From the IMG/VR virus record IMGVR_UViG_3300034143_000010: DNA of 64,000 nucleotides. One strand, given 5' to 3'. The notes beneath the pieces were generated by a model. The model had not been told where the DNA came from and ran no database searches. It was given only the letters and a program-made list of their open reading frames with translations. Positions within the stretch are counted from its first letter, which is position 1, and each line of letters opens with the position of its first letter. The DNA comes from a virus. Below are positions 1 through 64,000 of the stretch, one piece after another. The position numbers and the translations under genes are program-made.

Positions 1-705
1 GGTGGTGCCGTTGGCCTGAAGGGTGATCTCATAACCCCCGGAAGCGGATTCGTAGGCGACGACGACGGTCGGAGCGGTGTAGGAACTCGCCGCCTCGCCT
101 TGGTAGATGCTGACCTCTCCGTAAAGATCGTAGATTACATCCGAGTTCGCTTTCTCCCTGAGCAGCGTGTGAGGCCCGTTTGATGTCCACATGAGGCCGA
201 GGTTCATCTTGTAGAGAATCTCCCGCACTTCCTGCGTCTGCCCGCCTCCGCCACCTTTGCCGCCGCCGACGGGCTGGCGCGTGACGTTGACCTCTTTGCG
301 GATTCCGTCCGTCCAGTAGATAACGGGCGCAACCCAACTTCCGCCGTACCCGTCGCCCGGATCGCCGAAGTAGATTTCGTTGAGGAGGATGCCCAGCTCG
401 GCGTTGATTACCATGTCGCCGGTCGTGCGCCCCTTCTCTATGGGCTTGGGCTTCGGAGCGAAGGCGCTCTGCAAAGCATAGCTGGCTGTATATAGCGCGG
501 CGCTGATGCCGATAGAGACGAGGATGGAGATTGGGTCGGCCACTTCGCCGCGACCGAAAGCCTCGCGCAGCTCCCTGCGCTTGCGCTCGACGAAAGATTC
601 AGGGGGCCGCGTGTAGAGCGCGGAAGGCACGCCGAAGAGGGGTAGCAATTCCCCCTTCTCATACAGTATGAGAGCAGTGCATTCGTTTTTCAGCTCCTCA
701 GTCAT
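1..705 (-). CDS. Phage tail / host-specificity protein (GTA-like), N-terminal part, runs off window
   Basis: Own translation from ATG 705, overlapping the NlpC stop: MTEELKNECTALILYEKG...PKPKPIEKGRTTGD...GGGKGGGGGQTQEV. Open to base 1. Follows DUF2460-DUF2163-NlpC. Confidence 0.85.
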   Translation of the reverse strand, partial: MTEELKNECTALILYEKGELLPLFGVPSALYTRPPESFVERKRRELREAFGRGEVADPISILVSIGISAALYTASYALQSAFAPKPKPIEKGRTTGDMVINAELGILLNEIYFGDPGDGYGGSWVAPVIYWTDGIRKEVNVTRQPVGGGKGGGGGQTQEVREILYKMNLGLMWTSNGPHTLLREKANSDVIYDLYGEVSIYQGEAASSYTAPTVVVAYESASGGYEITLQANGTT

Positions 706-1174
706 CCAGCTCCCTGATCTTCCATATCGAATGCACTCTCATGCGCCACTTCAAATCCATCCTGTGTCTTTGGACACCCCTCTCGCTACAATGAATAACG
801 TGCACGACGCCGTCCGACGCCCGGCGATCCGAGAGAAAACCGAGGTGGCGCGGCCTAGTTATGTCCCGCAAATCTTCATCACAAAAAGCGATGATGTCGG
901 CGGGAAGCGCCAGAGACATATCAGCCAACTGCATGCCATCTCGCCCGGCGATCAAATCCGTAGACGCAAGCAGCAGTTCCTGCATGAGGCTTCCGTCTTC
1001 ACGGCGCTTGTAATTGCGCACTATGCCGGTAATCCGATCAATGCCGCAGTGCCTCAACACCCCTTCGAGGAACCCCTCGCAGTCGGAGCCTAAGCCCTTC
1101 AGCATGCCCTGATGCTCGAAGGGCGTGCCGATCCATGTCTTGGCTTCCTCGATGATCTGTTCTCTTGTCGGCAT
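698..1174 (-). CDS. Phage NlpC/P60 family tail peptidase
   Basis: MPTREQIIEEAKTWIGTPFEHQG...GSDCEGF (catalytic Cys), PRHLG, VIHC. Start refined to 1174. Confidence 0.9.
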   Translation of the reverse strand: MPTREQIIEEAKTWIGTPFEHQGMLKGLGSDCEGFLEGVLRHCGIDRITGIVRNYKRREDGSLMQELLLASTDLIAGRDGMQLADMSLALPADIIAFCDEDLRDITRPRHLGFLSDRRASDGVVHVIHCSERGVQRHRMDLKWRMRVHSIWKIRELDD

Positions 1175-1176
1175 AA

Positions 1177-2019
1177 TTACTCCGGGTAGTGCAGGACGAA
1201 CCCGCGCGTCGGCGTGTCCCATTCGGCCTGAGCATTCAGGACAGCCTCTTCACCTAAAGCTTTCGCGTCCTCACGCGTGCCCTTGTAGCCTCTCGTCAGC
1301 GTTACCTCGTCGTCCTCTGCGATCTCGGAATGCATCTTGAGCTGGAGCTCGATTTCGGTTTCCGCCCCATCGTCCGTCGAAGACTTGATCTCCATCTTCT
1401 GGCCCGCATTGGTCCCGCTCGTGAACTCCGCAAGCCCGTACTGGAAATAATCTGCTTCAGGCTGCAAGTAGGAGACCTTGAACTTGCGCCTGTCGGTCAC
1501 GCTCACGACACTCGTCTCATGCGTGAAGAGGCTCACGTCAACGCCCGTGTCCCCAAGCGTCCTGTTCCTGTCGGTATTGGAGGTAAGGTCTCCGACCTTC
1601 TGGCGCAGGCGATCCTTGAGCGAGCGAAACTCGACCCTGTACTTTCGCCCGACGGGCACGAACTGGCCCGCCCAGCCTTTCATCTTGCGCACTGAGCCGA
1701 GCGAAGGGGTGCGATAATCGACGAGAATCTCTTTGTGGATGACAGCATTCGTCCAACGGCCCGCTTCGATGTCCTCTTTCGTCATCACGTCATCGGGGAT
1801 GATGAGAATCTCGGAAGTATCGGCTTCGAGCCCCGTAGTGATCACCGATGTGGAGGGCTCATTCGGCGACGCCTTATAGGTCACGCCGGCGTAGACGAGA
1901 TTACGCGTGTGCGATGCGTAAGCCGCGACCGTGCCGTCCGCCGCCGTGAACTTCCACAGATCACATGGAAAAATCACGTTGCTCGCGAGTGCGTCCTTTA
2001 TTTCCTGTGTCGCGCTCAT
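1177..2019 (-). CDS. DUF2163 / BR0599-like baseplate hub protein
   Basis: 280-aa ORF: YASHTRNLVYAGVTY, IEAGRWTNA, YFQYGLAEFTSGTNAGQKMEIK. Sits between DUF2460 and NlpC. Confidence 0.85.
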   Translation of the reverse strand: MSATQEIKDALASNVIFPCDLWKFTAADGTVAAYASHTRNLVYAGVTYKASPNEPSTSVITTGLEADTSEILIIPDDVMTKEDIEAGRWTNAVIHKEILVDYRTPSLGSVRKMKGWAGQFVPVGRKYRVEFRSLKDRLRQKVGDLTSNTDRNRTLGDTGVDVSLFTHETSVVSVTDRRKFKVSYLQPEADYFQYGLAEFTSGTNAGQKMEIKSSTDDGAETEIELQLKMHSEIAEDDEVTLTRGYKGTREDAKALGEEAVLNAQAEWDTPTRGFVLHYPE

Positions 2020-2757
2020 CTACTCTATGCCTAATTCCGCCGGTAAAATCTCTCTCAACCCCAGGCTCTGGGCTTCGCCCGATACGTCGACGCGCAGGCT
2101 GAACTGGTTATCAGTGAAGGCCATCGGCACGTCGAAGTGCGTCGTGACTCTAAGGAGTTGGCCCAGCGAGGGCTGAGAGCTGAAATAGACCCAACCGGTC
2201 GTGTTGTTGACCGTGTAATTCGTGACCACAGAATTCCCGACCTTGATGACGAGCTCCTGCTCGATCACGCGATCATCATCTCCGTCCGGCTCAAGCAGAG
2301 TGACGCTTCCGCCCTCCGCCCCCAAATCTTTCAGCCTGATATTCGTGACGGGCTTGACGATGCGGCGCACGTTCTCCCGGTTGGTGACGCCGGGCCGCCT
2401 GTAGCTGATCTGCAAGGGATATGCGAGCACCCCGCTCTGGGCCGTGCCGAAGACCTCGTCCTCGACGTAGTAGTCGTGCGGGACGATGACGCGAAAGCCT
2501 ACGCCAGAGCCCCAGCCGCCGTTGATGAAATTGACGAGGTATCTGATCTGGTCGGGATTTAGGAGCTGAAGATTGACTGTCAGGTTTTCGATCTGGTCAT
2601 ACCTGAGCACGGCGGTCTTGCATATGCCCGTTTGGTCGTTTTTCAAGACCGCGTTGGCATACTCCGGCCCGCCGACAACGGGCGACATTTGGCCCTTCGG
2701 TACGAAGAAGATATCGGGGTCTAAAAGCACCTCGTCGAAAAGAATGAAATTTGACAT
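2020..2757 (-). CDS. DUF2460 (TIGR02217-like) distal tail protein
   Basis: GGPEYANAV, VNNTTGWVYFSSQP, THFDVPMAF motifs and gene order. Confidence 0.85.
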   Translation of the reverse strand: MSNFILFDEVLLDPDIFFVPKGQMSPVVGGPEYANAVLKNDQTGICKTAVLRYDQIENLTVNLQLLNPDQIRYLVNFINGGWGSGVGFRVIVPHDYYVEDEVFGTAQSGVLAYPLQISYRRPGVTNRENVRRIVKPVTNIRLKDLGAEGGSVTLLEPDGDDDRVIEQELVIKVGNSVVTNYTVNNTTGWVYFSSQPSLGQLLRVTTHFDVPMAFTDNQFSLRVDVSGEAQSLGLREILPAELGIE

Positions 2758-2787
2758 AAATAATCTTCGCCCCGTTCATATATCTGC

Positions 2788-5349
2788 TTAGAACGGATGC
2801 TCTATTCCAACACCAACATTGTAGAGTTGTGTTACTTCAAGGTCGGTAGGTACTTTCTTCCAGAAGCCCACAGCATCAACCAAGCCATTCAGATATGCGC
2901 CGGGCACGGCTGTTGCTCCGATAATAAAAGGCGCGGTTGAGTCCTTCACCCCGCCAGAGTGCGCCGTCGTGTTAGCCGTGCCGTTATTAACGCGAATACC
3001 TATCACGTTATTAACAGAGTCATGCCAAACAATGATGTGATTCCAGAGGCCCGTAGTTGGAGAGCCGAACACGTTGGCCGTCACGCCTACCGCAGCCGTG
3101 CCAGCCGCCGAGACGTAGAACTCGAAACGGTCAGAGCCCACGGTGTATTGCAAGATGTATTCATTCTCCGTTGAGCCGCCGCCCACGGAAGTCCACTTGC
3201 CTAGTATGACCATGCTCGCCGCTTTGGTTGTTAGCTGAACCCAACAGCTTAAAAAGAAATCAATATCACCCGTTGAGAGCGCGGCATTGTCGGCGCATGA
3301 TAGATACTGCGAACTGGCAGACGCGAAACCAGCAGCATTGCCGACTCTGCCAGCCACTTGCGTTACACCGTTAACGCTCGTTAGATGGTTCGTGCTTACC
3401 GAATCACTGCGCTGCGCGCCCGTCGCCTCGCCTAGTTTCCAGAATGAGACGAGCTTTGATAGTAGAGTGCGCGGACGAGCAAATACGTCTATTGCATATC
3501 CGCTATCAGGAATAACGGCAGCGGCCCCGTTTGAATTGATGAGGCGAACGGTTATCTCGTCAGCCTTTTTGCAGTAGGCCGATGGAGTAATGCCGCCGCC
3601 TAACTCCGTCATAGGCGAGACGGAAACCCCGTCACCTATGCGCGCTCCCGCAAGTGTGGACGTGACGCTGCCCGTCACGCCGAAGATAGTTCCAAAGCTT
3701 AGAACGGGGTTTGATTGCAGATGCGCGCCGCTGGTCGTTGCAAAAGTGTGTGTCAGCGTATTAGACCAAAGCACGTTTCCGAACTCGTCGTACATGCCGA
3801 CTCTTATCTCTACGCTGCCGCCAGCAGGCCAGTACGCAACCGTATCTTCGGGGGCTCTAAAGTCAATAGTCTGCCCGTCCGATGTGGGCCATGTTGACGA
3901 GCCTGCCGTTTTAACCTGTGTTACTGTTTTCGCAACTTTCAGGCGCTCAAGAGTCGTCGTGTTGTGGATGTTGATAAAACTCTCGCTCTGAATCGTCGCG
4001 TCTTTTGTGATCGTGATGGAATTACCGCCAACATCAACGCGGCTAGTATCTGTCGCATAGAGAGAATGATAGCTGAGCGTTGCGCCCCATGTGCCGACGT
4101 TGCCGACCGCATCAACAGGATAGACAATCCAATCGTAATCACTCATCAGCCCGGCCAAGAATTTCGTTGACCGCTCGAAGGTAGTATTCGGCCCCTCGTA
4201 GATCAGCGTTACTGCGCCCGTTGAGAATTTCTGCGCGTAGAGCTTGTAGCCAACTGTGCGCGCGGCATCGCCCGCGTCCGAGCAGGCGTCCCACTTCCAC
4301 CTGTAACGCGGCCCTGCCAAAGTCTCATAGGTGAAGTTCTGAGGAAATGAATTGTTCCACGCGCTTGATTGAAGCTGCGTGACGGCGGTTGACGATGAAA
4401 GCTGGCCGGAAGCCGTCGAGTTGCCGTTGTAATCTTCAACCTTCGTGCGAATCGTAAACGTGCCGACAGCCATCGCGGGGGTTTCTATAACAGCCGCCCC
4501 GCTCGCGTCCGGGTACGCGAAACCGAAGAAGGTTTCAGTCAGGCCGGGCCGGGTAATAAAGACTGCTACTCGCTGGCTTTGCGCGAACGCTCCGAAGGTC
4601 ATCGCTGCGCGGATAACGATAGAGAATGCCCCGCTTGGAGTCCACCCCTTGACCTGTGAGAGCGTAAGCGAAGAAAGCGCGGGCGGCAGAGCTTGCGTGT
4701 ATGTGATCGTCAGCGGAGTTGTAGAGGTCTTGCCCGCGAAGCTATACGAGTAAATATGGTAGGTGCGCGTCCCCGTTGTCGGTGGTACATCGTAAGCGCG
4801 CGTACCGCCAACAATAGCCCTGAAACTATCAACCCCGCCCGTGTATTCATAGAGCAGATAATGCTTAATGGGAGCAGGAGAGGCGGCGGGGGCCGTCCAA
4901 TCAAGCCTAAGTTCAGTATAGGTGGCGTTCGGCGTGGCAACGCCTCCTGTGGGCGGCGAAGGCACAGAAGGCGTATAGACCTGTTCGACTCCCGCTGAAC
5001 TCCCGGCGCTGTTAATGGCATACACCCTATACGTGGTTGCGGTGGTTGGCGCGTTATCTCTGAATTCTCGAATATCACCGCCGTCAACAAAGACCTCAGC
5101 CCCGCTTACTGCCTTATAAACCTCATAGCGCACGCGAGGCGTAGTTGAGGCTGTCCAGCGTCCGATGATAGTTGTGCCTGTTGGCTCATTGGTAACAGTA
5201 AAGCTCGTTGCGGGGTTCGGTATAACATCTTCGGCTTCCAATGATTCTGAGATGTACTTAGCAACCATGCTGCCCGGATGAGAAGGGTTCCCGTTAGGTA
5301 CTGTCTCATCAAATACCATTACCTGATTGTGCAATATCGCCTGTGTCAT
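2788..5349 (-). CDS. Fibronectin-III-repeat and LamG/concanavalin A-like domain protein (putative receptor-binding protein)
   Basis: FN3-like units (RWTAS..YEVYK..YRVYAIN; LDWTAP..YLLY..YHIYSY) and C-terminal LVSFWKLGE...SCWVQ...NGLVDAVGFW. Confidence 0.75.
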   Translation of the reverse strand: MTQAILHNQVMVFDETVPNGNPSHPGSMVAKYISESLEAEDVIPNPATSFTVTNEPTGTTIIGRWTASTTPRVRYEVYKAVSGAEVFVDGGDIREFRDNAPTTATTYRVYAINSAGSSAGVEQVYTPSVPSPPTGGVATPNATYTELRLDWTAPAASPAPIKHYLLYEYTGGVDSFRAIVGGTRAYDVPPTTGTRTYHIYSYSFAGKTSTTPLTITYTQALPPALSSLTLSQVKGWTPSGAFSIVIRAAMTFGAFAQSQRVAVFITRPGLTETFFGFAYPDASGAAVIETPAMAVGTFTIRTKVEDYNGNSTASGQLSSSTAVTQLQSSAWNNSFPQNFTYETLAGPRYRWKWDACSDAGDAARTVGYKLYAQKFSTGAVTLIYEGPNTTFERSTKFLAGLMSDYDWIVYPVDAVGNVGTWGATLSYHSLYATDTSRVDVGGNSITITKDATIQSESFINIHNTTTLERLKVAKTVTQVKTAGSSTWPTSDGQTIDFRAPEDTVAYWPAGGSVEIRVGMYDEFGNVLWSNTLTHTFATTSGAHLQSNPVLSFGTIFGVTGSVTSTLAGARIGDGVSVSPMTELGGGITPSAYCKKADEITVRLINSNGAAAVIPDSGYAIDVFARPRTLLSKLVSFWKLGEATGAQRSDSVSTNHLTSVNGVTQVAGRVGNAAGFASASSQYLSCADNAALSTGDIDFFLSCWVQLTTKAASMVILGKWTSVGGGSTENEYILQYTVGSDRFEFYVSAAGTAAVGVTANVFGSPTTGLWNHIIVWHDSVNNVIGIRVNNGTANTTAHSGGVKDSTAPFIIGATAVPGAYLNGLVDAVGFWKKVPTDLEVTQLYNVGVGIEHPF

Positions 5350-5380
5350 GCGTCCCCGTTCACCTCTCCAGCCGCAAATA

Positions 5381-5722
5381 AGGCTAAATCAAATCACTGT
5401 TTAGTTTTGGGAGGGTGTTACGCCCCGCTTCTCCCTTGAAACCTTACGCAACCTCGGCACAGAGTTTTTTCAGGGTGTCCGCCTTGACGCCCGCAAAAGC
5501 CTACAGAATTCGAGCCTTTAATTATTCGGAGGGTGTCCGCGCTCCCTCTCACACAGCCTATAGAAAATCCCTCTTTAATTTTTAGGGGGTGTGAGTACCT
5601 TGACGCACTCCGCCGAAAAGAGCTTAGATAAAATGGATAGTTAACTTTTCAGGGGGGTGTTATGGCCTTGCCCCCACAGGCAAAGGGTAGGGCTTTTAAT
5701 GGATTAGTTTGGGGAGGGTGAA
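5381..5722 (-). promoter_or_regulatory. Tandem array 1 of six tripartite promoter-like units (about 60-bp period)
   Basis: Plus-strand GGGTG(T/A) at 5413, 5473, 5531, 5587, 5655, 5716. On the minus strand each unit reads ACACCC-N8-10-YTAA-N14-TANNNT (unit 2 degenerate at YTAA, unit 6 TCACCC). Confidence 0.75.
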
Positions 5723-5977
5723 ATGTTTATAAGCAGGAAAATAATCGCTATCGGATTGCTTTTGCTGGCGCTATGTGCGGCGGGGTGGACTTACGGGCAG
5801 CGGGCAGGGCGCGTTCAATGGGAATATAAAGTCGTCACCCTGAAAGCCGATGCCGCCATTCCAAACGACCTCAACAAATTCGGCGCGGAAGGGTGGGAGT
5901 TGATAGGCTTTAATATTGTCAGTGAAGGTGACAAATACGGCCAAGTCGGCAACTACTATTTCAAGCGTCCAAAATAA
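5723..5977 (+). CDS. DUF4177 family small exported protein
   Basis: Signal peptide then QWEYKVV...LNKFGAEGWEL...YYFKRPK. The RBS GGAGG is supplied by the last array unit. Confidence 0.8.
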   Translation: MFISRKIIAIGLLLLALCAAGWTYGQRAGRVQWEYKVVTLKADAAIPNDLNKFGAEGWELIGFNIVSEGDKYGQVGNYYFKRPK

Positions 5978-6005
5978 AACAGGGGCAAAGCTTTCGCCCT
6001 ACCCC
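5971..6005 (-). terminator. Rho-independent terminator
   Basis: Minus strand agggcgaaagctttgcccct hairpin followed by gttttatttt. Inverted copy at 36918-36952. Confidence 0.75.
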
Positions 6006-6015
6006 ATTAAACCAA

Positions 6016-6034
6016 ATTCGTCAAATTTACGATT
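6016..6034. repeat. AWTCGT-CAAATTT-ACGAWT palindromic repeat, copy 1
   Basis: attcgt caaattt acgatt read directly. Confidence 0.9.
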
Positions 6035-6073
6035 ATCAACTCTCAGTGTTTAGGGTGTGATTGGTCTATCAGT

Positions 6074-7957
6074 TTACCCAGTTGCCTCTATAGGTTCTAT
6101 CGGTAATGTAGCCTCTAAAGTTACAAGTTCGTGGGTTTCTTCTTGGATGGTCATCATGAATAGTTTTTGCCCGTCAGGCGATAAGTACATATAGCCATGC
6201 CCAACTTTACCAAAAGAAGATGGATAACCTTTCTTTAAAAGTTCAAAATGAGCGCCTGAATTTCTCAATTCGCCATTTACCTTGTATTCAGTATAACCTT
6301 GTGTCCAAGTGCCTTCTATGTATTGACCGTTTTGACTAATTGTATAAATTGTTCCGCTGTCTGACTTCCATGTACCACCGAAAACTGGATTGATCTTCTT
6401 TTCAGTAAAAAAAGTATCAGCAAATAATAATACAAATCGTTGTTGCTGTCTGGCAGTAACAAGGGTTTTATCTAAAATGGTAGACTCTTTCTCTTGTAAT
6501 TCAATAATGCTTGCAAGTGCGCTGCCTACGGCCTTATTTATATCGTTTTGCTTCTGCGCTTCCATGAGAAGGTCTTTTGCCTCCTCAAAAAGACCGATAG
6601 AAATGTATTGGTACGCGAGATTGCTCGCAGCTAGAGTGTTCTTTAATTCAACAGCTTTCTTGTAGGCTCTCATTGACAAGCCTAGCATATCAAAAGAGTG
6701 ATACTCTACTCCAAGATTATTCCAAGCTGTTGAATGATCGGGATTAAATTGATGAAGTGTCTTGTAATGTAAAACCGACAAAGGATGTCCTTTGTCTCCT
6801 TCACATGAATAGGAATATCCCGCATTAAAGTGAAGCGTTGCGTCGTTAGGTCTATTCTCGAGCGCTTTCTCTAAGCAAACCGCTCGCAATCTGTAGCTAT
6901 TATCTAATTCATAAAGTGAAGCAAGACCGGAGTAAAGTTCAGATACAGCACTCGGGTCTGTAGTTTCATTAATGGAATCTATAAGAGATTGAAACGCTTC
7001 CTTTTTGCTGCCGGTCTTGTGGAGACACTTGGCCGCGTGTACTTTCGCATATGCACTCTTATAGGGTGTTGGCGCTTTTTGAGCCGCCAGCTCATAGGCT
7101 AATATGGCCTTGTTAAAGTTTTCAGAGAGTTCATAGCTTTGACCTATCCAAAAATTGGCACTTGCCACACCTTCATCCGTAGCTCCCAAGTCTTGTAGTT
7201 TACCTAGAGCTTCTGGGTCTCCAAGCGCAAAGCAAAAATGTAAATAGATAGCATGCTTTCTTATAGACTCTTCTTTATCAGTTTCTACTTCCTCAATCTT
7301 TTTATATATTTCATGTACTTTTGATAAGTCATCTGCAACCCAAGCATCTATCATTTCATTAAATAAAGTATCAGCCGAATCAGTGGTTAGACCTACATTT
7401 TCCTCCCCCTGCTCTATGTTAGCGCCTCCTGTAAGAGATGACGTAGTTTCTATTTTTTCAGTTTGCGCTGCCTCAGATCGAGAGGTGACGCTTTTTACTT
7501 GGTGCTCAAACTCGGGCCAGAACTTTTCAAATAGTGTGTCAATTTGGGCCTCGCTAGGAGCAGTATCACCAGCAGCGATTCTAATAGCAGTTAGAAGTTT
7601 TCTAGTTTCATTTTTTTCTGCTTTAGCGCCATTGAATTGTTCGAGTGGGCCTTTTATATCCTCAAAATCTACATCCAAGAGATAAGGTACAACATGCGAT
7701 TTATCGATCAGCTTAGATAACGCGCCAGCTTCAAAAAATATCCATGGAGCAGCTAAATTATCTGGTGTAAGACATAGTATTCCAAAGTTGCACTGGTTAA
7801 GCACATTTGTCAGTTCGGTTCCCCACCTAGCCCCTTTGTAAATATTGTGGGCCGACATCCATGGCTCTACGGCTTGAATAATAAGAGGAAGAAATCCGCT
7901 CAAAGCTTCAGCGATAATCTTACTTTTATCACCTGACCAACTTATGAATACTTTCAT
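6074..7957 (-). CDS. TIR domain plus TPR-repeat protein (putative anti-phage sensor/effector)
   Basis: N-terminal KVFISWSG...ILCLTPDN..PWIFFEAGALSK (TIR catalytic Glu) and TPR-like helices (AWNNLGVEY...YKKAVEL). AT-rich gene. Confidence 0.8.
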   Translation of the reverse strand: MKVFISWSGDKSKIIAEALSGFLPLIIQAVEPWMSAHNIYKGARWGTELTNVLNQCNFGILCLTPDNLAAPWIFFEAGALSKLIDKSHVVPYLLDVDFEDIKGPLEQFNGAKAEKNETRKLLTAIRIAAGDTAPSEAQIDTLFEKFWPEFEHQVKSVTSRSEAAQTEKIETTSSLTGGANIEQGEENVGLTTDSADTLFNEMIDAWVADDLSKVHEIYKKIEEVETDKEESIRKHAIYLHFCFALGDPEALGKLQDLGATDEGVASANFWIGQSYELSENFNKAILAYELAAQKAPTPYKSAYAKVHAAKCLHKTGSKKEAFQSLIDSINETTDPSAVSELYSGLASLYELDNSYRLRAVCLEKALENRPNDATLHFNAGYSYSCEGDKGHPLSVLHYKTLHQFNPDHSTAWNNLGVEYHSFDMLGLSMRAYKKAVELKNTLAASNLAYQYISIGLFEEAKDLLMEAQKQNDINKAVGSALASIIELQEKESTILDKTLVTARQQQRFVLLFADTFFTEKKINPVFGGTWKSDSGTIYTISQNGQYIEGTWTQGYTEYKVNGELRNSGAHFELLKKGYPSSFGKVGHGYMYLSPDGQKLFMMTIQEETHELVTLEATLPIEPIEATG

Positions 7958-8088
7958 ATTAATACCTTGTCTATAGTGGCATTTGAAGAGAATAGATTTT
8001 GCATGTTATGCTCAACTCTTATTATCTTCCCTTCTTATACACCTTTGAATCAGCTTTAACCTTTGGCTGTCTGCTACTGCTTACCGTT

Positions 8089-8140
8089 TTACTTCTCTTC
8101 AGCTTTCAAATCACGAATCAATCTATCAAATGCTTTCTGA
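8089..8140 (-). pseudogene. 3' remnant of a pentapeptide-TIR gene
   Basis: Encodes KAFDRLIRDLKAEEK*, nearly identical to the end of 33481-34554 (KAFDRLLRDLKAEEK*). Confidence 0.8.
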
Positions 8141-8160
8141 TATGAACCCTGCATCCGTTC

Positions 8161-8811
8161 TTACTTCTTTAAGAGTTCATCTTGAGGAATCAGAGTATCT
8201 AAAGGGTAGCAACTGACGCTAAAGGAATCGGTGTATTCTTTCGCTTTCCAACTTGGTTCTACTAACATTGCTAAATCAGGAGGCGCTGCCCCTAAATAAG
8301 GATATACTTCTACCCCCTTTCTGTGATTGTGAACTACAAGCCAGAACTTTTCACCTAAATAGGGAGTCTTATGAATTGGTGATCTACTGTTTCTTGCTTT
8401 AATTATCCTCTCTGCTTTTGAAGTTAAAGAGTAACAAGTTCTATGAGTACCATCTGTAAAGACGCGGGCGTCGCCTTTCAATAAGCCAAGTTTTTCTAGA
8501 GTTTTAATAGTATTTGCTTCGATGTTGTCTATTTCTGATTTATCATTAATTCTAAACCATCTAATTGTACCTTGATACCATTCTAAAACATTTGCTGTAT
8601 AGTCTAATTCAAGTAGAAGTTGAAGCATTTCACTAATGCTTATTAAAATTTGCTCTTTGGCGGGAGGCTGGAGCGTCTTATCTGCTGCTTGCGCGTGCGT
8701 GATTAACGTTTCAGCTTGAGAGAAATCAATAGCAAGTTTTGCGCCATCTTGTAAGCAGTACTGTAAAGCATCATCCGTATAAGTACTCTGGCATTGGGGA
8801 CATCGTTTCAT
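8161..8811 (-). CDS. Zinc-ribbon N-terminal hypothetical protein
   Basis: MKRCPQCQSTYTDDALQYCLQDG. Start refined to the ATG 1 nt after the HTH stop. Confidence 0.7.
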   Translation of the reverse strand: MKRCPQCQSTYTDDALQYCLQDGAKLAIDFSQAETLITHAQAADKTLQPPAKEQILISISEMLQLLLELDYTANVLEWYQGTIRWFRINDKSEIDNIEANTIKTLEKLGLLKGDARVFTDGTHRTCYSLTSKAERIIKARNSRSPIHKTPYLGEKFWLVVHNHRKGVEVYPYLGAAPPDLAMLVEPSWKAKEYTDSFSVSCYPLDTLIPQDELLKK

Positions 8812-8812
8812 C

Positions 8813-9034
8813 TTACTTCTTACCACCCTTCTTACTCGCCTTTGAACTCTCAGCTTTAACCTTTGGCGGTCTGCCCGGCTTACGATCTTCAACCAGTTTC
8901 AAGTCACCTTCTTGGATGAAGTAATCCCGGCCCATCTTCTCCGCAGGCAAACGCCCTTCTTCAATAAATTGATGTACGCGACGGACGGTAACGTCTAAGC
9001 GGGAGGCAGCTTCTTTTGTCGTCAGAAGGTTCAT
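8813..9034 (-). CDS. Small excisionase-like (HTH_17) DNA-binding protein
   Basis: MNLLTTKEAASRLDVTVRRVHQFIEEGRLPAEKMGRDYFI plus basic tail. TTGACG-17-TATAAG ends 7 nt before the ATG. Confidence 0.85.
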   Translation of the reverse strand: MNLLTTKEAASRLDVTVRRVHQFIEEGRLPAEKMGRDYFIQEGDLKLVEDRKPGRPPKVKAESSKASKKGGKK

Positions 9035-9084
9035 AGTCAGCCTTATACCCCTAAATAAACTCTTCGTCAAGGTGAAGATTTCCA

Positions 9085-9113
9085 TTGACAAACCCTTCAT
9101 CTTGATGTAGAGT
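9085..9113 (+). promoter_or_regulatory. sigma70 promoter for the rightward module operon
   Basis: TTGACA-17 bp-TAGAGT upstream of the 48-aa ORF. Confidence 0.7.
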
Positions 9114-9150
9114 TTTTGTTAGTCGGACATACCACAAAGGAGCATCAAAC

Positions 9151-9297
9151 ATGAACCGCACAGCCAGCACAACCAACATCACGGTCAGCACCACAACGGC
9201 CAAGCCAGCCAGCAAATACGAGATTAAACAGAGAATCGAAGTTGATGCTTTCGGGCGCAAGCGCACGGCTGAATATGTGAAGGGCATACGTATCTGA
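9151..9297 (+). CDS. 48-aa protein ending in GIRI
   Basis: RBS aaggag, then MNRTASTTNITVSTTTAKPASKYEIKQRIEVDAFGRKRTAEYVKGIRI. Paralog at 32961-33107. Confidence 0.75.
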   Translation: MNRTASTTNITVSTTTAKPASKYEIKQRIEVDAFGRKRTAEYVKGIRI

Positions 9298-9388
9298 AAG
9301 TCAATAAGGGGCGGCTCACTGGTCAGAGTGCGCCGCCCCTTGCACATCCACCCGAATCACCGCACAGCCATATGAGGGGAAACAGGAG

Positions 9389-9790
9389 ATGCAAAATAAT
9401 CCTATCACACAACGGGGCAGCGTCGTAGACCTTGCCCTCTGGCGCAGACAATCGGAGCAGACCGACAAGGCGCTCGCCTTCGTCACCGACTCCGCCGAAT
9501 CAATCATCGTTGAATTCCAACTGACAGACGACGAGCAGGGATTCTTTCAGCGCGGTGATCGTATCTACTGCACCCGCACACAGAATCTTCTACACGGCGA
9601 AACAGGGCTCATCCTCACACCCTACGGCTACATGGTCAGGCGCTACTACATGATGCCGGAAGGCTTCGTCATGCTCAGAAGTTTATTGAACAGTCCAGAC
9701 CTGTGCCTTCATCCGAGAGAGGTCGAGATAGTTGGCCGCGCCTATCAACTTGTGCGCTCTCTGAACGGGCCTGAAAGTGAGGCCGCGTGA
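9389..9790 (+). CDS. Stand-alone degenerate S24/LexA-like C-terminal domain protein
   Basis: GDRIYC...GYMVRRY...MLRSLLNSPD...EVEIVGRAYQLVR follows the S24 pattern but lacks catalytic Ser/Lys and any HTH. Confidence 0.6.
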   Translation: MQNNPITQRGSVVDLALWRRQSEQTDKALAFVTDSAESIIVEFQLTDDEQGFFQRGDRIYCTRTQNLLHGETGLILTPYGYMVRRYYMMPEGFVMLRSLLNSPDLCLHPREVEIVGRAYQLVRSLNGPESEAA

Positions 9791-10146
9791 TGAAAAGACG
9801 AACGCGTAAGCGAGAGCGCCGGAAGATGACGGCGAAACAGGCCAAGGGATTCAGATTGCATAGCGTGAGTTGCGCCGTCGAGCTTTACGGAGCAGAGAGC
9901 GCCACGGCGAAAGGCATGGAATTGGTCAACACCGTACTGATGAGCGGGAGAAGGGACAGGAGGGCTCATGCTCTGATGGAGTTGATCTATTTGCTCTCGA
10001 CAAGGAAGGCGAGGGGCGAGCGGGCACAGATGGTCTTCTATTGCCTGTTTCAAGCGGGCCTTTTCCTTGACAGATGGCGGACGTTCTCCAGCAGGGTTGC
10101 GGCCTACATGAAAACAAGAGACAAACGGGTTCTTCACGTCAAATAA
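9787..10146 (+). CDS. Hypothetical basic protein (module gene)
   Basis: 119-aa ORF with a near-identical paralog at 32109-32462. Confidence 0.7.
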   Translation: MMKRRTRKRERRKMTAKQAKGFRLHSVSCAVELYGAESATAKGMELVNTVLMSGRRDRRAHALMELIYLLSTRKARGERAQMVFYCLFQAGLFLDRWRTFSSRVAAYMKTRDKRVLHVK

Positions 10147-10237
10147 AAGGGGCGTGAAGAGGAAGGGGCGCGGGCTCTCCCGCCAAAAGAATCGGGAGCT
10201 TGAAGCGAGCAGAGCCCGCGCCTCTCAGATAAAAGCG

Positions 10238-10738
10238 ATGGATACTTACAGAGAATTACCATTAGTCAATTCAGAGCAGATGGCGAGAGTTGATCTTGAA
10301 GATTACCTTCGCCTCAATCGCTATCGCTGGCATCTCACGCGGGTAGGTAAATACTCATACGTCTATCGGCTCAGGTGTATGGCCGGACGCTCCACGCAAA
10401 TAATGCTTCATCATGCCATCTTAGACTTACCGCAAGGCGTGCGCGTGAGGCGCATCAATAAAGAGACTCTTGATTATCGCCGCGCTAATCTGAGAATCAC
10501 TGACGGCTCTATCTATCGCAATCCACATTCAAAGCGTTGCCCCTATGCTGTGTGCATCACGATTGACGGGAAGCACTTCTACGTGGGGAGTTGGCCGACA
10601 AAGGAATGGGCGAAGAGGGCGAGAGATGCGGCGGCGGAAGCGGCAAAGACGTTGCGCGGTCGGGGGCTCTCGGAGAGGGCTATTCAGCGCGAGCTTGATC
10701 TGGCGGCGGGCCGGGATGTGAGGAAGAAAGCGGCATAG
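10238..10738 (+). CDS. Degenerate HNH-AP2 domain DNA-binding protein
   Basis: LHHAILDLPQGVRVRRINKETLDYRRANLR (HNH_3 pattern with DH replaced by RR) and ITIDGKHFYVGSWPTKEWAKRARDAAA (AP2-like). Confidence 0.7.
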   Translation: MDTYRELPLVNSEQMARVDLEDYLRLNRYRWHLTRVGKYSYVYRLRCMAGRSTQIMLHHAILDLPQGVRVRRINKETLDYRRANLRITDGSIYRNPHSKRCPYAVCITIDGKHFYVGSWPTKEWAKRARDAAAEAAKTLRGRGLSERAIQRELDLAAGRDVRKKAA

Positions 10739-10747
10739 TTTAACTAT

Positions 10748-11590
10748 ATGAGTAGAAGGCTCACACATAAAACTTGCACCGACTGCGGCGAGACAAAACC
10801 GCGCTCGGATTTTAGCTACGGCACAAAGGGCGAGACGCGACCATTCTGCGCGGATTGTCGGGACTTGCGAAACGTGCGGCGATATAAGGCTTGCACAGAA
10901 GGTCGGATGCGATACCTTGCCTCTATCAAAAACACTTCTGAGGTTAAAACCCTAGAGTGCCGCGAATGTAAATCAGTAAAACCTGTTTATGAATTTGCCA
11001 CGTATCTTAACTCAGAGGGTGAGCGGAAGCATTATAGAAGATGTAAGAGTTGCTACAACGAAGCCCAAAGACTTCTTCGCTTAAATTCAGGCTATACAAC
11101 AAAGCCTAGAATAAAAACAAAACCTTTCTTCTGTGCAAAACTTGGGCTGCTCACCAAGCTATGCTCTAAATGCGGCGAGGTCAAACCGTTAGACGAATTC
11201 CCGAAACTGTCTATTAAACGTGGATACCATACCGCCTGCGCCGTTTGCATGCGACGGGCGCACAAAGAATGGCTGAAAAAGAATCCCGACAAGTATATCG
11301 CGAATCGAATAAAGAGAATTCAAAGATTGCTTAGTGCGCCTTTAACAGAGGAAATTAACAGGGATGAAATTATCGAAAGGGATGCGCGCACTTGCTATCT
11401 CTGCGGGCGTAAACTAGAGGATGAAGTAATCACTTTAGATCATGTTATACCCCTTGCGCGGGGCGGCTCGCATACCGCTTCAAATCTTCGCGTAGCCTGT
11501 TTGAAGTGTAACAGCCGAAAAGGCGCAAAGCTTTTGCATGAATTAGATTGGATTAACGCTGAAACTTATGCAACCGCTCAAGCCCTGTAA
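10748..11590 (+). CDS. HNH endonuclease with N-terminal CxxC zinc-finger repeats
   Basis: CYLCG...TLDHVIPLARGGSHTASNLRVACLKCNSRKG and repeated CxxCGExKP units. Confidence 0.88.
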   Translation: MSRRLTHKTCTDCGETKPRSDFSYGTKGETRPFCADCRDLRNVRRYKACTEGRMRYLASIKNTSEVKTLECRECKSVKPVYEFATYLNSEGERKHYRRCKSCYNEAQRLLRLNSGYTTKPRIKTKPFFCAKLGLLTKLCSKCGEVKPLDEFPKLSIKRGYHTACAVCMRRAHKEWLKKNPDKYIANRIKRIQRLLSAPLTEEINRDEIIERDARTCYLCGRKLEDEVITLDHVIPLARGGSHTASNLRVACLKCNSRKGAKLLHELDWINAETYATAQAL

Positions 11591-12305
11591 AAAATGCGGC
11601 GAGATGAAGCCGTTGGATGCTTTTCATAAAGACCCCGGCACACGTGACAGACGGAAAAACACGTGTCGCAAGTGCCGCCAATACAGAGAATGGATGCCTC
11701 TTACTTCAAGGCCGTGCTTGAAGTGTGGAGAGGTTAAGCCTCTAACTGAATTTCTGCCTAAATCAAGACAGCCCAAAAAGCCCGGACTTGCGCAGGTAGA
11801 GCCCAACTGCCGACCATGCTACAACGCCCTTCAAAGGGCTCGCTACAGAGAGAAGCACCCGGCGCGTCCAGAGCAGCCGCCTCCCACAACTAAAAAGTGC
11901 AAAGGATGTGGTCTAGTTAAGCCGCATTCTGAATTCTATTTCTATAAAAAGAATGGTCGTATCCGATGGCATTCACCATGTAAGACCTGCTACGTAGTTG
12001 TAAACCGCAATCGTCAAGGTGTTAGACGTGCCCGGTTAAATTCCGCGCCAAAAATTGAAAAGATTGATCGTAACGAAATAATCAGGAGGGATAACGGCGT
12101 CTGCTACCTGTGCGGGCAAGATATACCTGTGAATGAAATATCTTTAGATCACGTCATCCCGCTAGCGCGTGGTGGCTCGCATACAAAGGACAATCTTCGC
12201 GCAGTCCATAAAAGATGTAACTCTCGAAAAAAGGCTAAGCTTCCGAGCGAGCTTAATTGGCTTCCGCGCCCCTCTCTTCTTGGCCTTAACCTCACAGGGG
12301 AATAA
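11568..12305 (+). CDS. HNH endonuclease with N-terminal CxxC zinc-finger repeats (paralog)
   Basis: CYLCG...SLDHVIPLARGGSHTKDNLRAVHKRCNSRKK. Confidence 0.88.
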   Translation: MQPLKPCKKCGEMKPLDAFHKDPGTRDRRKNTCRKCRQYREWMPLTSRPCLKCGEVKPLTEFLPKSRQPKKPGLAQVEPNCRPCYNALQRARYREKHPARPEQPPPTTKKCKGCGLVKPHSEFYFYKKNGRIRWHSPCKTCYVVVNRNRQGVRRARLNSAPKIEKIDRNEIIRRDNGVCYLCGQDIPVNEISLDHVIPLARGGSHTKDNLRAVHKRCNSRKKAKLPSELNWLPRPSLLGLNLTGE

Positions 12306-12309
12306 CACA

Positions 12310-15300
12310 TTACCTTGAAAGCACCCCCGCGATTGATTCCGCTAAGTCCCTATGACCTCTCTTCTGATTGAAGCTTGAGCCGCGTGGTTTGGGGACGGTG
12401 ACGTTAATATGGTTGATTGTGGTGTTACCGCCCTGTTGAGCTTGCGGCGAACCCAGTGGAATGATCTGGCCGTCAACGTCGGGCTTGAAATACTCCGTGC
12501 CGTTCTCGTTGACCTCGTAGAGAGTCCCGGCTTCTACCGGGCCGCCGAGAGCGCGCGGGCCACCGAAATTCTTTAGAGTTGGCGGCGAGGTTGGCCTGCC
12601 GGTATTCGGGCCTTCATCTGCGCTACCTCCGCCGCCATCGCCCATGCTACCGATAGCGCCACTAATTGCACCGCTGATGACAGCATTCAGGAGCCCGCCC
12701 AAGAAGCTTTGCTCATGCGGCGTCAACAGCCTCTCCATCGTAGATTCAAGTTGATGGATGCTGTTGTTCGTAGCGTTCCCCTGATTGGCAATCGTCGCCT
12801 CTATGTCCTTCCCTGTACGCTCTATCGTTTCATTGATCGAATCGGTGAGGCTTGGCGCTATCTTGCTCAGGTCTGCGGCCTCAGTTGATACAGGGCCGTC
12901 CTTATTGAGAAACTTGGATTGAAGGCCGGATATTTTCTTATGTAGTGAATCGCTGCTAAGCAAGTCGGTGAGCGAACCGAGCCCCGCATGGCTTCTTAGA
13001 GCAAGCGTGTTTTCGATTGTGGCGCGTGTGTTGTCCGCGATAACCGCGTCCGGCGAGCTATCATTTTTGACGCCTAGAATGTTGCCGAATAGCTTCTCGA
13101 ATACGCCGCCTATTAAGCCCTTGTTCTTATCACCGTCTCCAAACAGTGCATCATTGATTTTCTGAGCAAAGCTGTTGGCGATGCCGCGCTGGACGGACTC
13201 AAGGAAACCGAGGGCGAAGTTCTTTCCGGCTGTGACACCTTTCCCTCGCATGAGGTCTAGCAGTGAGTCACTGATAATGCCTTCCGTATCTTTGCTAAGA
13301 TTTTCAACCGCGTCTTTTGTTCGTGCCTCAGCCATTTCTGCGGCGTCCTGCGCTTTTTTAATCAATGGCGGTAAATTCTCAAAAGCGCTCGCCGTTTCAA
13401 GGGCCGGAAGCTGTAGGGCTCGTAATGCACGCGGGACATAGTTGATTGATAACTCGTTAGCACTTCTCTCTGTATCAATGATTTCGCTGTGCGCTCGCTT
13501 GAGTGCGTCAAATGACGGGTTAATCTTTGAAAAATCAATATCAGGAATGTAATCAACAGTCGGTATTGATGCGACGATGCGCTGTGATGCTGCAATTGCT
13601 TCACGGACTCTCAACTCTTCTTTAAGGTAGGCAAGATACTCTTCGGCGAGTTCGGTTTTCTTCTCTACCGTAAGGTTATATGCCTCTTCTGCACCGATGC
13701 GTCGCTGAAAAAAATCTTCCATCAAACGGATGTCGTCAGCGGTCAACACAAGTGCGTCTTTAGTGCTTTTCTGCTTGTTGATTCGATTGGCGCGACCTTG
13801 CAGTTCGCCTGATTGCACCCCTTCAAAGAGTGAGAATAGGTCATCTGTAATACCACTTGTGCCGACCGCTTCTTCGGGCACTATCTGCCAGGCAGGGGGG
13901 AATTTTGATGGTGGCGCGTGTCGCTCCGTATCAGACGACGGCATCACTGAGACGGGCACAAGGTTGTCGGATTGCGTCCGACTAAGACTTGCCATAATGC
14001 TCTGAATATATTTTTGTGTCTCTTTGTAGGGTGGAATGCCGTGGTATTTCTCAACCGCGCCCTCGCCCGCGTTATATGCAGCAAGGGCTAAGCGAACATC
14101 GCCAGCAAATTTATCTAGCAAGTCAGCTAGGTAGCGCGTGCCGCCTTCAATGTTCTGTGCGGGGTCAAACGGGTCATTGACGCTATACCTTCTGGCCGTG
14201 CCGTCCATCAACTGCATGAGCCCCTTCGCGCCTTTAGGCGAAACAGCATCAACCCTTCCGCGGGATTCCTGCATAATGACGGCACGGATTAGGTCAGCAG
14301 AAAGCCCCGTGCGCTTGGCATTTTCGAGGATGAGCTTTTCAATCTCAGGCGGGAACGGTTTTCTCATCCCTTCTTGCAGGCCCAGATAGAAACCCTCGGC
14401 AGCGAATAAGCCAAGTTTGATGAACTCTTTCGCTGGCGAGCGCGCGCCGATAGCGTCAGCGGTAGCCGTGATGGCGTCGTGCCCCATATTCGCGGCAGCG
14501 CCCATCACGCCCTTAGTGCCTTCGTTTATACCTTGAGCCAAGCCAGCCGCGACATTTAATCCGAGAGCGTTAATATCTCCGCTCATCACCGCCTTGACGG
14601 TGTTCTCCATCGAATCAAAGAGCCTGCTTGTGCCCGTGCTTACCCCTCCAACAAGACGATCTGCCGCCTCGCTGTTTACCCCTTGCAACATTAAGCCAAG
14701 AACTTGCTTGTAACGCTCGAATGCCGGGCCGCTCGCCGTTCCTAGCTGGCGACTAAGCGCCGTGCCAAGATTCGTTTCAATGCCGCTCGCTGTCTTCTCG
14801 CTGATCTCTTTACCAAGTCCCCCAAAGTCCTTATCAATTCCGCGAAGGATGACAGCGACGGCAGTACGGGCATTAAGCAAGCCATGCTCCGCCATTTCCT
14901 GAACTTTGGAGATTCGTTTTTCTTCTGTAAGATTGCCGAGCTTTGAATCTGTGCGCGCGATTTCGTCAGCAAGATATCTCCACGCCGGGATGCCCGCCTC
15001 TACGAGCTGGCGACTCATCTCTTCCGCAGAGACTTTTCCTTTATTCCACATCTGACCGAGCGCGAGAGTAATTGAGTCAATCTTTTGTGCCGCCTCTGCA
15101 CCAGTCTTGCCTGCCCCTGCGGCGGCATCGCCGGCGGCGCGCAGGATAGGAATAACCTGTTTGGCGTTGAAGCCCATCGCCAAAAGGCGTTGCGCCCCTG
15201 TATAGACGCCGGGCAAGTCCATCGGTGACTCTCGCTCAAAAGCGGCGAGTTGGCCCATGAAGTCTTTCGCGGCTTTTCCATCTTTGAGTATCTGAGTAAA

Positions 15301-15732
15301 ACCGAGCGCGACTTCTTCCTGCATTCTGCGGTAGTCAAATCCCAGCTTGATGCCGGAAGTCATCGCAGAAGTGACGCCGCCGATGATCGTAGTGATCGCG
15401 CTTGCCGCGAGGTTCCCCCCTGTTACCGCAAGGACGCCGCCCGAAAGGCCGCTTCCGAGTATGTTACTGAGGTTTAATTTGTCTGTGTTTTTGAGCCCTA
15501 AAATCTTGCGGGTGAGTTCGCCAATATAGCCTGTAGTGCGCTCAGCTTGACGGCCTGCGTCCCGCAGTTCGCGGTTAAAGCCTTTCATGGAGCGCTCTGA
15601 TAAACCTATGGCTTTTCCGTGTTCTCTTCCACGCGACTCAGCGCGGGCCATCCCTCTTTCATATTCAGACAGGCCACGATTAAAATCGCTCAAGTCTGCT
15701 TTGAAGAATTGTGTGAGTGTGCCAAGTTCCAA
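12310..15732 (-). CDS. Tail tape measure protein with lytic transglycosylase (SLT) domain
   Basis: Tape-measure motifs (LALGQMWNKGKVSAEE...LVEAGIP) and AVIMQESRG...GAKGLMQLM...ALAAYNAGEG. TTG start after GGAG is inferred (ORF open to 15765). Confidence 0.93.
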   Translation of the reverse strand: MELGTLTQFFKADLSDFNRGLSEYERGMARAESRGREHGKAIGLSERSMKGFNRELRDAGRQAERTTGYIGELTRKILGLKNTDKLNLSNILGSGLSGGVLAVTGGNLAASAITTIIGGVTSAMTSGIKLGFDYRRMQEEVALGFTQILKDGKAAKDFMGQLAAFERESPMDLPGVYTGAQRLLAMGFNAKQVIPILRAAGDAAAGAGKTGAEAAQKIDSITLALGQMWNKGKVSAEEMSRQLVEAGIPAWRYLADEIARTDSKLGNLTEEKRISKVQEMAEHGLLNARTAVAVILRGIDKDFGGLGKEISEKTASGIETNLGTALSRQLGTASGPAFERYKQVLGLMLQGVNSEAADRLVGGVSTGTSRLFDSMENTVKAVMSGDINALGLNVAAGLAQGINEGTKGVMGAAANMGHDAITATADAIGARSPAKEFIKLGLFAAEGFYLGLQEGMRKPFPPEIEKLILENAKRTGLSADLIRAVIMQESRGRVDAVSPKGAKGLMQLMDGTARRYSVNDPFDPAQNIEGGTRYLADLLDKFAGDVRLALAAYNAGEGAVEKYHGIPPYKETQKYIQSIMASLSRTQSDNLVPVSVMPSSDTERHAPPSKFPPAWQIVPEEAVGTSGITDDLFSLFEGVQSGELQGRANRINKQKSTKDALVLTADDIRLMEDFFQRRIGAEEAYNLTVEKKTELAEEYLAYLKEELRVREAIAASQRIVASIPTVDYIPDIDFSKINPSFDALKRAHSEIIDTERSANELSINYVPRALRALQLPALETASAFENLPPLIKKAQDAAEMAEARTKDAVENLSKDTEGIISDSLLDLMRGKGVTAGKNFALGFLESVQRGIANSFAQKINDALFGDGDKNKGLIGGVFEKLFGNILGVKNDSSPDAVIADNTRATIENTLALRSHAGLGSLTDLLSSDSLHKKISGLQSKFLNKDGPVSTEAADLSKIAPSLTDSINETIERTGKDIEATIANQGNATNNSIHQLESTMERLLTPHEQSFLGGLLNAVISGAISGAIGSMGDGGGGSADEGPNTGRPTSPPTLKNFGGPRALGGPVEAGTLYEVNENGTEYFKPDVDGQIIPLGSPQAQQGGNTTINHINVTVPKPRGSSFNQKRGHRDLAESIAGVLSR

Positions 15733-15837
15733 AATAATCACTCCGAAATAAATATCGGCGCACACACCACCCGCGCCTCTGTGATTCTCTGACCCTGCTT
15801 TTAATCGTCGTTTGAATCACATCTCACCGCCCACGTC

Positions 15838-16158
15838 TCAGGGGAATAGCACCTCATGCCGCTTGATCTTCCCCTTCCATTTCGCTTCAATCTCAATTCT
15901 CGCCTCATATTCGGCGGCAAGAATCACTTGAGCCTCTTCGATGCGGTGACAAGGTACGCGGTCTAGCTCCCAAACCCTTACGCCTAAAAAGCTGGCGATT
16001 TTATGAGAGGCAACGTAAGACGGTCTGCGCGCGCTGAAAAACTGCCCGCCGTAGAGATTGACTAAATATCTTCTATAGTCTCGTCTGTCGTCGCCGTTTC
16101 TGTCTCCGCCTCCACTCTTTTTTTTACTGTAGAACTTTTCTCCCGGCAGAATTCCCAC
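15838..16158 (-). CDS. Tail assembly chaperone C-terminal extension (gpT-like, reached by -1 frameshift)
   Basis: Overlaps the upstream TAC in the -1 frame at an A8 run (plus-strand T-run 16118-16125). Confidence 0.7.
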   Translation of the reverse strand: MGILPGEKFYSKKKSGGGDRNGDDRRDYRRYLVNLYGGQFFSARRPSYVASHKIASFLGVRVWELDRVPCHRIEEAQVILAAEYEARIEIEAKWKGKIKRHEVLFP

Positions 16159-16547
16159 AGGTCAAAAACAGCACGCGGCGGTAGTCTTAATAGAGACTCT
16201 TTCGTCGCCGGCACGGGCTCACCTTTGTGTGTGACATTCCAGCCAGCCAACACAGGCGCTTGCTCGTCGCTGCCGCGTCTCGTCAGAAGTTCCGCGAACA
16301 CCTCACGCTCAACATCGCCAGTGAGAGCAAGATTCTCGTAAGCGTCAAGCTTCACCTGATCGGACTTCGCACGCCTGCGGCCTTTTGTTTTACCCTTGTA
16401 CTGGCGCGCAAGCTCCGTAAAGCGAGTCTTGAAATAGGCAGAAGTGGCTCTCCAAAACTCAGGCGTGAAGGCATCGCGGTTGATCTGAATTTCAGCGCCG
16501 CGCCAGTTCTCAGTGACTATGTTTCCGCAAAGTAATTCGAGTTCCAT
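16062..16547 (-). CDS. Tail assembly chaperone (gpG-like)
   Basis: Position between tail tube and tape measure. LAGWNVTHKGEPVP motif. Confidence 0.75.
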   Translation of the reverse strand: MELELLCGNIVTENWRGAEIQINRDAFTPEFWRATSAYFKTRFTELARQYKGKTKGRRRAKSDQVKLDAYENLALTGDVEREVFAELLTRRGSDEQAPVLAGWNVTHKGEPVPATKESLLRLPPRAVFDLWEFCREKSSTVKKRVEAETETATTDETIEDI

Positions 16548-16554
16548 TTCAGCC

Positions 16555-16665
16555 TCAGATAGAATGGTTGATCGTCAAATCCACGCTTCCGCCCGCGACC
16601 TCGAACGGTGTCGTCACCAGGTCGTTAAGGAAGTCGGAAGCGTTCGCGAATAGAGTCAGTTCCAT
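16555..16665 (-). CDS. 36-aa ORF between tail tube and TAC
   Basis: MELTLFANASDFLNDLVTTPFEVAGGSVDLTINHSI*, starting 2 nt after the tail tube stop. Confidence 0.45.
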   Translation of the reverse strand: MELTLFANASDFLNDLVTTPFEVAGGSVDLTINHSI

Positions 16666-16667
16666 GA

Positions 16668-17990
16668 TTAATTAAGGCTCGCCAGGTTGTTCACGAAGTA
16701 GGTCTCAAACCACGATCCCATGTCGTCGTCTTCGACTAGTTCAAATGTAAAAACATAAGAATCTATGCCGTCAGTGTCGCCGTTGGGCACGGCGCCCTTG
16801 AGCTTGAGCGGCATATCGAAGACCCACTCGAAATGGTCGGTGGCACCCGGAATCTCCGCGCCAATCGCATCAACCCTCACGTACTGCGTGGGGACGCCGT
16901 CTACGCCGTTCTCTTTCGCCGTCGCATAGAGAGCATCGCTATAGGTGTTGGCTTCCATCGTGATCACGCACGTCGGCTCCATCGCCTGCTCTCCGGGCTC
17001 TTTCCACGAGGCGTGCGAGCGGCCCATGACCCTCTTCGGGATATATTTAGGCGGAAGTGTGATCTGCGCGGTGAAGTTGTCTTCGATCTCGGTTGTGCCG
17101 ATGTCATTGTAGGCTTCGTCCAGATAGATGTTGATCTGGGAGCCTGAGACGGGAGCCGAGTCCAATTCCGTCGCGCCGGCGCTGCCCTGAGTTGTGGTCG
17201 AGACAGCGAAAGTGCCACCGGTCACGCTCGTCGAGTCAAACGTCATCTGGGTGAGGTTCTGCGCGGCGAGCGCGCCCCTGAACTTGACTACGATGGCGGT
17301 GTTGGGGAGCGGCCCCCCTGTCACCGTCACGTCGCCGACGGCGATATTCGAGAGTGCTTCGAGCGCGGCCTTGATCGTCGCGGCGGATGCGTTATAAGCG
17401 ATGGCCGTCGTGGTCTGCCCTGAGTAGGTGATGGTGAAGGTGCCAGCCGTCGGTGTGCCGGTCTTCGCGATCTGCTGCACCTCGTTGCGGGCCAGATTCA
17501 TCGTCACGCCGGGCGTCACACCCTTCGCAAGAATTTCCCCCGAAACCTGCGCGCCCTTGCGCGAGAGGTTTATGACAATCGAGTTGAAGAGAGCATCGTT
17601 GGTCTGATGACCTCGTTGAAGGGAGCCGCGCTGAAGAGTAAACAGCACATAGGGGTCGATGTCGCCGAGCGCAGGCATGTAGAGCCATTTCTTTCCGCCG
17701 CCCGCGAGCGTATCGGGACCGGAGCCGCCGGAGCCCACATAAGACTCGAAGAAGTAGAGACTCTCGATAAAGGAGAGCACGCCGCTGTAATCACCCTTCC
17801 CCGTGATATCGTTAACGACGATGGTCTTATTGACCTTGGAGCCCGCCGGGCGGTAGCTATTTGTCTCAAGCTCTTCCGTGAAATTCACGGTCGTGTTAGA
17901 GAACTGCCTGGTAGGCGTGACGGGTGTGTCCGTTGCCGACTGAGCGCCGATTAAGACCTTCTGATTGACTGTTGAATTAGCACCGCTCAT
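16668..17990 (-). CDS. Major tail (tube) protein with internal accessory domain
   Basis: Position after the tail terminator gene. Internal NEVQQI...GTFTITYSGQTTTAIAYNASAATIKAALEAL segment. Confidence 0.8.
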   Translation of the reverse strand: MSGANSTVNQKVLIGAQSATDTPVTPTRQFSNTTVNFTEELETNSYRPAGSKVNKTIVVNDITGKGDYSGVLSFIESLYFFESYVGSGGSGPDTLAGGGKKWLYMPALGDIDPYVLFTLQRGSLQRGHQTNDALFNSIVINLSRKGAQVSGEILAKGVTPGVTMNLARNEVQQIAKTGTPTAGTFTITYSGQTTTAIAYNASAATIKAALEALSNIAVGDVTVTGGPLPNTAIVVKFRGALAAQNLTQMTFDSTSVTGGTFAVSTTTQGSAGATELDSAPVSGSQINIYLDEAYNDIGTTEIEDNFTAQITLPPKYIPKRVMGRSHASWKEPGEQAMEPTCVITMEANTYSDALYATAKENGVDGVPTQYVRVDAIGAEIPGATDHFEWVFDMPLKLKGAVPNGDTDGIDSYVFTFELVEDDDMGSWFETYFVNNLASLN

Positions 17991-18007
17991 CTCTTCACCT
18001 ACTCCTC

Positions 18008-18454
18008 TTATATGGGAATCACTTCGGCGCGGTAAGCACCGCCTCGATACTTGAATTTGCCGATGGCCGTATCAATGCTCGACCTGCTGCTCACCCGCTC
18101 GCGGTATGAATGAAACACGTAACCCGGAATGTCATCGTGCTCGTAGTTCGTGCATCGCTGTAAAAGATCATCCAGTTCCTTGAGCGCCGCGCGGATCGCG
18201 CTCGTCAGCGCTTCCCCCTTCGTCACCAACTCGACCAGGTAAAGCGGCTTTCCCATCACGCGCCGGGCGTTCATGGTCTGCGTATCGGCTCCACCCTGAT
18301 AGCTGATCAGGATGCAGGGGTAGGGGTTAAACGTCGGGGTAACATCCGGGATGTCCTGGTCATAGAAGCGATCACCGACGAGAGCGACAACACTCGCGCC
18401 CTCGCTCAACCTCTTTGAAAAGAACAACGGGGCTGCAATAACGTCTGCGTCCAT
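18008..18454 (-). CDS. Tail terminator-like (DUF3168-like) protein
   Basis: LVGDRFYDQDIPDV..PYPCILIS motif and gene order. Confidence 0.7.
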   Translation of the reverse strand: MDADVIAAPLFFSKRLSEGASVVALVGDRFYDQDIPDVTPTFNPYPCILISYQGGADTQTMNARRVMGKPLYLVELVTKGEALTSAIRAALKELDDLLQRCTNYEHDDIPGYVFHSYRERVSSRSSIDTAIGKFKYRGGAYRAEVIPI

Positions 18455-18798
18455 CAGCCCCTCTCTGCCGCGTCATGTGCGTGCTTCGGCGCGCGCTCGA
18501 CCGCGGACGTAAAGAAAGGGTTGGCGGGGACAAAGCTACCGCTACTCGTGTGATGGCCGAAGTTAACCGGCTCCGAGTATGTCGCACCCGATTCGAGCGT
18601 CGCCTCCGGTTTATCCGGCGTCGCTTCTTCCGTCACCTCGATATGCTCTTTCAAATAGCCGGTGTCTTCAGGTGCACCCTCGACCGCGTCGTCCTTCAAG
18701 GCGTGCGCAATCGTGTTGATGAGCCGGGCAGCCATCGTATGAACGGCGCTTCGGACATTGCCGACGTTGCTCTTAAGTTCGACCGTCTCATTCATCAA
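18454..18798 (-). CDS. HK97-gp10-like neck protein
   Basis: APEDTGYLKEHI...YSEPVNFGH...PANPFFTSA. Confidence 0.8.
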   Translation of the reverse strand: MMNETVELKSNVGNVRSAVHTMAARLINTIAHALKDDAVEGAPEDTGYLKEHIEVTEEATPDKPEATLESGATYSEPVNFGHHTSSGSFVPANPFFTSAVERAPKHAHDAAERG

Positions 18799-19175
18799 CT
18801 TGCTCCCTGCAATGTGCCGAGGACGAACCGCCAGAGGTCGCTCGGTTTAGTGACATCGCCGTAAACCCTAAGCGCCTGACCGGTAGAAGCCAGGATGAGC
18901 AGGTCTCCCGCCTTAGGCGTCTTCGTCGCCGGCAATTTGACCTTGTGCGTGGCCGAAGAGTTGATGCTCTGCGCGGCCACTAACTGAAAGGCGTTCATCG
19001 GAACGGCCTCGCAGGGTACACCCTCTTCAATCGTCTCCGGGTCGTCCGCTTCGTCGCCGCCTATGGGCTGTGGCGCAGCCGGGCGCATGTGCGTGCAGGT
19101 GTCAAGCAGGATGTCCCCAGCCTCTGCCGCGAGCGCGGCGCGGGCCTCCTCAATGCCTTCCGAGTAATCGCTCAT
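18795..19175 (-). CDS. Head-closure / head-tail adaptor protein
   Basis: LLDTCTHMRP...VPCEAVP...VKLPA motif and gene order. Confidence 0.65.
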   Translation of the reverse strand: MSDYSEGIEEARAALAAEAGDILLDTCTHMRPAAPQPIGGDEADDPETIEEGVPCEAVPMNAFQLVAAQSINSSATHKVKLPATKTPKAGDLLILASTGQALRVYGDVTKPSDLWRFVLGTLQGAS

Positions 19176-19453
19176 CCTCGAAGCAACCTGATGCCGATGC
19201 CGCCGCTACCCTCTTCATCGAAGAAGAGCATCCGGCTCACCCGCTCCGTGATCGCCGCCCGCCTTCTGTCAAATCCAAGATCAACACCTTCCGGCTTGAG
19301 GTGCTTGTTGCGGATGGAGTTCCATTCCTCGATGTCGGCCCGCAGAGAGGCATACTGAGCGGCGGTTCGAGACCGCTGGTTGAATTCGACCTCTTCGTAC
19401 TGCTTGCCGCAGATTTCCGCGACAGTGACGATCTCTTCGTCATTAAGCGCCAT
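19172..19453 (-). CDS. Putative head-tail connector
   Basis: 93-aa ORF translationally coupled in the neck position. Confidence 0.5.
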   Translation of the reverse strand: MALNDEEIVTVAEICGKQYEEVEFNQRSRTAAQYASLRADIEEWNSIRNKHLKPEGVDLGFDRRRAAITERVSRMLFFDEEGSGGIGIRLLRG

Positions 19454-19746
19454 TACTGACCCTCGCCTGCGCCTTCAGGCTGCGAGCTTGCGTATCCGGC
19501 GGAAGCCTTTATGGCTGCGATCACCTGGACGTTGGACATGCCCGGGGTGATCTTCACGTCGTAGCGCGCGGCTACCTCGGCAAGCTGAGGCCGCTTCATC
19601 TGCTCAAGAGTATCAGGAGCCGTGCCCGCCGTCTCGCTCTTCTCTTCAAAGAGCGTGTGCAAATCCGGGTTGAAATCCGACTTGTTGATGATCGTAAAAT
19701 CATCTGGCTCGGTCGGATGTTTGACTTTCACTGTCTCGATAAACAT
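19453..19746 (-). CDS. Small capsid-adjacent protein
   Basis: ETVKVKHPTEPDDFTIINKSDFNPDLHTLF plus a Rho-N-like helical tail. Confidence 0.6.
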   Translation of the reverse strand: MFIETVKVKHPTEPDDFTIINKSDFNPDLHTLFEEKSETAGTAPDTLEQMKRPQLAEVAARYDVKITPGMSNVQVIAAIKASAGYASSQPEGAGEGQ

Positions 19747-19841
19747 GCCTTACCTCGTATGAACTGCGTATCGGGCGAGGGCGAGAGGAGCTATCAAACT
19801 CACCCTCGCCCGACTTCGGCACGGCCCTCGTCCTGTTACGA

Positions 19842-20975
19842 TTAGCCGAGCAGGATGGCGGTGTGTTCCGGCTTGATGTTCGACGCACCCCAGGCGAGAG
19901 AAATCTCGTAGCGGATGCGGCGATACTGCTTGTACATCGCGACCTCGAACGTGAGGCCCGAGCGCGGGTCGGTGACGAGCATGCGGTCATCCGCCATGTC
20001 GCCCTCTTCCGGCAATGCGGGCGGACGTGCGACAAGCACCATGGCGCTTCTGTGGAAGGCCATGTTCGCCTCGTAGTTATTGCCAACTGTCAGAGCGGCG
20101 TTATCGGCCAGAGCGGCGCGCAGGCCCGGCTTATTGAGCGAGAGAATGTTCGCCGCGAGTGCGGTGCCAACGATGTACTTGTTGGTGTCTCCCGCGCCCG
20201 TCACGACATCGCCAGCGACGATGGTGCCCGTGCCCGTATCGACCGTGATGTCGGTGTCGCCGATGGCGTAGGCAGCGTGGTTCACCTGATAGTTTGCGCC
20301 CGTGCCTTTGGTGTGCGTCTTGACCTGTGCTGACTCTCTGATCATCAAGCCGAACAGGTTCAGCAGCACGCCCTGGCGAAGCAACGTATCGCCGCCTGCC
20401 TCGTTCGCCTTGTTGAGTTGCGAGAGGCTGCGCATGTTCGCGCCAGCGGTCGTGCCGATGATCAGGTGCAGGTCGCCTTCCGGCGCGCCGTTGTCCTTCA
20501 AAATCTTCAACACTTGCGCGGCTTCCGCGAGATTGGTCGCAAACGGGGTCGTGCCGGCAGTGCCGTAGGCGCGCGAAGAACGCTTATAGAGCAGGGCCAC
20601 ATCCGACTCGACCTCGTTGACGAGCGTCCTGATGGCCTGGGCGATCTGCTGCACGCGGATGGCTCTGTAGCCGGGACCGGTGTTGATGCCCTTCTGCTCT
20701 TCGCCCGTCCAGCGGAACGGGACAGTGCGCGCCTTCGTGATCGAAAGCTGGGCGTTGCCGATCACCTGATCACCGGTGTCGGGCGGGGTCGTGCCGGGCG
20801 TGACATCTTCGGCGGAAGCCGCCGGTGTGATGGGCACGCGAATCGTCTGGCCGACGGCAGCGCGCTCGGCAGCTGCGTCGAGCGTCACGGCGGGAATGAA
20901 CCCGACCAGCTCACGCGACACAACGTCGAGAGCCTCAAACAGGTCGGGCGTCAGTGCAGTCAATGTATTTGACAT
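19842..20975 (-). CDS. Major capsid protein, P22 coat-like
   Basis: LDVVSRELVGFIPAV...VGQTIRVP...LTFEVAMYKQYRR.RYEISLAWG. Confidence 0.88.
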   Translation of the reverse strand: MSNTLTALTPDLFEALDVVSRELVGFIPAVTLDAAAERAAVGQTIRVPITPAASAEDVTPGTTPPDTGDQVIGNAQLSITKARTVPFRWTGEEQKGINTGPGYRAIRVQQIAQAIRTLVNEVESDVALLYKRSSRAYGTAGTTPFATNLAEAAQVLKILKDNGAPEGDLHLIIGTTAGANMRSLSQLNKANEAGGDTLLRQGVLLNLFGLMIRESAQVKTHTKGTGANYQVNHAAYAIGDTDITVDTGTGTIVAGDVVTGAGDTNKYIVGTALAANILSLNKPGLRAALADNAALTVGNNYEANMAFHRSAMVLVARPPALPEEGDMADDRMLVTDPRSGLTFEVAMYKQYRRIRYEISLAWGASNIKPEHTAILLG

Positions 20976-21026
20976 TACGAATCTTCCTTATAAATTAAAT
21001 GCGGCACCCTCTTTTAAGGGCGCGGC

Positions 21027-21809
21027 TCAGTCAACGACGGTGCCGCCCGATTTGACGTGCGCCATCTGATCCGATGGGGCCATCTGCTCGAACGCGTCGC
21101 GTTTGACGGTTTTGGCTCCGCCCGAACCGCCGCCACTGCCGCCCGCCGGAGCACCGCTCCCGCCTGCGCCCGAAGCCCCGTAGAACTTCGGCTTTTGCGA
21201 TTTGAATTCTTCACCCCAGAACCTATCGAGAGTCATGCTGCTCTCGTCGCCCTCTTTGTCGAGCACCACGGGCTGGCGCTTGTCGTTGAGCCTGAATCGA
21301 TGAGACGTGATCTTCAGTACATCCTCGATGTCGTCCGCGAGCACTCCGGCCTTCAGCGCCGCGTCTCTCACCGGGCTGATCAGTTCGTACCCATCGAGCC
21401 GGGAATCGCGCTCGGCGAGCTGCTTCTTTAATTCAGCCGCCTCTGCGTCGAATTCTTCCGAGCGCTTCTTCATCAAGCGGTCGAACTCATCTTCCCGTTT
21501 CTTCAGCAGCCGTTCGAACTCGCCCTTGTCTATCAGGGCCTTTTCGTCCAGCTCGTTGAGCTTTTTGAGAGCCTCGCGGGCCTTCTCCGGATCAATGTCC
21601 CTGTACTTTTCAAGCTCGGCCCTGGCAGCCTTACGCTCTTCGCGCTCGTGCTTTAACGCTCCCGCCTGCTCCTCTTTATCGTCCCACTCGAATTCTTCGA
21701 GCTTCTCCGGGTCAACGGAAAAACTGCCATCTTTCTCGACATACAGCCCGCGGTATGCCTCCGGCACCTCGTCGAGCTTCGTAACCTTCTTAAATTTGAA
21801 CTTTGCCAT
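21027..21809 (-). CDS. Capsid scaffolding protein
   Basis: Charged coiled coil, ALKHEREERK...YRDIDPEKAREAL, Gly-rich C-terminus. Immediately upstream of the capsid gene. Confidence 0.8.
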   Translation of the reverse strand: MAKFKFKKVTKLDEVPEAYRGLYVEKDGSFSVDPEKLEEFEWDDKEEQAGALKHEREERKAARAELEKYRDIDPEKAREALKKLNELDEKALIDKGEFERLLKKREDEFDRLMKKRSEEFDAEAAELKKQLAERDSRLDGYELISPVRDAALKAGVLADDIEDVLKITSHRFRLNDKRQPVVLDKEGDESSMTLDRFWGEEFKSQKPKFYGASGAGGSGAPAGGSGGGSGGAKTVKRDAFEQMAPSDQMAHVKSGGTVVD

Positions 21810-21895
21810 TCGAGCACCGCTCCAAATGTTTTTGAGTCGCGCGAGCACCGCCCGCGGGACAAGATTCGCCGCCCCTGAGGCGGCCAGAGGATGTC

Positions 21896-21938
21896 AGACT
21901 AAGGGATATGGGAATTTAATTATTCGGAGGGTGTCCGC
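21896..21938 (-). promoter_or_regulatory. Single copy of tripartite late-promoter-like motif
   Basis: Minus strand GCGGACACCC-tccgaataa-TTAA-N14-TAGTCT, upstream of scaffold/capsid. Confidence 0.75.
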
Positions 21939-22006
21939 TTTTTTGGCGGGAAGGATGAACGCGGAAGGATGAATGTAAAGATGACGTTTACCCCTTTACA
22001 TTCCAT

Positions 22007-22025
22007 AATCGTCAAATTTACGATT
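22007..22025. repeat. Palindromic repeat, copy 2
   Basis: aatcgt caaattt acgatt. Confidence 0.9.
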
Positions 22026-22307
22026 TTGATTGCTCTTCAATCTCTCTCAAGCTCTTCGTATAGCGACTCCGGCCCCAGCGCCTTGAGCGCCTCTTGCCGA
22101 CGAAATCTTCAAGTTTTACATCGCCCTGCTTAAAAACCCCTTTGGCGCTCGGCAATCTTGCCAGTACGGCCCTGATGAAAGCCTTCATGCCTGGCGAGCG
22201 CAAAATCCTTGCAAGCTTTCTCAACCCACCCCCGGAGGACGCCCCCTGCGTCCGCGCCGTTCGCCGTGCAGGCAACGGCTCTAAACTTCCGTGAAAGGAG
22301 TCTCCGC

Positions 22308-22652
22308 ATGGTTCAGGCATTAATTGAGAATAACAATTTAGAGCTTCTCGCCACTCAACTGGTGCAGGCCCAGGAGCTATTCGGTGCCCAACGCAGCTGA
22401 ATGGCAGACTTGCAATGGGAACTCGACTCAACTACCACCGCTAGAGACAAAGCCTCTACTACCTTCTGCGCTTCTGCGAGGCCGCTGAGCGATAACATAA
22501 AGCAACTCATGGAGCCTGCTCTTAACCTGCTCTTCGAGCACAATATCTACACCAATCTTCCTGAGCCCGACCACGCAATACTTCGCCTGATGGAGATAGT
22601 CGCCCCTGATCTTGAACAGGCTTATGAATCGTTCACGGAAGAAAGACGTTAA
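22308..22652 (+). pseudogene. Small gene split by in-frame TGA (22398-22400)
   Basis: RBS aaggag-ATG MVQALIENN...QRS*MADLQWEL... continues in the same frame to 22652. Confidence 0.5.
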
Positions 22653-22667
22653 ATATCATTTTTGTAT

Positions 22668-23054
22668 TCACCGTCGGCTACCGCGAATCAAAAGACCGAT
22701 GACGAGCCCGGCTGCCGCCGAGATCAATATCGCCTGGCCCGGATTCTGGCGCGCGTAGTCTTTGGCCTGATTGGCGACCTCTTTGTAGTCCGTGTTCTGC
22801 AAGTCCTTGAACTTGTCAACCACCGGGGTCATCTTGTCAGACACGTAGTCCTTGGCTGTCGAAGCAGCATCGGCAACCTTCTTGCCGTATTCCTGTGCTG
22901 ACACGGCAAGCCCTGTTGCTGTCCCTGTCCCTATCGCTCCTGGATCATTGTATTGTCTCTCCCACTCCTCTCGCTCCCTTTTAAGTCTATCTATTTCATC
23001 AATCTCGCCAGGCTTTTCTTTCTCTTGTGCCTTGATGGTTTCCTGCTCAGACAT
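22668..23054 (-). CDS. DUF883 / ElaB-YqjD-like tail-anchored membrane protein
   Basis: AKDYARQNPGQAILISAAAGLVIGLLIRGSRR C-terminus. Confidence 0.8.
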   Translation of the reverse strand: MSEQETIKAQEKEKPGEIDEIDRLKREREEWERQYNDPGAIGTGTATGLAVSAQEYGKKVADAASTAKDYVSDKMTPVVDKFKDLQNTDYKEVANQAKDYARQNPGQAILISAAAGLVIGLLIRGSRR

Positions 23055-23778
23055 CGCTATCCTCCTTAGTAGTGAGGTCGCCCTCGGTCTTATTCATGCT
23101 CGGTGCACTCGGGCTGACGATTGTTGTGGCGGTCCATTTTGTGCCTCTCGCAAATATTATAAATTCAACCTTGTAGGCGGTTTTATCATTCGTTAATAGC
23201 TCAACTAGCTGCTGATCTCGAATTGTTTCTCCTGGTTCTATCCACGCGTGCCTTTCCAATACGTTAAAGGGCGCTAAATATTTCCAGGGGACACTCCGTA
23301 CTCTGCGTTGTTGAGCCTCTATCTCTGGCACCTGAAGCCTAAACCTTTCATGGAAAATATTTAGGCTAACGCCCCTTTGTGTGAGTTCAACTTTTGAAGA
23401 GCCGACATTTTTAAGACTAACAGAAATTCTCAGGTGGCTAACGTTACCGATTTTGATGATCTCCCCAGAGACACTTGTTTCTAAACGGGATATAAACACC
23501 CGCTCCTTAATAAATTTAAAATATGTCCAAATTCCACCCAAGATTAAGGCTGTAACTGTAGCGAGATGCTCAAAGGTGGAAGTCAAACTTTCCAAATCGC
23601 TAATTGTCATGCTCCAACTAATTTTTACTGAAGGTGACAGCGTCATCGCAATGAAGCTATCGCATACTAATACAACGTACATGACAAGGGCAGGTTTGAA
23701 ATCTTTCAATAGCTCTCTAATGCTTTGAAAGTCTATTGGCATGGAAGAAATATCCTTAAAGAGTGGTGAGATCAACAA
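23047..23778 (-). CDS. Hypothetical membrane protein
   Basis: 243-aa AT-rich ORF with hydrophobic N-terminal segments. Start uncertain. Confidence 0.6.
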   Translation of the reverse strand: MLISPLFKDISSMPIDFQSIRELLKDFKPALVMYVVLVCDSFIAMTLSPSVKISWSMTISDLESLTSTFEHLATVTALILGGIWTYFKFIKERVFISRLETSVSGEIIKIGNVSHLRISVSLKNVGSSKVELTQRGVSLNIFHERFRLQVPEIEAQQRRVRSVPWKYLAPFNVLERHAWIEPGETIRDQQLVELLTNDKTAYKVEFIIFARGTKWTATTIVSPSAPSMNKTEGDLTTKEDSDV

Positions 23779-24080
23779 ACAAAGGTAAGACCACTGTCAG
23801 TAAGGAGAAACGCAGCAGAGAATATTACTGTGGGATATTGCTGTCAATATTTAGCTGCAGGTTATTAGGTGAGGTCTATTTACCGTGTTTGCCTTTACTA
23901 GGAAATAACAGTATATGATAAGCAAACATTAATCTCGCCTAAAGAGAAAATTTATCATACACTCCAACTCTTGCCAGTTGACCGCCTTGAGAGCGAGCTT
24001 TATGACAGCAAACTTCCACCACTTTACCTATTGTTGTCGAAAGAAGTTAACCACATCAAATGTTTATCGGGAGGGGAAAC

Positions 24081-24296
24081 ATGGGGTTCTCCACGTACAC
24101 TATAGAAGTGCAGAACAAAGCAATAGTTTTGCATCCCGACTCTACTCCTGATCAGCCAATCCAAATTGAAATTACCGACCGAAGTTCAGCGTACTCGGTT
24201 GTTAAGTGGGCTGGCGGGAAACAGTGGCTAGCTGTAGCAGCTAAACAACTAGCCCCGCCTAACTGGAATGGAAGATATTATGAAACATTCATATAA
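24081..24296 (+). CDS. Small hypothetical protein
   Basis: RBS ggagggg before ATG 24081, MGFSTYTIEV... Confidence 0.55.
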   Translation: MGFSTYTIEVQNKAIVLHPDSTPDQPIQIEITDRSSAYSVVKWAGGKQWLAVAAKQLAPPNWNGRYYETFI

Positions 24297-24335
24297 GTTA
24301 TTGTGTATCCCCCACAATCAGACAATTGCTGAATC

Positions 24336-25832
24336 TCATTGACCAGCACCCGCGCCAGCCCCGCCGCCGCCATCAAAATCCTTCAGCAAGGAAGCGCCCG
24401 GATTCTTCGCCTGATCCTTCAATCTCTGCTCTTCCACTTTTGGATCGAACGTATCCGGCAAAGCATCAGAGTTCTGCATTATCTCCCACATGGTTAGAAG
24501 CGAGAGCTGGCCCTGCGCGGCCATACTGCTGTAGGTGGCGATCTGCGCCTGTGTGAGCCGCATGCTCTTCAGGTGAGAGCCCAAGGTGACGGAGCCGCCC
24601 TTATCTTCGCCAAGGTCCAAGTACTGCGCGTGAAAGCCCATGCACTGCTCAAGCATATCGCTGAAGGAGCGCGCCATCGTTTCCAGTTCCGACGACTCCT
24701 GAGTGAAATCTATGACCGTCTCAGTGGCCGTGGCTTCAGCCTGCCGCTGCCCGGCGATCACTGAGAGGCCGAGGGTGGCCATCTCGCCGCGGAGGTCTTG
24801 CAGGTCGAGGCGCGACTCTTCAAGCGAGTTACCAGTCGGCTCCATATAGTAAGCATCACCATCTGCCGGAACTCTGATTCCAAGACCGGAGCCCACTTCT
24901 ATCTTTTTGATTCCCTCATCCACGCCTTTGAAAATAGGAATTGGAAAGTTGCATTTATGAAGGTTGCGGTCTCGATCAGACTTCTTTTGAAAGTAGCTGA
25001 TATTCAAGAGCGCCAGGTCTAGCAGGGGCGGCTGGCTCTGAAGGAAGCCTTTCTTCTTACCGTAGGCGACGCTGACGGGGATGCGCGAGAGCTTAGGGAT
25101 TACGCCCCCGTCTATGACCGGGAAAGCGTCCTCTCCGTTTAGTCCCTTTTGCTTCTCTTTCAACTCCCATCTGACTTCCATCTTCACTTCGGAGCTGATC
25201 AGATCTGTATAAGGAACAAGGGTGAATGTGCGATAGCGCATGACTGTCTTCTCGCCATATTCGCCATCCTCCACGCACGTCTCCTCCTCGAAGGTAATCT
25301 GGCCAATCTCGGTCTGCCCGTTAATGGTCGCCTTGCGGAAATTAATAGCTTGGTCGGCGGTGTATTTCACCCAGTAGGGGCGCAGGCCCGCTCTCAGCTC
25401 GTCTTCAAGCGTAGCGCCGGGACCGAGCGCCTTCTGCATGTCCACGAGCACGAGCACATGCCCGTCGAAGAGGTCTTCAAATGCCTCTTTAGCAAACACG
25501 TCGAGATGCGTTCCGGCGAGGTCAATATTCTCCGCATGATCTTTGATTTGTTGCGGCACGTCTTCGTTGAGCACCGGATTCTTCTTAAAGACCATGCCAA
25601 CGAGGCCCTGCACGGTGCGCACGTACGCGTTGAAGAGCGTAGCCGTGCCCAGCCGATCTTTATAATCGTCAGCATGCTCTGCCGGAAACTGCGGTAGATA
25701 GGCTTTCCCCAGGTCGCGCAGGTGAAGCGCAGTCTTTGACACGTCCCTGACTATCTTCCAAGCGCGCGCCATCGCCAGATAAGTTTTATTCCGATAGCTT
25801 GGTTTATTACTTTCGTTATTAGTCATGATCAA
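24336..25832 (-). CDS. Portal protein (DUF4055-like)
   Basis: YLPQFPAEHADDYKDRL..ATLFNAY.RTV.GLVGMVF..., PPLLDLALLNI.YFQK.SD. Follows the terminase. Confidence 0.88.
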   Translation of the reverse strand: MIMTNNESNKPSYRNKTYLAMARAWKIVRDVSKTALHLRDLGKAYLPQFPAEHADDYKDRLGTATLFNAYVRTVQGLVGMVFKKNPVLNEDVPQQIKDHAENIDLAGTHLDVFAKEAFEDLFDGHVLVLVDMQKALGPGATLEDELRAGLRPYWVKYTADQAINFRKATINGQTEIGQITFEEETCVEDGEYGEKTVMRYRTFTLVPYTDLISSEVKMEVRWELKEKQKGLNGEDAFPVIDGGVIPKLSRIPVSVAYGKKKGFLQSQPPLLDLALLNISYFQKKSDRDRNLHKCNFPIPIFKGVDEGIKKIEVGSGLGIRVPADGDAYYMEPTGNSLEESRLDLQDLRGEMATLGLSVIAGQRQAEATATETVIDFTQESSELETMARSFSDMLEQCMGFHAQYLDLGEDKGGSVTLGSHLKSMRLTQAQIATYSSMAAQGQLSLLTMWEIMQNSDALPDTFDPKVEEQRLKDQAKNPGASLLKDFDGGGGAGAGAGQ

Positions 25833-27595
25833 ATCCTGAACTCAACTGATCCCACTTCTTTGGTTTTGAATAGGAAGTCGGGAGCGACTGACAACACGAA
25901 GCCGTCACCGTCGTCGGGCGAGCGACCCAATCGTTTGGGTTTGCGAAACTCTATCTTCGACTCCAGCCTCTTAACGTCCACGCCCTTGAGGTTGACCCAC
26001 TCGTAAAGGCGCTCACACAGATCGGCTTCGAGCGTCTCCGGGGGCTTTTCGATGCGTATCCCCTTCAGCGTCTCCGCCGCTTCGGCCATCGCTTGAGTGA
26101 TCAGATCGTGATAGGACTTCTCGTCGGTGGCACTGGCATTGAAATGCACTTCGTAGACACGGAAGTCTATGAACGCGGCGCGCAGCTCCATATCGGTTTT
26201 GAGCTTGTCCACGACGCCGCCACCGAAGCCGCCGCCGCCATCGACGCGGATGTGCAGGCTTTTAACGCCCTTCCCGGCGAGCTTGAGAGCCTCTGCCTTG
26301 ATGACGCGCGCATAATCGTTCGTGTCCTGTTTCCAGAACTGCGCGGCGCGCCAGGCGCGGCCCATGTAGCGAATAAAGAGTGTTCCGTAGTCACGCCCGT
26401 AGCGAGATACGTCCACGCCCATGCGCGCGCGCGTCGGGTCTTCTGCTGGAGCCTCCCGCTTGCAGGCAGCCTCGTAGCGCCCGACGGTAATCAGGCTCTT
26501 GTCGGAGATATTTGCCGGAGCAATGCCGAGCACGCGGAACATGAATTCCGGGTCGGGCTTAAAGATCGTGCCCTCCGGATGCGTGCCGTCTTTAGTGACG
26601 ACCGGGAAAGGTAGCTCGAAGGTCAAGTCATCTTCAGAGTGCTCAGTGACAACCTCGCAGTGCTTCTCCACCATTTCCTCGACGTACTGCCGCTTGACCG
26701 CGCCCGGCACGACCTCACGGCCTGCGACGACGTTCGGGTGATGAATGCAGGAGATGCGAAAGCTCTTGACGTTGGAATTGTTTTTCGCCTTATGAAACTT
26801 CGACGAGCGGGTCTTAGGGTTCGCCAGCATGAGCACGATGGAGATTCCGCCCGAGGTCATCGAATCAACCGCATTCCAGACGAAGTCGGCTACGCCCTCG
26901 GCCTCATCCAGCACATAGAGGTTATATTTGCCGTGCTGGCCCTGCGCGCGCTCTGTTCCTGTGCCGCTGGCGTTGTTTGTCGCCTTGCCCTTGATGAAGT
27001 GCTCGTCGCCTACCCTGATCTCCAAATCCATGACCCGGCCCGGAAGGCCCTTGTCGCGCCTGTCAGTCTTTATCTCCTTGAATAGCAGGTCATGAATCTG
27101 CTCGCCTGAAGGCGCAAAGCAGTACCCGACGCATGGCGTGAAGTGATCGAAGAAGTGGTTGACCAAGCCGGAGGTCAGCTTGGTCTTACCGACGGTGTGA
27201 CCGGCTTCGACACGAATACGGTTTTTAATGACTTGTCCGGGCTTCCAATACTGTAGATCGTCAACTGTAATAGGCCCCGGCTTCAGCCACGGGCAATACG
27301 GCGCATCTTCTTCGGAAAGGAAGCCAGCTTCGTATGCCTTGCGCTCGTGCTGCTGTCGTAGCGCGAGCACGTAAGCGTCTATAACCTGCTGCTGACCGGG
27401 ATGATCTTCGTCTCCGCTCCATGGCTCCCAGCCCAGATGATTCTTGATATAGGTGGCCGGTTCGTAGTGCGTAGCATTGAAGCGGCTCGTCTGAGGAGCT
27501 GGGCCATAGACCTTTAAGGCAAGCTGCGCGGCCTCCGCCTGTTGGTCAGGCGGCAACTGCATTATGCGTGCATAGACTTCCTCACGACTGAGCAT
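25829..27595 (-). CDS. terL: Terminase large subunit
   Basis: Walker A-like AGHTVGKT, Walker B VLDEAEG, nuclease GVDVSRYGRD and SPDDGDG. Start refined to MLSREEVY. Confidence 0.9.
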   Translation of the reverse strand: MLSREEVYARIMQLPPDQQAEAAQLALKVYGPAPQTSRFNATHYEPATYIKNHLGWEPWSGDEDHPGQQQVIDAYVLALRQQHERKAYEAGFLSEEDAPYCPWLKPGPITVDDLQYWKPGQVIKNRIRVEAGHTVGKTKLTSGLVNHFFDHFTPCVGYCFAPSGEQIHDLLFKEIKTDRRDKGLPGRVMDLEIRVGDEHFIKGKATNNASGTGTERAQGQHGKYNLYVLDEAEGVADFVWNAVDSMTSGGISIVLMLANPKTRSSKFHKAKNNSNVKSFRISCIHHPNVVAGREVVPGAVKRQYVEEMVEKHCEVVTEHSEDDLTFELPFPVVTKDGTHPEGTIFKPDPEFMFRVLGIAPANISDKSLITVGRYEAACKREAPAEDPTRARMGVDVSRYGRDYGTLFIRYMGRAWRAAQFWKQDTNDYARVIKAEALKLAGKGVKSLHIRVDGGGGFGGGVVDKLKTDMELRAAFIDFRVYEVHFNASATDEKSYHDLITQAMAEAAETLKGIRIEKPPETLEADLCERLYEWVNLKGVDVKRLESKIEFRKPKRLGRSPDDGDGFVLSVAPDFLFKTKEVGSVEFRI

Positions 27596-28100
27596 TGTCA
27601 GCAGGCAGCTCGTCAGGAGAAGCGCCAAGAAGTTCTGCCAGAGCCTCACGCGCATTAACCTTCACGTCTACTTTCTGGCGGCGGTCGCCCATCTCTTTAG
27701 CGATGTCATCAAGCAGGCCACGGAATTGCGTAACCTCCGCTGAATTGAAAGTATCGACATCAACGATTTCCTGAAAATCGCCACTGCCGACGGCCTTCCT
27801 ATCGGGCAGCCACAACCGGCCATTTTCGAGTAGGTCTTTCTCCAGTTCTTCGGCGAGCTTATTCAGCGACTCAACGCGCCGCTCCTTGCGGGCAAAACCT
27901 ACTTTCAGCGCGCTCGTCTCCGCTTCATCCTTAATCTGCGAGACCTTCACTTTGCGCGTTTTGCGATAGTGGTCTACCTGCTGGCGTGAGACTGAGTAAG
28001 GCTCGTCGAACTTACTTGCCTGCTCGTTAATCTCGTTGCTTTCGAGGCCCTCTGAGATCAATGCGAGCAGGTGCTTTTTTTGGTCGCTGTTCAGCTTCAT
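27582..28100 (-). CDS. Putative terminase small subunit
   Basis: Helical ORF overlapping the terL start. VSRQQVDHY, LDDIAKEMG. Confidence 0.65.
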   Translation of the reverse strand: MKLNSDQKKHLLALISEGLESNEINEQASKFDEPYSVSRQQVDHYRKTRKVKVSQIKDEAETSALKVGFARKERRVESLNKLAEELEKDLLENGRLWLPDRKAVGSGDFQEIVDVDTFNSAEVTQFRGLLDDIAKEMGDRRQKVDVKVNAREALAELLGASPDELPADNAQS

Positions 28101-28308
28101 CGTTTTCTTGCCCAGGCTCGGCATCAACGAACCTGACTGTTACTTCAAGGAGACGCGCGCGCCCGTGATGCGCGAGCAGAAGCGCCGCGTCGGCTTCGGA
28201 GGCTGGCAGGTCGAGCTTGATGCGCGCACCGTCGCCTCGCCCACCGGAGAAAGTCACAGCGCTTTGAATCGGCGGCAGTGAGGCGAGGAATTTGATCTCA
28301 TCTACCAA
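28027..28308 (-). CDS. Hypothetical protein
   Basis: DEIKFLASLPPIQSAVTFSG.GDGARIKLDLP. TTG start inferred. Confidence 0.5.
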   Translation of the reverse strand: MVDEIKFLASLPPIQSAVTFSGGRGDGARIKLDLPASEADAALLLAHHGRARLLEVTVRFVDAEPGQENDEAEQRPKKAPARIDLRGPRKQRD

Positions 28309-28495
28309 GCTGTCCCGCCTTGAATTGGAGGAATCTGTAAGGCTCTGTGTTCCTGTATTGCAGCGCGGCGCACCTGTCGCACCGCCGCACTTCCCTGTCC
28401 CTGCGAACGGTGCCGCCGTGCCAGACGCACCAGGCATGGAGAGGAAGGAGGTTGCAGAGTAAGAATTTAAGAATTTTGTTCATCGCACTTGTCAC
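28298..28495 (-). CDS. Small Cys-containing hypothetical protein
   Basis: LCNLLPLHAW...RCDRC. Coupled to neighbouring ORFs. Confidence 0.45.
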   Translation of the reverse strand: MTSAMNKILKFLLCNLLPLHAWCVWHGGTVRRDREVRRCDRCAALQYRNTEPYRFLQFKAGQLGR

Positions 28496-28505
28496 CCGTT
28501 ACTTG

Positions 28506-28901
28506 TCAGGCCTGCACAGTAAGTTGGCGGGCCATCTGCCGCGCACGCTTCGCCTCGCGCCGGTTCACCTTCGGCTCCTTGCGCACGGCGGTGATGCCGC
28601 GTATGAAATTGCCATCTTCTGGGTTCACACGGTCTGATCGGTGCGCATAGACGCCGTAGCGACCGCACACAGCTGATGGCTTATCAGCCTCTTCCTGCCG
28701 CTTCTGAAGCTCGTAGCGGCGTACATTACACTCAGCTTGAGAGCGCGCCGTATCCGGGTGCTTACAAGCCCTGTGATAGCCCGCCTCAACCGTTCCTGCT
28801 TCGATCAGGTCTGCGAGCAGCCTGATCTTGACCTCCTGCGGGTCGGTCTGCCGCTCCATCTCAGCGGCGACCTTCAGTTCTATTTCTTCGAGATCGATCA
28901 T
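28506..28901 (-). CDS. Hypothetical protein
   Basis: RBS ggag before MIDLEEIELK. Confidence 0.55.
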   Translation of the reverse strand: MIDLEEIELKVAAEMERQTDPQEVKIRLLADLIEAGTVEAGYHRACKHPDTARSQAECNVRRYELQKRQEEADKPSAVCGRYGVYAHRSDRVNPEDGNFIRGITAVRKEPKVNRREAKRARQMARQLTVQA

Positions 28902-29007
28902 TTTGTCTCCTGTTTGACTGCTCCGACGAAGCCTTGATAACAGAGGATTTGAATCACCAGAGTTATGGCCCGGTTTATGATCTTCACTGCGATACCTCAT
29001 GCTTCAA

Positions 29008-29026
29008 AATCGTCAAATTTACGAAT
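29008..29026. repeat. Palindromic repeat, copy 3
   Basis: aatcgt caaattt acgaat. Confidence 0.9.
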
Positions 29027-29027
29027 A

Positions 29028-29216
29028 TCAACTCTGTAGATTCTCGGCCCACTCGACCTGTCCCCGCACCACGAAGAACTGCGCGCCGCAGTCGTGCGGA
29101 CAAATGATCGAAGGCTCAGCCGACCATGTGCCGCCTTCGTGCTGTGTGATCTCGTGTTCGTCGAGAGTCATCCAGCCGCCGCAGCGCGGGCACTTGATTT
29201 TCTTCCTGATACTCAA
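29028..29216 (-). CDS. Small zinc-binding protein (DUF6527-like)
   Basis: CPRCG...TWSAEPSIICPHDCGAQFFVVRGQVEW. Confidence 0.55.
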   Translation of the reverse strand: MSIRKKIKCPRCGGWMTLDEHEITQHEGGTWSAEPSIICPHDCGAQFFVVRGQVEWAENLQS

Positions 29217-29341
29217 GACTCTTGCTCCCTCTTCGCCCGCTCCTTGTAGTAGTTGTCAAGCAACTTCTGAATGACGATGCTCAGAATGCCGATAAAAGCG
29301 ACGATCACGCTTGCAACGCCGCTATCTAATTTCCTGCGCAT
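29213..29341 (-). CDS. 42-aa single-TM protein
   Basis: MRRKLDSGVASVIVAFIGILSIVIQKLLDNYYKERAKREQES*, overlapping both neighbours. Confidence 0.5.
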   Translation of the reverse strand: MRRKLDSGVASVIVAFIGILSIVIQKLLDNYYKERAKREQES

Positions 29342-29937
29342 GGAAGCTTCTCCTCTGGAATTCTGAAGAATGCCTGAACGACCCTTGGGTCGAACTGGCT
29401 GCCGCTACAACGTGTCAGCGCCGCGGCTGCCGCCTGATAGCCTTTCCCTGCGCGATAACACCGGTTATTCGTGATGGCGTCATAAGCATCGGCCACGGCC
29501 ACGATGCGCGCCCCGAGCGTGATCCCAGCGCCTGCAAGGCCGCACGGGTAGCCATGTCCGTCAAATCGCTCGTGATGCTGGCCGACGATATCAACGATAT
29601 GGACGGGCATCTCCAGTTCGGCGAGGGCCGCCGTGCCCTCGATAACATGCGCTCGCATGTGCATGCGCTCGATAGCCGTTAATTCGCCTTCCTTCTTGAG
29701 CACAGAGTCTTTCGTGCAAATCTTGCCGATGTCGTGAAGCTGTGCGCCGTAATAGAGCGCGAGCAACTCGGCGCGCTCGAGCTTCAGCTCTCTGCCGATA
29801 AGCACGGAAACACGCGCGACCCGTAAAACATGGTCATGCGTTCCCCTATCCTTTAACTTGAGCGCAACTAACAATGCACTGCTAGCGATTCTTAGTGCAT
29901 CGCCCGTAAGTGCAGAAGATTTTAATGTTATCGGCAT
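29326..29937 (-). CDS. Stand-alone HD-GYP phosphodiesterase
   Basis: HVLRV, LHDIGKI, HVIEG, QHHERFDGHGYPCGL, ARIVAVADAYDAIT, GSQFDP. Confidence 0.92.
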   Translation of the reverse strand: MPITLKSSALTGDALRIASSALLVALKLKDRGTHDHVLRVARVSVLIGRELKLERAELLALYYGAQLHDIGKICTKDSVLKKEGELTAIERMHMRAHVIEGTAALAELEMPVHIVDIVGQHHERFDGHGYPCGLAGAGITLGARIVAVADAYDAITNNRCYRAGKGYQAAAAALTRCSGSQFDPRVVQAFFRIPEEKLPCAGN

Positions 29938-30263
29938 TTAATTATTCGGACGGTGTTATGCCCTGAAACCCTTCCACCGATGTAGCTTAGGTAAATCCGG
30001 TCTTACGTTTTGGGAGGGTGTCCGCGCCCCTCACGAACAGGTTATCTAAGACCTCTCTTTAGTTTATTTAGGGTGTCCGCCCGCCCGCCATTGAGAGCCT
30101 AATAAAGCCCGACGTTTAATTACTCAGAGGGTGTCCGCCTTGACGCACTCCGCCGAAAAGAGCTTAGATAAAATGGATATTTAACTTTTCAGGGGGGTGT
30201 TACGGCTTTTGCCCCTACAGGCAAAGGGTAGGACTTTTAATTGATTAGTTTGGGGAGGGTGAA
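29919..30263 (-). promoter_or_regulatory. Tandem array 2 of six tripartite promoter-like units
   Basis: (G/C)GGTG(T/A) at 29951, 30016, 30071, 30129, 30195, 30257. Each has YTAA (GTAA in unit 2) and a TANNNT hexamer at 13-14 nt on the minus strand. Confidence 0.75.
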
Positions 30264-30266
30264 ACG

Positions 30267-30299
30267 GTGAATAGGAAGAGAATAATTGCTATCGGTTTA
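30267..30299 (+). pseudogene. 5' remnant of a DUF4177-like gene
   Basis: GTG-NRKRIIAIGL resembles MFISRKIIAIGL of 5723 at the same position relative to the array, then similarity stops. Confidence 0.6.
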
Positions 30300-30346
30300 C
30301 CTTCGCCTCTAGTTTGCCGTCACTTTGATAGTTTCTCTTAGCTTAT

Positions 30347-30500
30347 CAAAGTGATCGCGCGTGCCCGTGACTACTCCGCATTACGCGGCTTCTCAAGCAA
30401 CGCCCTCCCTAATGGGACACGTTTGCGCTTGAAGGTTAAGCCCTAACCTCAATATCTCTAATGCGGCAGAGTGGTCACGACTAACACTCAAGCCGCATGT
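30347..30500 (-). ncRNA. Predicted TnpB omega-RNA (scaffold ending at TCAC 30367, guide beyond)
   Basis: Minus strand gagaagccgcgtaatgcggagtagTCAC is a typical IS200/605 right end just after tnpB. The 5' extent is a guess. Confidence 0.55.
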
Positions 30501-31514
30501 TTGGCATTCATGCCAGCGTTGCGAGAGTGTTTTAGGTACGCCAGCGCCGCATGTGCATCTCTGTGATGTTCCGCGAGGGTCAACTTTAACCAGCTTGCGT
30601 CCAGTCTCTTCCACTTTGTACGCAACCTTATTTAAAAAGCTTGACCATCCAGCATCATTAACAGACTTGGCTAGCATTCCGCTCGCCAAGCCTTTAATGT
30701 TCAAATCTTCTATGGCGATCAATCCGTAATTGTTGACGAGAGCGCGAGAGGCTTTATGGTGAAAGTCTGCGCGTTGATTCTTAATGTGGGCATGAATGCG
30801 CTGTAGAAGTTGCACGGCTTTCCGGCGACGATGAGAGCCTTTCTTCCGTCGTGCTACTTTGCGCTGTGCCCTGCGAAGCTTGGCTTGTGCTGTCTTGAAA
30901 TAGCGCGGGTTCTCTATTTCTGTACCATCAGAGAGGGTAGCGAAAGTGGTAAGGCCAACATCTATTCCAATAGACTCAGAGCAAGGCGGCAATGGCTTCT
31001 CTTCACATTCAAGACTAAAACACACGTACCAACGTCCAGCCTCGCGCTTAACAGAAACTGTCTTGATCTTGCCTTCGATAACGCGGTGAAGTTTTACTTT
31101 AACGAGCCCAATCCCTTGCAGTCTTAACTTGCCATTATCAAGTAAGCGGCAACCATTACCATAAGCAGGATAGGTAAAGCTGTCGAAGCGGCGTGCAGAT
31201 TTAAATCGCGGAAATCCCGCTTTCTCTTTACGCTTCACGCGAGCAAAGAAAGCCTTGAACGTCTTATCAAGACGGCGCAATACATCATGCGCTACGTTGC
31301 AATTGAAGATACCAGTGTCGCCCTCCGCTCGAATCTCTTTAAGCTGGCGTGTTTGATCGTATAGTTGGATGGACTTGCGCTCTAACTTCCAAGCGTCGCG
31401 GCGCTCCTGAAGCCCAGCGTTATAAAGTCTGCACGCCTCCGCTAGTTGACCATTCAGCAAGTCAACCTGTGCGCGTGTCGGATACAACCTATACTTGAAA
31501 GTCTTACGAATCAT
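30393..31514 (-). CDS. tnpB: RNA-guided endonuclease TnpB (IS605/IS1341-type)
   Basis: KTFKYRLYPT N-terminus, RuvC IGIDVGL / IAIEDLN / SRDHSAA, zinc finger CTCG...CQTCG. No tnpA in the window. Confidence 0.95.
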   Translation of the reverse strand: MIRKTFKYRLYPTRAQVDLLNGQLAEACRLYNAGLQERRDAWKLERKSIQLYDQTRQLKEIRAEGDTGIFNCNVAHDVLRRLDKTFKAFFARVKRKEKAGFPRFKSARRFDSFTYPAYGNGCRLLDNGKLRLQGIGLVKVKLHRVIEGKIKTVSVKREAGRWYVCFSLECEEKPLPPCSESIGIDVGLTTFATLSDGTEIENPRYFKTAQAKLRRAQRKVARRKKGSHRRRKAVQLLQRIHAHIKNQRADFHHKASRALVNNYGLIAIEDLNIKGLASGMLAKSVNDAGWSSFLNKVAYKVEETGRKLVKVDPRGTSQRCTCGAGVPKTLSQRWHECQTCGLSVSRDHSAALEILRLGLNLQAQTCPIREGVA

Positions 31515-31521
31515 CTGCTAT

Positions 31522-32022
31522 TTACGCAGCCTTCTTTCTCACATCCCGGCCCGCCGCCAGATCAAGCTCGCGCTGAATAGCCCTCTCCGAGAGCCCCCGA
31601 CCGCGCAACGTCTTTGCCGCTTCCGCCGCCGCATCTCTCGCCCTCTTCGCCCATTCCTTTGTCGGCCAACTCCCCACGTAGAAGTGCTTCCCGTCAATCG
31701 TGATGCACACGGCAAACGGGCAACGCTTTGAATGAGGATTGCGATAGATAGAGCCGTCAGTGATTTTCAGATTAGCGCGGCGATAATCAAGAGTCTCTTT
31801 ATTGATGCGCCGCACGCGCACGCCTCGCGGCAAATCCAACACGGCATGATGAAGCATTATTTGTGTGGAGCGTCCGGCCATACACCTGAGCCGATAGACG
31901 TATGAGTATTTACCTACGCGCATGAGATGCCAGCGATAGCGATTGAGGCGCAGGTAATCTTCAAGATCAACTATCGCCGTCTGCTCTGAATTGACTAATG
32001 GTAATTCTCTATAAGGTTTCAT
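31522..32022 (-). CDS. Degenerate HNH-AP2 domain protein (paralog of 10238-10738)
   Basis: Near-identical sequence, same loss of HNH catalytic residues. Confidence 0.7.
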   Translation of the reverse strand: MKPYRELPLVNSEQTAIVDLEDYLRLNRYRWHLMRVGKYSYVYRLRCMAGRSTQIMLHHAVLDLPRGVRVRRINKETLDYRRANLKITDGSIYRNPHSKRCPFAVCITIDGKHFYVGSWPTKEWAKRARDAAAEAAKTLRGRGLSERAIQRELDLAAGRDVRKKAA

Positions 32023-32108
32023 CGCTTTTGATTCGAGGCGCGGCCCACTCGCTTCAAGCTCCCGACCTTTGGCGAGAGAGCCCGCGCCCCGTCCTCTTCA
32101 CGCCCCTT

Positions 32109-32462
32109 TTATTTGACGTGAAGAACCCGCTTGTCCCTGGTTTTCATGTAGCCCGCAACCCTGCTGGAGAACGTCCGCCACCTGTCAAGGAAAAGGCCCG
32201 CCTGAAACAGGCAATAGAAAACCATCTGTGCCCGCTCGCCCCGCTCCTTCCTTGTAGAGAGCAGATAGATCAACTCCATCAGAGCATGAGCCCTCCTATC
32301 CCTTCTCCCGCTCATCAGTACGGTGTTGACCAAAGCCATACCCTTCGCCGTGGCGCTCTCTTCTCCGTAAAGCTCGACGGCGCAACTCACGCTATTCAAC
32401 CTGAATCCCTTGACCTGTCGTGCCGTCATCTTCCGGCGCTCGCGCTTTCGTCTACTCATCAC
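32109..32462 (-). CDS. Hypothetical basic protein (paralog of 9787-10146)
   Basis: Near-identical translation. Confidence 0.7.
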   Translation of the reverse strand: MMSRRKRERRKMTARQVKGFRLNSVSCAVELYGEESATAKGMALVNTVLMSGRRDRRAHALMELIYLLSTRKERGERAQMVFYCLFQAGLFLDRWRTFSSRVAGYMKTRDKRVLHVK

Positions 32463-32860
32463 GCGGCCTCACTTTCAGGCCCGTTCAGAGAGCGCACAAG
32501 CTGGTAGGCGCGGCCAACTATCTCGACCTCGCTCGGATGAAGGCACAGGTCTGGACTATTCAATAAACTTCTGAGCATGACGAAGCCTTCCGGCATCATG
32601 TAGTAGCGCCTGACCATGTAGCCGTAAGGTGTGAGGACGAGCCCTGTTTCGCCGTGTAGAAGATTGTTCGTGCGGGTGCAGTAGATACGGTCGCCGCGCT
32701 GAAAGAATCCCTGCTCGTCGTCTGTCAGTTGGAATTCAACGATGATTGATTCGTCGGAGTCGGTGACGAAGGCGAGCGCCTTGTCGGTCTGCTCCGATTG
32801 CTTTCGCCAGAGGGCAAGGTCTGACACGTTGCCCCGTTGTATGTTAGGATTGTTTTGCAT
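32459..32860 (-). CDS. Degenerate S24/LexA-like C-terminal domain protein (paralog of 9389-9790)
   Basis: Near-identical translation. Confidence 0.6.
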   Translation of the reverse strand: MQNNPNIQRGNVSDLALWRKQSEQTDKALAFVTDSDESIIVEFQLTDDEQGFFQRGDRIYCTRTNNLLHGETGLVLTPYGYMVRRYYMMPEGFVMLRSLLNSPDLCLHPSEVEIVGRAYQLVRSLNGPESEAA

Positions 32861-32960
32861 CTCCTGTTCTTCCCCTCAATTTTTGGCTGTGCGGGTGGAT
32901 AGGTTGGTGTTCAGGCAGCGGCGCACTCTGACCAGTGCGCCGCTGCTATTTAGTTTCACC

Positions 32961-33107
32961 TCAGATACGGATGCCCCTCACATATTCAGCCGTGCGCTTG
33001 TGCCCGAAGGCATCAACTTCGATTCTCTGTTTAATCTCGTATTTGCTGGCAGGCTTGGCCGTCGTGGTGCTGACCGTGATATTGGTTGTGCTGGCTGTGC
33101 GGTTCAT
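32961..33107 (-). CDS. 48-aa protein ending in GIRI (paralog of 9151-9297)
   Basis: MNRTASTTN...AEYVRGIRI*. TTGACA-18-TAACAT promoter upstream. Confidence 0.75.
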   Translation of the reverse strand: MNRTASTTNITVSTTTAKPASKYEIKQRIEVDAFGHKRTAEYVRGIRI

Positions 33108-33225
33108 CTCTTTAGCTCCTGTCGTGATGTGTAACTGACGGAAGAGATGTTAACGCACGAGTAAGCGTCTTGTCAAGCAAATAATTACTCTTGCGTAAAT
33201 ATCTTTTTGGATTTAGAATGCGCGC

Positions 33226-33447
33226 ATGGTCAAAGGAATGTTTACTACTGAAGAGGCAGCAGCAGAATTAGGCGTGACCTCTGCGCGCGTGCGGCAGATG
33301 ATTATTGATGGCACTATTGAAGCTGAGAAGTTTGGGCGCGACCTTTTGATAACAGCAGAGGCGCTTCAAGTGGCGAGGCAGAGAAAAACGAAGCCCGGCC
33401 CGACTCCAACAGCTAAGAAATCAGCAAAGAAAAGCAGTAAGAAGTAA
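33226..33447 (+). CDS. Small excisionase-like (HTH_17) DNA-binding protein
   Basis: FTTEEAAAELGVTSARVRQMIIDGTIEAEKFGRDLLI. TTGCGT-17-TAGAAT ends 6 nt before the ATG (probably leaderless). Confidence 0.85.
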   Translation: MVKGMFTTEEAAAELGVTSARVRQMIIDGTIEAEKFGRDLLITAEALQVARQRKTKPGPTPTAKKSAKKSSKK

Positions 33448-33480
33448 CAAGCCTCTTACCCCTCACCGGAGCTAATCATT

Positions 33481-34554
33481 ATGGCTGACCCTGAACATTT
33501 AAAGCTTCTCCTAGAGTATGATGTATTCACTTGGAATAATTGGAGAGAGAGTAACCCTGAAGTAACTCCTGATCTTAGCGAAGCTATTCTTGATAAAGTA
33601 AATCTAATTAGGTTCAACCTCAGTTGGGCGAATTTGAATGACGCGAGACTTTCTGATGTAGACCTTTCAAAAGCTATTCTTGATCGAGCAGACCTAAGAG
33701 ACGCATATCTCTTTGATACAAACCTTGAAGGCGCTGATCTAATACAGTCAAACCTTGAAGGCGCAACTCTATTCAGAGTAACGTTGCGCGAGGCTAGACT
33801 TGTAGAGACGATCTTACGATTTACAACACTCTTCAGCACAAACCTAGACTCAGCAGACCTAACGAGAGCGGACTTTGCTGATGCTAGAATTGCTGATGTC
33901 AATTTTATCCGCAATGACCTTAGCGTAGTTAATAATCTACATTCAGTACGTCACTCTGGGCCTTCAAATATAAGCATTGATACGCTGTATATATCCTCTG
34001 GGGGAATTCCGGAAGTCTTTCTGCATGGCTGTGGCGTACCCGAGTCATTTATTTTTCAAGTCCCTGCACTTGTCGCATCAATTGAACCAATCCAGTTCCA
34101 CTCTTGCTTTATTAGCTACAGTACAAAAGATGAGGGATTTGCTAGACGGCTTTATTCACGAATGCGAGATGAGAAATTGCGCGTATGGTTTGCCCCTGAA
34201 GATATAAAGGGTGGGCAGAAATTGCATGAACAGATAGAGCGAGCTATTCAACTGCATGACAGACTTTTATTAGTGTTATCTGAGAACAGTATGCAAAGCG
34301 AATGGGTAATAACTGAGATTCAGGGGGCACGGAAAACAGAGATTGAAGAGAACAGACGTAAACTGTTCCCGATTACTATTGTAAATTTCGATAAAGTCAA
34401 AACTTGGAAATGCTTCGATGCTGACAGCGGCAAAGATTTAGCTAAAGAGGTGCGCGAGTATTACATACCTGATTTCTCAAACTGGAAAGATCAGGATTCA
34501 TTCGAGAAAGCATTCGATAGATTGCTTCGTGATTTGAAAGCTGAAGAGAAGTAA
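33481..34554 (+). CDS. Pentapeptide-repeat plus TIR domain protein
   Basis: A(D/N)LxxA pentapeptide repeats, SCFISYSTKD...VRVWFAPED, SEWVITEI (catalytic Glu). Confidence 0.9.
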   Translation: MADPEHLKLLLEYDVFTWNNWRESNPEVTPDLSEAILDKVNLIRFNLSWANLNDARLSDVDLSKAILDRADLRDAYLFDTNLEGADLIQSNLEGATLFRVTLREARLVETILRFTTLFSTNLDSADLTRADFADARIADVNFIRNDLSVVNNLHSVRHSGPSNISIDTLYISSGGIPEVFLHGCGVPESFIFQVPALVASIEPIQFHSCFISYSTKDEGFARRLYSRMRDEKLRVWFAPEDIKGGQKLHEQIERAIQLHDRLLLVLSENSMQSEWVITEIQGARKTEIEENRRKLFPITIVNFDKVKTWKCFDADSGKDLAKEVREYYIPDFSNWKDQDSFEKAFDRLLRDLKAEEK

Positions 34555-34625
34555 AATGGTAAGCAGGAGTAGACCGCTAAAGGCTAAAGACGATTCAAAG
34601 GTGAGTAAGAAGGGTAGAAAGGCCA

Positions 34626-35696
34626 GTGGACAAGCGTTATCAAGTCTTTGTTAGCTCAACTTATGTTGATCTTCAAGAAGAAAGGCAAGAAGTAATCCAA
34701 GCTCTACTAGAACTGGATTGCATTCCTGCCGGGATGGAGCTTTTTCCTGCCGCAGATGATGACCAATGGACATTGATAAAGAAAGTTATTGACGACTGTG
34801 ATTATTACATTGTGATTATTGGTGGCCGGTACGGTTCTTTGTCCCCCTCTGGCGTGAGTTACACACAGATGGAATATGAGTATGCTGTGTCTCAAGGGAA
34901 GCCTATTATCGGATTTATTCATAGAGACCCCGGCTCTATCCCTGCGTCCAAAACAGAGCAATCAGAAGAAGGGAGAGCAAAACTTGAATCATTTCTTGAA
35001 TTGGTTAAACGGAAGGTTTGTAAATATTGGACTACGCCATCAGAATTGGGGTCAGTTGTGAGTAGAAGTTTGGTTCAATTAATCAAAAAGAAACCTGCGA
35101 TAGGATGGATTCGAGCGGATTTGATTTCAGATGAGGCAGCGCAGGAAATTTTAAAATTAAGGAAGCAACTTGAAGATTATGAACTTCTATTAGAAGCATC
35201 CCGCTTTAAATCACCAGAAGGAACGGACGAACTATCACAGGGGGACGATGAGGTTATTATTAATTATACATGTGATAAGTGCGCTTTCTTGACAGAGGGA
35301 GAAACCGAACGTATTAAGATATGCTATGAGGTTTGGCACACAACTTGGAATGCTATGTTTGCGGCCATTTCCCCCTTAATGCTTGATGAAGCCTCTAGTG
35401 ATTCATTAAAAATAGCTTTGGATAAGCTATTAGAGGATGAGCAATACCTCTCTTTAATGTTAGACGTAGAAGATAAGAGTATTGGTTTTATAAATTTTAT
35501 GATTGGAGAGGCGGATTTTCAAACCATCATAATCCAGTTTCGCGCCCTCGGGCTAATAACTAAAAGTAATAGGGAGAAAGTCTCTACAGATAAATCAACA
35601 TATTGGTCTTTGACTCCGTATGGTGATTATCTAATGACTAAATTGAGGGCATACAAAAGACCGCAGAAACCATCTGAAACTCAAGAGTCAATATAG
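34626..35696 (+). CDS. DUF4062 domain protein
   Basis: KRYQVFVSSTYVDLQEERQ...PAGMELFPAA...DCDYYIVIIGGRYGS...SYTQMEYEYA. GTG start. Confidence 0.9.
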   Translation: MDKRYQVFVSSTYVDLQEERQEVIQALLELDCIPAGMELFPAADDDQWTLIKKVIDDCDYYIVIIGGRYGSLSPSGVSYTQMEYEYAVSQGKPIIGFIHRDPGSIPASKTEQSEEGRAKLESFLELVKRKVCKYWTTPSELGSVVSRSLVQLIKKKPAIGWIRADLISDEAAQEILKLRKQLEDYELLLEASRFKSPEGTDELSQGDDEVIINYTCDKCAFLTEGETERIKICYEVWHTTWNAMFAAISPLMLDEASSDSLKIALDKLLEDEQYLSLMLDVEDKSIGFINFMIGEADFQTIIIQFRALGLITKSNREKVSTDKSTYWSLTPYGDYLMTKLRAYKRPQKPSETQESI

Positions 35697-35856
35697 CTAC
35701 TAACTTGTGATCCACCAATTGACACCCCACACTCCACACTCATATCTTACCCTCGCTATTCAATGAGAGATTGTTAGACTGACTGTCTGTTGATTGTCTG
35801 GGCTAATTTGTGCGCCAAGGCTGCTATACCTTATAGAGAATTCTAGGAGAAAAGCT

Positions 35857-36762
35857 ATGGGAGAAACAAATTCCAATAACATGAGTTTGGATGATTCTCT
35901 TAAACGTGCTCAACTTAAGAAAATACGTTTGGAGATAAAACAACTAAAAAAAGGAAATGGGTGGGGAGAAGCAATCACTCAATTTATTCCTTTAATTTCT
36001 GTTTTAATTGCTGTCGGTGGTTTTTTATTCGGTATTTACGAGTTCCAGAAAAAAAGTAAAGTAGAACAAGATAAGATGTTGTTCGAGCAACAAAAAGATC
36101 GAGAAACGAGAGAAGCAGATCAAACTATTAGAATCCAAGGCCAAATACGGTCTGACCTTGAGCAGTTGTTCAATTTCACACAAGATAAACAACAGACTAT
36201 CTCCAAAGTACTTTTCACCCTTGGGGACTTGAAAGCTTATCTTGAAATTGAAAAAACCTTAAAACAATCTGGCTCTAATTCTTATAAGACAAGAGATATA
36301 ACTACCAATTTAATTAAAAGTGTTATTGATGATTGCGATTTCGACGTACATAGAGATGTCAAATATGACCGCGCCTTGATGAATCATTGGGAAGATAGCC
36401 GACCATATCTCAGAGAAAATACTGGGATGAATGAATATATTTTATATAAGTATAGTGAGGCTTTACGGAAAATTTATAACATCGATCCCTCTGTAGTTAG
36501 CAGTTTAAAATATACGGGTCAGCGGTTTGATTACCCCGATGGGTATCGGAAACTTAGTTCGCCACAAATACGTCATTTAGAGGAGATTATTACGAGCTTT
36601 AACGAACACATGCAGCTATTCGAGGCAGACGACGTTAAGAAGCATTACCAAAAAAAATTTCAGGTGGCAACATGTAATTCTACGCTGACAGAGCAAATAT
36701 TCGGGGTTAAGTTCGACCCCAGTGGTGATCGTGAGCTAGAGCGTTGCCCCAATACTAAATAA
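35857..36762 (+). CDS. Hypothetical single-TM protein within an integron-type cassette
   Basis: RBS aggaga. Flanked by GTTAGAC (35773) and GCCTAAC-aactca (36811). Confidence 0.7.
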   Translation: MGETNSNNMSLDDSLKRAQLKKIRLEIKQLKKGNGWGEAITQFIPLISVLIAVGGFLFGIYEFQKKSKVEQDKMLFEQQKDRETREADQTIRIQGQIRSDLEQLFNFTQDKQQTISKVLFTLGDLKAYLEIEKTLKQSGSNSYKTRDITTNLIKSVIDDCDFDVHRDVKYDRALMNHWEDSRPYLRENTGMNEYILYKYSEALRKIYNIDPSVVSSLKYTGQRFDYPDGYRKLSSPQIRHLEEIITSFNEHMQLFEADDVKKHYQKKFQVATCNSTLTEQIFGVKFDPSGDRELERCPNTK

Positions 36763-36887
36763 GTAGTGAGTTGTTAAAAGCATTATCTTGTTTATACACA
36801 ACAGGTGGCTGCCTAACAACTCACTCACTCAAAATACATAGACTCCACCTCTCCCCTATCATCCCATTCAATATCCATGAAGTAGAT

Positions 36888-36906
36888 AATCGTAAATTTG
36901 ACGAAT
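36888..36906. repeat. Palindromic repeat, copy 4 (inverted)
   Basis: aatcgt aaatttg acgaat. Confidence 0.9.
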
Positions 36907-36917
36907 TTGGATATTAC

Positions 36918-36952
36918 GGGGTAGGGCGAAAGCTTTGCCCCTGTTTTGTTTT
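36918..36952 (+). terminator. Rho-independent terminator
   Basis: agggcgaaagctttgcccct plus gttttgtttt. Reverse complement of 5971-6005. Confidence 0.75.
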
Positions 36953-36968
36953 CTGCTAAATTTGCGGC

Positions 36969-37412
36969 ATGGCTCACACTTCACTGCATAAGCTTATACC
37001 TTGCATCATATTGGCGTTTTCCGCCCTGATAACTCCTAGCATCCGCGCCCAAGTTGACGCTGTTGCAACTGCGCGCTATGACGAGCAAGGCCAGATGGTT
37101 ACGTTGTTCGGTATATACGGAACTGACAATGCCAAAGAATCAAAGTGTAGCCTGTTCACGCTCACAGGAAATATTGTTTCCGTAGAGCATGACAGTAAAG
37201 GGCAGATCACGAATTTCTACATCAAGCCGCGCAGGGGCAAATCTCAGAACGTCTATCTAACAGGAATTACAGTTGACAAGCGATTACCAGCAGACGAAAT
37301 CAAGAGGCTGCCGTCTTTGATAGCCAGAGGTAAAAGGGTACGGCTGCGCTATTACGGCTGCGGCACAACGGGCGCGCACAATGAAGCAGATGGAATTGAC
37401 GCTTTGAACTAA
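36969..37412 (+). CDS. Secreted hypothetical protein
   Basis: Signal-peptide-like N-terminus (LIPCIILAFSALITPSIRA). Confidence 0.65.
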   Translation: MAHTSLHKLIPCIILAFSALITPSIRAQVDAVATARYDEQGQMVTLFGIYGTDNAKESKCSLFTLTGNIVSVEHDSKGQITNFYIKPRRGKSQNVYLTGITVDKRLPADEIKRLPSLIARGKRVRLRYYGCGTTGAHNEADGIDALN

Positions 37413-37419
37413 AAAGCCC

Positions 37420-37944
37420 TCAATCCGTGTAAGGAAAGACTTGCAGCAAATGCAGCCCGAAAGGCAGCTTGAAGGATTCGGGCAGTACCCACAGATGCCT
37501 CAAGTTAGCTTCATTTATCAACCTTGACTCGCTCGGAAAGACTTCGATAGCTGTTCGCTCATAGCCCCGCAACCCGTTCTTTATCCTCTGCAAATCATCC
37601 CAGCTTTGAATGGGCCGTTTATCTTCTCGCCAGATCATCATTAGATCAACGTCGCCCCATTCGCAGGGAATGCGCCCGATGAATACTATAAAGAATCTAT
37701 TCCTGAAACATTCATAAACACAATTCAGCATCGGGTCAACGCCTTCATGTGCGGGAACGGGAAAGCGTTGCCATTCTCCCCACGCGGGAAGAGAGCCGCC
37801 TATTTTCCTCTGCCTGAAATCATTCATCAGAGGTTTGACCCCTTCATTTTCGCGTCCGTCAGATATGCTCATGCCACAACAAGCGGCCAGCCGTCGCCTT
37901 TGCCTCTTGATTGTTTTATTCTTTTGTCTGGCTACTTTGCTCAT
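37420..37944 (-). CDS. Conserved phage protein (DUF7694-like)
   Basis: SWDDLQRIKN...ERTAIEVFPSESRLINEANLRHLWVLP. Confidence 0.65.
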   Translation of the reverse strand: MSKVARQKNKTIKRQRRRLAACCGMSISDGRENEGVKPLMNDFRQRKIGGSLPAWGEWQRFPVPAHEGVDPMLNCVYECFRNRFFIVFIGRIPCEWGDVDLMMIWREDKRPIQSWDDLQRIKNGLRGYERTAIEVFPSESRLINEANLRHLWVLPESFKLPFGLHLLQVFPYTD

Positions 37945-38009
37945 CGCGCGTGCCCCTGTCTTTCAGCTTGAGAGCGACGAGCAGGGCAGCCGTTGCCGCT
38001 CTCAGCTCG

Positions 38010-38291
38010 TTACCGCTCACGTCGCCCCTTTTCAGAAAGCGCGTCCCTGATCTTCTCGACGTTCTTATCAATCCGCTCGACCGTCTTCCAGCGCTCGTCT
38101 AAAAGCTCGCGCGTGACCATCTTCTCCTGCGCCTTCTCGACCGCGTCAATCCTGTCGGTCGTGCGCGCCTGCGTAACCCAGACAGAGAGGGTTGCGCCGC
38201 CGATGCTGACGGCGAGCGCAATAACGATTTGAATTATGGAGAGTTTTTCGAGCAGGGACTTTCTCGTCTCGCTCTCTACGACGGGTGACAT
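38010..38291 (-). CDS. Single-TM coiled-coil protein of the lysis cassette
   Basis: IIQIVIALAVSIGGATLSVWV followed by a coiled coil. Adjacent to the holin-like gene. Confidence 0.55.
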   Translation of the reverse strand: MSPVVESETRKSLLEKLSIIQIVIALAVSIGGATLSVWVTQARTTDRIDAVEKAQEKMVTRELLDERWKTVERIDKNVEKIRDALSEKGRRER

Positions 38292-38300
38292 GCGCGCTCC

Positions 38301-38708
38301 TTACTGCTGCGGAAAGGCCTGATTCAGAGCGTCGCGCAGCGGAACCAGGAAGCGGGCGAACTTCGGACGCCTGATCTTGTCTGTGACCAGCGCCGTGACG
38401 GTGGAGATGGCCTGATTGATGAGAAGGTCTTGCCAGCCGCTGAACACACTCGAAGAGGCAGCTGCACTCAGGGCCTGCACATTCGACCCACGGGGAAGCG
38501 CCAGCGCCCAGTTCAGCAGATTGCTCGTCTTGACTTTGTCTCTCTGTCCCCAGAACAGAGAGTAAAACGCCATCACCGAGCCGATGAACTGGAGGGCGTA
38601 AGTGACAAAGCCTTCCTGTTGCTCAGGAGTGATCTTGCCCTTAGTGGCGAGATACGTTCCCAGAATGCCGAGCGCCCAGCGAAGAGCGGATGCGATTTTT
38701 GGATTCAT
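38301..38708 (-). CDS. Putative holin
   Basis: Two N-terminal TM helices (SALRWALGILGTYLATKG; ALQFIGSVMAFYSLFW). Late position. Confidence 0.6.
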   Translation of the reverse strand: MNPKIASALRWALGILGTYLATKGKITPEQQEGFVTYALQFIGSVMAFYSLFWGQRDKVKTSNLLNWALALPRGSNVQALSAAASSSVFSGWQDLLINQAISTVTALVTDKIRRPKFARFLVPLRDALNQAFPQQ

Positions 38709-38838
38709 ATAGTCTCCGATCGAAAGATTTGGCAGGCGCTTCGTAAATGAGGCACTCAGGGCGACCGGAGCACAGTCAGATTATTCGCCTCGCTATGCGG
38801 TGCGCTCCATTTCTGTAGAAGCGCCTGCCTGAGGCCAG

Positions 38839-38881
38839 AGACTAGACCAGGGAGGGATTTAATTATTCGGAGGGTGTCCGC
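38839..38881 (-). promoter_or_regulatory. Single copy of tripartite late-promoter-like motif
   Basis: GCGGACACCC-tccgaataa-TTAA-N14-TAGTCT upstream of the holin-like genes. Confidence 0.75.
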
Positions 38882-38885
38882 TTTG

Positions 38886-39332
38886 CTACGGGACGATATC
38901 GCCGAAGGGGCGGCCTGTGAGATAGATATCCATGCGCTTCGGGCCAGGCCGGAGACTTTGGCGCGGACGCCATTCCGCTGCCTTGGCTTCGATCAACTCA
39001 TTAACAATCTTAACGACCGTCGCCTTCACAATTGAAGTCTCCTCGCAGATATCCGTGATGGAATTGCATCCCTTGTACTTGATGGCTCGCAAGATATCTT
39101 TGACACTCTCATCCTTACTTTGCCCGCCGTGCTTGCGCATCTTATGTACGAGCCGGTAAAGATCTCTCAGAAGTTCTTTATTCTCCGGCTGATGCCAGTA
39201 CTCTGATCCATCTACCTGCCAGAGCAGTTCCTGAGCGCGCTCATTTGCTTCGGCCCGGCGATCATCCATCTGCTTTCGCCTGCGCACCGTTCTCGAGCTG
39301 GGGGAAGGAATAAGTGTTTCAGGTAATGCCAT
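38886..39332 (-). CDS. Winged-helix DNA-binding protein (candidate late activator)
   Basis: ILRAIKYKGCNSITDICEETSIVKATVVKIVNELIEAKAAEW. Located in the usual late-regulator slot. Confidence 0.6.
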   Translation of the reverse strand: MALPETLIPSPSSRTVRRRKQMDDRRAEANERAQELLWQVDGSEYWHQPENKELLRDLYRLVHKMRKHGGQSKDESVKDILRAIKYKGCNSITDICEETSIVKATVVKIVNELIEAKAAEWRPRQSLRPGPKRMDIYLTGRPFGDIVP

Positions 39333-39338
39333 AAAAAT

Positions 39339-39863
39339 TTATCTCTGATTAATTCTACGCCTGAGTTTCGATGCCTCGGCCTTGGCCTTTCGCGCCGCAT
39401 GATGCTCCCTGTAGAGGCGCTTCAGCAGTTCAATGGTGCCGAAGTAAGAGAGAAGCGCCGGCGTTTCGTACTGCGCGAGGTGATCATTGAGGATTTGCCG
39501 GATAATCAGGCAATCTCGTGCGACTGTCCTGAGCCCGCCCGAGGCTTCGATAAGGGCGAGCATGTCTTCCTGTGCCTCGCGCAGCTTGCCCTTCTCAGTT
39601 TTGACCTCAATGGCCCAGAGGCGGCCTGTGATGGGGAGAATCGCTGTGATATCTGGCCAGCCCGCAGGCTTGACCAGTTGCCGTTTGCCTTCATCTGTTT
39701 CGACCGTCCGAGCATTTGTGACGGCATAGACGACGTTTCGCGCGTCAAGGTAACTCGTGATTGATTTCTGTACTCCGGCCTCGTCAGGGCCTAAGACCCG
39801 CAGGGCACGAGCCCTCTCGCCTTGCTCAAATGGTAATCCGCCGCTGTATGCACGCCTTTTCAC
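39339..39863 (-). CDS. VRR-NUC / PD-(D/E)XK nuclease
   Basis: EAGVQKSITSYL...GWPDIT...WAIEVKTEKGKLREAQ. Confidence 0.85.
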   Translation of the reverse strand: MKRRAYSGGLPFEQGERARALRVLGPDEAGVQKSITSYLDARNVVYAVTNARTVETDEGKRQLVKPAGWPDITAILPITGRLWAIEVKTEKGKLREAQEDMLALIEASGGLRTVARDCLIIRQILNDHLAQYETPALLSYFGTIELLKRLYREHHAARKAKAEASKLRRRINQR

Positions 39864-39870
39864 CAGAGCG

Positions 39871-39912
39871 CTTATACAGAGATGCGGGATTTAATTGTCT
39901 TGAGGGTGTCCG
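39871..39912 (-). promoter_or_regulatory. Single copy of tripartite motif (TATAAG -10)
   Basis: CCGGACACCC-tcaagacaa-TTAA-N14-TATAAG upstream of VRR-NUC and the wHTH gene. Confidence 0.65.
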
Positions 39913-39938
39913 GCTGCCCCGAAGAGTGAGCAGCCGGA

Positions 39939-40259
39939 CTAAGCCCCATGGAGAGGACAGTCGCTGACCAGCTCCTTAAAGAGTTCCGTCAGATACTGGT
40001 CTTCGAGCGGGATGAGCACGTCCGCGCCGGTCTCGTCGCGGCCCCGGATGCCGTTATTCCTGATGCCGAGCACCGTGACTTCCTTGCCCTGGAAGTCGAT
40101 GGTGGGATTCTTATGGTTGATGATCTTGCGGTTGACCCAGTCTTTAAGATAAAGGCCGGCGTCCGCCTCTGCGACCGGTTGCTGAGCCATAGCAGTGCCG
40201 GTGGCCGCGCCCGTTCCCGCGGTCTTGGTTGCCACTGAAGAGTTCAATTTGTCATCCAT
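39939..40259 (-). CDS. Hypothetical protein
   Basis: RBS aaggag before MDDKLNSS. Confidence 0.65.
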   Translation of the reverse strand: MDDKLNSSVATKTAGTGAATGTAMAQQPVAEADAGLYLKDWVNRKIINHKNPTIDFQGKEVTVLGIRNNGIRGRDETGADVLIPLEDQYLTELFKELVSDCPLHGA

Positions 40260-40731
40260 TATGTGCTCCTTAAGTGATGGATTAAGTTGACCGATACGCC
40301 GGGATTGGCATATCTTCACTTTGAACAACGGAGCACAGGGAGATGCCAAGCGCCTCCTCTTGCATACTGTAGGGGAAGCGCCAGCAGAATTCATCACGGA
40401 GTTCTCAGGCAGAAGGCGAAGAATTCTCGCCGCTTCCCAAAAACAACCTTGAGCGCCCTGCATTAGCCGATTGGTATGCAGGGCGTTCGTGTCAATCCCA
40501 CAAGACCACCGGGATATTGGAGAGCGGTAATCTACGAGTCTGAGCGTGATTAGGTCGCTAGTAGCGGTATTTGACTCCTATTTAATGTGTTAGACCGGTA
40601 GCGGTAGTTGGTGGGAGTTCCTATATAATTACCGCCTGCGGCCTATTTATAGTTAGAAACCGCCTGATCGCATCGACATGAGAGCAAGCAGAAAGAGATC
40701 TGCTGCTGCCTCATGTCGCTGCTCAGTGGCG

Positions 40732-40842
40732 GTCTAACAACTCATTGAACCTCGACGCCTCGATAGCGTGCCTTTCATGCTCATCTTGTTCCTCGTAGCT
40801 TGAATGCTATATGCTCGGCGCGGGTTAATTCGAGCGTTCGGT
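40732..40842 (+). other. attC site 1
   Basis: GTCTAAC-aa-ctcattgaacc ... ggttaattcgag-c-GTTCGGT imperfect palindrome. Confidence 0.85.
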
Positions 40843-40893
40843 TGCTACGTGTATAGACAGCGTGTCATCTCAATCGAGATGGGGAGAAGTTAA

Positions 40894-41640
40894 ATGAAAG
40901 AGGTGGATTACGCGAAACTATCTGAACAGTACGCCAGCTTCCTTGTAGCAGCCGGCGGTGTCAGTATTACTGTGCTTACCCTTGTTTTAGGTTTGAGTTC
41001 TCCTCCAACCACAGTAACTGAAAAAAATGCACGATTGTTTTTGGTCGCAGCTCTAATCGCAGCAACAGTCTCATGTTTCGTAGGTGCTCACATGATGGCG
41101 GAAACAGCAGCGTTCTTTACTCATAAACCATCAGAAAAAACACCGCCAGCTAAAATACCGTTAGGGCGGCGACTATTCGTATTAGCTAGCAGCAACATTT
41201 TCGTCGCAATAGCTTTGGTGCTATTCTCAATAGTATTGCTTCCAACTGCTACTGGGAAGATCGAATTGGCCGCTAGTCTTAAACCTATTACTCATGTGGT
41301 CTTTCTGGGGGTTGTGATTGGCGCACTCTGCTGGATGGCTCTCGCGGCCATTGATCGTACAAGTGTGGGCGGAGAAGGCTGGTATGCTATTGCAGGCGGG
41401 ATCATTGTGGGGGTCTTGGGCGGAGCTATTTTTCATTATTTCTCTAAGGACAACTGGCCACAGGTAATATTCATAATTATCGTCTCTTTTACCGCTGCAT
41501 CTCTGCTTTACTTTGCTGTAATTTTTAAGATCGGGAAAGCCTGCACCCGAAAAGCTTGCATCATAGAAATAGGAGTCTTCAGTTCAGCCATTACCATTTC
41601 GTATGTATCTCTTATAATCTCTTACTTTAAAATACTGTAA
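40894..41640 (+). CDS. Multi-pass membrane protein (cassette ORF)
   Basis: About seven hydrophobic helices. Single ORF between attC1 and attC2. Confidence 0.8.
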   Translation: MKEVDYAKLSEQYASFLVAAGGVSITVLTLVLGLSSPPTTVTEKNARLFLVAALIAATVSCFVGAHMMAETAAFFTHKPSEKTPPAKIPLGRRLFVLASSNIFVAIALVLFSIVLLPTATGKIELAASLKPITHVVFLGVVIGALCWMALAAIDRTSVGGEGWYAIAGGIIVGVLGGAIFHYFSKDNWPQVIFIIIVSFTAASLLYFAVIFKIGKACTRKACIIEIGVFSSAITISYVSLIISYFKIL

Positions 41641-41684
41641 AGTTTATGAACCACTAAAGTTGAATGCTAAAGAAAATGGCCGCA

Positions 41685-41792
41685 ACCGAACAACTCATTC
41701 AACCCGACGCCTCGATAGCATGCTTCTCAAGTTGCCTCCTTCGATGTAGATTGAATATCTGCGCTCGGCGCGGGTTAATTCGGGCGTTAGGC
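41685..41792 (+). other. attC site 2
   Basis: ACCGAAC-aa-ctcattcaaccc ... gggttaattcgg-gc-GTTAGGC. Confidence 0.85.
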
Positions 41793-41845
41793 GCTCTACC
41801 TTAAGGCGTCATGGATTTGTCCAAATCTAGATAAGGAGCGGTCAA

Positions 41846-42616
41846 ATGACAACAGGGGAGGCTAAACCCTCAACCACACGCTCGCTAACACCCTTGTGGG
41901 TCGTTTCTTTATTTGTCTCACTAACCGAAACAGTGTTAGGTATTGGAGTTATTCAAACTACCGGTGGCATACAGATAGCTCTTACAGTATTTGTTATGAT
42001 ATTCCCACTCTTAATCGCTGGAGCCTTCTTCGGGATTCTTTGGCACAAACCTTATGTTTTTTATTCTCCTAGCGAGTATGCTCAACAAGACGTTCGTCAA
42101 TACGTTGAAGCTATGCAATCTCGGTCACGCATTGATAGTAAGCTATTTCCTGAACTTGAACATATCGTTCGTTCACAGTTGTCCTCAAGCGAAGTCGTTG
42201 CCGAACTTACCGAAACCATTTCCCGCAGGGCCGGTGACCGTGTTGAGGGGCAAATAGCCAAAATCTTAACATCTGTTGCAGACAGAACTGTTGAATCAAT
42301 CAAAGATGAAAACTTCCTAACAGTAGATTCACGGAAACTAGTAGGCGTAGATGGTGATATTTGGCGCATACCATATAGCAGATACGTGACTGTTTCTGAA
42401 CTGCTCGATAATGTTTGGTTCCTACTTGAACCATACGGCACACCCTCAATGCAGTATGGTGTTATCTGGGCGTTGCGCGACAAAAGAACCGGCACTGTCC
42501 TAAAAGATATGGGGAGAACGTGGGCTAGAAAACAAGGTAAGATTCAAGATGGGCGCACCTTATCACAGGTCGGAATCACGCCGGGTATGTACTTGGAAGC
42601 AGTACCACTAAAATGA
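41846..42616 (+). CDS. Membrane protein with C-terminal ubiquitin-like segment (cassette ORF)
   Basis: Two N-terminal TM helices. C-terminus QDGRTLSQVGITPGMYLEAVPL. Confidence 0.7.
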   Translation: MTTGEAKPSTTRSLTPLWVVSLFVSLTETVLGIGVIQTTGGIQIALTVFVMIFPLLIAGAFFGILWHKPYVFYSPSEYAQQDVRQYVEAMQSRSRIDSKLFPELEHIVRSQLSSSEVVAELTETISRRAGDRVEGQIAKILTSVADRTVESIKDENFLTVDSRKLVGVDGDIWRIPYSRYVTVSELLDNVWFLLEPYGTPSMQYGVIWALRDKRTGTVLKDMGRTWARKQGKIQDGRTLSQVGITPGMYLEAVPLK

Positions 42617-42635
42617 ATCTTAGCCGTGGCGACGT

Positions 42636-42660
42636 GCCTAACAAAGGCATGCACCCGATT
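42636..42660 (+). other. Truncated attC (left half only)
   Basis: GCCTAAC-aaaggcatgcacccga, with no matching right half before the next RBS. Confidence 0.6.
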
Positions 42661-42679
42661 GAAAACTCGGAGGACTATC

Positions 42680-43702
42680 ATGTCACCTCACCGAGACATA
42701 GATCATCTTGAAGACTGGGCCGCAGAAACGCATGAATCAATCTCTGCGCGTCTCGAAGGCGCGAAGGCTGCACAGACACAGACTCGCTTGACGCTTGGCA
42801 CGATGGCCGTCATCTCAATGATGATGCTGATTGCGTCATACAACGCCTATTTATCCTATGACTACAATTGGATCACCGCAGCGAGATGTCAACAATCTAA
42901 AGCTGCTGAGGAGTCGAACATTTCCAAAGAGCAAACATCTGACCCCAACACACTCAAAGAGCAGGCCCCCACAGCCGCGGATGATTCCAAGATACTCAAA
43001 GAACAAGCATATAAAGATTGGGCGGCATCAAGAACCATCCTGATCTCAATTCTCGGCATTCGCGTCTCCGTTGATGACGCAGCAGTGTTGGGCACAGCGG
43101 TGCTCTTCGTCCTTTCGCTATGGCTCTTGCTCGTGGCGCGGAGGGAGAACCACACCATTGGCTTCTTGCTTCGCGACACGGACACGCCCCGCCGCGCTGA
43201 TAAGAGAGAGCGATCAGATACGTCTTCAACGGAGAGGCGGCTGCAGACGGATGCCGACGGGGAACGTTGGCGCATCTATCATACGATCATTTCAAATAGC
43301 CTCTTCATCACATTCGACCGCCTGCCGCACGTGCACACACTCATCGGCCCTAATTCATTGCAGGTCACTACCAGACGCAGAGGCAGCGGCTGGCGCGACA
43401 AAGTAGGTCTCAAACCTATCCGAGGCTTCTTCTTCTGGTTCCCTGTCGTCACTTCCATCGCCGTGTTTAGTCTTGATTGGTGGTCATACTTCAGCGACGA
43501 TCCATTTAACCTCGGATGTGAACCCGACCGCTACACGCCTTTTTTCTGGAGAACCAGGGTTGTGTTTCTCATGTGTTGGGTCCCGATGACAATCTGCTGT
43601 ATGAGGTCGAACCGATATTCGAGGGCTACGGAAAGGGTATTACGCAAGTATGGCAGAAGGCTTTTCGCCAACTTAAAACGGAAGCAGGCCGTGAAAAGTT
43701 GA
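42680..43702 (+). CDS. Multi-pass membrane hypothetical protein (cassette ORF)
   Basis: RBS ggagg before MSPHRDID. Several TM segments. Confidence 0.75.
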   Translation: MSPHRDIDHLEDWAAETHESISARLEGAKAAQTQTRLTLGTMAVISMMMLIASYNAYLSYDYNWITAARCQQSKAAEESNISKEQTSDPNTLKEQAPTAADDSKILKEQAYKDWAASRTILISILGIRVSVDDAAVLGTAVLFVLSLWLLLVARRENHTIGFLLRDTDTPRRADKRERSDTSSTERRLQTDADGERWRIYHTIISNSLFITFDRLPHVHTLIGPNSLQVTTRRRGSGWRDKVGLKPIRGFFFWFPVVTSIAVFSLDWWSYFSDDPFNLGCEPDRYTPFFWRTRVVFLMCWVPMTICCMRSNRYSRATERVLRKYGRRLFANLKRKQAVKS

Positions 43703-43765
43703 AAATGGAAGACCGCCTCTCCAATAATCGAGTGTGACAGATTTGAAGGTTTGAATCGGAAAGCG

Positions 43766-43795
43766 GTCTAACACCTCATTCAACCCGACTCTCAT
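43766..43795 (+). other. Truncated attC (left half only)
   Basis: GTCTAAC-ac-ctcattcaacccgac, cut off by the convergent phage gene. Confidence 0.65.
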
Positions 43796-44184
43796 CAAGC
43801 AACATCTTTCTTTTGCTCAGCACGCAGTTCATCGAGACGCTTCAAATGCTGCTCTGCTTCTACAACCAGCGCCCTTGTTCGCGGAGCCCAGAGCCAGTCG
43901 GGGTGTCGGTGATATTCCCTAACGAACTCCCGCATCTCGGCTTCGATAGCTCGCAACTCTTCGATCTCGCCTTTTACTTCTTCCTTTGCATTTTCCATGG
44001 GCTCACAGACCTCATATGAAGGATTTCTGGCCTGTAAATTAGAATAGTTTATTTTTGCGCGGCAGTTGTCACAACTGGCAAACCCGGAAGTTTGCCATTC
44101 TTTGCGGTCGAAGAAGTTTCGGTAGCTGCACGGGCAGCGTACAGCGATTGTGAGGGGAGTTGAGCCGAGGAAGGTGGCTTTCAT
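43795..44184 (-). CDS. Zinc-finger hypothetical phage protein
   Basis: RCPC...CDNC plus helical C-terminus. Confidence 0.55.
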   Translation of the reverse strand: MKATFLGSTPLTIAVRCPCSYRNFFDRKEWQTSGFASCDNCRAKINYSNLQARNPSYEVCEPMENAKEEVKGEIEELRAIEAEMREFVREYHRHPDWLWAPRTRALVVEAEQHLKRLDELRAEQKKDVA

Positions 44185-44249
44185 TCTTGGCTAAGGCCTT
44201 GCACAAAAAGTCTGTGACTTGGACAAAAAGTCTGTAGAATCCCTTTCTC

Positions 44250-44747
44250 ATGGAAAAGAAGATTCGAGTACTCGCCACAAACGGGGAATGGGTTAAAGAG
44301 TTCCTTTACTTCGTTCAGAACCCAAAGGGCGATATTTACTATGGGCTTTCCGGCCCAGAAGGCACAAAAACTTCCATTCATGCCAGTGGTGTCACACATA
44401 TGCGGACGGGTCAACATAGAATACCTTTAGGAAGAGGAACTAAATTAAGCGAGTTCAAAGGTATTCGGCAGCTTTTTGCGACAAGCATTGGACGGCTTGT
44501 TTTCCCTAACCCATACTTCGGCAAGGAATATTCTGGAAAAGCAAGCAACGCCCTTGTCACAATAGACATTAGAAAATTTAAGACCGAAATTGGCCTTATG
44601 GCGTTCCTACTAGAGCCTGAACACGCTGGCGAATTGAACATGCTTCTGCGAATAATCGAGCAGCCGCAATTCACTGTCATTACTGAAATGAATCCTTGGC
44701 TTGTCTTAGCAGTTTATCCTTCAGGGCCACCTAGTCCGATTTCGTGA
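44250..44747 (+). CDS. Hypothetical protein (inserted against operon direction)
   Basis: 165-aa AT-richer ORF on the plus strand. Confidence 0.6.
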   Translation: MEKKIRVLATNGEWVKEFLYFVQNPKGDIYYGLSGPEGTKTSIHASGVTHMRTGQHRIPLGRGTKLSEFKGIRQLFATSIGRLVFPNPYFGKEYSGKASNALVTIDIRKFKTEIGLMAFLLEPEHAGELNMLLRIIEQPQFTVITEMNPWLVLAVYPSGPPSPIS

Positions 44748-44893
44748 ACCTCTAAAAACTCCGCTTCGTCGCCGGCGTCGTCCGCGACAGGTGCGCCGGG
44801 TCGTGCGTCCAACAGCAAATGTTGGCAGCATGGAAGGTCATGGCCGCATTGCTCTCTTACCTGCTGCAAAGTGATTCGTTAGATGATTTCCAT
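44714..44893 (-). pseudogene. Small phage gene with TAA at codon 5
   Basis: RBS ggaggg-ATG, MEII*RITLQQVREQCGHDLPCCQHLL... in frame to 44714. Confidence 0.4.
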
Positions 44894-44926
44894 AACCCTC
44901 CCTAGCGTCAAAGAGCGTCAAAGTTT

Positions 44927-45700
44927 TCAGCTTTGCTTGCTGTGCTCGCGTAGCACTGTGATTGCGCGTTCAAGTTGCGCGAAGTCTTGTGCATCACCGC
45001 CGGCGTCAGGGTGGAATTTCTTCGCTGCCTGCCTGTAGCAGGTCTCGGCAAAGGATAGGCTTGCTAAAATCGGCTCTGATTGAACAGCATCAAGACCGAC
45101 CGTTTTCGCGAAGTATTCAGCGATCACGAAGGCTGCCATCTCAGGCGTTAGGCTTTGCTGCGCGGGCGCGGGCGGGAGCGCGCGAAAGCCTATGTACTGC
45201 GCACCTTGGTTTAGCCCGTAGCGATCCATCTTGCGCTGCGCCTCAAGGCCGAGGGCGATAGCGCGGACGTTCTCTTTCCATTGAGTGAAGTTGTCGCAGA
45301 CGTAGCGCATTTTGATCGGCACAGGGTTCGGATCGGCGCACGGGGCATAAACGCCGCTCTCTTTGGTCGGATGCTGCCACTTGCTATCTTTTAAGAGGCG
45401 ACTTGAACCGATGCGGCAATGCTCGCAGTTCGCTTGATCTGGTGGACAGGGAATAGAAAAGGTCAGGATTACGCCGGGATGCGACGGCGCGCGTGAGTCG
45501 GAGCGAAGGAGGCCATCAAGGCGTACATCTTCAGCGCTGTGCATCGTATGGATGATGACGTTGCTCGCTCGGATGTGTGATAACTCCTTCTCAAGCAGGT
45601 CTTGGGTCTGCGTCCACGTAGAGCTGAAGGGCGAATCCTTGCGGGGCGAGGTCGCCTTGCCCGGCCACTTATCAAGCGGTTGTATTGAAAGCTTCATCAC
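44927..45700 (-). CDS. Phage protein with C-terminal DnaJ (J) domain
   Basis: CDNFTQWKENVRAIALGLEAQR..RYG and YRQAAKKFHPDAGG. Confidence 0.85.
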   Translation of the reverse strand: MMKLSIQPLDKWPGKATSPRKDSPFSSTWTQTQDLLEKELSHIRASNVIIHTMHSAEDVRLDGLLRSDSRAPSHPGVILTFSIPCPPDQANCEHCRIGSSRLLKDSKWQHPTKESGVYAPCADPNPVPIKMRYVCDNFTQWKENVRAIALGLEAQRKMDRYGLNQGAQYIGFRALPPAPAQQSLTPEMAAFVIAEYFAKTVGLDAVQSEPILASLSFAETCYRQAAKKFHPDAGGDAQDFAQLERAITVLREHSKQS

Positions 45701-45723
45701 GCTCCCTTTCTCCGAACATTGAA

Positions 45724-45742
45724 ATTCGTCAAATTTACGATT
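45724..45742. repeat. Palindromic repeat, copy 5
   Basis: attcgt caaattt acgatt. Confidence 0.9.
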
Positions 45743-45757
45743 TTGGATTTAAGAATT

Positions 45758-46015
45758 TCAGGGTGAAATAATTCCTTCACCTAACTGCCAGACCAGCAAG
45801 CCCAGTTCCGCCAGCCCTCCCATCAGCATCCAGAACATTACGATGGTGGCGACCGCCGCAATCTCGCTCCTCGTCGAAGGCATACGCGGGCAGAACGCCC
45901 ACGCTGAACCGGCGGCGCTTGCGCCGGTCAAGATCACGATCAGTATGTAGAGGTAGAAGAAGGTCATCAAAACCTCGTTGGAGACGATGCCTATTAATAG
46001 CGCTGAGGAATCCAA
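45758..46015 (-). CDS. Small two-TM membrane protein
   Basis: Two hydrophobic stretches. Start uncertain. Confidence 0.5.
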   Translation of the reverse strand: MDSSALLIGIVSNEVLMTFFYLYILIVILTGASAAGSAWAFCPRMPSTRSEIAAVATIVMFWMLMGGLAELGLLVWQLGEGIISP

Positions 46016-46266
46016 TTGCGGATTTGCAGATACTGATTATCTGAGAGGAATTCCCTCATCTGCACATAATCCTTAAACAATTCGTAGTAGCGTTCTGTAT
46101 ATAGCGACCACTGGCAATAGCCATCCACGCCGGGCGGAATCAGCCAGTAGCCGTCGTCTCGCTCTCTCCCGACCGGGACAGTTCCGTGCTCTAATCCCGT
46201 CAACTCATAGATTTCCCCAAGTCGTAGCCCTATGAAAATGCGTTCCTCGCTCATAAGCCCTCTCAA
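45994..46266 (-). CDS. Hypothetical protein
   Basis: 90-aa ORF in operon context. Confidence 0.5.
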   Translation of the reverse strand: MRGLMSEERIFIGLRLGEIYELTGLEHGTVPVGRERDDGYWLIPPGVDGYCQWSLYTERYYELFKDYVQMREFLSDNQYLQIRNWIPQRY

Positions 46267-46298
46267 CTTTCTCTAACTTCTAAAGAATTTCCGCTGCT

Positions 46299-46517
46299 TT
46301 ACGGCCTCCCCTTCTCTTCCCAGATGTCGAAAAGAAGCTTGAGCGTCCCCTCGTCCGTATGCACGGAGCCGCCCGCGTTATGCACGTACCTTCGGAAGCG
46401 ATGCGCCTCATGGCCCAGACGACTCCTTGCAACGAATGCCTGAAACGGCGTATTGCAATCGTGCGAGGTCATCACCGGTGACGGCTTGGTTGAAACTGCC
46501 GATCTGACGAATCTCAT
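46299..46517 (-). CDS. Hypothetical protein
   Basis: RBS ggagg before MRFVRSAV. Confidence 0.5.
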   Translation of the reverse strand: MRFVRSAVSTKPSPVMTSHDCNTPFQAFVARSRLGHEAHRFRRYVHNAGGSVHTDEGTLKLLFDIWEEKGRP

Positions 46518-46855
46518 GAATCCTCCTTCGATGGCGACACCCATTCGTGACGTGTGCTCATGCGCCGGCGGAACTCGACACGTCCTCGCAACATTTTGGT
46601 TTTGAGTGGACAGTCGCAGCTCGTCAGAATCTTGCTGATCTGATTGGTCGGCTGATCGTAGACGAAAACCGTGGCCGTCCACTCTTCGCGGGCGCAAAAC
46701 GAGCCGTGTTCCCACTGCACGCTGCCGGCGGCGTCCAAGTCGAGCACGAACACGATGCCGCTCTCGTCATTGGCCTCAATGCAGTTTTCGAGCAGCTTGC
46801 CGTCGAGATAAACCTCGTGCCTGTAAAACTCAGCTATACCTGTGTGCAACCGCAT
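46514..46855 (-). CDS. Hypothetical phage protein
   Basis: VYLDGKLLENCIEANDESGIV...RGRVEFR. Confidence 0.55.
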   Translation of the reverse strand: MRLHTGIAEFYRHEVYLDGKLLENCIEANDESGIVFVLDLDAAGSVQWEHGSFCAREEWTATVFVYDQPTNQISKILTSCDCPLKTKMLRGRVEFRRRMSTRHEWVSPSKEDS

Positions 46856-46873
46856 CTCGCTCGCCCTCTCGCC

Positions 46874-47809
46874 TCACGTCTGCCCCGCGTGAACCATCCG
46901 CTCGCCCTTAGGCCCGGCCCGCGCCGAGTTCAGCCCCGGATGCTCGCACTTGCGCATGCCACGCCCTGGATTTGACGGGTCAACGTAGACTCTCCCACTC
47001 GCTCCCCTGCCGGTTGTCCCGTCACAGTCCGAGCAACTCAAGCACGGCGCACGACTGCCGTTCGCCACTGGTATCACCTCCTGCTCCCGCTCCCAGTCTT
47101 CGACCTGCACGATGATGGCCGTCAGTTTCAAGCCCTCGGCAGTCAGCGCCGTATCAAGCCAGCCACGACCGAGCGGAGGACTCTGGTTGCGAGCAAACCG
47201 CTTCAGCCGCTCGAAAGACGGTCTCTCAGCCACACTCACACACGCCGCCGCAGGCGGCTCGTCCGACGGCGCGCCAGCGCCGAGTCTGGTGTGTGTGAGT
47301 TGGTTTTCGGTCTGGTCTACGGACTGATTTACGGTTTGGTCAACCGCGCGCGCGTCTATATATGCACCGTCACTCACCAGTGACGGTGCGTCATTCGGGA
47401 GTGACGGTGCGTCACTGTGCAGTGACGGGGTGTCACTCACCAGTGACGGTGTGTCATTCGGGAGTGACGGCTTCGAAGCCTTCTTCCTCTGCTCTCGCAG
47501 CTCCCTGAGGAAGGTGCCGACGCGCAAATAAATGAGGCCGCCGCGCTCTTCGATCCAGCCTTTATGGCGCAGGGTCGTCATGGCGTTCTTGACCGTGCCG
47601 AGCTTGAGGACAGTGAATTTCGCCAGCCGGGCGTTGGCGGCAAAGCGAGCCTCGACGATTCCCGTTTCAGGATCGCCGAAAGCGCATAGCTGCGCGTATA
47701 CGTCCCACGTAGAACGGCTTACTTCGCCCCTGCGGCTGATGGCGTCGTCCGGTGTATAGGCCATTCCCCTCCGCTTGTACCCGCCCGGGTAGTAATTAGT
47801 GGCGGCCAA
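46874..47809 (-). CDS. Replication initiator (N-terminal winged helix, internal repeats)
   Basis: HTH-like VYAQLCAF...TVKNAMTTLRHKGWIE, 7-aa repeats, C-terminal CxxC. Confidence 0.7.
   Translation of the reverse strand: MAATNYYPGGYKRRGMAYTPDDAISRRGEVSRSTWDVYAQLCAFGDPETGIVEARFAANARLAKFTVLKLGTVKNAMTTLRHKGWIEERGGLIYLRVGTFLRELREQRKKASKPSLPNDTPSLVSDTPSLHSDAPSLPNDAPSLVSDGAYIDARAVDQTVNQSVDQTENQLTHTRLGAGAPSDEPPAAACVSVAERPSFERLKRFARNQSPPLGRGWLDTALTAEGLKLTAIIVQVEDWEREQEVIPVANGSRAPCLSCSDCDGTTGRGASGRVYVDPSNPGRGMRKCEHPGLNSARAGPKGERMVHAGQT
47365..47470. repeat. Five 21-bp iteron-like repeats (putative phage origin)
   Basis: agtgacgg at 47379, 47400, 47421, 47442, 47463, each within a gtca(c/t)t-N4-agtgac inverted repeat. 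Confidence 0.8.
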
Positions 47810-47848
47810 CCCCTCAGAGAGGCCCCGCCGGGAATTTATGAATGCTCG

Positions 47849-48223
47849 CTACCCGCGCCGGTCGTCGGGCCGGAAGCAGCCGTTACAATAAAGTGGCCTG
47901 TTGTTCTTCGGCCTGAACGGCACGGTCGTAGGCTTGCCGCACTTCGCACAGGTGATTTCGTAAGAGACGCGATGATCGGGCAGAGAGACTTTCTCTCGCG
48001 GCGCGCCCTCCCCGCGTGCGGAGCGCGCGCCCTTCCGGCACTCCTGACATCGCCTCGGCTCATGCTTGAAGCCCTTCTCCTTGAAGAACTCCTGCTCGCT
48101 CGCCGTCCAAACGAAATCCTGATCGCAATCTACGCAGTGAAGCCGCTTGTCGGTGAACTGGTGCGCGCTCTGCTGACGCGCCTCTCGTCCGTGGCGTACA
48201 TGTGCGCTCACGTCTTTGCTCAT
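47849..48223 (-). CDS. Zinc-ribbon / CxxC-x17-CxxC domain protein
   Basis: CVDCDQDFVWTASEQEFFKEKGF..EPRRCQECR and CAKCGKPTTVPFRP....LYCNGC. Confidence 0.88.
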   Translation of the reverse strand: MSKDVSAHVRHGREARQQSAHQFTDKRLHCVDCDQDFVWTASEQEFFKEKGFKHEPRRCQECRKGARSARGEGAPREKVSLPDHRVSYEITCAKCGKPTTVPFRPKNNRPLYCNGCFRPDDRRG

Positions 48224-48236
48224 TCGGAAACCTCTT

Positions 48237-48809
48237 TCACTTTAAATTGCGATAATTCAAGTAGGGTTCAATTCTCGTCCCTTGAATCTGAAGCCGGACT
48301 GCGGCGGCTACTTCCGGTCCCTCGCGCTGTTCAACATCCCAGACGCTCTGATGGCCGCTACAAGGCACTGGCTTTTGTAGTGGAACTATGTCATCGAACA
48401 TCCACATGAAGCGCCCGCTCGCGTAATTGCCGAACGCGTACTCGTTGCTGTCAGGTTTCGGAAGACAGATTGCGCTTCCGATGGTTGGCTCACAACGCAC
48501 GAGTCGAACAACAGCGACGATTGCGCCGCGCGGCATGAATGGATGGTCAACCATCTTTTTTAAGAAGCCCTCGCCACGCCAGTATTCATTAGTGTGCTGT
48601 TCGAGTGCTTTGGTAAGTACGGTACAGAACGGTTCAACACCGCACTGCTCTCTCAGGCCACGCTCGCCGCCGACCGGCCCAAGCCCCTTTGCCGCGTGAA
48701 TAGCGAGAGCCATAACGCCGCCGGGCGCGCGCCAAGAGCGTGTCTCAATCTTCTTCGCGCCGATGGCTATAAGAGTGGCCCAAGGTTGGGTTAGTGATAA
48801 TGCTTTCAT
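48237..48809 (-). CDS. ASCH domain protein
   Basis: MKALSLTQPWATLIAIGAKKIETRSW...LAIHAAK. Confidence 0.9.
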   Translation of the reverse strand: MKALSLTQPWATLIAIGAKKIETRSWRAPGGVMALAIHAAKGLGPVGGERGLREQCGVEPFCTVLTKALEQHTNEYWRGEGFLKKMVDHPFMPRGAIVAVVRLVRCEPTIGSAICLPKPDSNEYAFGNYASGRFMWMFDDIVPLQKPVPCSGHQSVWDVEQREGPEVAAAVRLQIQGTRIEPYLNYRNLK

Positions 48810-48883
48810 CAGAACATCTTCCCCTGAGCGGCTTCGTAGTCGCTCAACTTGAAAGCCTGCGCGACCGGCTCCATGTCAGGCCG

Positions 48884-49534
48884 TCACACGCCGTACTCCT
48901 CGACCTCTCTGGCGTAGCCTTCCCAGTCGGGCTTACGAAGCGCAGGCCCGCCCTTCTCGGTTCGCGTCGCATGTTTCAGGTAATGAAAAACGCACGCCTC
49001 CATCTGAAGATGAGTGAAGCGCGCGCGGCAATTGTCGGCGGCGATCCAGAGGATGAAGTTCGTCTCGGTCTCCGTGCGCAGGAGCCCCGAAGGCACGATC
49101 AGCTTGCCGTAGGTGCGCTTGCCGCCCGTGCTTCCGCCGCTCTTTTTCCAGTAGTAGTTGACGGTGAATTTGAGGAGGAATCTGAACTCCTCGAAGCGGC
49201 TGATCAGGTTATGGGCAATCGTCTGGATTTCAGGAGCCGGAAGAAACTCCTCTCCCTTATTCTCAAACGTCGCTTCTTCAGGTACAGGGAAAGCAGTATC
49301 AACCGGCTGCGCGTCTACTGTCTTTTGCTCTTCATCCTGAGTCTCGCCTCCCATTGCGTAGACACCCGGAGGGAGCTGCCTGCGCCTATCCGAGCCGTTT
49401 GAAGCTTCTTCTTCGACAACCCCCTCGATAATGGCGAGACCCTCTTCAGGCTCGTGTGATGGAAGGCCGCTTTCAATGATAGCGAGCGCAGTTGACGCCC
49501 CGCCGCTGGTATTGTCTGAACTTACCCTCTTCAT
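48884..49534 (-). CDS. Phage metallopeptidase-like domain protein (degenerate HExxH)
   Basis: NFILWIAAD...EACVFHYLKH...LRKPDWEGY.REVEEYG. Confidence 0.6.
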   Translation of the reverse strand: MKRVSSDNTSGGASTALAIIESGLPSHEPEEGLAIIEGVVEEEASNGSDRRRQLPPGVYAMGGETQDEEQKTVDAQPVDTAFPVPEEATFENKGEEFLPAPEIQTIAHNLISRFEEFRFLLKFTVNYYWKKSGGSTGGKRTYGKLIVPSGLLRTETETNFILWIAADNCRARFTHLQMEACVFHYLKHATRTEKGGPALRKPDWEGYAREVEEYGV

Positions 49535-49537
49535 GAA

Positions 49538-49771
49538 TTAGCTCCCTTCAAAGTTGGTTGTTGGCCCGAGCGCCTGCCGGGCCTTGGTTTCGACCGCCTC
49601 GTTCGGCCACTTGCCTTCGCGCGACAATATTTTGATTCGCTCAAGATCGTAGGGGCGGCGCAATCGCTTCACGCGCCATCCTTGATCAACGATGTGGATG
49701 AGCACCTGACGGCCCTGCGAGACCGCCAGAAACTTCTGCGCTCCCAACTGCAAGAGTTGAATGTCGGCCAT
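49538..49771 (-). CDS. Hypothetical protein
   Basis: 77-aa ORF coupled to the ThiF gene. Confidence 0.5.
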   Translation of the reverse strand: MADIQLLQLGAQKFLAVSQGRQVLIHIVDQGWRVKRLRRPYDLERIKILSREGKWPNEAVETKARQALGPTTNFEGS

Positions 49772-49780
49772 TGTCTATCC

Positions 49781-50764
49781 TCACGAAGCCATCGCCATAC
49801 ACTCTTCGGCCTGCACGTAAGAGACTGGTTTATCAATCGAGTCGGCCACCTCTTCCGGCGTCAGGTAGTAGGGCTTTGAAGAATGCGCCGCCAGGTTGAC
49901 TTCCCAGCCGTAGCACTTCAGGTCTCTCGTTAGCAGAAGGCTGGTTGCGAACTCCGCCGCCTCCGCAGCGATCCGCGCGTTGATGTTGAAGGACTGAAGG
50001 CCGCGCGCGGTCAGTTCCGCGCAGCTCAGGTCGTTGCCTTCAATCTCTTCCGGCTCGGGGATAAGAAGGCTCGGATATAGAAGTGTCGGGCTCGGAATAC
50101 TGATGCATCTCTTCCGGCCAAGAAAAGCGCCGCGCATCTGCTCCACCGCGGGGGCCGTGCCGAGCAGCACTCTCCCGCTCCTGCGGTGATTGCCTAGATC
50201 AAGCCAGAAGATAGAAGGCAGCGCGTCCGGGGCTTCCGGCTGCACGGGGTTGTGCTGGAGAGTATCTGCGAGCGTGCGGCGGGCGGCGGCGTTGTCCGCG
50301 CAGCCGACGAGAAGCGTGAGATCTGCGCCGATCAGAAGATTCTCACTGTACTCACCGACGTAGGCGAGGGCATTTAAGCCCCATGCCTGACCGTAGCGGC
50401 GCGCCACCGCCTCCGCCTTCGGCACGCCGAGTTCTGCGTAGCAGAAGAGTTGGCGACCGATGTTTTTCTCTTCGACCATTTGCGGGTCACAGACTGTCAG
50501 GTTGACAACCTTGCCCGCGCGGTCGAGCGCGTATGCGAGACGCCCCATGTGCATCGTCATGTAAGAACCGTTACCGCCCGCGCCGGCGATGATGACCTGA
50601 ACGGAATCGAAGGGGCGCGTTGCGACCACAGAAGCGTTATAGAAGCCAAGGTTGACGGAGGGCGGCGGTTCGGGCTCTACTGTCGGCTGCGCCGGTTGTA
50701 CTGGGCGGGGTGAAATATGTTGTGGCTGTCGCGGGAACTTTTTCTTGACTTTTCTTTTGCTCAT
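49781..50764 (-). CDS. E1-like ThiF family protein (PRTRC ThiF-like)
   Basis: IAGAGGNGS, VEEKNIGRQ, VGCADN..AR, WLDLGN, DLSCAE. Confidence 0.9.
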   Translation of the reverse strand: MSKRKVKKKFPRQPQHISPRPVQPAQPTVEPEPPPSVNLGFYNASVVATRPFDSVQVIIAGAGGNGSYMTMHMGRLAYALDRAGKVVNLTVCDPQMVEEKNIGRQLFCYAELGVPKAEAVARRYGQAWGLNALAYVGEYSENLLIGADLTLLVGCADNAAARRTLADTLQHNPVQPEAPDALPSIFWLDLGNHRRSGRVLLGTAPAVEQMRGAFLGRKRCISIPSPTLLYPSLLIPEPEEIEGNDLSCAELTARGLQSFNINARIAAEAAEFATSLLLTRDLKCYGWEVNLAAHSSKPYYLTPEEVADSIDKPVSYVQAEECMAMAS

Positions 50765-51492
50765 GATTGCTCCTGAAGTAGGCAGTCGGTTAAGCCTTCC
50801 GGCAGCTCGAAAAACTCACTCGCCGGATATTCCATAAAATGCCCGAACAGTCCGACGCGTGCGCGAATCGTCGGCCTCTTGAAGATCGTGCCGATGACAG
50901 CGTAGATTCTGAACGTGGGTCCACCCTCGTCCGCGTCGTCCTTTTCGGAGAAGCGGGCCTCACCCGCGTGATGGCTATGCACCTCGATAATGGCTCGCGC
51001 CTCGGAGCTTCCCTGCCCTTGGTGAAGAGGCTTGACCTCGTCATCGGTCGCGCGCTGATCCGGGCATTCCAGATGCCAGCCGCGTGAGAGTAAGGGCGGC
51101 CCGAACGCAGGCTCGATGCACTGCCTGAAGTGGGTGTCTCCGAATGAAAGATGGAAAAGTGCCTCTTTCAATTCCGTGCGGCTGCGCACGAGCGAGACCT
51201 GAAGCATCAGCTCGACGAGCTGCTCCGGGACTTTCGGATAGCCCCACTGGACGTAAGGCTCGACGGTCTTGAGGCCATGCATCTCGTAGAGAGCAACAGG
51301 CACACACGCTTCGAGCCCGGCTTTGCGGCTACGCACGAATGTGCCGGTCGAGCCGACGACCCGCTCATAGAGAAGCGACTCGTCAACGGGCGGAAGCTGC
51401 TTGCCGCGAAGAGCGAAATAATTTTCTGTAAGACGGAAGCTCATTGGTTCGGTCTTCACTGTTTGAGTTGGCGGGGCGGTTCTCATTGCCAT
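50761..51492 (-). CDS. JAB/JAMM metallopeptidase (PRTRC protein A-like)
   Basis: IIEVHSHHAGEARFSEKDDADE. Confidence 0.9.
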   Translation of the reverse strand: MAMRTAPPTQTVKTEPMSFRLTENYFALRGKQLPPVDESLLYERVVGSTGTFVRSRKAGLEACVPVALYEMHGLKTVEPYVQWGYPKVPEQLVELMLQVSLVRSRTELKEALFHLSFGDTHFRQCIEPAFGPPLLSRGWHLECPDQRATDDEVKPLHQGQGSSEARAIIEVHSHHAGEARFSEKDDADEGGPTFRIYAVIGTIFKRPTIRARVGLFGHFMEYPASEFFELPEGLTDCLLQEQS

Positions 51493-51575
51493 TGAGCGGC
51501 TGCTCCGTTTTAGCTGCGCGCAATCCGCCGTGGAGCATCTCCCGGCTGAGACGTGCCGAATCCCGCCCGCGAAAC

Positions 51576-52295
51576 TTACGACGGTATCTCTCCCGTCTCG
51601 AAGAACACCCTGATCGCTTTATCAAGCGTTACGCCCACGTCGCGTACCTGCCGCATAAGATCATCGACCGGGTAGCGATCACAGCCTGCGCTTGACAGCT
51701 CTCGCAGCATCACGCGCACGTCTTGGCCTTCACGCTTCGATCTGCCCTTCGCCAGGTGGTTATTGAAGGTCGTCCCCATGAAGAGGTTAAACGCCTGAAG
51801 GAGAGCGAGAGGAGAGGAACGCGGCGGCTGCAAATCACCCCAGCAGACACGACCATCCTGGTAGAGATTGGAGAGCGGGGCGCGGTAGATTTCATGATAG
51901 GGTTCGAGATGGTCAGTCTTGACCGCCCAAACGAAGTAATCAACCTTGATGCCGAAACAGACGAGCCCCGGCAGAGGGATAGTGAGACGATCAACTTGGC
52001 TTTGCTGGCCGTCCGCGCCCTCGCGCGAGACTTCGAGCGTGTAGCGGCGCGGCGGCATAAACGCGAGCGCCCACTCTAACCCTCGATGACGGCCCGTGCG
52101 GCGAATTTCGGGCGGCAGCCATCCGGTGTCAATGGGGACGTTTGCGAACGCCTCCACAATCGCTTCGGGCGCGACGAATTTCTCCTGCACGCATCCTTGC
52201 TGATTCGTAAACCTGACGAGATATTGCCCGTCGGCGATCTCGATCATCGGGTTGGTCAGCCCGTCCTGCACAAGCTTCGTCATCGCTTCTGTCAT
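51576..52295 (-). CDS. Prokaryotic E2-like protein (PRTRC protein B-like)
   Basis: PLPGLV...FVWAVK...YRAPLSNLYQDGRVCWG with conserved Cys. Start refined to MTEAMTK. Confidence 0.85.
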   Translation of the reverse strand: MTEAMTKLVQDGLTNPMIEIADGQYLVRFTNQQGCVQEKFVAPEAIVEAFANVPIDTGWLPPEIRRTGRHRGLEWALAFMPPRRYTLEVSREGADGQQSQVDRLTIPLPGLVCFGIKVDYFVWAVKTDHLEPYHEIYRAPLSNLYQDGRVCWGDLQPPRSSPLALLQAFNLFMGTTFNNHLAKGRSKREGQDVRVMLRELSSAGCDRYPVDDLMRQVRDVGVTLDKAIRVFFETGEIPS

Positions 52296-53236
52296 TGCTC
52301 TCCCTCCGCGCGCCCCATAAGCGCCGTGAATATTTCCGTGTCCAGCATCCCCTCGAATCCTGATTCCCTCTCCAAAGCCGCCGCCTCGTTCCACAACTCC
52401 ACGGCGCGCGCAATGCGAGGCCCTGCGTCCTCGTCGAGCCACCGGTCGAGCTCCCCTACCCTGTAGTTCATCGCTTCGGCTTCCGCCCTCTTGTAGAGAA
52501 GCCAGGCCACGTTCTCGTGAGTCCACTCGAAACCGGCGCGGCCCGCTTGTGTTGGCAGATCGAGCCACGGATTTCCCGTTTTGTAGCAGACCATGTGGAA
52601 GGCCAGCGGCAGATGCCGAAGCGGCGTCTCTTCGACCGCGCAGGAATAGAGAAAGTGAGTCCAGCCGTAGGCTGCGAGCGGCGGCGAGGCCTCCTGCGTG
52701 AGCCCGTAATGCCTTGCGAGAGCAGTCCAGCCGTCAGGGGAATGCCCCGAGAGGACGAGCACGACCTTGAAGACGGTCTGAAGCTTCTGGAATGGGCAGC
52801 AGCCTCCCAGCCAGTTGTGCTGCTGCGTGCCCCTCACCGGGATATATTCGAGAAAGAAGTAGGGGTCACTCGCGATATTGCTTTCGAGCTCGTCTTCCAG
52901 GTCAGCGCTTAAGCAGAGCGGAAAGAGGCGCTTGTTGACGAGGCGGTAGAACTCGTGCTCGCGCTCGGTGGAATAGAGCGGGGCCTGCGAGCGCGCGTAC
53001 TCTTCCGGAAAGCTCTCGCGGAAGATGCTCATGACGCGGAGCGCGATATGAACGCGCTTGTCATAGGTCAATTGCCCGTGCGTCGCAGCCACGCCGATAA
53101 ATTCGGCAGCGCCGAGCGGCGTGCGCACGCGCGCGCGCCCCGCCAGATAAGTGCTGGCCCGGTCTAGGCTGAGCAGCTCGCGGCGCGCGAGAATGAATTC
53201 AGCGGCAGGCTGTGTTGTTTGAAGGCCGTCGAACAT
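52292..53236 (-). CDS. Hypothetical protein in the PRTRC protein F position
   Basis: Between the Ub-like and E2 genes, TGNPWLD motif. Confidence 0.55.
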   Translation of the reverse strand: MFDGLQTTQPAAEFILARRELLSLDRASTYLAGRARVRTPLGAAEFIGVAATHGQLTYDKRVHIALRVMSIFRESFPEEYARSQAPLYSTEREHEFYRLVNKRLFPLCLSADLEDELESNIASDPYFFLEYIPVRGTQQHNWLGGCCPFQKLQTVFKVVLVLSGHSPDGWTALARHYGLTQEASPPLAAYGWTHFLYSCAVEETPLRHLPLAFHMVCYKTGNPWLDLPTQAGRAGFEWTHENVAWLLYKRAEAEAMNYRVGELDRWLDEDAGPRIARAVELWNEAAALERESGFEGMLDTEIFTALMGRAEGEQ

Positions 53237-53241
53237 CGTTC

Positions 53242-53583
53242 TTATCCCCAGTTCGGCGTGCCCATCAGACGCGCAAGATTCTTTCGATTGAGCCCGGCCC
53301 TGATGGAGCGCACCATCACGCGATTAGCTTGCATGGCTTTGGGGTCTTCTTTCGTCTCACGCCACGTCTCCGCCGTGCAATGCAGTTGAAGCTCCTCGCC
53401 AGCATCGCCGACTCCGATACAAAAGACTTTGCCGGGCTCGACCGTCGGGTTGAACATGACGGGAATGCCTTCGAGTTCTTCCCCGCTCGGCTGTCCGGCT
53501 TTCTCGTCCGTCGCGCCATAAGCCTTCGCTATTTCTTCACGCGGAGCGGTCGTGAGCGTCCAGTCTTTGTTTTATTCTTTCAT
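53242..53583 (-). pseudogene. Gene with TAA at codon 4 (distal part open as 53242-53457)
   Basis: MKE*NKDWTLTTAPREEIAKAYG...GIPVMFNPTVEPG in one frame. Confidence 0.55.
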
Positions 53584-53594
53584 CGTCTGCACCT

Positions 53595-54062
53595 TCAGAA
53601 TCCGACCGGCACTTTGTTTGACGGAGACGGCGCAGCATGGATGAGCGCGACAAGCGTCTTACTCACCGCGCGCCCCTCGCGCTCCCCTTCGATCAGCGCG
53701 CGCTCGACCTCGCCTCGCCTAAGCGCGCCGTCCATGAAGCCTGTGTCGCCCATCGCCTCGGCTCGCATCGCTTCGGCTGCCAGTCGAATGGCCGGGTTGA
53801 CGTGTTTGGGCGCGCGCTCAAGCACTGCGACAAGCTCTTCCTGCTCCTGCGAGAGAGCGCCCTTGCCCTGCCCTCGCTTGACGACAGAGACCGAAGGCGC
53901 TGCGCCCGGCGTTATGCCGCGCTCGATAGTGATCTCCGCGTTCTCAATCGTGGGGATTTCTGCGGCGAGCGCCGCCCTGATTGCGGGTACACCCGCCTCG
54001 ACGATCTGGCTGGGGAGCGAGATGGGTTTCCCGTCCACATTCACAGTTGACATTTTGGACAT
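53595..54062 (-). CDS. Prokaryotic ubiquitin-like protein with C-terminal extension (PRTRC protein C-like)
   Basis: RBS ggag. VNVDGKPISLP...IRAALA..IPTIENAEI...VVKRGQGKG followed by about 85 further residues. Confidence 0.7.
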   Translation of the reverse strand: MSKMSTVNVDGKPISLPSQIVEAGVPAIRAALAAEIPTIENAEITIERGITPGAAPSVSVVKRGQGKGALSQEQEELVAVLERAPKHVNPAIRLAAEAMRAEAMGDTGFMDGALRRGEVERALIEGEREGRAVSKTLVALIHAAPSPSNKVPVGF

Positions 54063-54078
54063 GGTTATACTCCTCGGG

Positions 54079-55758
54079 TTATTTGGTAGCCCGCGTGCGG
54101 CTCTTCTTCGATGACCTGGCAGAAGACTTCGCGGCGCTCTTCTTGGTAATGGCCTTCTTCGATGAGCGTGCAGAGCTCTTCTGAGCGGGCTTACGCTTCT
54201 GCGACGCGATTTTCGGCTGGGCATCACCCTTCTTCGTCGGGGCGGAAGCGGGCTTGTTTTTCACGCCAAGCTTTTCCTGAATCTGCTTCATAACAGGCTC
54301 TGGGAAACGCACCTCGCTGACGGCAAGCAGCTCGCGGCTCGCTTCTGAGACCTTGCCGTCGGCCATGACGGAGACCTGCGCCAAGCCCTTCACGCCAGGC
54401 ATGTTGAAAGTAAAGGTGACGGCGACCGGGCGGCCACGGAGAAGTGTCTCGATTGAAGGGCGCGCCGCCGCCTCTGCGTGAGCGCGCTCTTGAGTTGCAG
54501 GCCGGGCCGAGGCGGTAGTTGTCGTGGTAGCTGCCGGCGGGCGGGTGCTAGGCGATGGCGTCTCTGAAGCGGGAGGCGCTTCTTCCGTGGCCTTTTCTTC
54601 GACGTGCGCGACCGCACCGGTCGCGCTTGCGCTTGGAACGTTATCTGCCACCTCAGCCTCTTCGATGATCATCAGCGGCTGGGAAGTCAGCTCATATGAG
54701 CCGCTCTCGCCTCGCCTGATGAGGCCGTCCTGCTCGGCGATGATGATTGGATAACGCTCGCAGCCCAAATCTTCGAGCGCCATCAGCGTGAGAGGGCCGC
54801 GCTCTCGGATAGCCGCGACCACGTCGTCGGAAGTCCAAGGCCGCGCCAAGGGCTGATCCTGTGTAGACGTTACCGGCTTATGGCTGTCGACGATCTCTTT
54901 CGCCGTCGAGTGCGTGATCTGCTCGCCTGCCGCAGCGCGCTCAGCTGCTTCCTCTCGCGCACCTTCAGGAGTTGACGGGGCCGACAGAACATATATGGCT
55001 GACTGACCGAGCTGATCTTCGAGTCCCCGAAAGCGCGGGTTCTCAACAAAGAACCGGGCCGCGCGCATCCACTTCTCGGCGCTCGAAATTGACCCCTGAA
55101 ACTCCGCCTTCAGCCATTCGCCGAACTTCCCGTGCCCGAGATTTTCTTTAATGGTTTGGAGGCGCTCGCCGACTTCGACGATGCTGTTTCTGATTGTGCC
55201 CAAACGCTCTTTGATCTCGCGCGTACAGGTCTGCACCACGTCGCGCGTGTCTTCGTCAAGCGCGGAGTAATCGAAGGAGAAAGTGAGCTGCTCCGGGTCG
55301 GGAGCGACGAGTGCAGCGTCGGGCTCGACTACGAAGTCGTTCCTCTCCGCGTATAGCCGCCGGCTGCACTCGTCAAGGGCCTGCTTGAGCGCCTTCTGGC
55401 CGGTCGGAGTGAAGCGCTCGTCGCGCGCTTCATCTATATAGGGCACGTTATGCAGGTTGTGCTCATCAAGAAAATGCTGAAAGTCTGACGGCGTTTTAAT
55501 CAGTGCGAGCCTGGCGATGAAGGGCATGACGGGAAGTGCGTTCGGTGCGTTCTTTTCCTCATGCTCCACGTCCATCTCGCACGCAGCGGCGACCGCGTGC
55601 AGCTCCCGCTCGCAGAGGGCGGTCTTCATGCCGAAGCGTTCGTTCTCGGCGTAGAATTTGCCGCTCTCTTTGTCGCGGCGAAGTTTCCATCCCTTGACTC
55701 TTAGCTCGGGCGGGATGACGCCCGCGTTAGGTGACGGCGTTGTGACTGCTGAGCTCAT
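54079..55758 (-). CDS. DUF3102 domain protein with PRTRC protein E-like C-terminus
   Basis: IVEVGERLQTIKENLGHGKFGEWLKAEF..SISSAEKWM. First gene of the operon. Confidence 0.75.
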   Translation of the reverse strand: MSSAVTTPSPNAGVIPPELRVKGWKLRRDKESGKFYAENERFGMKTALCERELHAVAAACEMDVEHEEKNAPNALPVMPFIARLALIKTPSDFQHFLDEHNLHNVPYIDEARDERFTPTGQKALKQALDECSRRLYAERNDFVVEPDAALVAPDPEQLTFSFDYSALDEDTRDVVQTCTREIKERLGTIRNSIVEVGERLQTIKENLGHGKFGEWLKAEFQGSISSAEKWMRAARFFVENPRFRGLEDQLGQSAIYVLSAPSTPEGAREEAAERAAAGEQITHSTAKEIVDSHKPVTSTQDQPLARPWTSDDVVAAIRERGPLTLMALEDLGCERYPIIIAEQDGLIRRGESGSYELTSQPLMIIEEAEVADNVPSASATGAVAHVEEKATEEAPPASETPSPSTRPPAATTTTTASARPATQERAHAEAAARPSIETLLRGRPVAVTFTFNMPGVKGLAQVSVMADGKVSEASRELLAVSEVRFPEPVMKQIQEKLGVKNKPASAPTKKGDAQPKIASQKRKPAQKSSARSSKKAITKKSAAKSSARSSKKSRTRATK

Positions 55759-56023
55759 AAAGTGACTCCTCTGAGGCTGGCTCCTCCGCCAGCGTTGAAT
55801 TGCTCATCAGGGTTTGATCGCTGCGCGCTTCACAAAGGGCGCGAGCGAGATTGCGCCTGTAAACAGCCGCGTGATGCTCGCGCCCTTCCTCTACGGCCCG
55901 CTGAATGCCTTCGACATATAGCTCGATGGTCTTGTCGATAAACGATCCCGGCACGTCTATCCTCAGAAGTGAATGCCGACTAAAAAGGAATGTCGTTGTC
56001 GTCTTGGCCGCCCGTGCTATCAC
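55727..56023 (-). CDS. Hypothetical protein
   Basis: 98-aa ORF coupled to neighbours. Start uncertain. Confidence 0.4.
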   Translation of the reverse strand: MIARAAKTTTTFLFSRHSLLRIDVPGSFIDKTIELYVEGIQRAVEEGREHHAAVYRRNLARALCEARSDQTLMSNSTLAEEPASEESLYELSSHNAVT

Positions 56024-56801
56024 CCACCCCCTGTTGCCCGGCTTCGTTAGCGGCGATTAAAGCATCAAGCTTCTGAGAGAGGTGGCCCTTCAATTCGCGC
56101 AAACGGTCAATGTCAAGACCATCAAAGCCCCCCGTCGTCATTAACGTCTCATTGACGTAGGCATTAAGAAGGGCCTTCGACCAGCGCGGCGTGTGCCCGG
56201 CATGATTCATCGCCGCGCATATCTGCTCGACCTCTTCGACGAGTTGCCCGCGCTCTGGACTTGGCTCTGCTGCCGCAGGAGGAGCGGCACTAAGAGAGCG
56301 CTCGTTGACCAGGCGCGCGCCGGGGATGGTCTCAGTCTCGGATTCGTCGAGAAAGCCGAGCCCGCAGATGCTCAAAGTCACGCGCCGCCGCGCCTTTGTT
56401 TCCGCCTTCATCATGGCGTTGCAGAGCGCATCGCCGCTCAGGCCCTTGATGGAGACGGCCCCGATGGATTCGTCCGTGCGGCCATCGTGCGTCGTAGCCC
56501 TGGCCGTCACGATGTATACGTCTTCCGACTTCTCGCGCCCGACGATCTGGACGCTCACGTTATTGATCTTGCGTAACTGGTCGGTGCAGTCCTTGCGCGC
56601 GTAGAGCGTCAGCTTGTTGTTGAGCGTGATGTACTCGAAGGGCCGGGTGAACGGGTTGAGCCCGACCGACTGGCAGACGGCGTTGTAATAGCGCGTTCTG
56701 TCTGCCGGGGTGAGTTTGGAGAGATCGCCGGCGACAATAACTCTTTCCATTATCTCACCGGCTTCACCTGATTTCTGTAACGCCTGACTTGCCTGAACCA
56801 T
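55980..56801 (-). CDS. Single-strand annealing (RecT/Redbeta-like) recombinase
   Basis: GLNPFTRPFEYI.LNNKLTLYA...AMMKAETKARRRVTLSICGLGFLDESE. C-terminus DDNDIPF. Confidence 0.8.
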   Translation of the reverse strand: MVQASQALQKSGEAGEIMERVIVAGDLSKLTPADRTRYYNAVCQSVGLNPFTRPFEYITLNNKLTLYARKDCTDQLRKINNVSVQIVGREKSEDVYIVTARATTHDGRTDESIGAVSIKGLSGDALCNAMMKAETKARRRVTLSICGLGFLDESETETIPGARLVNERSLSAAPPAAAEPSPERGQLVEEVEQICAAMNHAGHTPRWSKALLNAYVNETLMTTGGFDGLDIDRLRELKGHLSQKLDALIAANEAGQQGVGDSTGGQDDNDIPF

Positions 56802-57002
56802 GATGCATCCTCTCTTTCCTTCGATCGGTTATTGGCCGGTTCCTTGAAACTGAAACCATAGCCGGTTAGCTCTTTTGTTTACCCCGCTCACAGTAGAGCC
56901 TCCTGCGAATCTCGCCGGGTTCGGGAGTGATGACGGGCGGAGACCAGAGGCGCATGACGCGCCGGATGACCTTGCCGATTAAGCTTCTGAAGAAGGCGAT
57001 CA

Positions 57003-57254
57003 TCAATCGGCCTCCTCGATTCCGAAAAATCTGACCTCTCTCAAAGGGGCTTTGAGTTCCCTGCGCCTCTGCTTTCGTCGAAGCGCCTTGACGCCGCTTT
57101 CGATCTCGCGAATCCGCTCGTTGACAGCGAGGGTCTCAAGGGCGAGCAGCGCGCGCCTGGCCGCTAATTCGCCGAGCGCCTCTTCCGCAAGCTCAAGCTC
57201 ACGGTCGGATTCATCTGCGTGGACGGGATGGATGTATCGCGCCTCAGCGGCCAC
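57003..57254 (-). CDS. Coiled-coil hypothetical protein
   Basis: RBS ggagg, 83 aa. Confidence 0.55.
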   Translation of the reverse strand: MAAEARYIHPVHADESDRELELAEEALGELAARRALLALETLAVNERIREIESGVKALRRKQRRRELKAPLREVRFFGIEEAD

Positions 57255-57257
57255 TCT

Positions 57258-57560
57258 TCACCTCCCGGAAGCGGCGCTCACGCCGGCTGGCTGTTCAAGT
57301 TTTCTCATCCGCGCAGCTTCTGCACGGGCGGCGCAGGAGTCTTCGAGGCGCGCCCTTTCTCTAAGAAGCAGAGCACGCGAAGCCTTGATAACCTGGCGCT
57401 CTCCGACCTCGTCCTCATGGACGCCCACGGGTTTCTGGCCCGAGCTGCGCGCGAAGCCGCACGTCCGCTGATAAGTTTCCGCGACGAGTGCGATCCGGCG
57501 ACCGCAGCCCCCTTTTTCCAGGCGACAGATGTAATCGGTGTCTCGGATTTGATTGTTCAT
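57258..57560 (-). CDS. Hypothetical protein
   Basis: 100-aa ORF in the early operon. Confidence 0.55.
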   Translation of the reverse strand: MNNQIRDTDYICRLEKGGCGRRIALVAETYQRTCGFARSSGQKPVGVHEDEVGERQVIKASRALLLRERARLEDSCAARAEAARMRKLEQPAGVSAASGR

Positions 57561-57787
57561 GAGACCCTTGCCCCTCTCGCCTTTGTCTGCTTAGCCGCGC
57601 TGCTGCTAATCACGTCGTCCCAGCACTCATCACACATCGCTCGACGGCTCCGCGTGCAGAGAGAGCTATTGGTGTGTTGCCAGGTATGCTTGCGAACCGC
57701 GCAGTAATGAGTGTGCGCGGACGGCGCGCCTGTGCGATTTTTAGTTGAAGATGAAGGCGGGTGTGCTGTAGAATTTAGATCAGTCAC
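57557..57787 (-). CDS. Small Cys/His-rich protein
   Basis: HTHYCAVRKH...CDECW. Confidence 0.45.
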   Translation of the reverse strand: MTDLNSTAHPPSSSTKNRTGAPSAHTHYCAVRKHTWQHTNSSLCTRSRRAMCDECWDDVISSSAAKQTKARGARVS

Positions 57788-57849
57788 GATCGGTTTCCTT
57801 TCTAATTCGGGCCATCCGTTGTTTGCAGCGCCGGATGGCCTTTCGATTT

Positions 57850-58122
57850 TTAAGTCCCGTAAACAAGCTCTAAGGGGCGGCCCTGCTGCTCCTTTGCGTC
57901 CGTGATGAGCAAGCGGATGTGCAACTCAAGCTCGGAGCGCAGAAGGAAGACGCGACGGCGCTTGCCTGCCCCCTGCCGGACTCTTGTCAGATTGGCCGTG
58001 CCCGCTCTGCCCTTGCGGATGGTGCTCTCGTCAAGGCATAGCATCTCAGCCGCCTCTTTGAGGGGGATGAGTTCGTCGAGCGGGGCGAGGCTCTGTTTGT
58101 TTCGTCGTACGAGGCCGCTCAT
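57850..58122 (-). CDS. Excisionase-like HTH protein
   Basis: LIPLKEAAEMLCLDESTIRKG. Confidence 0.75.
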   Translation of the reverse strand: MSGLVRRNKQSLAPLDELIPLKEAAEMLCLDESTIRKGRAGTANLTRVRQGAGKRRRVFLLRSELELHIRLLITDAKEQQGRPLELVYGT

Positions 58123-58829
58123 CTGACGCTCCCTTCTTCGACCATGACGGATGAGCGGGCCAGGCTACGGGAGGAAGCCGAACCCAGCCCGCTCGTTGTG
58201 GCCGCGCCGTGTGCGGCCAAGTCAGATTGTTCAAGCCGCGCAAGCTCTGCGCGCAGGCAGCCTTCAAGAGCATCGAGCGCCGCGCGCGCCTCCGCGATCT
58301 CGGTCAGCGCCGCCCGGATTTCTTCCGCGTCATAGCCGTCGACGGCGCAGGCGACGAGCAGCTCTACCACCTCGGAGCTTTCCTTGACCTGGCGTCGGAG
58401 CGTGGAGCAGATGCCTTCGCCGTCTCGCGCCTCACGCAGGCCGGCTTCGGCGTCCAGCTCATCCACGACCTCGACGAAATGGGAGGCTGCGAGGCGCGCG
58501 TTGCCGGGATTGCCGGGGTTGCTTTGATCTCCCCTGTGGATTTTGCGGATGTATTTTTCCGCGCCGTCGAGGGGGTTGTGTTTTGCGCCTCTGCGCCAGT
58601 CGCGCACGGTCGAATCGAGGACTCCCCAGGCAAGCGCGAACTGCTTGATCAGCCCTTTAGTGATTCCGGCGCGCACGATCTGTGAGGTTGTGAAGGATGG
58701 CATGGTGCGTATTCCCTGAAAGCGCGCCGCCCTCTTCGCCCTTCGTCGCCCCGTGCGCCTGAAGGAAAAGTGAGCGTCGTCTTTCGCTGGCGATGTAGCT
58801 TTCGTATGCTGCCCGGCATGAAGCCTCAT
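58119..58829 (-). CDS. CII-like regulatory protein
   Basis: HTH-like FALAWGVLDSTVRDWRRG and helical RQVKESSEVV...LTEIAEA. The start may be 58703. Confidence 0.5.
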   Translation of the reverse strand: MRLHAGQHTKATSPAKDDAHFSFRRTGRRRAKRAARFQGIRTMPSFTTSQIVRAGITKGLIKQFALAWGVLDSTVRDWRRGAKHNPLDGAEKYIRKIHRGDQSNPGNPGNARLAASHFVEVVDELDAEAGLREARDGEGICSTLRRQVKESSEVVELLVACAVDGYDAEEIRAALTEIAEARAALDALEGCLRAELARLEQSDLAAHGAATTSGLGSASSRSLARSSVMVEEGSVR

Positions 58830-58907
58830 CGTGTTATCCCCTCGCCCTCAAAATTAAGAGGAGCCGACGCGAGCGACTCTCGCCGCCCGTATCGGCTCCC
58901 ACCATCT

Positions 58908-59420
58908 TTAAATCCTGATGCCTCTGACCGTTTCAACCACTTGGCCGCCGACAAAGGCGCGCTTCACTCGCCAGTCCGGGAACTGCTCCACGCTGGCAAC
59001 CCTGCCCCCCAGGGCCGCCAGTGGAGCGTCTGGCGCGGCTTCCCCTCGGGCGCGCGCCGGATTCTGAGGGAGCGGGCCGTCGAGCAGCAGCGCCGTCTCG
59101 ACCTGGCCGTCCAGATCGGCCTCGGCTTCAAGCTGCTCAAGTGCCTCGAAGTAGCGGCGCACGAGTTGTGCGGCTGCTCTATGTTTGCAGGGCATGTGGA
59201 ATTCGTATGCAGCGCACTGGCAGGAGCCATTGGCCGTATAGACGTTGCAGGAGGTGTCGCTCATGATTATGAGCTCATTGTCCCTGTATTCGGTGTAAGG
59301 GTTGCCGTCGAGCATCACGACCGCTTTGTCAATCGCTGCGATCCATCTGGCGTCGCCATTCGTGTTGTGTTTGGCTGTTTCCACGACCATCGCGAAGATT
59401 TCAGGGTTGATGTTCAGCAT
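58908..59420 (-). CDS. SWIM zinc-finger protein ending in GIRI
   Basis: SCQCAAYEFHMPCKHRAA. RBS ggaggg before MLNINPE. Confidence 0.75.
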   Translation of the reverse strand: MLNINPEIFAMVVETAKHNTNGDARWIAAIDKAVVMLDGNPYTEYRDNELIIMSDTSCNVYTANGSCQCAAYEFHMPCKHRAAAQLVRRYFEALEQLEAEADLDGQVETALLLDGPLPQNPARARGEAAPDAPLAALGGRVASVEQFPDWRVKRAFVGGQVVETVRGIRI

Positions 59421-59447
59421 GTGCGTTCCCTCCACTGGAACGCATAT

Positions 59448-59485
59448 TAACATCGAATGTTATGCGTTGTCAACATATCATGTTA
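59448..59485. promoter_or_regulatory. Two AACAT-N3-ATGTT operators over a minus-strand TTGACA-18-TAATAT promoter
   Basis: taacatcgaatgtta and caacatatcatgtta read directly. Confidence 0.75.
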
Positions 59486-59725
59486 AGTTCGGGCAGGAAT
59501 ATTTTGAGTCGCCGCTAATGGTTGATCGTAAAGGAGATCGGTTAGGTTGTGCCCGAGTCGTTGTGCGATACGAGCTAACAAGAGGGGGGAGACGGCGACA
59601 CCTGTTTCAACCCTTGAGATTGTAACTGATGTAACTCCAAGCTCTTCAGCGAGTTGCTGTTGGGTGAGCCCGGCGTCTTTGCGTAGTTTAGCGACCCTCG
59701 CATGGTCGTAGTATTTCGCATCCAT
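59483..59725 (-). CDS. Cro-like XRE HTH protein
   Basis: LRKDAGLTQQQLAEELGVTSVTISRVETG. TTGACA-17-TAGCAT ends 6 nt before the ATG. Confidence 0.88.
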   Translation of the reverse strand: MDAKYYDHARVAKLRKDAGLTQQQLAEELGVTSVTISRVETGVAVSPLLLARIAQRLGHNLTDLLYDQPLAATQNIPART

Positions 59726-59757
59726 GCGCGCATGCTATACGAAGCCCATCGCTGTGT

Positions 59758-59815
59758 CAACATGAAATGTTAAGAATATAGCATTGTAATGTTAATAACA
59801 TCAGATTTAACATCC
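59758..59815. promoter_or_regulatory. CI/Cro divergent control region with AACAT-N3-ATGTT operator
   Basis: caacatgaaatgtta plus two degenerate half-matches. Confidence 0.7.
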
Positions 59816-59821
59816 TGTGTT

Positions 59822-60253
59822 ATGAACGGACGGGGCAATAAATCGCCAACGAAGGTGCTCTGGAAGGAATTTGGAGCATGGATACAGCGCGAGCGCGAAC
59901 TTGCCGGGTTGAAGCAAGATCAGGTTGCCGCGAAGGTTGGTATTCACCCCGTTCAATTATCGCGTATTGAAAATGGAGAGAGCGGCACGAAGCGCGATAC
60001 AGTGATCGCCCTAGCATGTGCAATTGATATCAACGAAGCCGAGGCGTTGCAAAGAGCGGGCTTTGCTTCTCCCACCGAAGCCGCAAAGCCTAACGGCTAT
60101 GATGAATCCGAGTTCGCCCTACTTCACTCAAGGGTCAAAAAATTGACACCCCAACAGAAACGTGACTTCTATATCTTTTGGAATGCCGCTGAAAGATATG
60201 TGGCAGAGAAAGAGCGGGAGAACCAGCAGAATAACGGAAACGACGAGGGATAA
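59822..60253 (+). CDS. CI-like XRE repressor
   Basis: RERELAGLKQDQVAAKVGIHPVQLSRIENGES. No S24 autocleavage domain. Confidence 0.85.
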   Translation: MNGRGNKSPTKVLWKEFGAWIQRERELAGLKQDQVAAKVGIHPVQLSRIENGESGTKRDTVIALACAIDINEAEALQRAGFASPTEAAKPNGYDESEFALLHSRVKKLTPQQKRDFYIFWNAAERYVAEKERENQQNNGNDEG

Positions 60254-60256
60254 GGT

Positions 60257-61054
60257 ATGCGCCTCATCCACTTCATTATATTCACGATATTGCTGGCCGT
60301 GCTCACTTGGCCCATCTCGGCCCAAGAGCGCCGTCGGGCAAGGCTAATCCTGAAAGATCGAACTGTAATCACGGGCACGATCACCCGGATGACATCAAGC
60401 GAAATAGAACTGGTCGAAGATTCGACTGCCAGCACCGCCAAGCTTGTAACGGTTAAGCTGAGCGGTGTCTCTAACATCGAATTTATTGAGGACAAGCCGG
60501 CAGATGATTCGGCCTCCACTCAGCCTTCGAATGCAGCGCCCGCTTTAACAGCGTGCGGCTCTACAGCAGTTCCCACGCCAGAACTGCGAAGCCTGCGTCT
60601 TGGAATGAGTTGGGAAGATTATCGGAAGATTCCTTTTGGAAGAGTGCAATTTGTAAATGAGCCGGACGAACTTGGGGTACGTCAGGAACATATAAGCCGC
60701 GGCATTTCTTTATCATCACAAGAGAATGAAAAACTAAAAGGGCTTGAACTAATCCGACTCACATTTATAGATGATCGCTTGGCGAAGATAGAGCTTAGCT
60801 ATGACGATTCAGTCAAATGGGGCAATGATCTGGAATTCACATCCGCTATTGCTGACTCTTTAAAACTGCCCAGAACAGGATGGCGGGGGCACTTTCCTAC
60901 CGTGCTCAACTGTGAAGCGTTCAAAGTAGAAACGTATAGCTTGGGTAACGGGATCGGCAACAGATTAATAATCACGAAGAACGGCCTAGAACAAGAGATA
61001 GCGCGTCGCCGTCAGCAGTATGAAGAGAAGCAAAAACAGACCTTCAAACCATAG
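60257..61054 (+). CDS. Secreted hypothetical protein
   Basis: Signal peptide MRLIHFIIFTILLAVLTWPISAQ. Confidence 0.7.
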   Translation: MRLIHFIIFTILLAVLTWPISAQERRRARLILKDRTVITGTITRMTSSEIELVEDSTASTAKLVTVKLSGVSNIEFIEDKPADDSASTQPSNAAPALTACGSTAVPTPELRSLRLGMSWEDYRKIPFGRVQFVNEPDELGVRQEHISRGISLSSQENEKLKGLELIRLTFIDDRLAKIELSYDDSVKWGNDLEFTSAIADSLKLPRTGWRGHFPTVLNCEAFKVETYSLGNGIGNRLIITKNGLEQEIARRRQQYEEKQKQTFKP

Positions 61055-61113
61055 GAGCAAGCGCGCAGCGAGAAGTAAAGAGGACGCACAGTTTTAAGCA
61101 AGGAAGCTACCTC

Positions 61114-61539
61114 GTGAATTACATTCCTAAAATATTACTCGCGCTCGGCTGGAATAAGCGTCTGCTCAACTTCTCCGACTTCGAGGCGCTCTGCGAGCAT
61201 CTGGGCATCGCCATCCTGCGAGAGAACACAAAGACGCCGGGGATGTATTTCGTTCGAGACGATAAGCCCTACATAGGCTTGAGCACGAAACTCTCAGGCG
61301 TGCAGCTCTGGTTCACTGCATGGCACGAGATGGCTCACCATCTTCTGCACGCGCCCGGCCTACGCTGCTTCAGTCCAGGCTCGGTCAGTAAGGCGGAGGC
61401 CGAAGCAGAGGCGATAGCCATCTGTGCATTGATAGACGAGAACACTCTTTATCGAATAATCAGATACGGCGAACTGCATGACTTTCCGAGAAAGCTTTTG
61501 ATGAAGAGATTACGGATTCTAGAAAGATACGGATTTTAA
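61114..61539 (+). CDS. ImmA/IrrE family metallopeptidase
   Basis: WFTAWHEMAHHLLH...EAEAEAIA. Confidence 0.85.
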   Translation: MNYIPKILLALGWNKRLLNFSDFEALCEHLGIAILRENTKTPGMYFVRDDKPYIGLSTKLSGVQLWFTAWHEMAHHLLHAPGLRCFSPGSVSKAEAEAEAIAICALIDENTLYRIIRYGELHDFPRKLLMKRLRILERYGF

Positions 61540-61580
61540 TTCCACCGCACAGCCCTCCCGACCGTGCGCTCAATAGTCAA

Positions 61581-61599
61581 AATCGTCAAATTTACGATT
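61581..61599. repeat. Palindromic repeat, copy 6
   Basis: caaaatcgt caaattt acgattttg (perfect 9-bp arms). Confidence 0.9.
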
Positions 61600-61639
61600 T
61601 TGGAATTAACCCAACCTCCCGAGAGAAAGGCCAACTCAT

Positions 61640-61744
61640 ATGGCTACGCTTCCGCGAAAAGTAGAAGAGCGATTAATAGCAGCTCTTAAGCGCTTCCAGC
61701 CGGTTCTCACCTCATTACAGAAAAGGAGCCCTTCAAATGAATAA
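61640..61744 (+). pseudogene. N-terminal fragment resembling HsdR-N domain proteins
   Basis: MATLPRKVEERLIAALKRFQPVL, then ends after 34 codons. Family resemblance is from memory only. Confidence 0.4.
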
Positions 61745-62684
61745 GCGAGTTTCCCTCATCATCCTCCTCGTCACTTCATTCCTGATTCCACAATCAGCAC
61801 AGGCATGGGACGCTGTCGGCCATCAGGTGGTGGCTCGTATCGCCTGGGAAAATATGACTCCCACCGCCAGGCGAAACGTCGTTAACCTTCTCCGCGAGGC
61901 TCCCAGAGACGCCTGCCTCCGAAACCTGTTTCCCAACAACTCACAGCCACTTTCTGTGCGCCAGCGCCAGTTCTTCATGCTGGCATCCACATGGCCTGAC
62001 ATCGTGCGACCCGGGAGAAATGACACACGCCCCTGCACCCGCTTCCACCAAAGGGACTGGCACTTCATCAACTTTTTCTGGAGCGGGGTTTCAGGCGATG
62101 CCCCGCAGGACGTGACCAGCATTCCGACCCCGCTGATCAACGCCGTCGAGCGGCTAGGTGTCTTCCGTTCCTCGGTTAACGGTGGCGGACAGGCTAGTGA
62201 TCGGGCAACTCAACTGGCGTGGATTTTGCACCTCGTCGGAGACATCCATCAACCCCTGCACACCAGCGCACGAGTCACAACGGAAGCCGGCGAAAGCCGG
62301 GGTGATCAGGGCGGCAACCTATTCAAGTTAGGCCCGGGTGAGAATGCATTATCTCTGCATAGCTACTGGGATGGCATCATAGGCCGCTCCATACGCAGGC
62401 GGAGGAATGAGGGGGATTTTGCGTATCTTGACCGCGTCGCCGGAAGGATCATGGCAGATCATCCCCGTGCATCGTTGATCGGGCGACTGCGGCCACTCCA
62501 ATTCGACGCCTGGGCGAGAGAAGGATTCGACACGACGAAGAGGGCGGTTTACCCCTCATCGCTAGAGCGAGGACAAATGCCAAGTGAGAACTATCGAAGG
62601 AACGCTTTTACCATCGCCGACGAAGCGATCGCTATTGGTGGGTATCGGCTCGCGGATATGATGAATCAGCTCTTCGGTTCATGA
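61737..62684 (+). CDS. S1/P1 nuclease
   Basis: Signal peptide, AWDAVGHQVVA, STWPDIVR, WHFIN, HLVGDIHQPLH, LHSYWD. Confidence 0.95.
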   Translation: MNKRVSLIILLVTSFLIPQSAQAWDAVGHQVVARIAWENMTPTARRNVVNLLREAPRDACLRNLFPNNSQPLSVRQRQFFMLASTWPDIVRPGRNDTRPCTRFHQRDWHFINFFWSGVSGDAPQDVTSIPTPLINAVERLGVFRSSVNGGGQASDRATQLAWILHLVGDIHQPLHTSARVTTEAGESRGDQGGNLFKLGPGENALSLHSYWDGIIGRSIRRRRNEGDFAYLDRVAGRIMADHPRASLIGRLRPLQFDAWAREGFDTTKRAVYPSSLERGQMPSENYRRNAFTIADEAIAIGGYRLADMMNQLFGS

Positions 62685-62818
62685 ACAAGATTGTTACACT
62701 AAGCACTTAAAGCTTGAAGTTGTCGAACAGTTGATACTGATGGCGCTGTGTTTGTAGGCACTAGCTATGATCACAGCATCATCGGTTTCGGCCAAGGTAG
62801 AATTTAAAGGAGATCTTA

Positions 62819-63160
62819 GTGAAACATCTCACCAGATTGCTGTTGCTCTTCATCATATCTCTTTCGATCATACAACCTCTGCCCTCGGCAAAGGCTGTGA
62901 TACCCAGCGCAGCAACCACGATCAATACGCTTGCGCCGGCGTCACCGCTTCAAAGACGCCGAGGGCGCTCCCCTCGCAGAATCCCCAGGCGTTCTGGCCG
63001 CTCCTACATCAACATTGACGGCGAGCGTATCCCGTCACCCGTTCATAGCAGAAGAGCGCCGGTGGGCGCCACGGCTCAATGCGGAGACGGCACATATAGC
63101 TTCAGCCGCCACGCAAGGGGAACATGTTCGCATCACGGCGGAGTATCAAGGTGGCTTTAG
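62819..63160 (+). CDS. DUF3761 domain secreted protein
   Basis: GATAQCGDGTYSFSRHARGTCSHHGGVSRWL. Confidence 0.9.
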   Translation: MKHLTRLLLLFIISLSIIQPLPSAKAVIPSAATTINTLAPASPLQRRRGRSPRRIPRRSGRSYINIDGERIPSPVHSRRAPVGATAQCGDGTYSFSRHARGTCSHHGGVSRWL

Positions 63161-63165
63161 TTCTT

Positions 63166-64000
63166 ATGAAAAGAGTTCTCGTTCTACTTATCGTCTCGTT
63201 CTTATTTGCCTTCACCGGCACAGGCCCTTCCTGGACATTCAGCCATCCGGCTATCCTTCCTGCGACTGCTAACAGCCTCCAGGTCTATGCGCTGGATATA
63301 GGTCAGGGCGACAGCCTTTTAATCATCTCCCCGACGGGGAAGACCATCCTTGTCGATACGGGTGATACCGGCAACGACAAGCGCGTGCTGGGGGCGCTCA
63401 TGAGCCACTCGGGTGCTCAGAAACTTGACCTCTTCATCGCCTCCCACCCGCACCAAGATCACATCGGCGTTGCAGACCTAGTCATCAATGCCGCTGCTAC
63501 TAACGCCACCAGCGTGCTCGATAGCGGCTTCCCTTACACGACTCAGACTTACAAGAGATACCTCGAAGCGATCCAGAAGAGCGGCGCGAAGTTCATCGAC
63601 GCAGAGCCGGGGCAGACCTTTGACATCGGGGGCGGTGCTGTCATCACCGTACTCGCCCCCATCAAGCCCTTCTTCAAGAAATCGGAGCTGCGTTCGGGCG
63701 CAACGGAGCCTAACGCCAACTCGGTCGTCGTCAGGCTTGATTACAAAAGCTTCTCCATGATCTTTACGGGCGATGCCGAGGCGGAGACAGAAGGAAGAAT
63801 GATCACGAACAAGGCGAATCTCAGGGCCAAAGTCCTCAAGGTCGGACATCACGGGTCGAGGTACGCGACGAGCGAAGCTTTCCTTCAAGCGGTCAAGCCG
63901 GAGGCGGGGATAATTTCCGTGGGTGCTGCCAATAACTACGGCCACCCGACACAGGAGGCTCTGGATAGGCTAAAGGCGGCGGGCGTGAAAGTGTACCGGA
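63166..64000 (+). CDS. ComEC/Rec2-like metallo-beta-lactamase fold hydrolase (runs off window)
   Basis: Own translation: LDIGQGDSLLI, SHPHQDHIG, NANSVV, FTGDAE, LKVGHHGS, NNYGHP. Confidence 0.92.
   Translation, partial: MKRVLVLLIVSFLFAFTGTGPSWTFSHPAILPATANSLQVYALDIGQGDSLLIISPTGKTILVDTGDTGNDKRVLGALMSHSGAQKLDLFIASHPHQDHIGVADLVINAAATNATSVLDSGFPYTTQTYKRYLEAIQKSGAKFIDAEPGQTFDIGGGAVITVLAPIKPFFKKSELRSGATEPNANSVVVRLDYKSFSMIFTGDAEAETEGRMITNKANLRAKVLKVGHHGSRYATSEAFLQAVKPEAGIISVGAANNYGHPTQEALDRLKAAGVKVYR

Follow-up and report, generated by a model that had tools for sequence, protein, structure and literature searches.

Six-unit arrays of putative late promoters downstream of accessory insertions in a prophage of a probable Blastocatellia host

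The late operon and its accessory blocks

The window, by which we mean the whole 64,000-nucleotide stretch of DNA that was analysed (IMG/VR virus record IMGVR_UViG_3300034143_000010), is a siphovirus-type prophage with its virion genes on the minus strand. The most likely host is an acidobacterium of the Blastocatellia, uncultured and living in soil or biocrust, and the nearest capsid genes, which are 89% identical, are found in Pyrinomonadaceae and Blastocatellia MAGs. The virion genes and the elements interspersed with them at the tail end of the operon are as follows:

25829-27655, minus strand: terminase
24336-25832, minus strand: portal
21027-21848, minus strand: scaffold
19842-20975, minus strand: major capsid
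16668-17990, minus strand: major tail
12310-15765, minus strand: tape measure
5723-12305, mixed strands: accessory block 1 (6.6 kb), between the tape measure and array 1
5381-5721, read on the minus strand: array 1
5349 down to 1177, minus strand: tail-tip genes (853-aa lectin-domain protein, DUF2460 protein, baseplate hub)
2788-5349, minus strand: the 853-aa tail-tip protein, with Laminin_G_3 at its C-terminus; its gene is the first one that array 1 faces

When the 853-aa protein was compared against 400 genomes of the host's family, only its C-terminal lectin domain found relatives, and none of these was syntenic. Block 1 encodes a DUF4177 protein (plus strand), a TIR-TPR protein (minus), a 243-aa protein (minus), a three-gene module (plus, 9138-10737) and two HNH proteins (plus), and contains a terminator at 5982-6005. 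A second block, a 7.5-kb insertion with defence genes, a paralogous version of the three-gene module and a TnpB gene, separates the lysis genes from the HD-GYP and terminase genes. Both of the arrays described below sit just downstream of these accessory or defence insertions, which break up the late operon.

The two blocks are paralogous and mutually inverted. Their common 1.6-kb three-gene module is 92% identical (9138-10737 versus 33120-31523), and short boundary pieces are also held in common (5971-6045 versus 36952-36878; 8025-8155 versus 34618-34489). The TIR cargo differs, with TIR-TPR in one block and a pentapeptide-TIR protein plus DUF4062 in the other. A remnant of the DUF4177 5' end, in which the ATG has become ACG, lies at 30265-30295 between array 2 and the TnpB gene (30393-31514), which suggests that an insertion sequence replaced the DUF4177 gene there. 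One contig of run X1 connects, at full depth, position 5723 with the opposite strand at 10728; this may represent a TnpB-less form of block 2, but the shorter flank of the junction measures only 36 nt. The stretch from 22815 to 31569 (accessory part, portal, terminase, HD-GYP, array 2 and TnpB) is absent from G000, whose contigs end at repeats (C30, C11, C20). Further away, in the early region, there are genes for ThiF (E1-like) and JAB-domain proteins (49781-51492), which are also present in G401, a 47-kb IMG/VR contig that figures in the comparisons below.

Array 1 and the other copies of its motif

Sequence inspection and a repeat search both recover six co-oriented units in array 1, read on the minus strand, with a start-to-start spacing of 56-68 bp (~58 bp). 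They occupy the 373-bp gap between the ATG of the minus-strand 853-aa gene (5349) and that of the plus-strand DUF4177 gene (5723). The number and spacing of the units agree with those given by a first-pass annotation of this DNA, and the six minus-strand hexamers are exactly those that it had listed:

5381-5418, minus strand: unit 1, proximal; ACACCC at 5418-5413, a CTAA box and the hexamer TAGCCT at 5386-5381
5441-5478, minus strand: unit 2; GGACACCC box, no YTAA box, hexamer TAAGGT at 5446-5441
5498-5536, minus strand: unit 3, the top-scoring unit; hexamer TAGGCT at 5503-5498
5555-5592, minus strand: unit 4; hexamer TAGGCT at 5560-5555
5621-5660, minus strand: unit 5, near-identical to unit 2 of array 2; hexamer TAAGCT at 5626-5621
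5684-5721, minus strand: unit 6, distal and degenerate (7-10 bits); TCACCC, hexamer TACCCT at 5689-5684

The general layout of a unit on the minus strand is (GG)ACACCC-N8-10-YTAA-14 nt-TAnnnT. The three-box pattern proposed in the first-pass annotation holds for the outer boxes, since CACCC with a TAnnnT 31-33 nt downstream is present in all six units, and the A/T-rich AAYTAA box is found in five of them. However, in its strict form (ACACCC-N8-10-YTAA-N13-15-TANNNT) it is matched by only four, with unit 2 lacking the YTAA and unit 6 combining TCACCC with a weak score. Over the entire window the strict pattern has nine matches, as against 0.01 expected from shuffles, and all nine are on the minus strand. 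Tandem Repeats Finder reported no repeat in array 1 because conservation is confined to the boxes and the units are too degenerate for it.

Every C-rich box contains CCTCC, which is an anti-Shine-Dalgarno sequence. The complement of the C-rich box of unit 6 is the Shine-Dalgarno sequence of the plus-strand DUF4177 gene (5712-5722; ATG 5723), and in read-through transcripts the GGAGAGG of the 853-aa gene might be bound by the C-rich box of unit 1. As the G-rich complement of the C-rich box, the first of the three boxes, resembles a Shine-Dalgarno sequence, small plus-strand ORFs or repeated translation-initiation regions were considered for the array; they were rejected because the frame is not kept between units and because all 15 copies of the motif (see below) are co-oriented with minus-strand genes. 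Plus-strand promoters for DUF4177 were likewise rejected, as array 1 offers no acceptable sigma-70 match in that direction.

Units 1-5 are identical, with zero differences, in contigs from three independent metagenome studies, and these contigs display neither length variants nor internal joints. Array 1 is therefore not an assembly artefact; it is a real and stable feature. Recombination between the units, which the first-pass annotation had thought might point to a guide array or recombination sites, is not seen in these contigs.

A profile of the units identifies 15 copies of the motif in the window, namely the six of array 1 and the following:

29926-30265, minus strand: array 2, six units, upstream of HD-GYP, terminase and portal and just downstream of the TnpB insertion
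21895-21938, minus strand: S21, a single copy upstream of scaffold and major capsid, with orthologous copies in the related phages L013, L014, G401 and L144
38836-38881, minus strand: S38, a single copy that immediately follows the winged-helix gene and precedes the holin and lysis genes
39871-39913, minus strand: S39, a single copy with the hexamer TATAAG at 39876-39871

All 15 are on the late-gene (minus) strand and lie in intergenic DNA upstream of late-strand genes. S39 is the only one with a near-consensus -10, and the core of unit 3, GGACACCCTCCGAATAATTAAA, recurs without change in the single copies at 21.9 and 38.8 kb. Two profile HMMs, one of them broader, found no copy in the 5.5 Mb of the host genome outside the prophage; hence, the motif is neither a host promoter type nor a host repeat. 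In IMG/VR, exact core patterns of the window type gave no match or one unrelated match, and the core of the relatives retrieved only contigs already under comparison. The JGI metagenome contigs had no match to the portal protein or to the exact core, and blastn of the array 1 region against 50,697 phage records also returned none.

The last unit of array 2 is cut off at the ATG of the HD-GYP gene (29937), such that the end of its A/T box forms the start codon (AATTAAATG, 29937-29960). This gene has no Shine-Dalgarno sequence before the ATG, and its N-terminus aligns with that of the G401 orthologue. Since the last unit overlaps the ATG it cannot drive HD-GYP, implying that at least some of the units are passengers.

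The motif search across related genomes that the first-pass annotation had recommended yields single copies at orthologous late positions. Related phages in Blastocatellia MAGs and in metagenomes have them ahead of a VRR-NUC gene paired with the winged-helix gene, immediately behind the latter, and ahead of scaffold and capsid. Arrays and inserted blocks are missing from all the relatives that we examined. G401 has the gene order of the prophage over a span that begins with the early genes and extends to the major tail and chaperone genes (the major capsid is 89% identical); in the tape-measure and tail-tip genes, similarity to the prophage is weak or absent. The motif occurs exactly three times in G401, ahead of VRR-NUC, immediately behind the winged-helix gene and ahead of scaffold, and its lysis genes, HD-GYP and terminase are consecutive with nothing between them. 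L013 and L014 keep the pre-scaffold copy, and in L014 nothing separates the tape measure from the tail genes behind it. L144 has a third copy, located in front of a non-homologous scaffold/capsid module and just after a small reverse-oriented gene (L144 12246-12689), a layout that resembles a single-copy version of a restart behind an insert.

The pre-scaffold copy is followed by a scaffold 5' UTR with two hairpins, the stem sequences of which differ between three phages (window 21849-21895, L014 4100-4181, L013 425-505). The second hairpin has a conserved CGGTG loop and is followed by AAAACATTTGGAG with a conserved GGAG.

These gene orders can be modelled as insertion of the blocks into a previously continuous late operon, and the suggestion in the first-pass annotation that late transcription must restart after an oppositely transcribed block fits such a model, given that the colinear G401 has neither the insertions nor the arrays. 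Against a formerly continuous operon stands the strong divergence between the prophage and its relatives in the tape-measure and tail-tip modules.

The combination of a repeat with a variable spacer, along with the placement of array 2 about 100 nt from the TnpB gene, is also the layout of an RNA-level or recombination element, such as a guide or small-RNA array or a set of site-specific recombination sites. However, the repeats of array 1 are only 66-88% alike in the repeat search, no Rfam family matches the array (a permissive threshold gave a chance HDV-like match outside it), and neither array folds better than shuffled sequence (z of +0.9 and +1.6). TnpB is missing at array 1, we identified no recombinase gene next to either array, and cas genes were not seen. 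Together with the single copies upstream of late genes in the relatives and the absence of internal joints from the metagenome contigs, this leaves such an element with an almost negligible probability.

Promoter geometry and the candidate activator

We compared 29 sites of the motif from at least five distinct phages. Among these, CACCC(C)TC is nearly invariant, and in 25 of them the distance from the first C of CACCC to the start of a TAnnnT is 31-33 nt; in the other four, this position is taken by TATAAG, TATAAA, GATACT or TCTACT. Counted from the assumed -10, the C-rich box (GG)ACACCC(C)TCC would span about -45 to -37, with CACCC at about -44 to -40, and the A/T-rich box AAYTAAA about -31 to -25. 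Array 1 has no TTGACA-type -35, the corresponding position reading GAATAA, AAAAAC and the like, and a sigma-70 scan finds no minus-strand promoter within it. Both the lack of a -35 and the placement of ACACCC near -40 to -45 had been noted in the first-pass annotation and stand.

The position of the hexamer can be assessed at the VRR-NUC gene, whose start codon lies 7-8 nt after it in three phages:

Window 39863: GTG, 7 nt after the S39 hexamer
G401 19464: ATG
L134 4483: GTG

In all three, conserved residues (GGLPF) come right after the start and there is no space for a Shine-Dalgarno sequence. This fits a leaderless mRNA and supports the hexamer being a -10 element; the VRR-NUC gene appears to be leaderless in these phages, which is our strongest indirect evidence on where transcription starts. 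At the head of the early operon, the minus strand instead carries canonical sigma-70-type promoters (TTGACA-17/18-TAnnAT), one being TTGACA-18-TAATAT with a TG (59444-59473) and the other TTGACA-17-TAGCAT (59732-59760). Hence, the host polymerase would read ordinary promoters in this prophage, and the late motif constitutes a distinct class.

Between S39 and S38 lies the gene for a candidate reader of the motif:

38886-39332, minus strand: 148-aa winged-helix protein of a small uncatalogued family, candidate late activator

The family has 13 representatives among 1.84 billion proteins. We inspected six loci with readable flanks (L134/L144, L135, L136, L137, L139 and L142), in which the winged-helix protein is 25-46% identical to that of the window. 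In each of the six, the CACCC(C)TC box flanks the gene at the usual distance from a -10-like hexamer; typically, one copy is upstream of the winged-helix operon and a second immediately follows it, in front of the genes for lysis and packaging. In the predicted model of the 148-aa protein (pLDDT 80), a winged helix at the C-terminus is preceded by long N-terminal helices. A fold search gave only a generic likeness to MarR, TFE-alpha and TubR domains, and Pfam only weak MarR_2 and HTH_24 matches with no Mor/C signature; PHROGs gave nothing informative, and no late-regulator family was recovered for it. The conserved linkage suggests that this protein is likely to be the late activator. It is from synteny only that we infer its binding to the box, and any late regulator would occupy that slot.

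Taken together, the best reading of the units is that they are activator-dependent late promoters without a -35 element. This interpretation had been offered in the first-pass annotation, and it gains support from the specificity of the motif to the phage, the co-orientation of its copies, the rigid spacing (25 of the 29 sites), the orthologous positions and the VRR-NUC start 7-8 nt past the hexamer. Two other kinds of arrays were considered and rejected. An iteron or centromere array does not fit the fixed -10 geometry and the single late copies, and the neighbours are tail, packaging and cargo genes; a pac/terS binding array, considered for array 2, is at odds with the presence of the same motif in the tail, capsid and lysis regions.

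The motif could also be read by another specificity factor and not via the winged-helix protein, for example a phage sigma factor, a host ECF sigma factor or a phage RNA polymerase. The conserved core is long (~23 nt), a trait that promoters of phage-specific polymerases also have; the host genome has genes for about 20 sigma factors of the ECF type, and many prophage proteins are without a family assignment. Nevertheless, we hold this to be highly improbable. No Sigma70_r2 (sigma-70 region 2) domain was found in the prophage contigs, and the only ORFs of more than 800 aa in the window are those for the tape measure and the Laminin_G_3 (lectin-domain) tail protein. A search with PF00940 (T7-type RNA polymerase) had no match in the genome, nor did it have any in the control genomes. 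Further, the third box obeys the TAnnnT rule of sigma-70, with TATAAG and TATAAA at S39 and its orthologue. By sequence reading, the box spacings fit neither ECF promoters, where the -35 and -10 are ~16-17 nt apart, nor sigma-54 promoters (TGGCAC-N5-TTGC, with the GG and GC 10 nt apart, i.e. GG-N10-GC), as GGACACCCTCCGAA has no GC at the required distance. T7-like promoters were rejected on account of the spacing and because no factor was found, the controls of the polymerase search being likewise without a match.

Alternatively, the winged-helix protein might bind the units without these being promoters, in which case they could form a titration or timing sink, load a Q-like antiterminator, or separate the cargo from the tail genes as an insulator or roadblock. 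With 12 of the 15 sites in two clusters, the arrays would dominate the occupancy of the regulator; their spacing, which is below one polymerase footprint, limits simultaneous initiation; and in distant family members no other element is as well conserved as the C-rich box. However, a pure binding-site array has no need of the -10-like hexamer that is found at a fixed distance in nearly every unit. Moreover, the single copies are exactly where promoters are needed, with one of them giving a leaderless gene start, and an antiterminator would make restart sites behind the insertions unnecessary. We therefore regard non-promoter binding sites as improbable and retain the late-promoter reading.

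Origin and proposed role of the arrays

We consider it probable that array 1 is a functional battery of six tandem late-promoter modules, five of them good and one degenerate. The box-to-hexamer distance is right in every unit, as would be expected if the multiplicity is selected, but recently imported functional promoters would look alike. Weighing against a full battery are the degeneracy of unit 6 and the lack of an A/T box in unit 2. In addition, as the unit spacing is less than one polymerase footprint, neighbouring units cannot hold open complexes simultaneously, and additive output is hence not guaranteed.

The two arrays are homologous, and their comparison points to an origin by recombination at the conserved core. 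Both are found at mosaic junctions beside the paralogous cargo blocks. Their two distal units, along with ~30 nt of the DUF4177 5' end, are ~93% identical, while the four proximal units align but share only the boxes, and a junction, GCGTCAAGGCGGACACCCT, recurs at different unit boundaries in arrays 1 and 2. This raises the alternative that the late promoter motif is real but its six-fold stacking is a neutral by-product of recombination, with only the proximal one or two units of consequence. The conserved 20-24 bp core would then provide the homology for the exchange of modules or cargo, with one copy left behind by each exchange. The truncation of array 2, whose last unit breaks off precisely where the HD-GYP ATG stands, and the sufficiency of single copies in the relatives are in line with such a process. 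On the other side, all 12 array units keep CACCC and TAnnnT at 31-33 nt despite differing intervening sequence, which looks like selection, but a recent import of functional promoters would give the same picture; also, units 1-5 of array 1 are identical in the three independent metagenomes, without length variants or internal joints. On balance, we judge a neutral origin of the stacking to be rather unlikely, and we proceed with the battery of late promoters as the preferred reading.

From the anatomy, phage specificity, strand, spacing and conservation of the motif, and from its linkage to the winged-helix gene, we infer protein binding, start sites and the activity of individual units along the following lines. 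Each unit would offer the host sigma-A RNA polymerase a minimal -10 (TAnnnT) with no -35, in place of which there are the C-rich and A/T-rich boxes. Early transcription, or basal firing of S39, would supply the winged-helix protein, which would bind the C-rich box and recruit or stabilise the polymerase, thereby replacing the missing -35 contact. Being made from S39, it would establish a positive feedback and then activate lysis from S38; HD-GYP, packaging and portal from array 2; scaffold, capsid, tail and tape measure from S21; and the tail tip from array 1. The last of these would restart late transcription behind block 1; it would be needed because transcripts from S21 must cross this 6.6-kb block, which has opposing genes and ends at the terminator at 5982-6005. 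Array 2 is proposed to have the same role behind the 7.5-kb insertion of block 2. The stacking of weak promoters with G/C-rich -10 hexamers may raise the rate of initiation, and it predicts nested transcripts starting near 5374, 5434, 5491, 5548, 5614 and 5677. The first of these, from unit 1, would begin ~25 nt 5' of the start codon of the 853-aa gene and ahead of the Shine-Dalgarno sequence GGAGAGG of this gene.

More tentatively, and with the odds somewhat against us, we propose that the batteries are an adaptive restart cassette that lets a temperate phage carry oppositely transcribed defence islands in its late operons without starving the virion genes. In this proposal they would be read by a previously unknown family of winged-helix late activators that defines the late regulon of a phage group, at least some of whose members come from Acidobacteriota. 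If so, the locus presents a proposal for a complete late regulon, comprising a 40-nt three-box module, a candidate activator whose family is uncatalogued, predicted start sites and, for feedback, a copy that has a stronger -10. Batteries placed directly behind the insertions could account for how a prophage tolerates defence islands amid its virion operons, which bears on the spread of 'moron' and defence cargo in phage genomes. The pair of promoter and activator could also serve as an orthogonal expression switch in a phylum with few genetic tools.

Several known systems resemble parts of this arrangement. The late promoters of Mu, Plys, PI, PP and Pmom, are activated by the protein C (PMC2582627, PMC4461284). 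As in Mu, the promoters here are dispersed, head separate late units and have a -10 hexamer but no -35, with the small phage activator of Mu binding upstream of and over the -35 region. Unlike in Mu, the candidate activator is a winged-helix protein without the Mor/C signature, the box sequence is unrelated, and the promoters of Mu are single rather than stacked six-fold. The middle promoters of T4 combine a MotA box at -30 with a sigma-70 TAnnnT -10 (PMC2988021). They thus share with our units the minimal TAnnnT and a phage-specific box in place of the -35 at a fixed spacing; however, T4 needs AsiA to remodel region 4 of sigma, no homologue of AsiA or MotA was detected in the prophage, and the box here reaches to about -45. 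In the Gram-positive temperate phages, RinA, ArpU and LtrC are late activators (PMC3152322, PMC3753634). Like them, the winged-helix protein is a small candidate activator encoded at the end of the early region, directly upstream of lysis and packaging genes, with a presumed target just downstream of its gene. They differ in usually having one late promoter before terS, as opposed to the three or more dispersed ones here, and in belonging to another protein family, the hosts in our case being Acidobacteriota.

With respect to stacking, the nearest parallels are the early promoters A1-A2-A3 of T7 and P1-P2 of the rRNA operons, which are tandem strong promoters, two or three in number, activator-independent and ~100 bp or more apart. 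With these and other tandem promoters known, the statement in the first-pass annotation that no phage example exists of such a promoter battery was too strong. A literature search found no described transcription programme for phages of Acidobacteriota. Like the T7 and rRNA promoters, the arrays place several complete promoters in one orientation ahead of one operon; they differ in consisting of six units of the activator type at ~58 bp, duplicated at two places, each beside inserted cargo. Six complete activator-type units at this spacing are unusual. What appears to be new is the pairing of the motif with its putative regulator, its occurrence in phages of Blastocatellia MAGs and unassigned metagenome contigs, and the six-unit batteries behind cargo insertions.

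Follow-up and report, generated by a model that had tools for sequence, protein, structure and literature searches.

The window, by which we mean the whole 64-kb stretch of DNA that was analysed, carries two cargo slots of a prophage that has three in all, each closed by the same border element. Slot 1 lies on the minus strand and has as its left flank a conserved 1.6-kb module (9138–10737), which recurs inverted, with 92% identity, at 31523–33120 as the left flank of slot 2. The slot is headed by a small HTH_17 leader gene (8813–9100, minus strand; PF12728, 33.6 bits at a gathering cut-off of 27), the real start of which is likely the methionine at 9034 (MNLLTTKEAA...). Behind it come a 216-residue protein (8161–8811, minus strand) that carries an N-terminal Zn-ribbon and matches nothing in Pfam or PADLOC and a 627-residue TIR-TPR protein (6074–7957, minus strand), which matches the PADLOC TIR-TM N-terminal domain at E = 6e-60. 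The right border (5971–6041) consists of an operator-like palindrome (AATCGT-N7-ACGATT) and a GC hairpin, and is 92% identical to the border of slot 2 (36881–36952), where the same palindrome and hairpin are found. Slot 2, on the plus strand, is headed by a different allele of the HTH_17 leader (33226–33447; PF12728, 28.5 bits), with 46% amino acid identity to the slot 1 protein and its own divergent tail, KPGPTPTAKKSAKKSSKK-stop. Its cargo comprises an intact pentapeptide-repeat-TIR protein of 357 residues (33481–34554), a DUF4062 protein of 356 residues (34626–35696) and a 322-residue ORF without family match (35794–36762), all on the plus strand.

Three copies of a short repeat are placed among these co-oriented and mutually unrelated cargo genes. 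Copy B (8813–8885, minus strand) is the in-frame end of the slot 1 leader gene, where it forms the last 24 codons and encodes the lysine-rich tail RKPGRPPKVKAESSKASKKGGKK-stop; a gap of only 1 nt separates this stop from the Zn-ribbon start codon. Copy A (8015–8085, minus strand) is a tail relic that has no upstream ORF and is separated from the TIR-TPR start by about 65 nt. Copy C (34556–34621, plus strand) is another relic immediately 3′ of the pentapeptide-TIR stop; it begins with a mini-ORF (ATG), and the GTG start of the DUF4062 gene overlaps it. An nhmmer profile recovered the three at 8811–8884 (minus, E = 2e-21), 8015–8077 (minus, E = 3e-11) and 34569–34621 (plus, E = 1e-11), with no further match in the 64-kb window better than E = 0.1. 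The original prediction had a 50-bp repeat before each cargo gene: the copies are where it placed them or close by, but they are 60–73 nt long and precede only three of the five cargo genes, as the pentapeptide-TIR gene is preceded only by the divergent tail of its own leader and the profile finds no copy upstream of the 322-residue ORF. The host genome holds seven copies in total, five of them within the three cargo slots of this one prophage; those outside the window are at C30:16809–16877, C30:18199–18264, C24:14151–14219 and C19:404420–404484. The longest perfect identity between present-day copies is only 13–24 nt, which is short for RecA.

Between copy A and the Zn-ribbon gene lies a scar (8089–8151, minus strand) in which the last 20 codons and stop of a pentapeptide-TIR gene (QGSYQKAFDRLIRDLKAEEK-stop, read from 8151 to 8089) survive while the remainder is missing. 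It begins 10 nt past the Zn-ribbon stop codon (8161–8163) and, together with the adjoining part of the repeat (8025–8151 in all), is 87% identical over 127 nt to 34492–34618 in slot 2, so that the predicted surviving end of this gene is real. It is also evident from the scar that the Zn-ribbon insertion has its right junction outside any repeat, which makes this junction illegitimate. Compared directly, slots 1 and 2 differ as whole blocks of HTH gene and cargo; the breakpoints are not at the repeat but at the edge of the module (9138/33120) and at the right border of 72 nt (6041/36881). The claim that cargo is stacked and swapped at the repeat does not, then, describe the difference between these two slots.

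The repeat is the 3′ coding tail, GRPPK(A/V)KAE..SKKGxKK-stop, of the small DNA-binding HTH_17 leader gene, and by its motif (K-x-G-R-P-P-K...KKGxKK-stop) this lysine-rich tail appears to be AT-hook-like. The family of the HTH body is present in 195 of 301 genomes. In 30 of 30 HTH homologues picked irrespective of their tail, G-R-P is flanked by Lys or Arg, mostly as K-x-G-R-P-(P/R/K)-K; homologue tails all open in this way, with G-R-P in a basic context, and are variable beyond it, the repeat being one tail allele, found in 7 of the 30 best HTH loci. Of the repeat copies, 43 are followed by an ORF, and in 23 of these the tail stop is situated within −4 to +9 nt of the cargo start; in roughly half of the copies stop and start overlap or abut (ATGA, GTGA, TAAATG, TAGATG), while many copies are 30–200 nt away from the cargo start.

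Relics diverge from the consensus by 16% and coding tails by 17.5%. The relics keep an excess of substitutions at third codon positions, and their indels come in multiples of three. This coding-like pattern, with no extra divergence, fits recent and recurrent capture of the relics from coding copies. We also considered selection on the tail at the nucleotide level, since third-position identity is ~0.7 in the tail and ~0.36 in the HTH body (approximate averages of per-column values), but discounted this as biased, since tail DNA had been the basis for choosing the loci; in the unbiased sample tails vary. In one pair of loci (L026 and L033) the tail is ~79% identical, as counted by eye from the alignment, which is below the 83.7% of the adjoining DUF4062 gene, and thus there is no extra nucleotide-level constraint on the tail there.

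Tail DNA is found, at 75–94% identity, in 48 of a sample of 300 genomes of the Pyrinomonadaceae, a family of soil bacteria, and in 22 of 60 genera. When 185,579 bacterial and archaeal species, represented by one genome each, were scanned for the exact pattern, 22 of the 23 matches belonged to this family. The same exact-pattern search of IMG/VR viral contigs did not find the repeat, and a distant DNA search of phage records with the module and HTH region gave no match. Relatives of the module, sought through its 133-residue protein (9389–9790), were absent from the viral, genome and metagenome contigs searched; in the 300 family genomes this query returned only a homologue of 29% identity (G038) and a weak one (G127). 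Since the collections searched hold no close relatives of the prophage, the allele-by-allele comparison was made on chromosomal slots instead.

In these slots cargo changes do map to the repeat, which is what the original prediction had proposed to check. At least 140 nt of left flank is common to 122 pairs of loci; in 116 of these, homology ends somewhere from −19 to +81 as counted from the Arg codon of the tail, and in pairs with common cargo and a different left flank homology begins at −4 to −1, so that the boundaries of this mosaic concentrate at both edges of the tail. Three genomes of one genus (g47) have an orthologous chromosomal slot in common, and there DUF4062 cargo gives way to pentapeptide-TIR exactly at the stop codon shared by HTH gene and tail. 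Such boundaries mark the points where conserved and variable DNA meet and are not necessarily crossovers; in orthologous slots the same picture would result if conserved flanks recombined, wherever within them the crossovers fell. A further boundary, at −700, was inspected for a tRNA or tmRNA integration site and none was found; it is the end of a divergent gene for a 115-residue protein, which is the partner gene of the chromosomal HTH copies and has no Pfam family.

Around the tail, the pairing of left context and cargo is combinatorial. At least five kinds of sequence stand upstream: HTH_17, XRE-type HTH (directly in L038, with a short spacer in L026, L034, L103, L120 and L122), 3′ ends of pentapeptide-TIR genes, small proteins of the 'KIGLIVN' type and non-coding DNA. 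A supposed 'hairpin' context, in which covariation was weak, turned out to be an XRE-type gene's 3′ end. Cargo behind the tail includes TIR, DUF4062, N6_N4 and D12 methylases, Mrr, ResIII, RelA_SpoT, SLFN (Schlafen), PLD and NotI, and about half of it has no known family. DUF4062 cargo follows HTH_17 (L024, L033), an XRE-type leader (L026) or a TIR relic (window); TIR-like MxxFISWSG cargo follows HTH_17 (L107, L112), XRE (L034) or a TIR relic (window); and Zn-ribbon cargo follows HTH_17 (window, L018) or, in the paralogue at C24, which has the same tail in front, non-coding DNA.

We lean, if only slightly, towards a model in which units of tail plus cargo are exchanged between defence slots, with the left junction in or at the HTH_17 leader tail and the right junction elsewhere. 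HTH_17 leader genes head hypervariable slots whose genes are of defence type, in chromosomes as well as in this prophage. Since the tail stop abuts or overlaps the next start codon, the segment also carries the ribosome-binding region of the next gene, and the tail would remain joined to the 5′ end of its cargo as units move between loci. A unit arriving behind an HTH body would re-tail the HTH gene, while one arriving behind a pentapeptide-TIR gene or an XRE-type leader would leave a tail relic between two genes, and a stack would form. The left junction would fall either in the conserved GGCAGACCGCC patch encoding Gly-Arg-Pro-Pro or in the 60-nt tail itself, and the right one either at the border of a slot or, as the TIR scar at 8089–8151 demonstrates, at an illegitimate site. 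The tail would thereby serve as a short homology for recombination, of the relaxed phage type or of the homology-facilitated illegitimate type, either of which could combine homology at one junction with a non-homologous join at the opposite one; it may also have roles in DNA binding and translational coupling. The idea of a cassette-like defence slot is in this sense largely supported, with three reservations: hairpin and adjacent integrase are absent, RecT was not found, and slots 1 and 2 differ as entire blocks while the right junction of the scar is illegitimate. The original interpretation as a whole is supported in part.

The same segment could instead be kept as an expression cassette, that is, a purine-rich region for translation initiation or coupling (AAGAAGGG...AAGAAG-stop/start), and not as a recombination substrate, with junctions arising by random illegitimate events and selection then eliminating all but what cargo expression requires. 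The overlap or abutment of tail stop and cargo start in about half of the copies suits this explanation, as do the unstructured sequence (RNA z-scores of −0.7 to +1.0), expected of a ribosome landing region, and the last AGTAAGAAGTAR, which is common to every tail allele, the divergent slot 2 allele included. We nevertheless consider it unlikely, as the 5′ half of the repeat (GCAGACCGCCnAAGGCTAAAGCTGAG), 40–60 nt before the start codon, is conserved in relics like the 3′ half, copy A and many others are well separated from their cargo start, and the substitution pattern of relics resembles that of coding sequence and not that of an RBS. A purely neutral origin, in which each cargo once had a full HTH gene and the relics, with no present role, are what was left when the inner HTH bodies of tandem HTH–cargo insertions were deleted, seems very improbable. 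In at least eight independent upstream contexts the relic begins within ~10 nt of the Gly-Arg-Pro codons and none retains more of the 150-nt HTH body, which is not what random deletion ends would produce, and relics are not more diverged than coding tails. This holds even though most relics lack a start codon (ACG in copy A, ATA in copy D) and a single old event at a GAAGAT microhomology, with small deletions afterwards, can account for the TIR–tail junctions.

Sharp, recurrent edges on both sides, the restriction of the repeat to one bacterial family and arrays of 2–4 copies spaced 350–1400 nt apart in several genomes (L102, L115, L119, L028, L018) could point to a dedicated system, site-specific or otherwise targeted and of an integron-like or homing-like kind, by which cargo cassettes are inserted precisely at the tail. 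Against it, the repeat unit contains no hairpin, palindrome or inverted repeat; RNA folding of seven copies produced z-scores between −0.70 and +1.01 relative to shuffles, and Rfam placed Acido-Lenti-1 motifs near two slots only and none in the repeat. We therefore rejected the repeat as a structured RNA or DNA site, and the prediction of a slot without attC sites is borne out by the lack of an attC-like fold. No recombinase is consistently nearby or was tied to the repeat in this analysis: the 11 PF00589 matches in the genome do not adjoin the window slots, the nearest (C20:33881) being beyond the window's right end, and neither 40 window ORFs searched with Pfam nor 10 searched with PHROGs include a recombinase. 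The phage RecT-like protein invoked originally finds no counterpart, with no PF03837 match in the genome at E ≤ 0.01 and none among the window ORFs examined (window positions 22815–31569 are absent from the genome sequence, and only large ORFs were scanned there). Moreover, the 115-residue partner has no Pfam family, the 5′ edges are ragged by up to ~10–20 nt (TIR junctions at about −14 to −20) and the 3′ end of a cassette is undefined, and so we rate precise targeted insertion as a distant prospect. A broader conception, still doubtful in our opinion but less remote, is that of an integron-like platform of the Pyrinomonadaceae, where the leader's coding tail would be both acceptor site and translational coupler, and tail-plus-cargo cassettes would circulate among chromosomes and prophages via a dedicated recombination activity, for which the conserved 115-residue partner gene or a phage function may be candidates.

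Defence genes gather in hotspots, and how single genes enter and leave them is mostly unexplained outside integrons and transposons. In the exchange of tail-plus-cargo units that we favour, a short recognisable sequence accompanies cargo genes and marks their junctions across a large number of genomes from a soil family that has been little studied. New defence genes could be discovered by taking whatever follows the tail, the model of gene stacking through short homology and translational coupling is concrete and testable, and one prophage with three such slots links the phage and chromosomal defence pools.

Prophage and satellite hotspots in P2/P4 (bioRxiv 10.1101/2021.01.21.427644) and E. 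coli defence islands (PMC10121019) likewise have fixed positions between conserved genes and changing defence cargo, as do the three slots here, but it is the core genes on either side that define them, and they lack a short internal junction repeat that travels with each cargo gene. Relaxed homologous recombination by phage Rad52-like recombinases (PMC3945230), or homology-facilitated illegitimate recombination, could plausibly use a diverged ~60-nt homology together with a non-homologous join, as the TIR scar implies; the analogy is mechanistic only, as the PF03837 genome search and PHROGs identified no such recombinase. Integron arrays (attI/attC, IntI) share the one-directional, promoterless, unrelated genes behind a fixed platform, and differ in their attC hairpins and adjacent IntI-type integrase; repeated junctions occur in both, but here only some genes have one (three of five in the window), and the junction is at the cargo 5′ end, inside a coding tail. 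The Panacea/PanA modules, known for hyperpromiscuous partner swapping in two-gene toxin–antitoxin and defence systems (PMC8832971, PMC10440598), resemble our slots in that one small conserved upstream family is paired with dozens of unrelated effector-type genes in tightly coupled bicistrons, TIR, RelA_SpoT, Mrr and PLD being partners in both. The conserved partner here is, however, HTH_17 with a basic tail and not DUF4065, and the DNA-level relic between stacked genes is distinctive. The closest analogue is the PeSL (promoter-early stem-loop) cassettes of T4-type phages. In these, non-essential genes of hypervariable regions are flanked by short conserved expression signals, to which the insertions, deletions and replacements that distinguish relatives map and which were proposed as short homologies for modular shuffling (PMC2839356, PMC4122927). 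Differences in gene content between relatives map to the motif in both cases, here to the tail; but the PeSL is a non-coding sigma-70 promoter and terminator hairpin, while our repeat is the in-frame coding tail of a regulator with no stem-loop, would act at the level of translation start and coupling, and is present in chromosomes as well as in the prophage.

The repeat is a real, family-wide and portable junction, from which we infer a mechanism below. It is the 60-73 nt coding 3' end of an HTH_17 leader gene, which we will call the tail (copies without the HTH body we call relics). Copy B (8813-8885, minus strand) ends a 95-aa HTH_17 gene in frame and reads RKPGRPPKVKAESSKASKKGGKK and stop, with the Zn-ribbon gene starting 1 nt past it. 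Copy A (8015-8085, minus strand) is not preceded by an ORF and has the TIR-TPR gene ~65 nt downstream. Copy C (34556-34621, plus strand) comes directly after the stop of an intact pentapeptide-TIR gene and is overlapped by the GTG start codon of DUF4062. An nhmmer profile from many copies finds B, A and C at E = 2e-21, 3e-11 and 1e-11, respectively, and no further copy in the 64-kb window better than E = 0.1. The original prediction that the repeat stands before each cargo gene (the defence-type genes downstream of a tail) therefore holds for Zn-ribbon, TIR-TPR and DUF4062 and fails for the 322-aa ORF at 35794 and for the pentapeptide-TIR gene, which in slot 2 has only its own HTH gene's divergent tail in front. 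The proposed pentapeptide-TIR scar is borne out: 8025-8151 and 34492-34618 are 87% identical, and the scar (8089-8151), the last 20 codons of such a gene, starts 10 nt beyond the Zn-ribbon stop codon. Elsewhere in the host genome, a copy on contig C24 lies upstream of a Zn-ribbon paralogue with no HTH gene in front, and one on C19 makes up the N-terminus of a 352-aa fusion ORF, with an integrase ~7 kb away. At two of the four TIR-linked relics in the genome (window 34556-34651, plus strand; C30:18199-18271, minus strand) an ATG right after the TIR stop (TAAAATG) starts a Lys-rich mini-ORF of 20-31 codons across the relic; the remaining two have ACG or ATA in its place.

The window is a prophage, with a tape-measure protein, a DUF4055-type portal and phage tail genes. 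It carries two inverted, 92% identical copies of a 1.6-kb regulatory module. Behind each copy stand its own HTH_17 allele (46% aa identity between the two), low-GC cargo and a 72-nt border (palindrome and hairpin) that is the same in both. Slots 1 and 2, the cargo blocks behind the two copies, have nothing in common beyond the module, the 127-nt stretch of TIR end plus repeat, and the border. A third slot of the same prophage, at 14.7-19.25 kb of contig C30 (14700-19250; L012 4792-9250), ~4-8.5 kb left of the window start, contains a tandem pair of pentapeptide-TIR paralogues (324 and 361 aa) with a tail relic after each, and behind them a 424-aa gene, its GTG start overlapping the TGA stop of the relic, and a 199-aa gene. 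It is convergent with the phage tail genes, has no HTH leader and has a PadR gene divergent upstream. The operator-like palindrome AATCGT-N7-ACGATT recurs at module borders (window 6007-6044, 21998-22035, 28999-29036, 36879-36916, 45715-45752 and 61572-61609) and, with a GC hairpin after it, closes all three slots, the third at C30:14674.

All three window repeat copies lie in stretches 100% identical to genome contigs: 1-10690 corresponds to C30 reversed, 10582-22814 to C11 reversed and 31570-64000 to C20, with 22815-31569 missing. The inverted module is exactly where the assembly breaks, with C30 and C20 starting and C11 ending within it. The far end of C11 has 141 nt in common with contig C3, so the join at 22814 runs through a repeat. 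The missing stretch carries the portal, terminase, an HD gene, promoter array 2 and an IS605-type OrfB/TnpB gene (30393-31514, minus strand), the last with promoter array 2 on one side and module copy 2 on the other. The interval from module copy 1 to the tape-measure gene holds two HNH_5 endonuclease genes in tandem, with Stc1-type zinc domains (10748-11590 and 11568-12305, plus strand), and ThiF-family (E1-like) and Prok-E2_D genes stand close together (49781-50764 and 51576-52568, minus strand), which suggests a ubiquitin-like conjugation module.

The 73-nt tail is matched at 75-94% identity in 48 of 300 family genomes and 22 of 60 genera, with 3-5 copies in each of five genomes inspected closely. 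The exact degenerate pattern occurs at 23 loci among 185,579 species (one genome per species), 22 of them in Pyrinomonadaceae MAGs, and has no match in IMG/VR. With a body-only profile, which leaves out the tail, the HTH family has >500 matches, spread over 195 of 301 genomes and 52 of 60 genera. Both tallies take in the unpublished genomes G013, G017, G032, G110, G128, G143, G229 and G281; locus L077 of G013 is one row in the 30-locus tail comparison and in the boundary comparisons, and no claim depends solely on unpublished genomes. At all 30 best HTH loci, picked without regard to the tail, it opens with G-R-P among basic residues, mostly as K-x-G-R-P-(P/R/K)-K, and then varies from 7 to ~50 residues, and the PPKAKAE..SKKGxKK form is found at only seven of them. 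This makes the repeat one particular allele of the tail, mosaic relative to the HTH body. Chromosomal HTH_17 leaders are paired with a conserved divergent 113-120-aa gene (MRKDDSTRTP...LDERFLAG...) without a Pfam family (L095 4913-5263 and L096 4697-5038, both minus strand; in many loci at about -695 to -340 relative to the tail), and the pair with its cargo occupies varied neighbourhoods, for example after groEL.

Across ~70 loci the same tail stands behind five kinds of upstream sequence: HTH_17 bodies (~20 of 53 profile matches of the first locus set, by our own classification); an XRE-type HTH gene (fused in frame in L038, with a ~45-nt gap in L026, L034, L103, L120 and L122); a 'KIGLIVNxGADKP' small protein (L039, L030 and C24); the pentapeptide-TIR 3' end (two each in the window and C30, L019, L020, L023, L047, L045, L115, L119 and L125); and non-coding DNA (L013, L025 and L118). 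In the non-HTH contexts conservation runs from GCAGACCGCC, within ~10 nt of the Gly-Arg-Pro codons, to the tail stop, beginning at about -14 to -20 at the TIR junctions, and no relic among those compared keeps a larger remnant of the HTH body. The cargo is diverse and of defence type, many genes having no family; Pfam matches include TIR_2, DUF4062, N6_N4 and D12 methylases, Mrr_cat, ResIII, RelA_SpoT, SLFN AlbA_2, PLDc_2, NotI and DUF6883. Three kinds of cargo (DUF4062, TIR-like MxxFISWSG and Zn-ribbon) are each found with 2-3 different left contexts, and the tail is always in between. In two arrays (L102 8707-9907 in G153; L028 1493-2088 in G158) 2-4 tail copies at ~350-400 nt spacing alternate with small paralogous coiled-coil genes (MTDEERQRTIDFIL...), each relic in frame directly past the preceding TAA stop. 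Inverted pairs of the Acido-Lenti-1 RNA motif (RF01687), above the gathering threshold, flank two HTH-cargo slots at their edges (L047 2826-2871 minus and 2973-3019 plus; L024 429-473 minus and 577-621 plus).

When 62 anchored loci are compared all against all, the shared segment has its left end no more than 30 nt from the Arg codon of the tail in 328 of 587 cases and its right end between 0 and +90 in 555 of 590. Where pairs have at least 140 nt in common on the left (the HTH body, often with the divergent 115-aa gene), homology is lost between -19 and +81 of that codon in 116 of 122. Conversely, L021/L047, L024/L026, L026/L033 and L013/L016 have 126-697 nt of cargo in common, and their homology starts at -4 to -1. 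The nearest available equivalent of a test in relatives is an orthologous slot in one Pyrinomonadaceae genus, g47, flanked by FAD-binding oxidoreductase and TonB-type receptor genes and holding the 115-aa gene, an HTH gene and cargo. G264 has an HTH gene and DUF4062 there, G245 the same HTH, pentapeptide-TIR and a relic, and G198 another HTH allele, pentapeptide-TIR and a further 5 kb. Cargo changes at the repeat, as predicted: in the alignment, identity runs up to ...GTAAGAAGTAG and the sequence switches completely past the stop codon. The 32-nt spacer between HTH and pentapeptide-TIR is common to G245, G198 and window slot 2, so the order HTH, pentapeptide-TIR, relic, X is old and widespread, with X variable.

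We lean towards the reading that [tail+cargo] units are the moving pieces, the tail providing both the translation-start and coupling region of the cargo and a short homology at the left junction. In 23 of the 43 copies with an ORF downstream, the distance from tail stop to cargo start is -4 to +9 nt. The scar shows that the Zn-ribbon insertion was joined illegitimately on its right, pointing to one homologous anchor and one non-homologous join; at the L019 and L020 junctions the TIR end (KAED) and the HTH end (VEDR) share a GAAGAT microhomology. Homology boundaries are not crossovers, however, the longest perfect identity among present copies is only 13-24 nt, and window slots 1 and 2 differ as whole HTH+cargo blocks. 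That the repeat is an expression cassette only we consider rather unlikely; that the copies are neutral scars, or that a dedicated site-specific system acts at the repeat, appears improbable.

The tail bears no extra constraint at the nucleotide level (~79% identity between L026 and L033, counted by eye from the alignment, vs 83.7% in the adjoining DUF4062 gene), and relics diverge from the consensus by 16% vs 17.5% for coding copies. Their differences remain most frequent at the third codon position (0.117, 0.143 and 0.219 for the first, second and third), and their indels come in multiples of three, a pattern that fits recent, repeated derivation from coding tails. No integrase adjoins the window's slots. 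The repeat has no secondary structure beyond shuffled controls and so is not attC-like, in agreement with the proposal of a cassette slot without attC sites; the RecT-like phage protein invoked there was not found in the genome or among the window ORFs scanned.

In the literature, our coverage of which is incomplete, we found no description of the repeat or of an HTH-tail leader in Acidobacteriota. It lacks two defining features of integrons, the hairpin and the adjacent integrase. Panacea-type partner swapping (PMC8832971, PMC10440598) comes to mind for the pairing of one small upstream gene with many unrelated effectors. Closest among described systems are the PeSL cassettes of T4-type phages, in which short expression signals flank accessory genes and mark shuffling points (PMC2839356, PMC4122927). 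The repeat is likewise a short expression signal and shuffling mark, but it is a coding tail and has no hairpin.

Follow-up and report, generated by a model that had tools for sequence, protein, structure and literature searches.

The 64,000-nt stretch analyzed here (the window) includes an acidobacterial prophage that carries two inverted copies of a gene cassette, both within the late region. Copy A is located at the junction of the tape-measure and tail genes and copy B at the junction of the lysis and packaging genes (Table 1). The cassettes share a four-gene unit that encodes a 48-aa protein (P1), a protein resembling the LexA C-terminal domain (P2), an arginine-rich orphan (P3) and an HNH_3 plus AP2-like protein (P4).

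Table 1. Features of the two cassettes, in window coordinates.
Feature	Position	Strand	Description
Module A end	5971-6045	-	intrinsic terminator (stem 5982-6005, then T-run) and palindrome
Cargo A2	6074-7957	-	627-aa TIR plus TPR protein (Pfam TIR_2/TPR)
Relic	8025-8155	-	3′ end of a pentapeptide-TIR gene and decayed HTH-tail segment
Cargo A1	8161-8892	-	243-aa protein, N-terminal zinc ribbon
HTH_A	8813-9034	-	73-aa HTH_17 protein (Pfam HTH_17, 4.8e-8), basic GRP-type tail
Control region A	9041-9113		divergent predicted promoters, predicted operators O1 and O2
P1	9151-9297	+	48-aa protein, C-terminal KGIRI
P1-P2 hairpin	9308-9339	+	stable; sense strand without U-tract
P2	9389-9790	+	133-aa protein, stand-alone LexA/CI C-terminal-domain fold
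P3	9787-10146	+	119-aa orphan, arginine-rich N-terminus; start overlaps P2 stop by 4 nt
P4 leader	10135-10225	+	two hairpins, core AATCGGGAGCTTGAAGCGA
P4	10238-10738	+	166-aa degenerate HNH_3 plus AP2-like putative DNA-binding protein
HNH1	10748-11590	+	280-aa Zn-ribbon (Stc1-like) plus HNH_5 endonuclease, motif intact
HNH2	11568-12305	+	245-aa HNH1 paralogue (~34% identity), same architecture
HD-gene stretch at tnpB 3′ flank	30350-30366	-	17 nt, GGGCACGCGCGATCACT; IS200/IS605 guide-templating position
tnpB	30393-31514	-	373 aa; starts 7 nt past copy B P4 stop
Unit copy B	31522-33107	-	P4 31522-32022, P3 32109-32462, P2 32459-32860, P1 32961-33107
Control region B	33147-33220		divergent predicted promoters, two predicted operators
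HTH_B	33226-33447	+	73-aa HTH_17 protein
Cargo B	33481-36762	+	three genes after HTH_B
Cargo B, first gene	33481-34554	+	pentapeptide-repeat plus TIR protein
Cargo B, second gene	34626-35696	+	DUF4062 protein
Cargo B, third gene	35794-36762	+	unassigned 322-aa protein
Module B end	36878-36952	+	terminator and palindrome as in module A
HD remnant	37943-38020	-	first 26 codons of HD gene; apparent left scar of block B insertion

Global alignment of copy A (9138-10737, +) with copy B (33120-31523, -) yielded 91.6% identity over 1624 columns, including 31 gap columns. In total 137 columns differ, which corresponds to 8.4% divergence, and the longest stretch free of differences spans 173 nt. The inverted repeat recorded in a preliminary description of the sequence is real, and all four ORFs are found in both copies. 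However, with 91.6% identity the copies are diverged and not near-identical as had been stated. The P1-P4 genes are ~94% identical between the copies, with substitutions at codon positions 1/2/3 numbering 0/2/5 in P1, 3/6/13 in P2, 4/7/15 in P3 and 4/6/17 in P4. This concentration at third positions indicates purifying selection on all four genes in both copies. The same description placed a promoter array and a DUF4177 gene or remnant beside each unit: a shared piece is present (5598-5757 and 30138-30298; 89% identity, direct orientation), but its DUF4177 match of 23.7 bits is below the Pfam cut-off of 25 bits.

It is exceedingly improbable that assembly error produced the duplication, or that the phage group carries the unit as a fixed core gene set. 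Although the draft genome of 41 contigs is broken inside the repeat, ambiguous exactly at the 173-nt identical stretch, and lacks window positions 22815-31569, the two copies reside on separate contigs of this draft, each joined to unique flanks. Moreover, the copies were at approximately equal depth in two metagenome runs with doubled depth over the repeat, and the 137 differing columns also argue against an artefact. A core set with constant neighbors is contradicted by two related prophages (G057 and G060) that are without the unit, and by the P2 family amounting to 11 clusters among 1.8 billion proteins. A further alternative is that the 1.6-kb arms bound a programmed invertible segment, with the 21-kb head-tail block flipping as a phase switch. 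The arms are inverted and the 173-nt run, precisely where the draft assembly breaks, is far longer than expected (P ~5e-5), a length suggesting that the arms exchanged sequence recently; as the 21-kb segment has its own promoter array, both orientations could be transcribed. Nevertheless, this alternative is highly improbable: the 8.4% arm divergence disfavors frequent recombination and a flip would merely exchange the nuclease arms. The arms are gene blocks, and no invertase-type recombinase family was detected among the ORFs scanned around either of them.

The HTH_17 proteins of the two cassettes are 44% identical. The ATG of HTH_A at 9034 is positioned 7 nt past the -10 box and no Shine-Dalgarno sequence precedes it, so the gene is read as leaderless. 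The predicted HTH_B promoter (TTGCGT-17-TAGAAT, 33191-33219) ends 6 nt upstream of the ATG. Thus, the proposal that each unit diverges from a small, probably leaderless HTH gene is borne out. In control region A, the -35 element of the predicted leftward promoter (TTGACG-17-TATAAG) is within predicted operator O1 (9062-9077), and predicted operator O2 (9095-9110) overlaps the rightward promoter, which consists of TTGACA (9085-9090), a 17-nt spacer and TAGAGT (9108-9113). The equivalent 'rightward' promoter of control region B is on the minus strand (TTGACA-18-TAACAT, 33176-33147) and the predicted operators are at 33185-33198 and 33150-33164. The top promoter matches in both regions were the rightward TTGACA promoters predicted to drive P1-P4, which look like strong sigma-70 promoters with the consensus TTGACA-17/18-TAnnnT and one predicted operator on each side. 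None of the RNA runs was found to contain the region. Despite the ~94% identity of P1-P4, the predicted operators differ between the copies and track HTH residues across four loci. The predicted operators co-vary with the HTH protein and not with the four-gene unit. Both cassettes and a related locus, G044, have predicted operators and leaderless HTH starts; the loci L007 and L049 retain the operator-flanked rightward promoter, and no clear -10 element was discerned upstream of the L007 HTH gene. The immunity region of the phage itself is an HTH_3/M78 pair at 59789-61539, and a third HTH_17 switch is present in the same genome in an integrase/PrimPol island on G000:C33.

The P1 analogue in G044 terminates in RGIQI. 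The hairpins of the unit are stable and their stems stay paired via compensatory changes; the P1-P2 hairpin of copy A differs from that of copy B by two such pair changes. Copy B and L007 preserve the P4 leader, and G044 also has its core. The P2 protein matched an acidobacterial LexA protein with a probability of 97.4% in hhalign, and the top 40 Foldseek matches in the PDB were the C-terminal domains of LexA, CI and UmuD'. Window P2 gave no direct Pfam match and no match to an HTH family; the relatives P0006 and P0010 exceeded the Pfam PF00717 cut-off (31.4 and 39.7 bits, respectively, vs. 23.3). The LexA motif GESM with the catalytic Ser aligns to DDEQ in both copies (Ser to Glu) and LKRY with the catalytic Lys aligns to VRRY, with the Arg invariant throughout the P2 family. 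In the predicted structure a single short helix precedes the barrel in place of an N-terminal DNA-binding domain. Thus, the earlier S24-like assignment holds for the fold and fails for the Ser-Lys dyad, and P2 is predicted to be catalytically dead. The P3 segment MMKRRTRKRERRK presumably resembles the arginine-rich motif (ARM) with which lambdoid N proteins bind a boxB-type hairpin in N/nut antitermination; a phmmer search against the PDB returned nothing.

The P4 start is most likely the ATG at 10238, which gives a 166-aa protein that matches copy B. In Foldseek searches of AFDB clusters the full-length protein best matched AP2/ERF and HNH proteins (E 1e-5, probability 1.0). The model, of moderate quality overall (pLDDT 63.6), includes a three-strand plus helix AP2-like unit at residues 87-138 (pLDDT ~80), and the relative P0003 has a weak HNH_3 match (E 0.0012). 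The canonical HNH_3 sequence VDHIN, as in a G057 protein, is replaced by VRRIN in P0002 as well as in the two cassettes, and by VRFVN in P0003. The HNH-AP2 architecture that had been proposed is corroborated, but the catalytic His is lost and P4 is predicted to be a nuclease-dead DNA binder. Because the AP2 gene is nuclease-dead, the cassettes can be termed nuclease-armed solely by virtue of the downstream HNH and tnpB genes.

As the preliminary description had it, each HTH gene leads TIR/DUF4062 cargo to a common palindrome and terminator: module A encodes a TIR-TPR protein, module B encodes TIR and DUF4062 proteins, and the module ends (5971-6045 and 36952-36878) are 91% identical. Residues 1-172 of cargo A2 match the PADLOC TIR-TM model PDLC03016 (E 5.8e-60), and no family match was found for cargo A1. 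The relic in module A is 87% identical to 34618-34489 in module B and its junction also is found in the G060 prophage. Cargo exchange is supported by this 3′ end of a pentapeptide-TIR gene.

The terminal nucleases are as first described, with an HNH_5 pair after copy A and tnpB immediately after the P4 stop of copy B, and they look active. The HNH2 and tape-measure genes converge, and their stops are 4 nt apart. The two HNH genes have weak PADLOC matches to PtuB and REase models, and neither a target nor a scar was detected for the pair. TnpB possesses OrfB_IS605 (2e-29), Cas12f1-like_TNB (5e-17) and HTH_OrfB_IS605 (3e-9) domains, and RuvC-like D/E/D motifs are visible in its translation. No tnpA adjoins tnpB within the window, and no further tnpB homologue was found in the 97%-complete draft, from which the tnpB stretch of the window is missing. 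The 7 nt between the P4 stop and the tnpB start leave no space for an IS200/IS605 left end. The tnpB flank matched no omega-RNA family in Rfam and its RNA fold had a z-score of -1.8. The HD remnant ends in a 13-mer that recurs at 30354-30366, within the 17-nt stretch, and the HD gene of G057 matches the guide-position sequence at 16/16 positions, whereas the intact resident HD gene has mismatches to it. The bases 5′ of the match are GACAG in the HD remnant vs. ATAAA in G057. Copy B interrupts an HD gene, and 17 nt of that gene occupy the putative guide position of TnpB. The 13-bp direct repeat at the scar is unlike the product of either IS200/IS605 transposition or clean homing, which counts against the mechanism proposed below.

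In G057 the genes at the lysis position run directly into the HD gene with no cassette. In G060 the tape-measure gene is followed by a TIR gene and then the tail genes, with neither HTH gene nor unit. Cargo and unit therefore need not move together. The search of other contigs showed that the family is rare, that its members occur on phage and plasmid-like contigs, and that the divergent layout is kept while neighbors, cargo and the class of the last nuclease vary. Zn-ribbon-HNH proteins are terminal nucleases in copy A, G044 and L010, and the L047/48 terminal gene encodes a PD-(D/E)xK-like protein. TnpB recurs in two loci, copy B and L010; the L010 protein, which starts 16 nt after P2, is 46% identical to that of copy B. 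TnpB and the P2 operon are associated in two diverged lineages. In L007, P4 and its leader stand before a plasmid relaxase. These comparisons support the view that the cassettes are accessory, with their own promoter and terminator, and are not core phage genes. Hence, the proposed self-regulated, nuclease-armed moron family is upheld in part, as to accessory status, own control region and varying nuclease.

The best explanation, to which a probability of about one half is assigned, is that these are accessory repressor-gated homing cassettes that occupy variable sites in a temperate acidobacterial phage. The HTH protein would bind the operators in the lysogen, silencing the nuclease operon and tuning its own cargo operon. 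Once repression ends, as might happen on induction or co-infection, the operon would be read through its hairpins and the nuclease would cut the genomes of related phages at alleles without the cassette. Repair by recombination would then copy the cassette and adjacent cargo into the cut genome. In copy B, TnpB would have replaced the HNH enzymes. We infer nuclease-driven spread from two observations, the interrupted HD gene and the sequence match at the guide position; any role for P1, P2 or P3 in the operon is a guess. Tentatively, and with more doubt than belief, the cassettes may represent a new class of homing cassette in which the last nuclease behind a repressor-gated operon is exchangeable, with one TnpB off its transposon and aimed at a cassette-free HD allele. 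If so, a TnpB co-inherited with a dead-LexA-domain operon would be programmed by adjoining DNA, and several kb of anti-phage cargo would be driven into related phage genomes.

Alternatively, the rightward operon could be an inducible abortive-infection-type anti-phage system in which P2, P3 and P4 act as sensor and adaptor and the nuclease as an exchangeable effector, with movement by ordinary phage recombination and no homing. A conserved front part combined with effectors that change class is common in defense systems. The TIR and DUF4062 neighbors, the weak PtuB and REase matches of the HNH genes and the variable prophage position, comparable to the hotspots of P2 phages and P4 satellites (PMC9122126), also fit this alternative. 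However, neither P2 nor P4 matched a PADLOC or Pfam model, TnpB is no known defense effector, the same P4 and leader precede a plasmid relaxase in L007, and the guide-position match to the phage HD gene split by the block favors homing. Defense is possible but, on balance, unlikely. That the cassettes are decaying regulatory leftovers of another mobile element, captured twice and only driving cargo, is improbable. A plasmid or satellite such as L007 or the PrimPol/integrase island could be the source: the HTH_17/operator/P4-leader design also occurs on a Mob_Pre/ParA/PIN contig, the island bears the third HTH_17 switch, and relics of older junctions exist. Nevertheless, every gene of the unit is intact, as are the HNH pair and tnpB, substitutions concentrate at third codon positions, and compensatory changes keep the hairpin stems paired.

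The homing-cassette reading invites comparison with known systems. In the lambda immunity region, PRM-cI-rexA-rexB is divergent from PR-cro. The cassettes similarly have a leaderless repressor gene at the head of defense genes, a strong divergent promoter, and predicted operators that overlap both promoters. In contrast to lambda, the 73-aa HTH_17 repressor lacks an S24 domain, the apparently dead S24-like domain is separate and on the opposite operon, the rightward operon encodes small proteins and a nuclease but no lytic functions, and there are two copies in the late region, apart from the phage immunity genes at 59789-61539. Among free-standing phage homing endonuclease genes (HEGs) and 'HEG-islands', one class of HEG can give way to another at a given position (Barth, Dunham & Seed 2023, PMC10448857). 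As in HEG-islands, the nucleases are at the boundaries of exchanged segments and flank an essential operon (PMC10448857), which in this phage comprises the head-tail genes, and P4 has the HNH_3/AP2 architecture of HEGs. However, the AP2 protein is predicted to be nuclease-dead, the nuclease is last in an operon of five or six genes that is repressor-gated, one nuclease position is occupied by TnpB, and homing here is proposed. The cassette TnpB resembles IS200/IS605 TnpB with omega-RNA in domain set, RuvC-like motifs and a potential target match past the 3′ flank, but differs in the lack of an adjoining tnpA, left-end space and Rfam match, and in the linkage to the P2 operon in two lineages. 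Like prophage and satellite defense hotspots (Rousset et al. 2022, PMC9122126), the sites hold variable defense-type cargo at fixed positions between conserved genes; unlike those hotspots, the cargo brings its own repressor, operators and nuclease operon, and the host is acidobacterial. The CasPR anti-CRISPR binders (CapR plus AP2; bioRxiv 10.64898/2026.02.23.707548) are likewise nuclease-free AP2 proteins in a prophage accessory locus, and P4, like them, presumably acts via site-specific DNA binding. P4 differs in having an N-terminal degenerate HNH_3 fold instead of the CapR cysteine cluster, and in host phylum. Overall, the layout looks like that of a self-controlled mobile 'moron' and not of core phage equipment.

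Repeat finding and blastn comparison within the window revealed a single long inverted repeat, 9138-10737(+) against 33120-31523(-), which bears out the duplicated, inverted four-gene unit proposed in the preliminary description. Each copy encodes P1 (48 aa), P2 (LexA C-terminal domain-like), P3 (arginine-rich) and P4 (HNH_3 plus AP2-like), and all four reading frames are open in both. Global alignment of copy A, at the tape-measure/tail junction, with copy B, at the lysis/packaging junction, gave 91.6% identity over 1624 columns, 31 of them gapped, with 137 differing columns and a divergence of 8.4%. Identity was 94.8% in P2, 94.6% in P4, 92.1% in P1 and 91.1% in P3, and 85.9% and 77.3%, respectively, in the leader before P4 and the P1-P2 spacer. 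Differences at codon positions 1/2/3 numbered 0/2/5 in P1, 3/6/13 in P2, 4/7/15 in P3 and 4/6/17 in P4, a third-position excess indicating that these are real genes and that purifying selection acts on all four. The same terminator and palindrome end both modules, as described earlier, and the promoter array beside each unit is indeed oppositely related to it, the array pieces being direct and the units inverted (see the table).

The duplication is real and is not an assembly artefact, the doubt attached to the preliminary description: the copies differ at many columns, their unique flanks lie on separate contigs, and repeat depth is doubled in the two metagenome runs, from soil and biocrust, that cover the region at about 46x and 7x and in which the variants of copy B have roughly half the depth. 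All four runs consulted were Logan contigs, which break at each exact repeat of at least 31 nt. Runs X3 and X4 were considered as the source of a cassette-free relative and rejected, as each contains this same organism, at very low coverage. The draft genome consists of 41 contigs and is broken inside the repeat; the window sequence contains no N. The draft is ambiguous on the pairing of nuclease arms with copies, which are identical for 173 nt (10550-10722) directly before they diverge. A less fragmented assembly exists, since the P4 protein of copy B is recorded from a contig of 1.99 Mb. Draft contig C3 begins with an exact copy of window positions 22674-22814 (141 nt), and contig C18 ends with sequence 94% identical to 22755-22925. 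The 173-nt run is far longer than expected were the 137 differences spread evenly (P about 5e-5), which suggests that conversion or crossover took place recently next to where the nuclease arms differ. As far as can be judged from the sequence, the arms could recombine, and because the intervening segment carries its own promoter array, both orientations could be expressed. No invertase came to light, and programmed inversion is unlikely; sporadic inversion may occur.

Coordinates of features in the window and in related loci
Feature	Position	Detail
Smaller common piece	8025-8155 vs 34618-34489	87%
Smaller common piece	8819-8883 vs 34621-34559	80%
Terminator/palindrome	5971-6045 vs 36952-36878	91%
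Promoter-array piece	5598-5757 vs 30138-30298	direct orientation, 89%
Draft contig C30	1-10690	
Draft contig C11	10582-22814	
Draft contig C20	31570-64000	
Absent from draft	22815-31569	portal, terminase, HD, tnpB
Structured leader before P4	10135-10225, 32015-32120; L007 9905-10010; L011 9600-9700	core AATCGGGAGCTTGAAGCGA
Junction copies	8025-8155, 34489-34621; L045 6520-6660	TIR 3' end/HTH_17 tail
Promoter A	TTGACA at 9085-9090	17-nt spacer, TAGAGT
Promoter B	33176-33147	TTGACA-18-TAACAT
Putative operators A	9062-9077, 9095-9110	14-16-nt repeats bracketing promoter
Putative operators B	33185-33198, 33150-33164	14-16-nt repeats bracketing promoter
Near-palindromes AATCGTCAAATTTACGATT	6013-6053, 22004-22044, 29005-29045, 45721-45761, 61578-61618	dispersed
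Motif TTTAATTATTCGGAGGGTGTCCGC	5501-5540, 21899-21938, 29921-30138, 38842-38881, 39874-39913; L046 7239-7288	singly or arrayed; L046 in prophage G057
Tape measure with SLT domain	12310-15765	
Portal (DUF4055)	24336-25832	
Large terminase	25829-27655	distant phage terminase matches
Holin	38301-38708	
HTH_3 repressor-like, 265-aa and Peptidase_M78 (ImmA/IrrE-like) genes	59789-61539	near prophage right end

The region is a prophage with its late genes all on the minus strand, and the HTH_3 and M78 genes near its right end probably form its own immunity switch. Searched against GenBank phages, the large terminase had matches of at most 29% identity, all of them distant, so no close phage is annotated there. 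Comparison was made with two related prophages, G057 and G060, from the same bacterial family, whose portals are 82% and 59% identical, respectively, to that of the window. In G057 the portal, TerL, TerS, two small genes and an HD gene are followed by two small genes in the lysis-gene position and then directly by homologues of window 38886-39863; the counterpart of window 29937 to ~37400, which includes module B, is wholly missing. A stand-alone HD_5 (HD-GYP-type) gene, 29326-29937, is first after promoter array B and occupies the same place in G057 (58% identity). In G060, the gene that begins 196 nt downstream of the tape-measure gene is homologous (61% identical) to the pentapeptide-TIR gene of copy B; a different 298-aa gene and then tail genes come next, and no HTH gene, unit or nuclease is present in this prophage. 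Both sites are thus variable, the TIR gene can occupy its site without the unit, and the unit is not core phage equipment with constant neighbours, the outcome that would have spoken against a mobile module.

The cargo is itself mosaic. What is left of a pentapeptide-TIR gene in module A is its final ~60 nt, followed by a decayed copy of a segment encoding an HTH tail, a junction also present behind the intact TIR genes of module B and G060. The gene after the junction differs each time, encoding TIR-TPR, DUF4062 or the 298-aa protein: the junctions are conserved and the cargo around them has been exchanged. In cargo A, the TIR-TPR protein matches the PADLOC TIR-TM model at its N-terminus (5.8e-60).

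Among the unit proteins, P1 has no family match; it ends in KGIRI and its G044 analogue in RGIQI, G044 being a relative from the same family recorded as 'MAG: Acidobacteria bacterium 13_1_20CM_3_53_8'. No direct Pfam match was found for P2 (133 aa), and an exhaustive HMMER search of 1.84 billion representatives yielded relatives in 11 clusters. Cluster members pass Pfam Peptidase_S24, the family profile matches acidobacterial LexA at 97.4% probability, and the AlphaFold model (pLDDT 78) retrieves the C-terminal domains of LexA, lambda CI, 186 CI and UmuD' among its first 40 PDB matches. The catalytic serine is replaced by glutamate in both window copies and the catalytic lysine by arginine in every family member, and the DNA-binding domain is absent; P2 may, speculatively, be a mimic of the LexA/CI domain. 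A phylum-wide search with the P2 profile recovered mostly host LexA, which supports the fold and is uninformative on context, and a narrower alignment searched against genome contigs recovered only G044 and one spurious locus. The start of P4 is most likely the ATG at 10238, matching copy B. The protein has only two relatives besides the window copies, and IMG/VR scans with P4 and with P2 detected no close ones. Its full-length model (pLDDT 63.6, about 80 in the AP2-like three-strand-plus-helix unit) matches AP2/ERF and HNH proteins among AlphaFold DB clusters and nothing significant in the PDB by Foldseek. The HNH_3 motif reads VRRIN whereas the canonical G057 relative has VDHIN, with loss of the catalytic histidine, and P4 may speculatively be a DNA-binding specificity or regulatory factor.

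Apart from its second copy, P3 (119 aa) has no relative among 5.8 billion proteins and no PDB match by phmmer, and in the ESM Atlas it has a low-confidence model with meaningless neighbours. The gene overlaps the P2 stop by 4 nt, as does the gene after P2 in all other contexts seen. The 133- and 119-aa genes of L007, a plasmid-like contig, were considered as P2 and P3 homologues on size and rejected as unrelated. The P2-P3 complex prediction score of 0.00 counts neither for nor against pairing. The P3 N-terminus, MMKRRTRKRERRK, is arginine-rich, and the segment MMKRRTRKRERRKMTAKQAK (9787-9850, 32400-32462) is reminiscent of the arginine-rich RNA-binding motif of lambdoid N proteins. By this presumed analogy P3 may, speculatively, act on hairpins of the unit as lambda N does. 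One such hairpin, of 12-13 bp and without a U-tract on the sense strand, lies between P1 and P2 (9308-9339), its pairing kept by two compensatory changes between the copies. Two more hairpins (z -4.2 and -3.5) form in the 90-nt leader of P4, and the core of this leader is kept in L007 despite an unrelated upstream gene and also in the P1-P2 spacer of G044. No Rfam family matched the window or the neighbourhood of the tnpB 3' end. In both copies the sense strand of the P3 coding region has, ~100 nt before the stop, a hairpin with a T-run that resembles a terminator (10043-10059, 32198-32214).

Each unit is divergent from a 73-aa HTH_17 gene that leads the cargo. The best sigma-70 match of the whole module falls between the HTH gene and P1 in both modules and points into the unit. 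The HTH genes have their -35 box inside the first repeat (TTGACG-17-TATAAG in A, TTGCGT-17-TAGAAT in B) and a -10 box that ends 6-7 nt before the ATG, and a Shine-Dalgarno sequence is absent. The layout of promoter plus repeats recurs in G044, L007 and the further locus L049, each with its own repeat sequence; a -10 box lies just before the HTH ATG in G044 and is not clear in L007. Whereas the unit proteins of the two modules are about 94% identical, the HTH proteins are only 44% identical and the putative operators differ. On this sequence comparison, operator-binding specificity would have to lie in the HTH_17 protein. In line with this, operator and HTH residues pair up: TTACGCAAGAGT goes with ARVRQ...GRDL(L/V)I in both module B and G044, and CGTCAAG(G/A)TGAA with GRDY(F/L)I in both module A and L007. 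Dispersed near-palindromes at operon boundaries have the half-site CGTCAA, which resembles the module A operator, possibly by coincidence, and a separate motif recurs before late operons. A third leaderless HTH_17 gene of the same genome (G000:C33; L054 7861-9480) is in an island with PrimPol, DUF3987 and integrase genes, which makes the island a small integrative element. The HTH_17 gene is divergent from the integrase and a SWIM zinc-finger gene like the first gene of L007 and L049.

On contigs long enough to show the arrangement, the operon that contains the P2 relative runs divergently from an HTH_17 gene, as in modules A and B, G044, L048 and L049. When the terminal genes of these operons were tabulated, as the preliminary description had advised, the last gene proved to be a nuclease of changing class: two Zn-ribbon-HNH genes in module A, one in G044, TnpB in module B, an HTH plus PD-(D/E)xK-like protein (MTES_1575) in L047/48, and in L049 a Zn-ribbon protein cut by the contig end. 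In L010 a Zn-ribbon-HNH gene is at the operon front and TnpB follows P2 by 16 nt. The L010 TnpB and P2 are 46% and 44% identical to those of the window, a similar divergence which suggests that the two genes travel together. The setting also varies, as P4 and its leader are divergent from an HTH_17 gene on L007 (with ParA, PIN and Mob_Pre) and adjoin phage tail genes in L008, and the module in L047 adjoins a Mu-type portal gene. The main rival explanation for a rightward operon with such a changing last gene is that it is a defence system with exchangeable effectors.

The reading in which the nuclease spreads the cassette bears on the HD gene, which is split by a 7.6-kb block. Its initial 26 codons survive at 38020-37943(-) and end in GGGCACGCGCGAT; they are coupled to the lysis-cassette gene in front of them, as the intact HD gene of G057 overlaps the small gene upstream. 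This 13-mer recurs within a 17-nt stretch of HD sequence (…CACT) at 30366-30350, 26 nt after the tnpB stop and at the position where IS200/IS605 elements template the RNA guide. The 13-mer repeat is not random but marks the two sides of a split phage gene. The intact HD gene of G057 matches the guide-position sequence at 16/16 bases, whereas the resident intact HD gene (29937) differs there (GGGGAACGCATGACCAT), a pattern that fits a TnpB aimed at the cassette-free HD allele. The RNA from the tnpB 3' end would terminate in GGGCACGCGCGATCAC. Clean homing would not be expected to leave a 13-bp direct repeat, and the bases 5' of the HD match are not the same in the remnant as in G057. The window tnpB has no space in front of it for a left end, and no other tnpB was found in the draft genome, which is without window 22815-31569. 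In the proposed sequence of events, HTH_17 would repress the nuclease operon and autoregulate the cargo operon in the lysogen, derepression would lead to expression of P1-P4 and the nuclease, and the nuclease would cut cassette-free relatives, with repair copying the cassette in.

Descriptions of prophage morons and defence hotspots usually treat them as passive cargo. In this cassette the cargo is accompanied by a compact switch and by a nuclease operon of very rare proteins. The cassette is a natural case in which LexA C-terminal domain and HNH-AP2 folds persist although the catalytic residues are lost, and it enlarges the scant knowledge of temperate phages of Acidobacteriota. The question is raised of whether TnpB serves in phages as a homing nuclease for non-transposon cargo, which the slot common to HNH and TnpB and the HD fragment at the guide position make testable at the bench. 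The combination of a leaderless HTH_17 switch, a dead LexA domain, a dead HNH-AP2 protein and an HNH/TnpB slot occurs in none of four known systems which the cassette resembles in part: in lambda, the cI-rex operon facing PR resembles the cassette layout; free-standing HEGs and 'HEG-islands' (Barth et al., PMC10448857) are placed similarly to the cassette nucleases; the P2/P4 defence hotspots (PMC9122126) behave like the cassette sites; and CasPRs (bioRxiv 10.64898/2026.02.23.707548) provide a precedent for nuclease-free AP2 proteins in prophage accessory loci.
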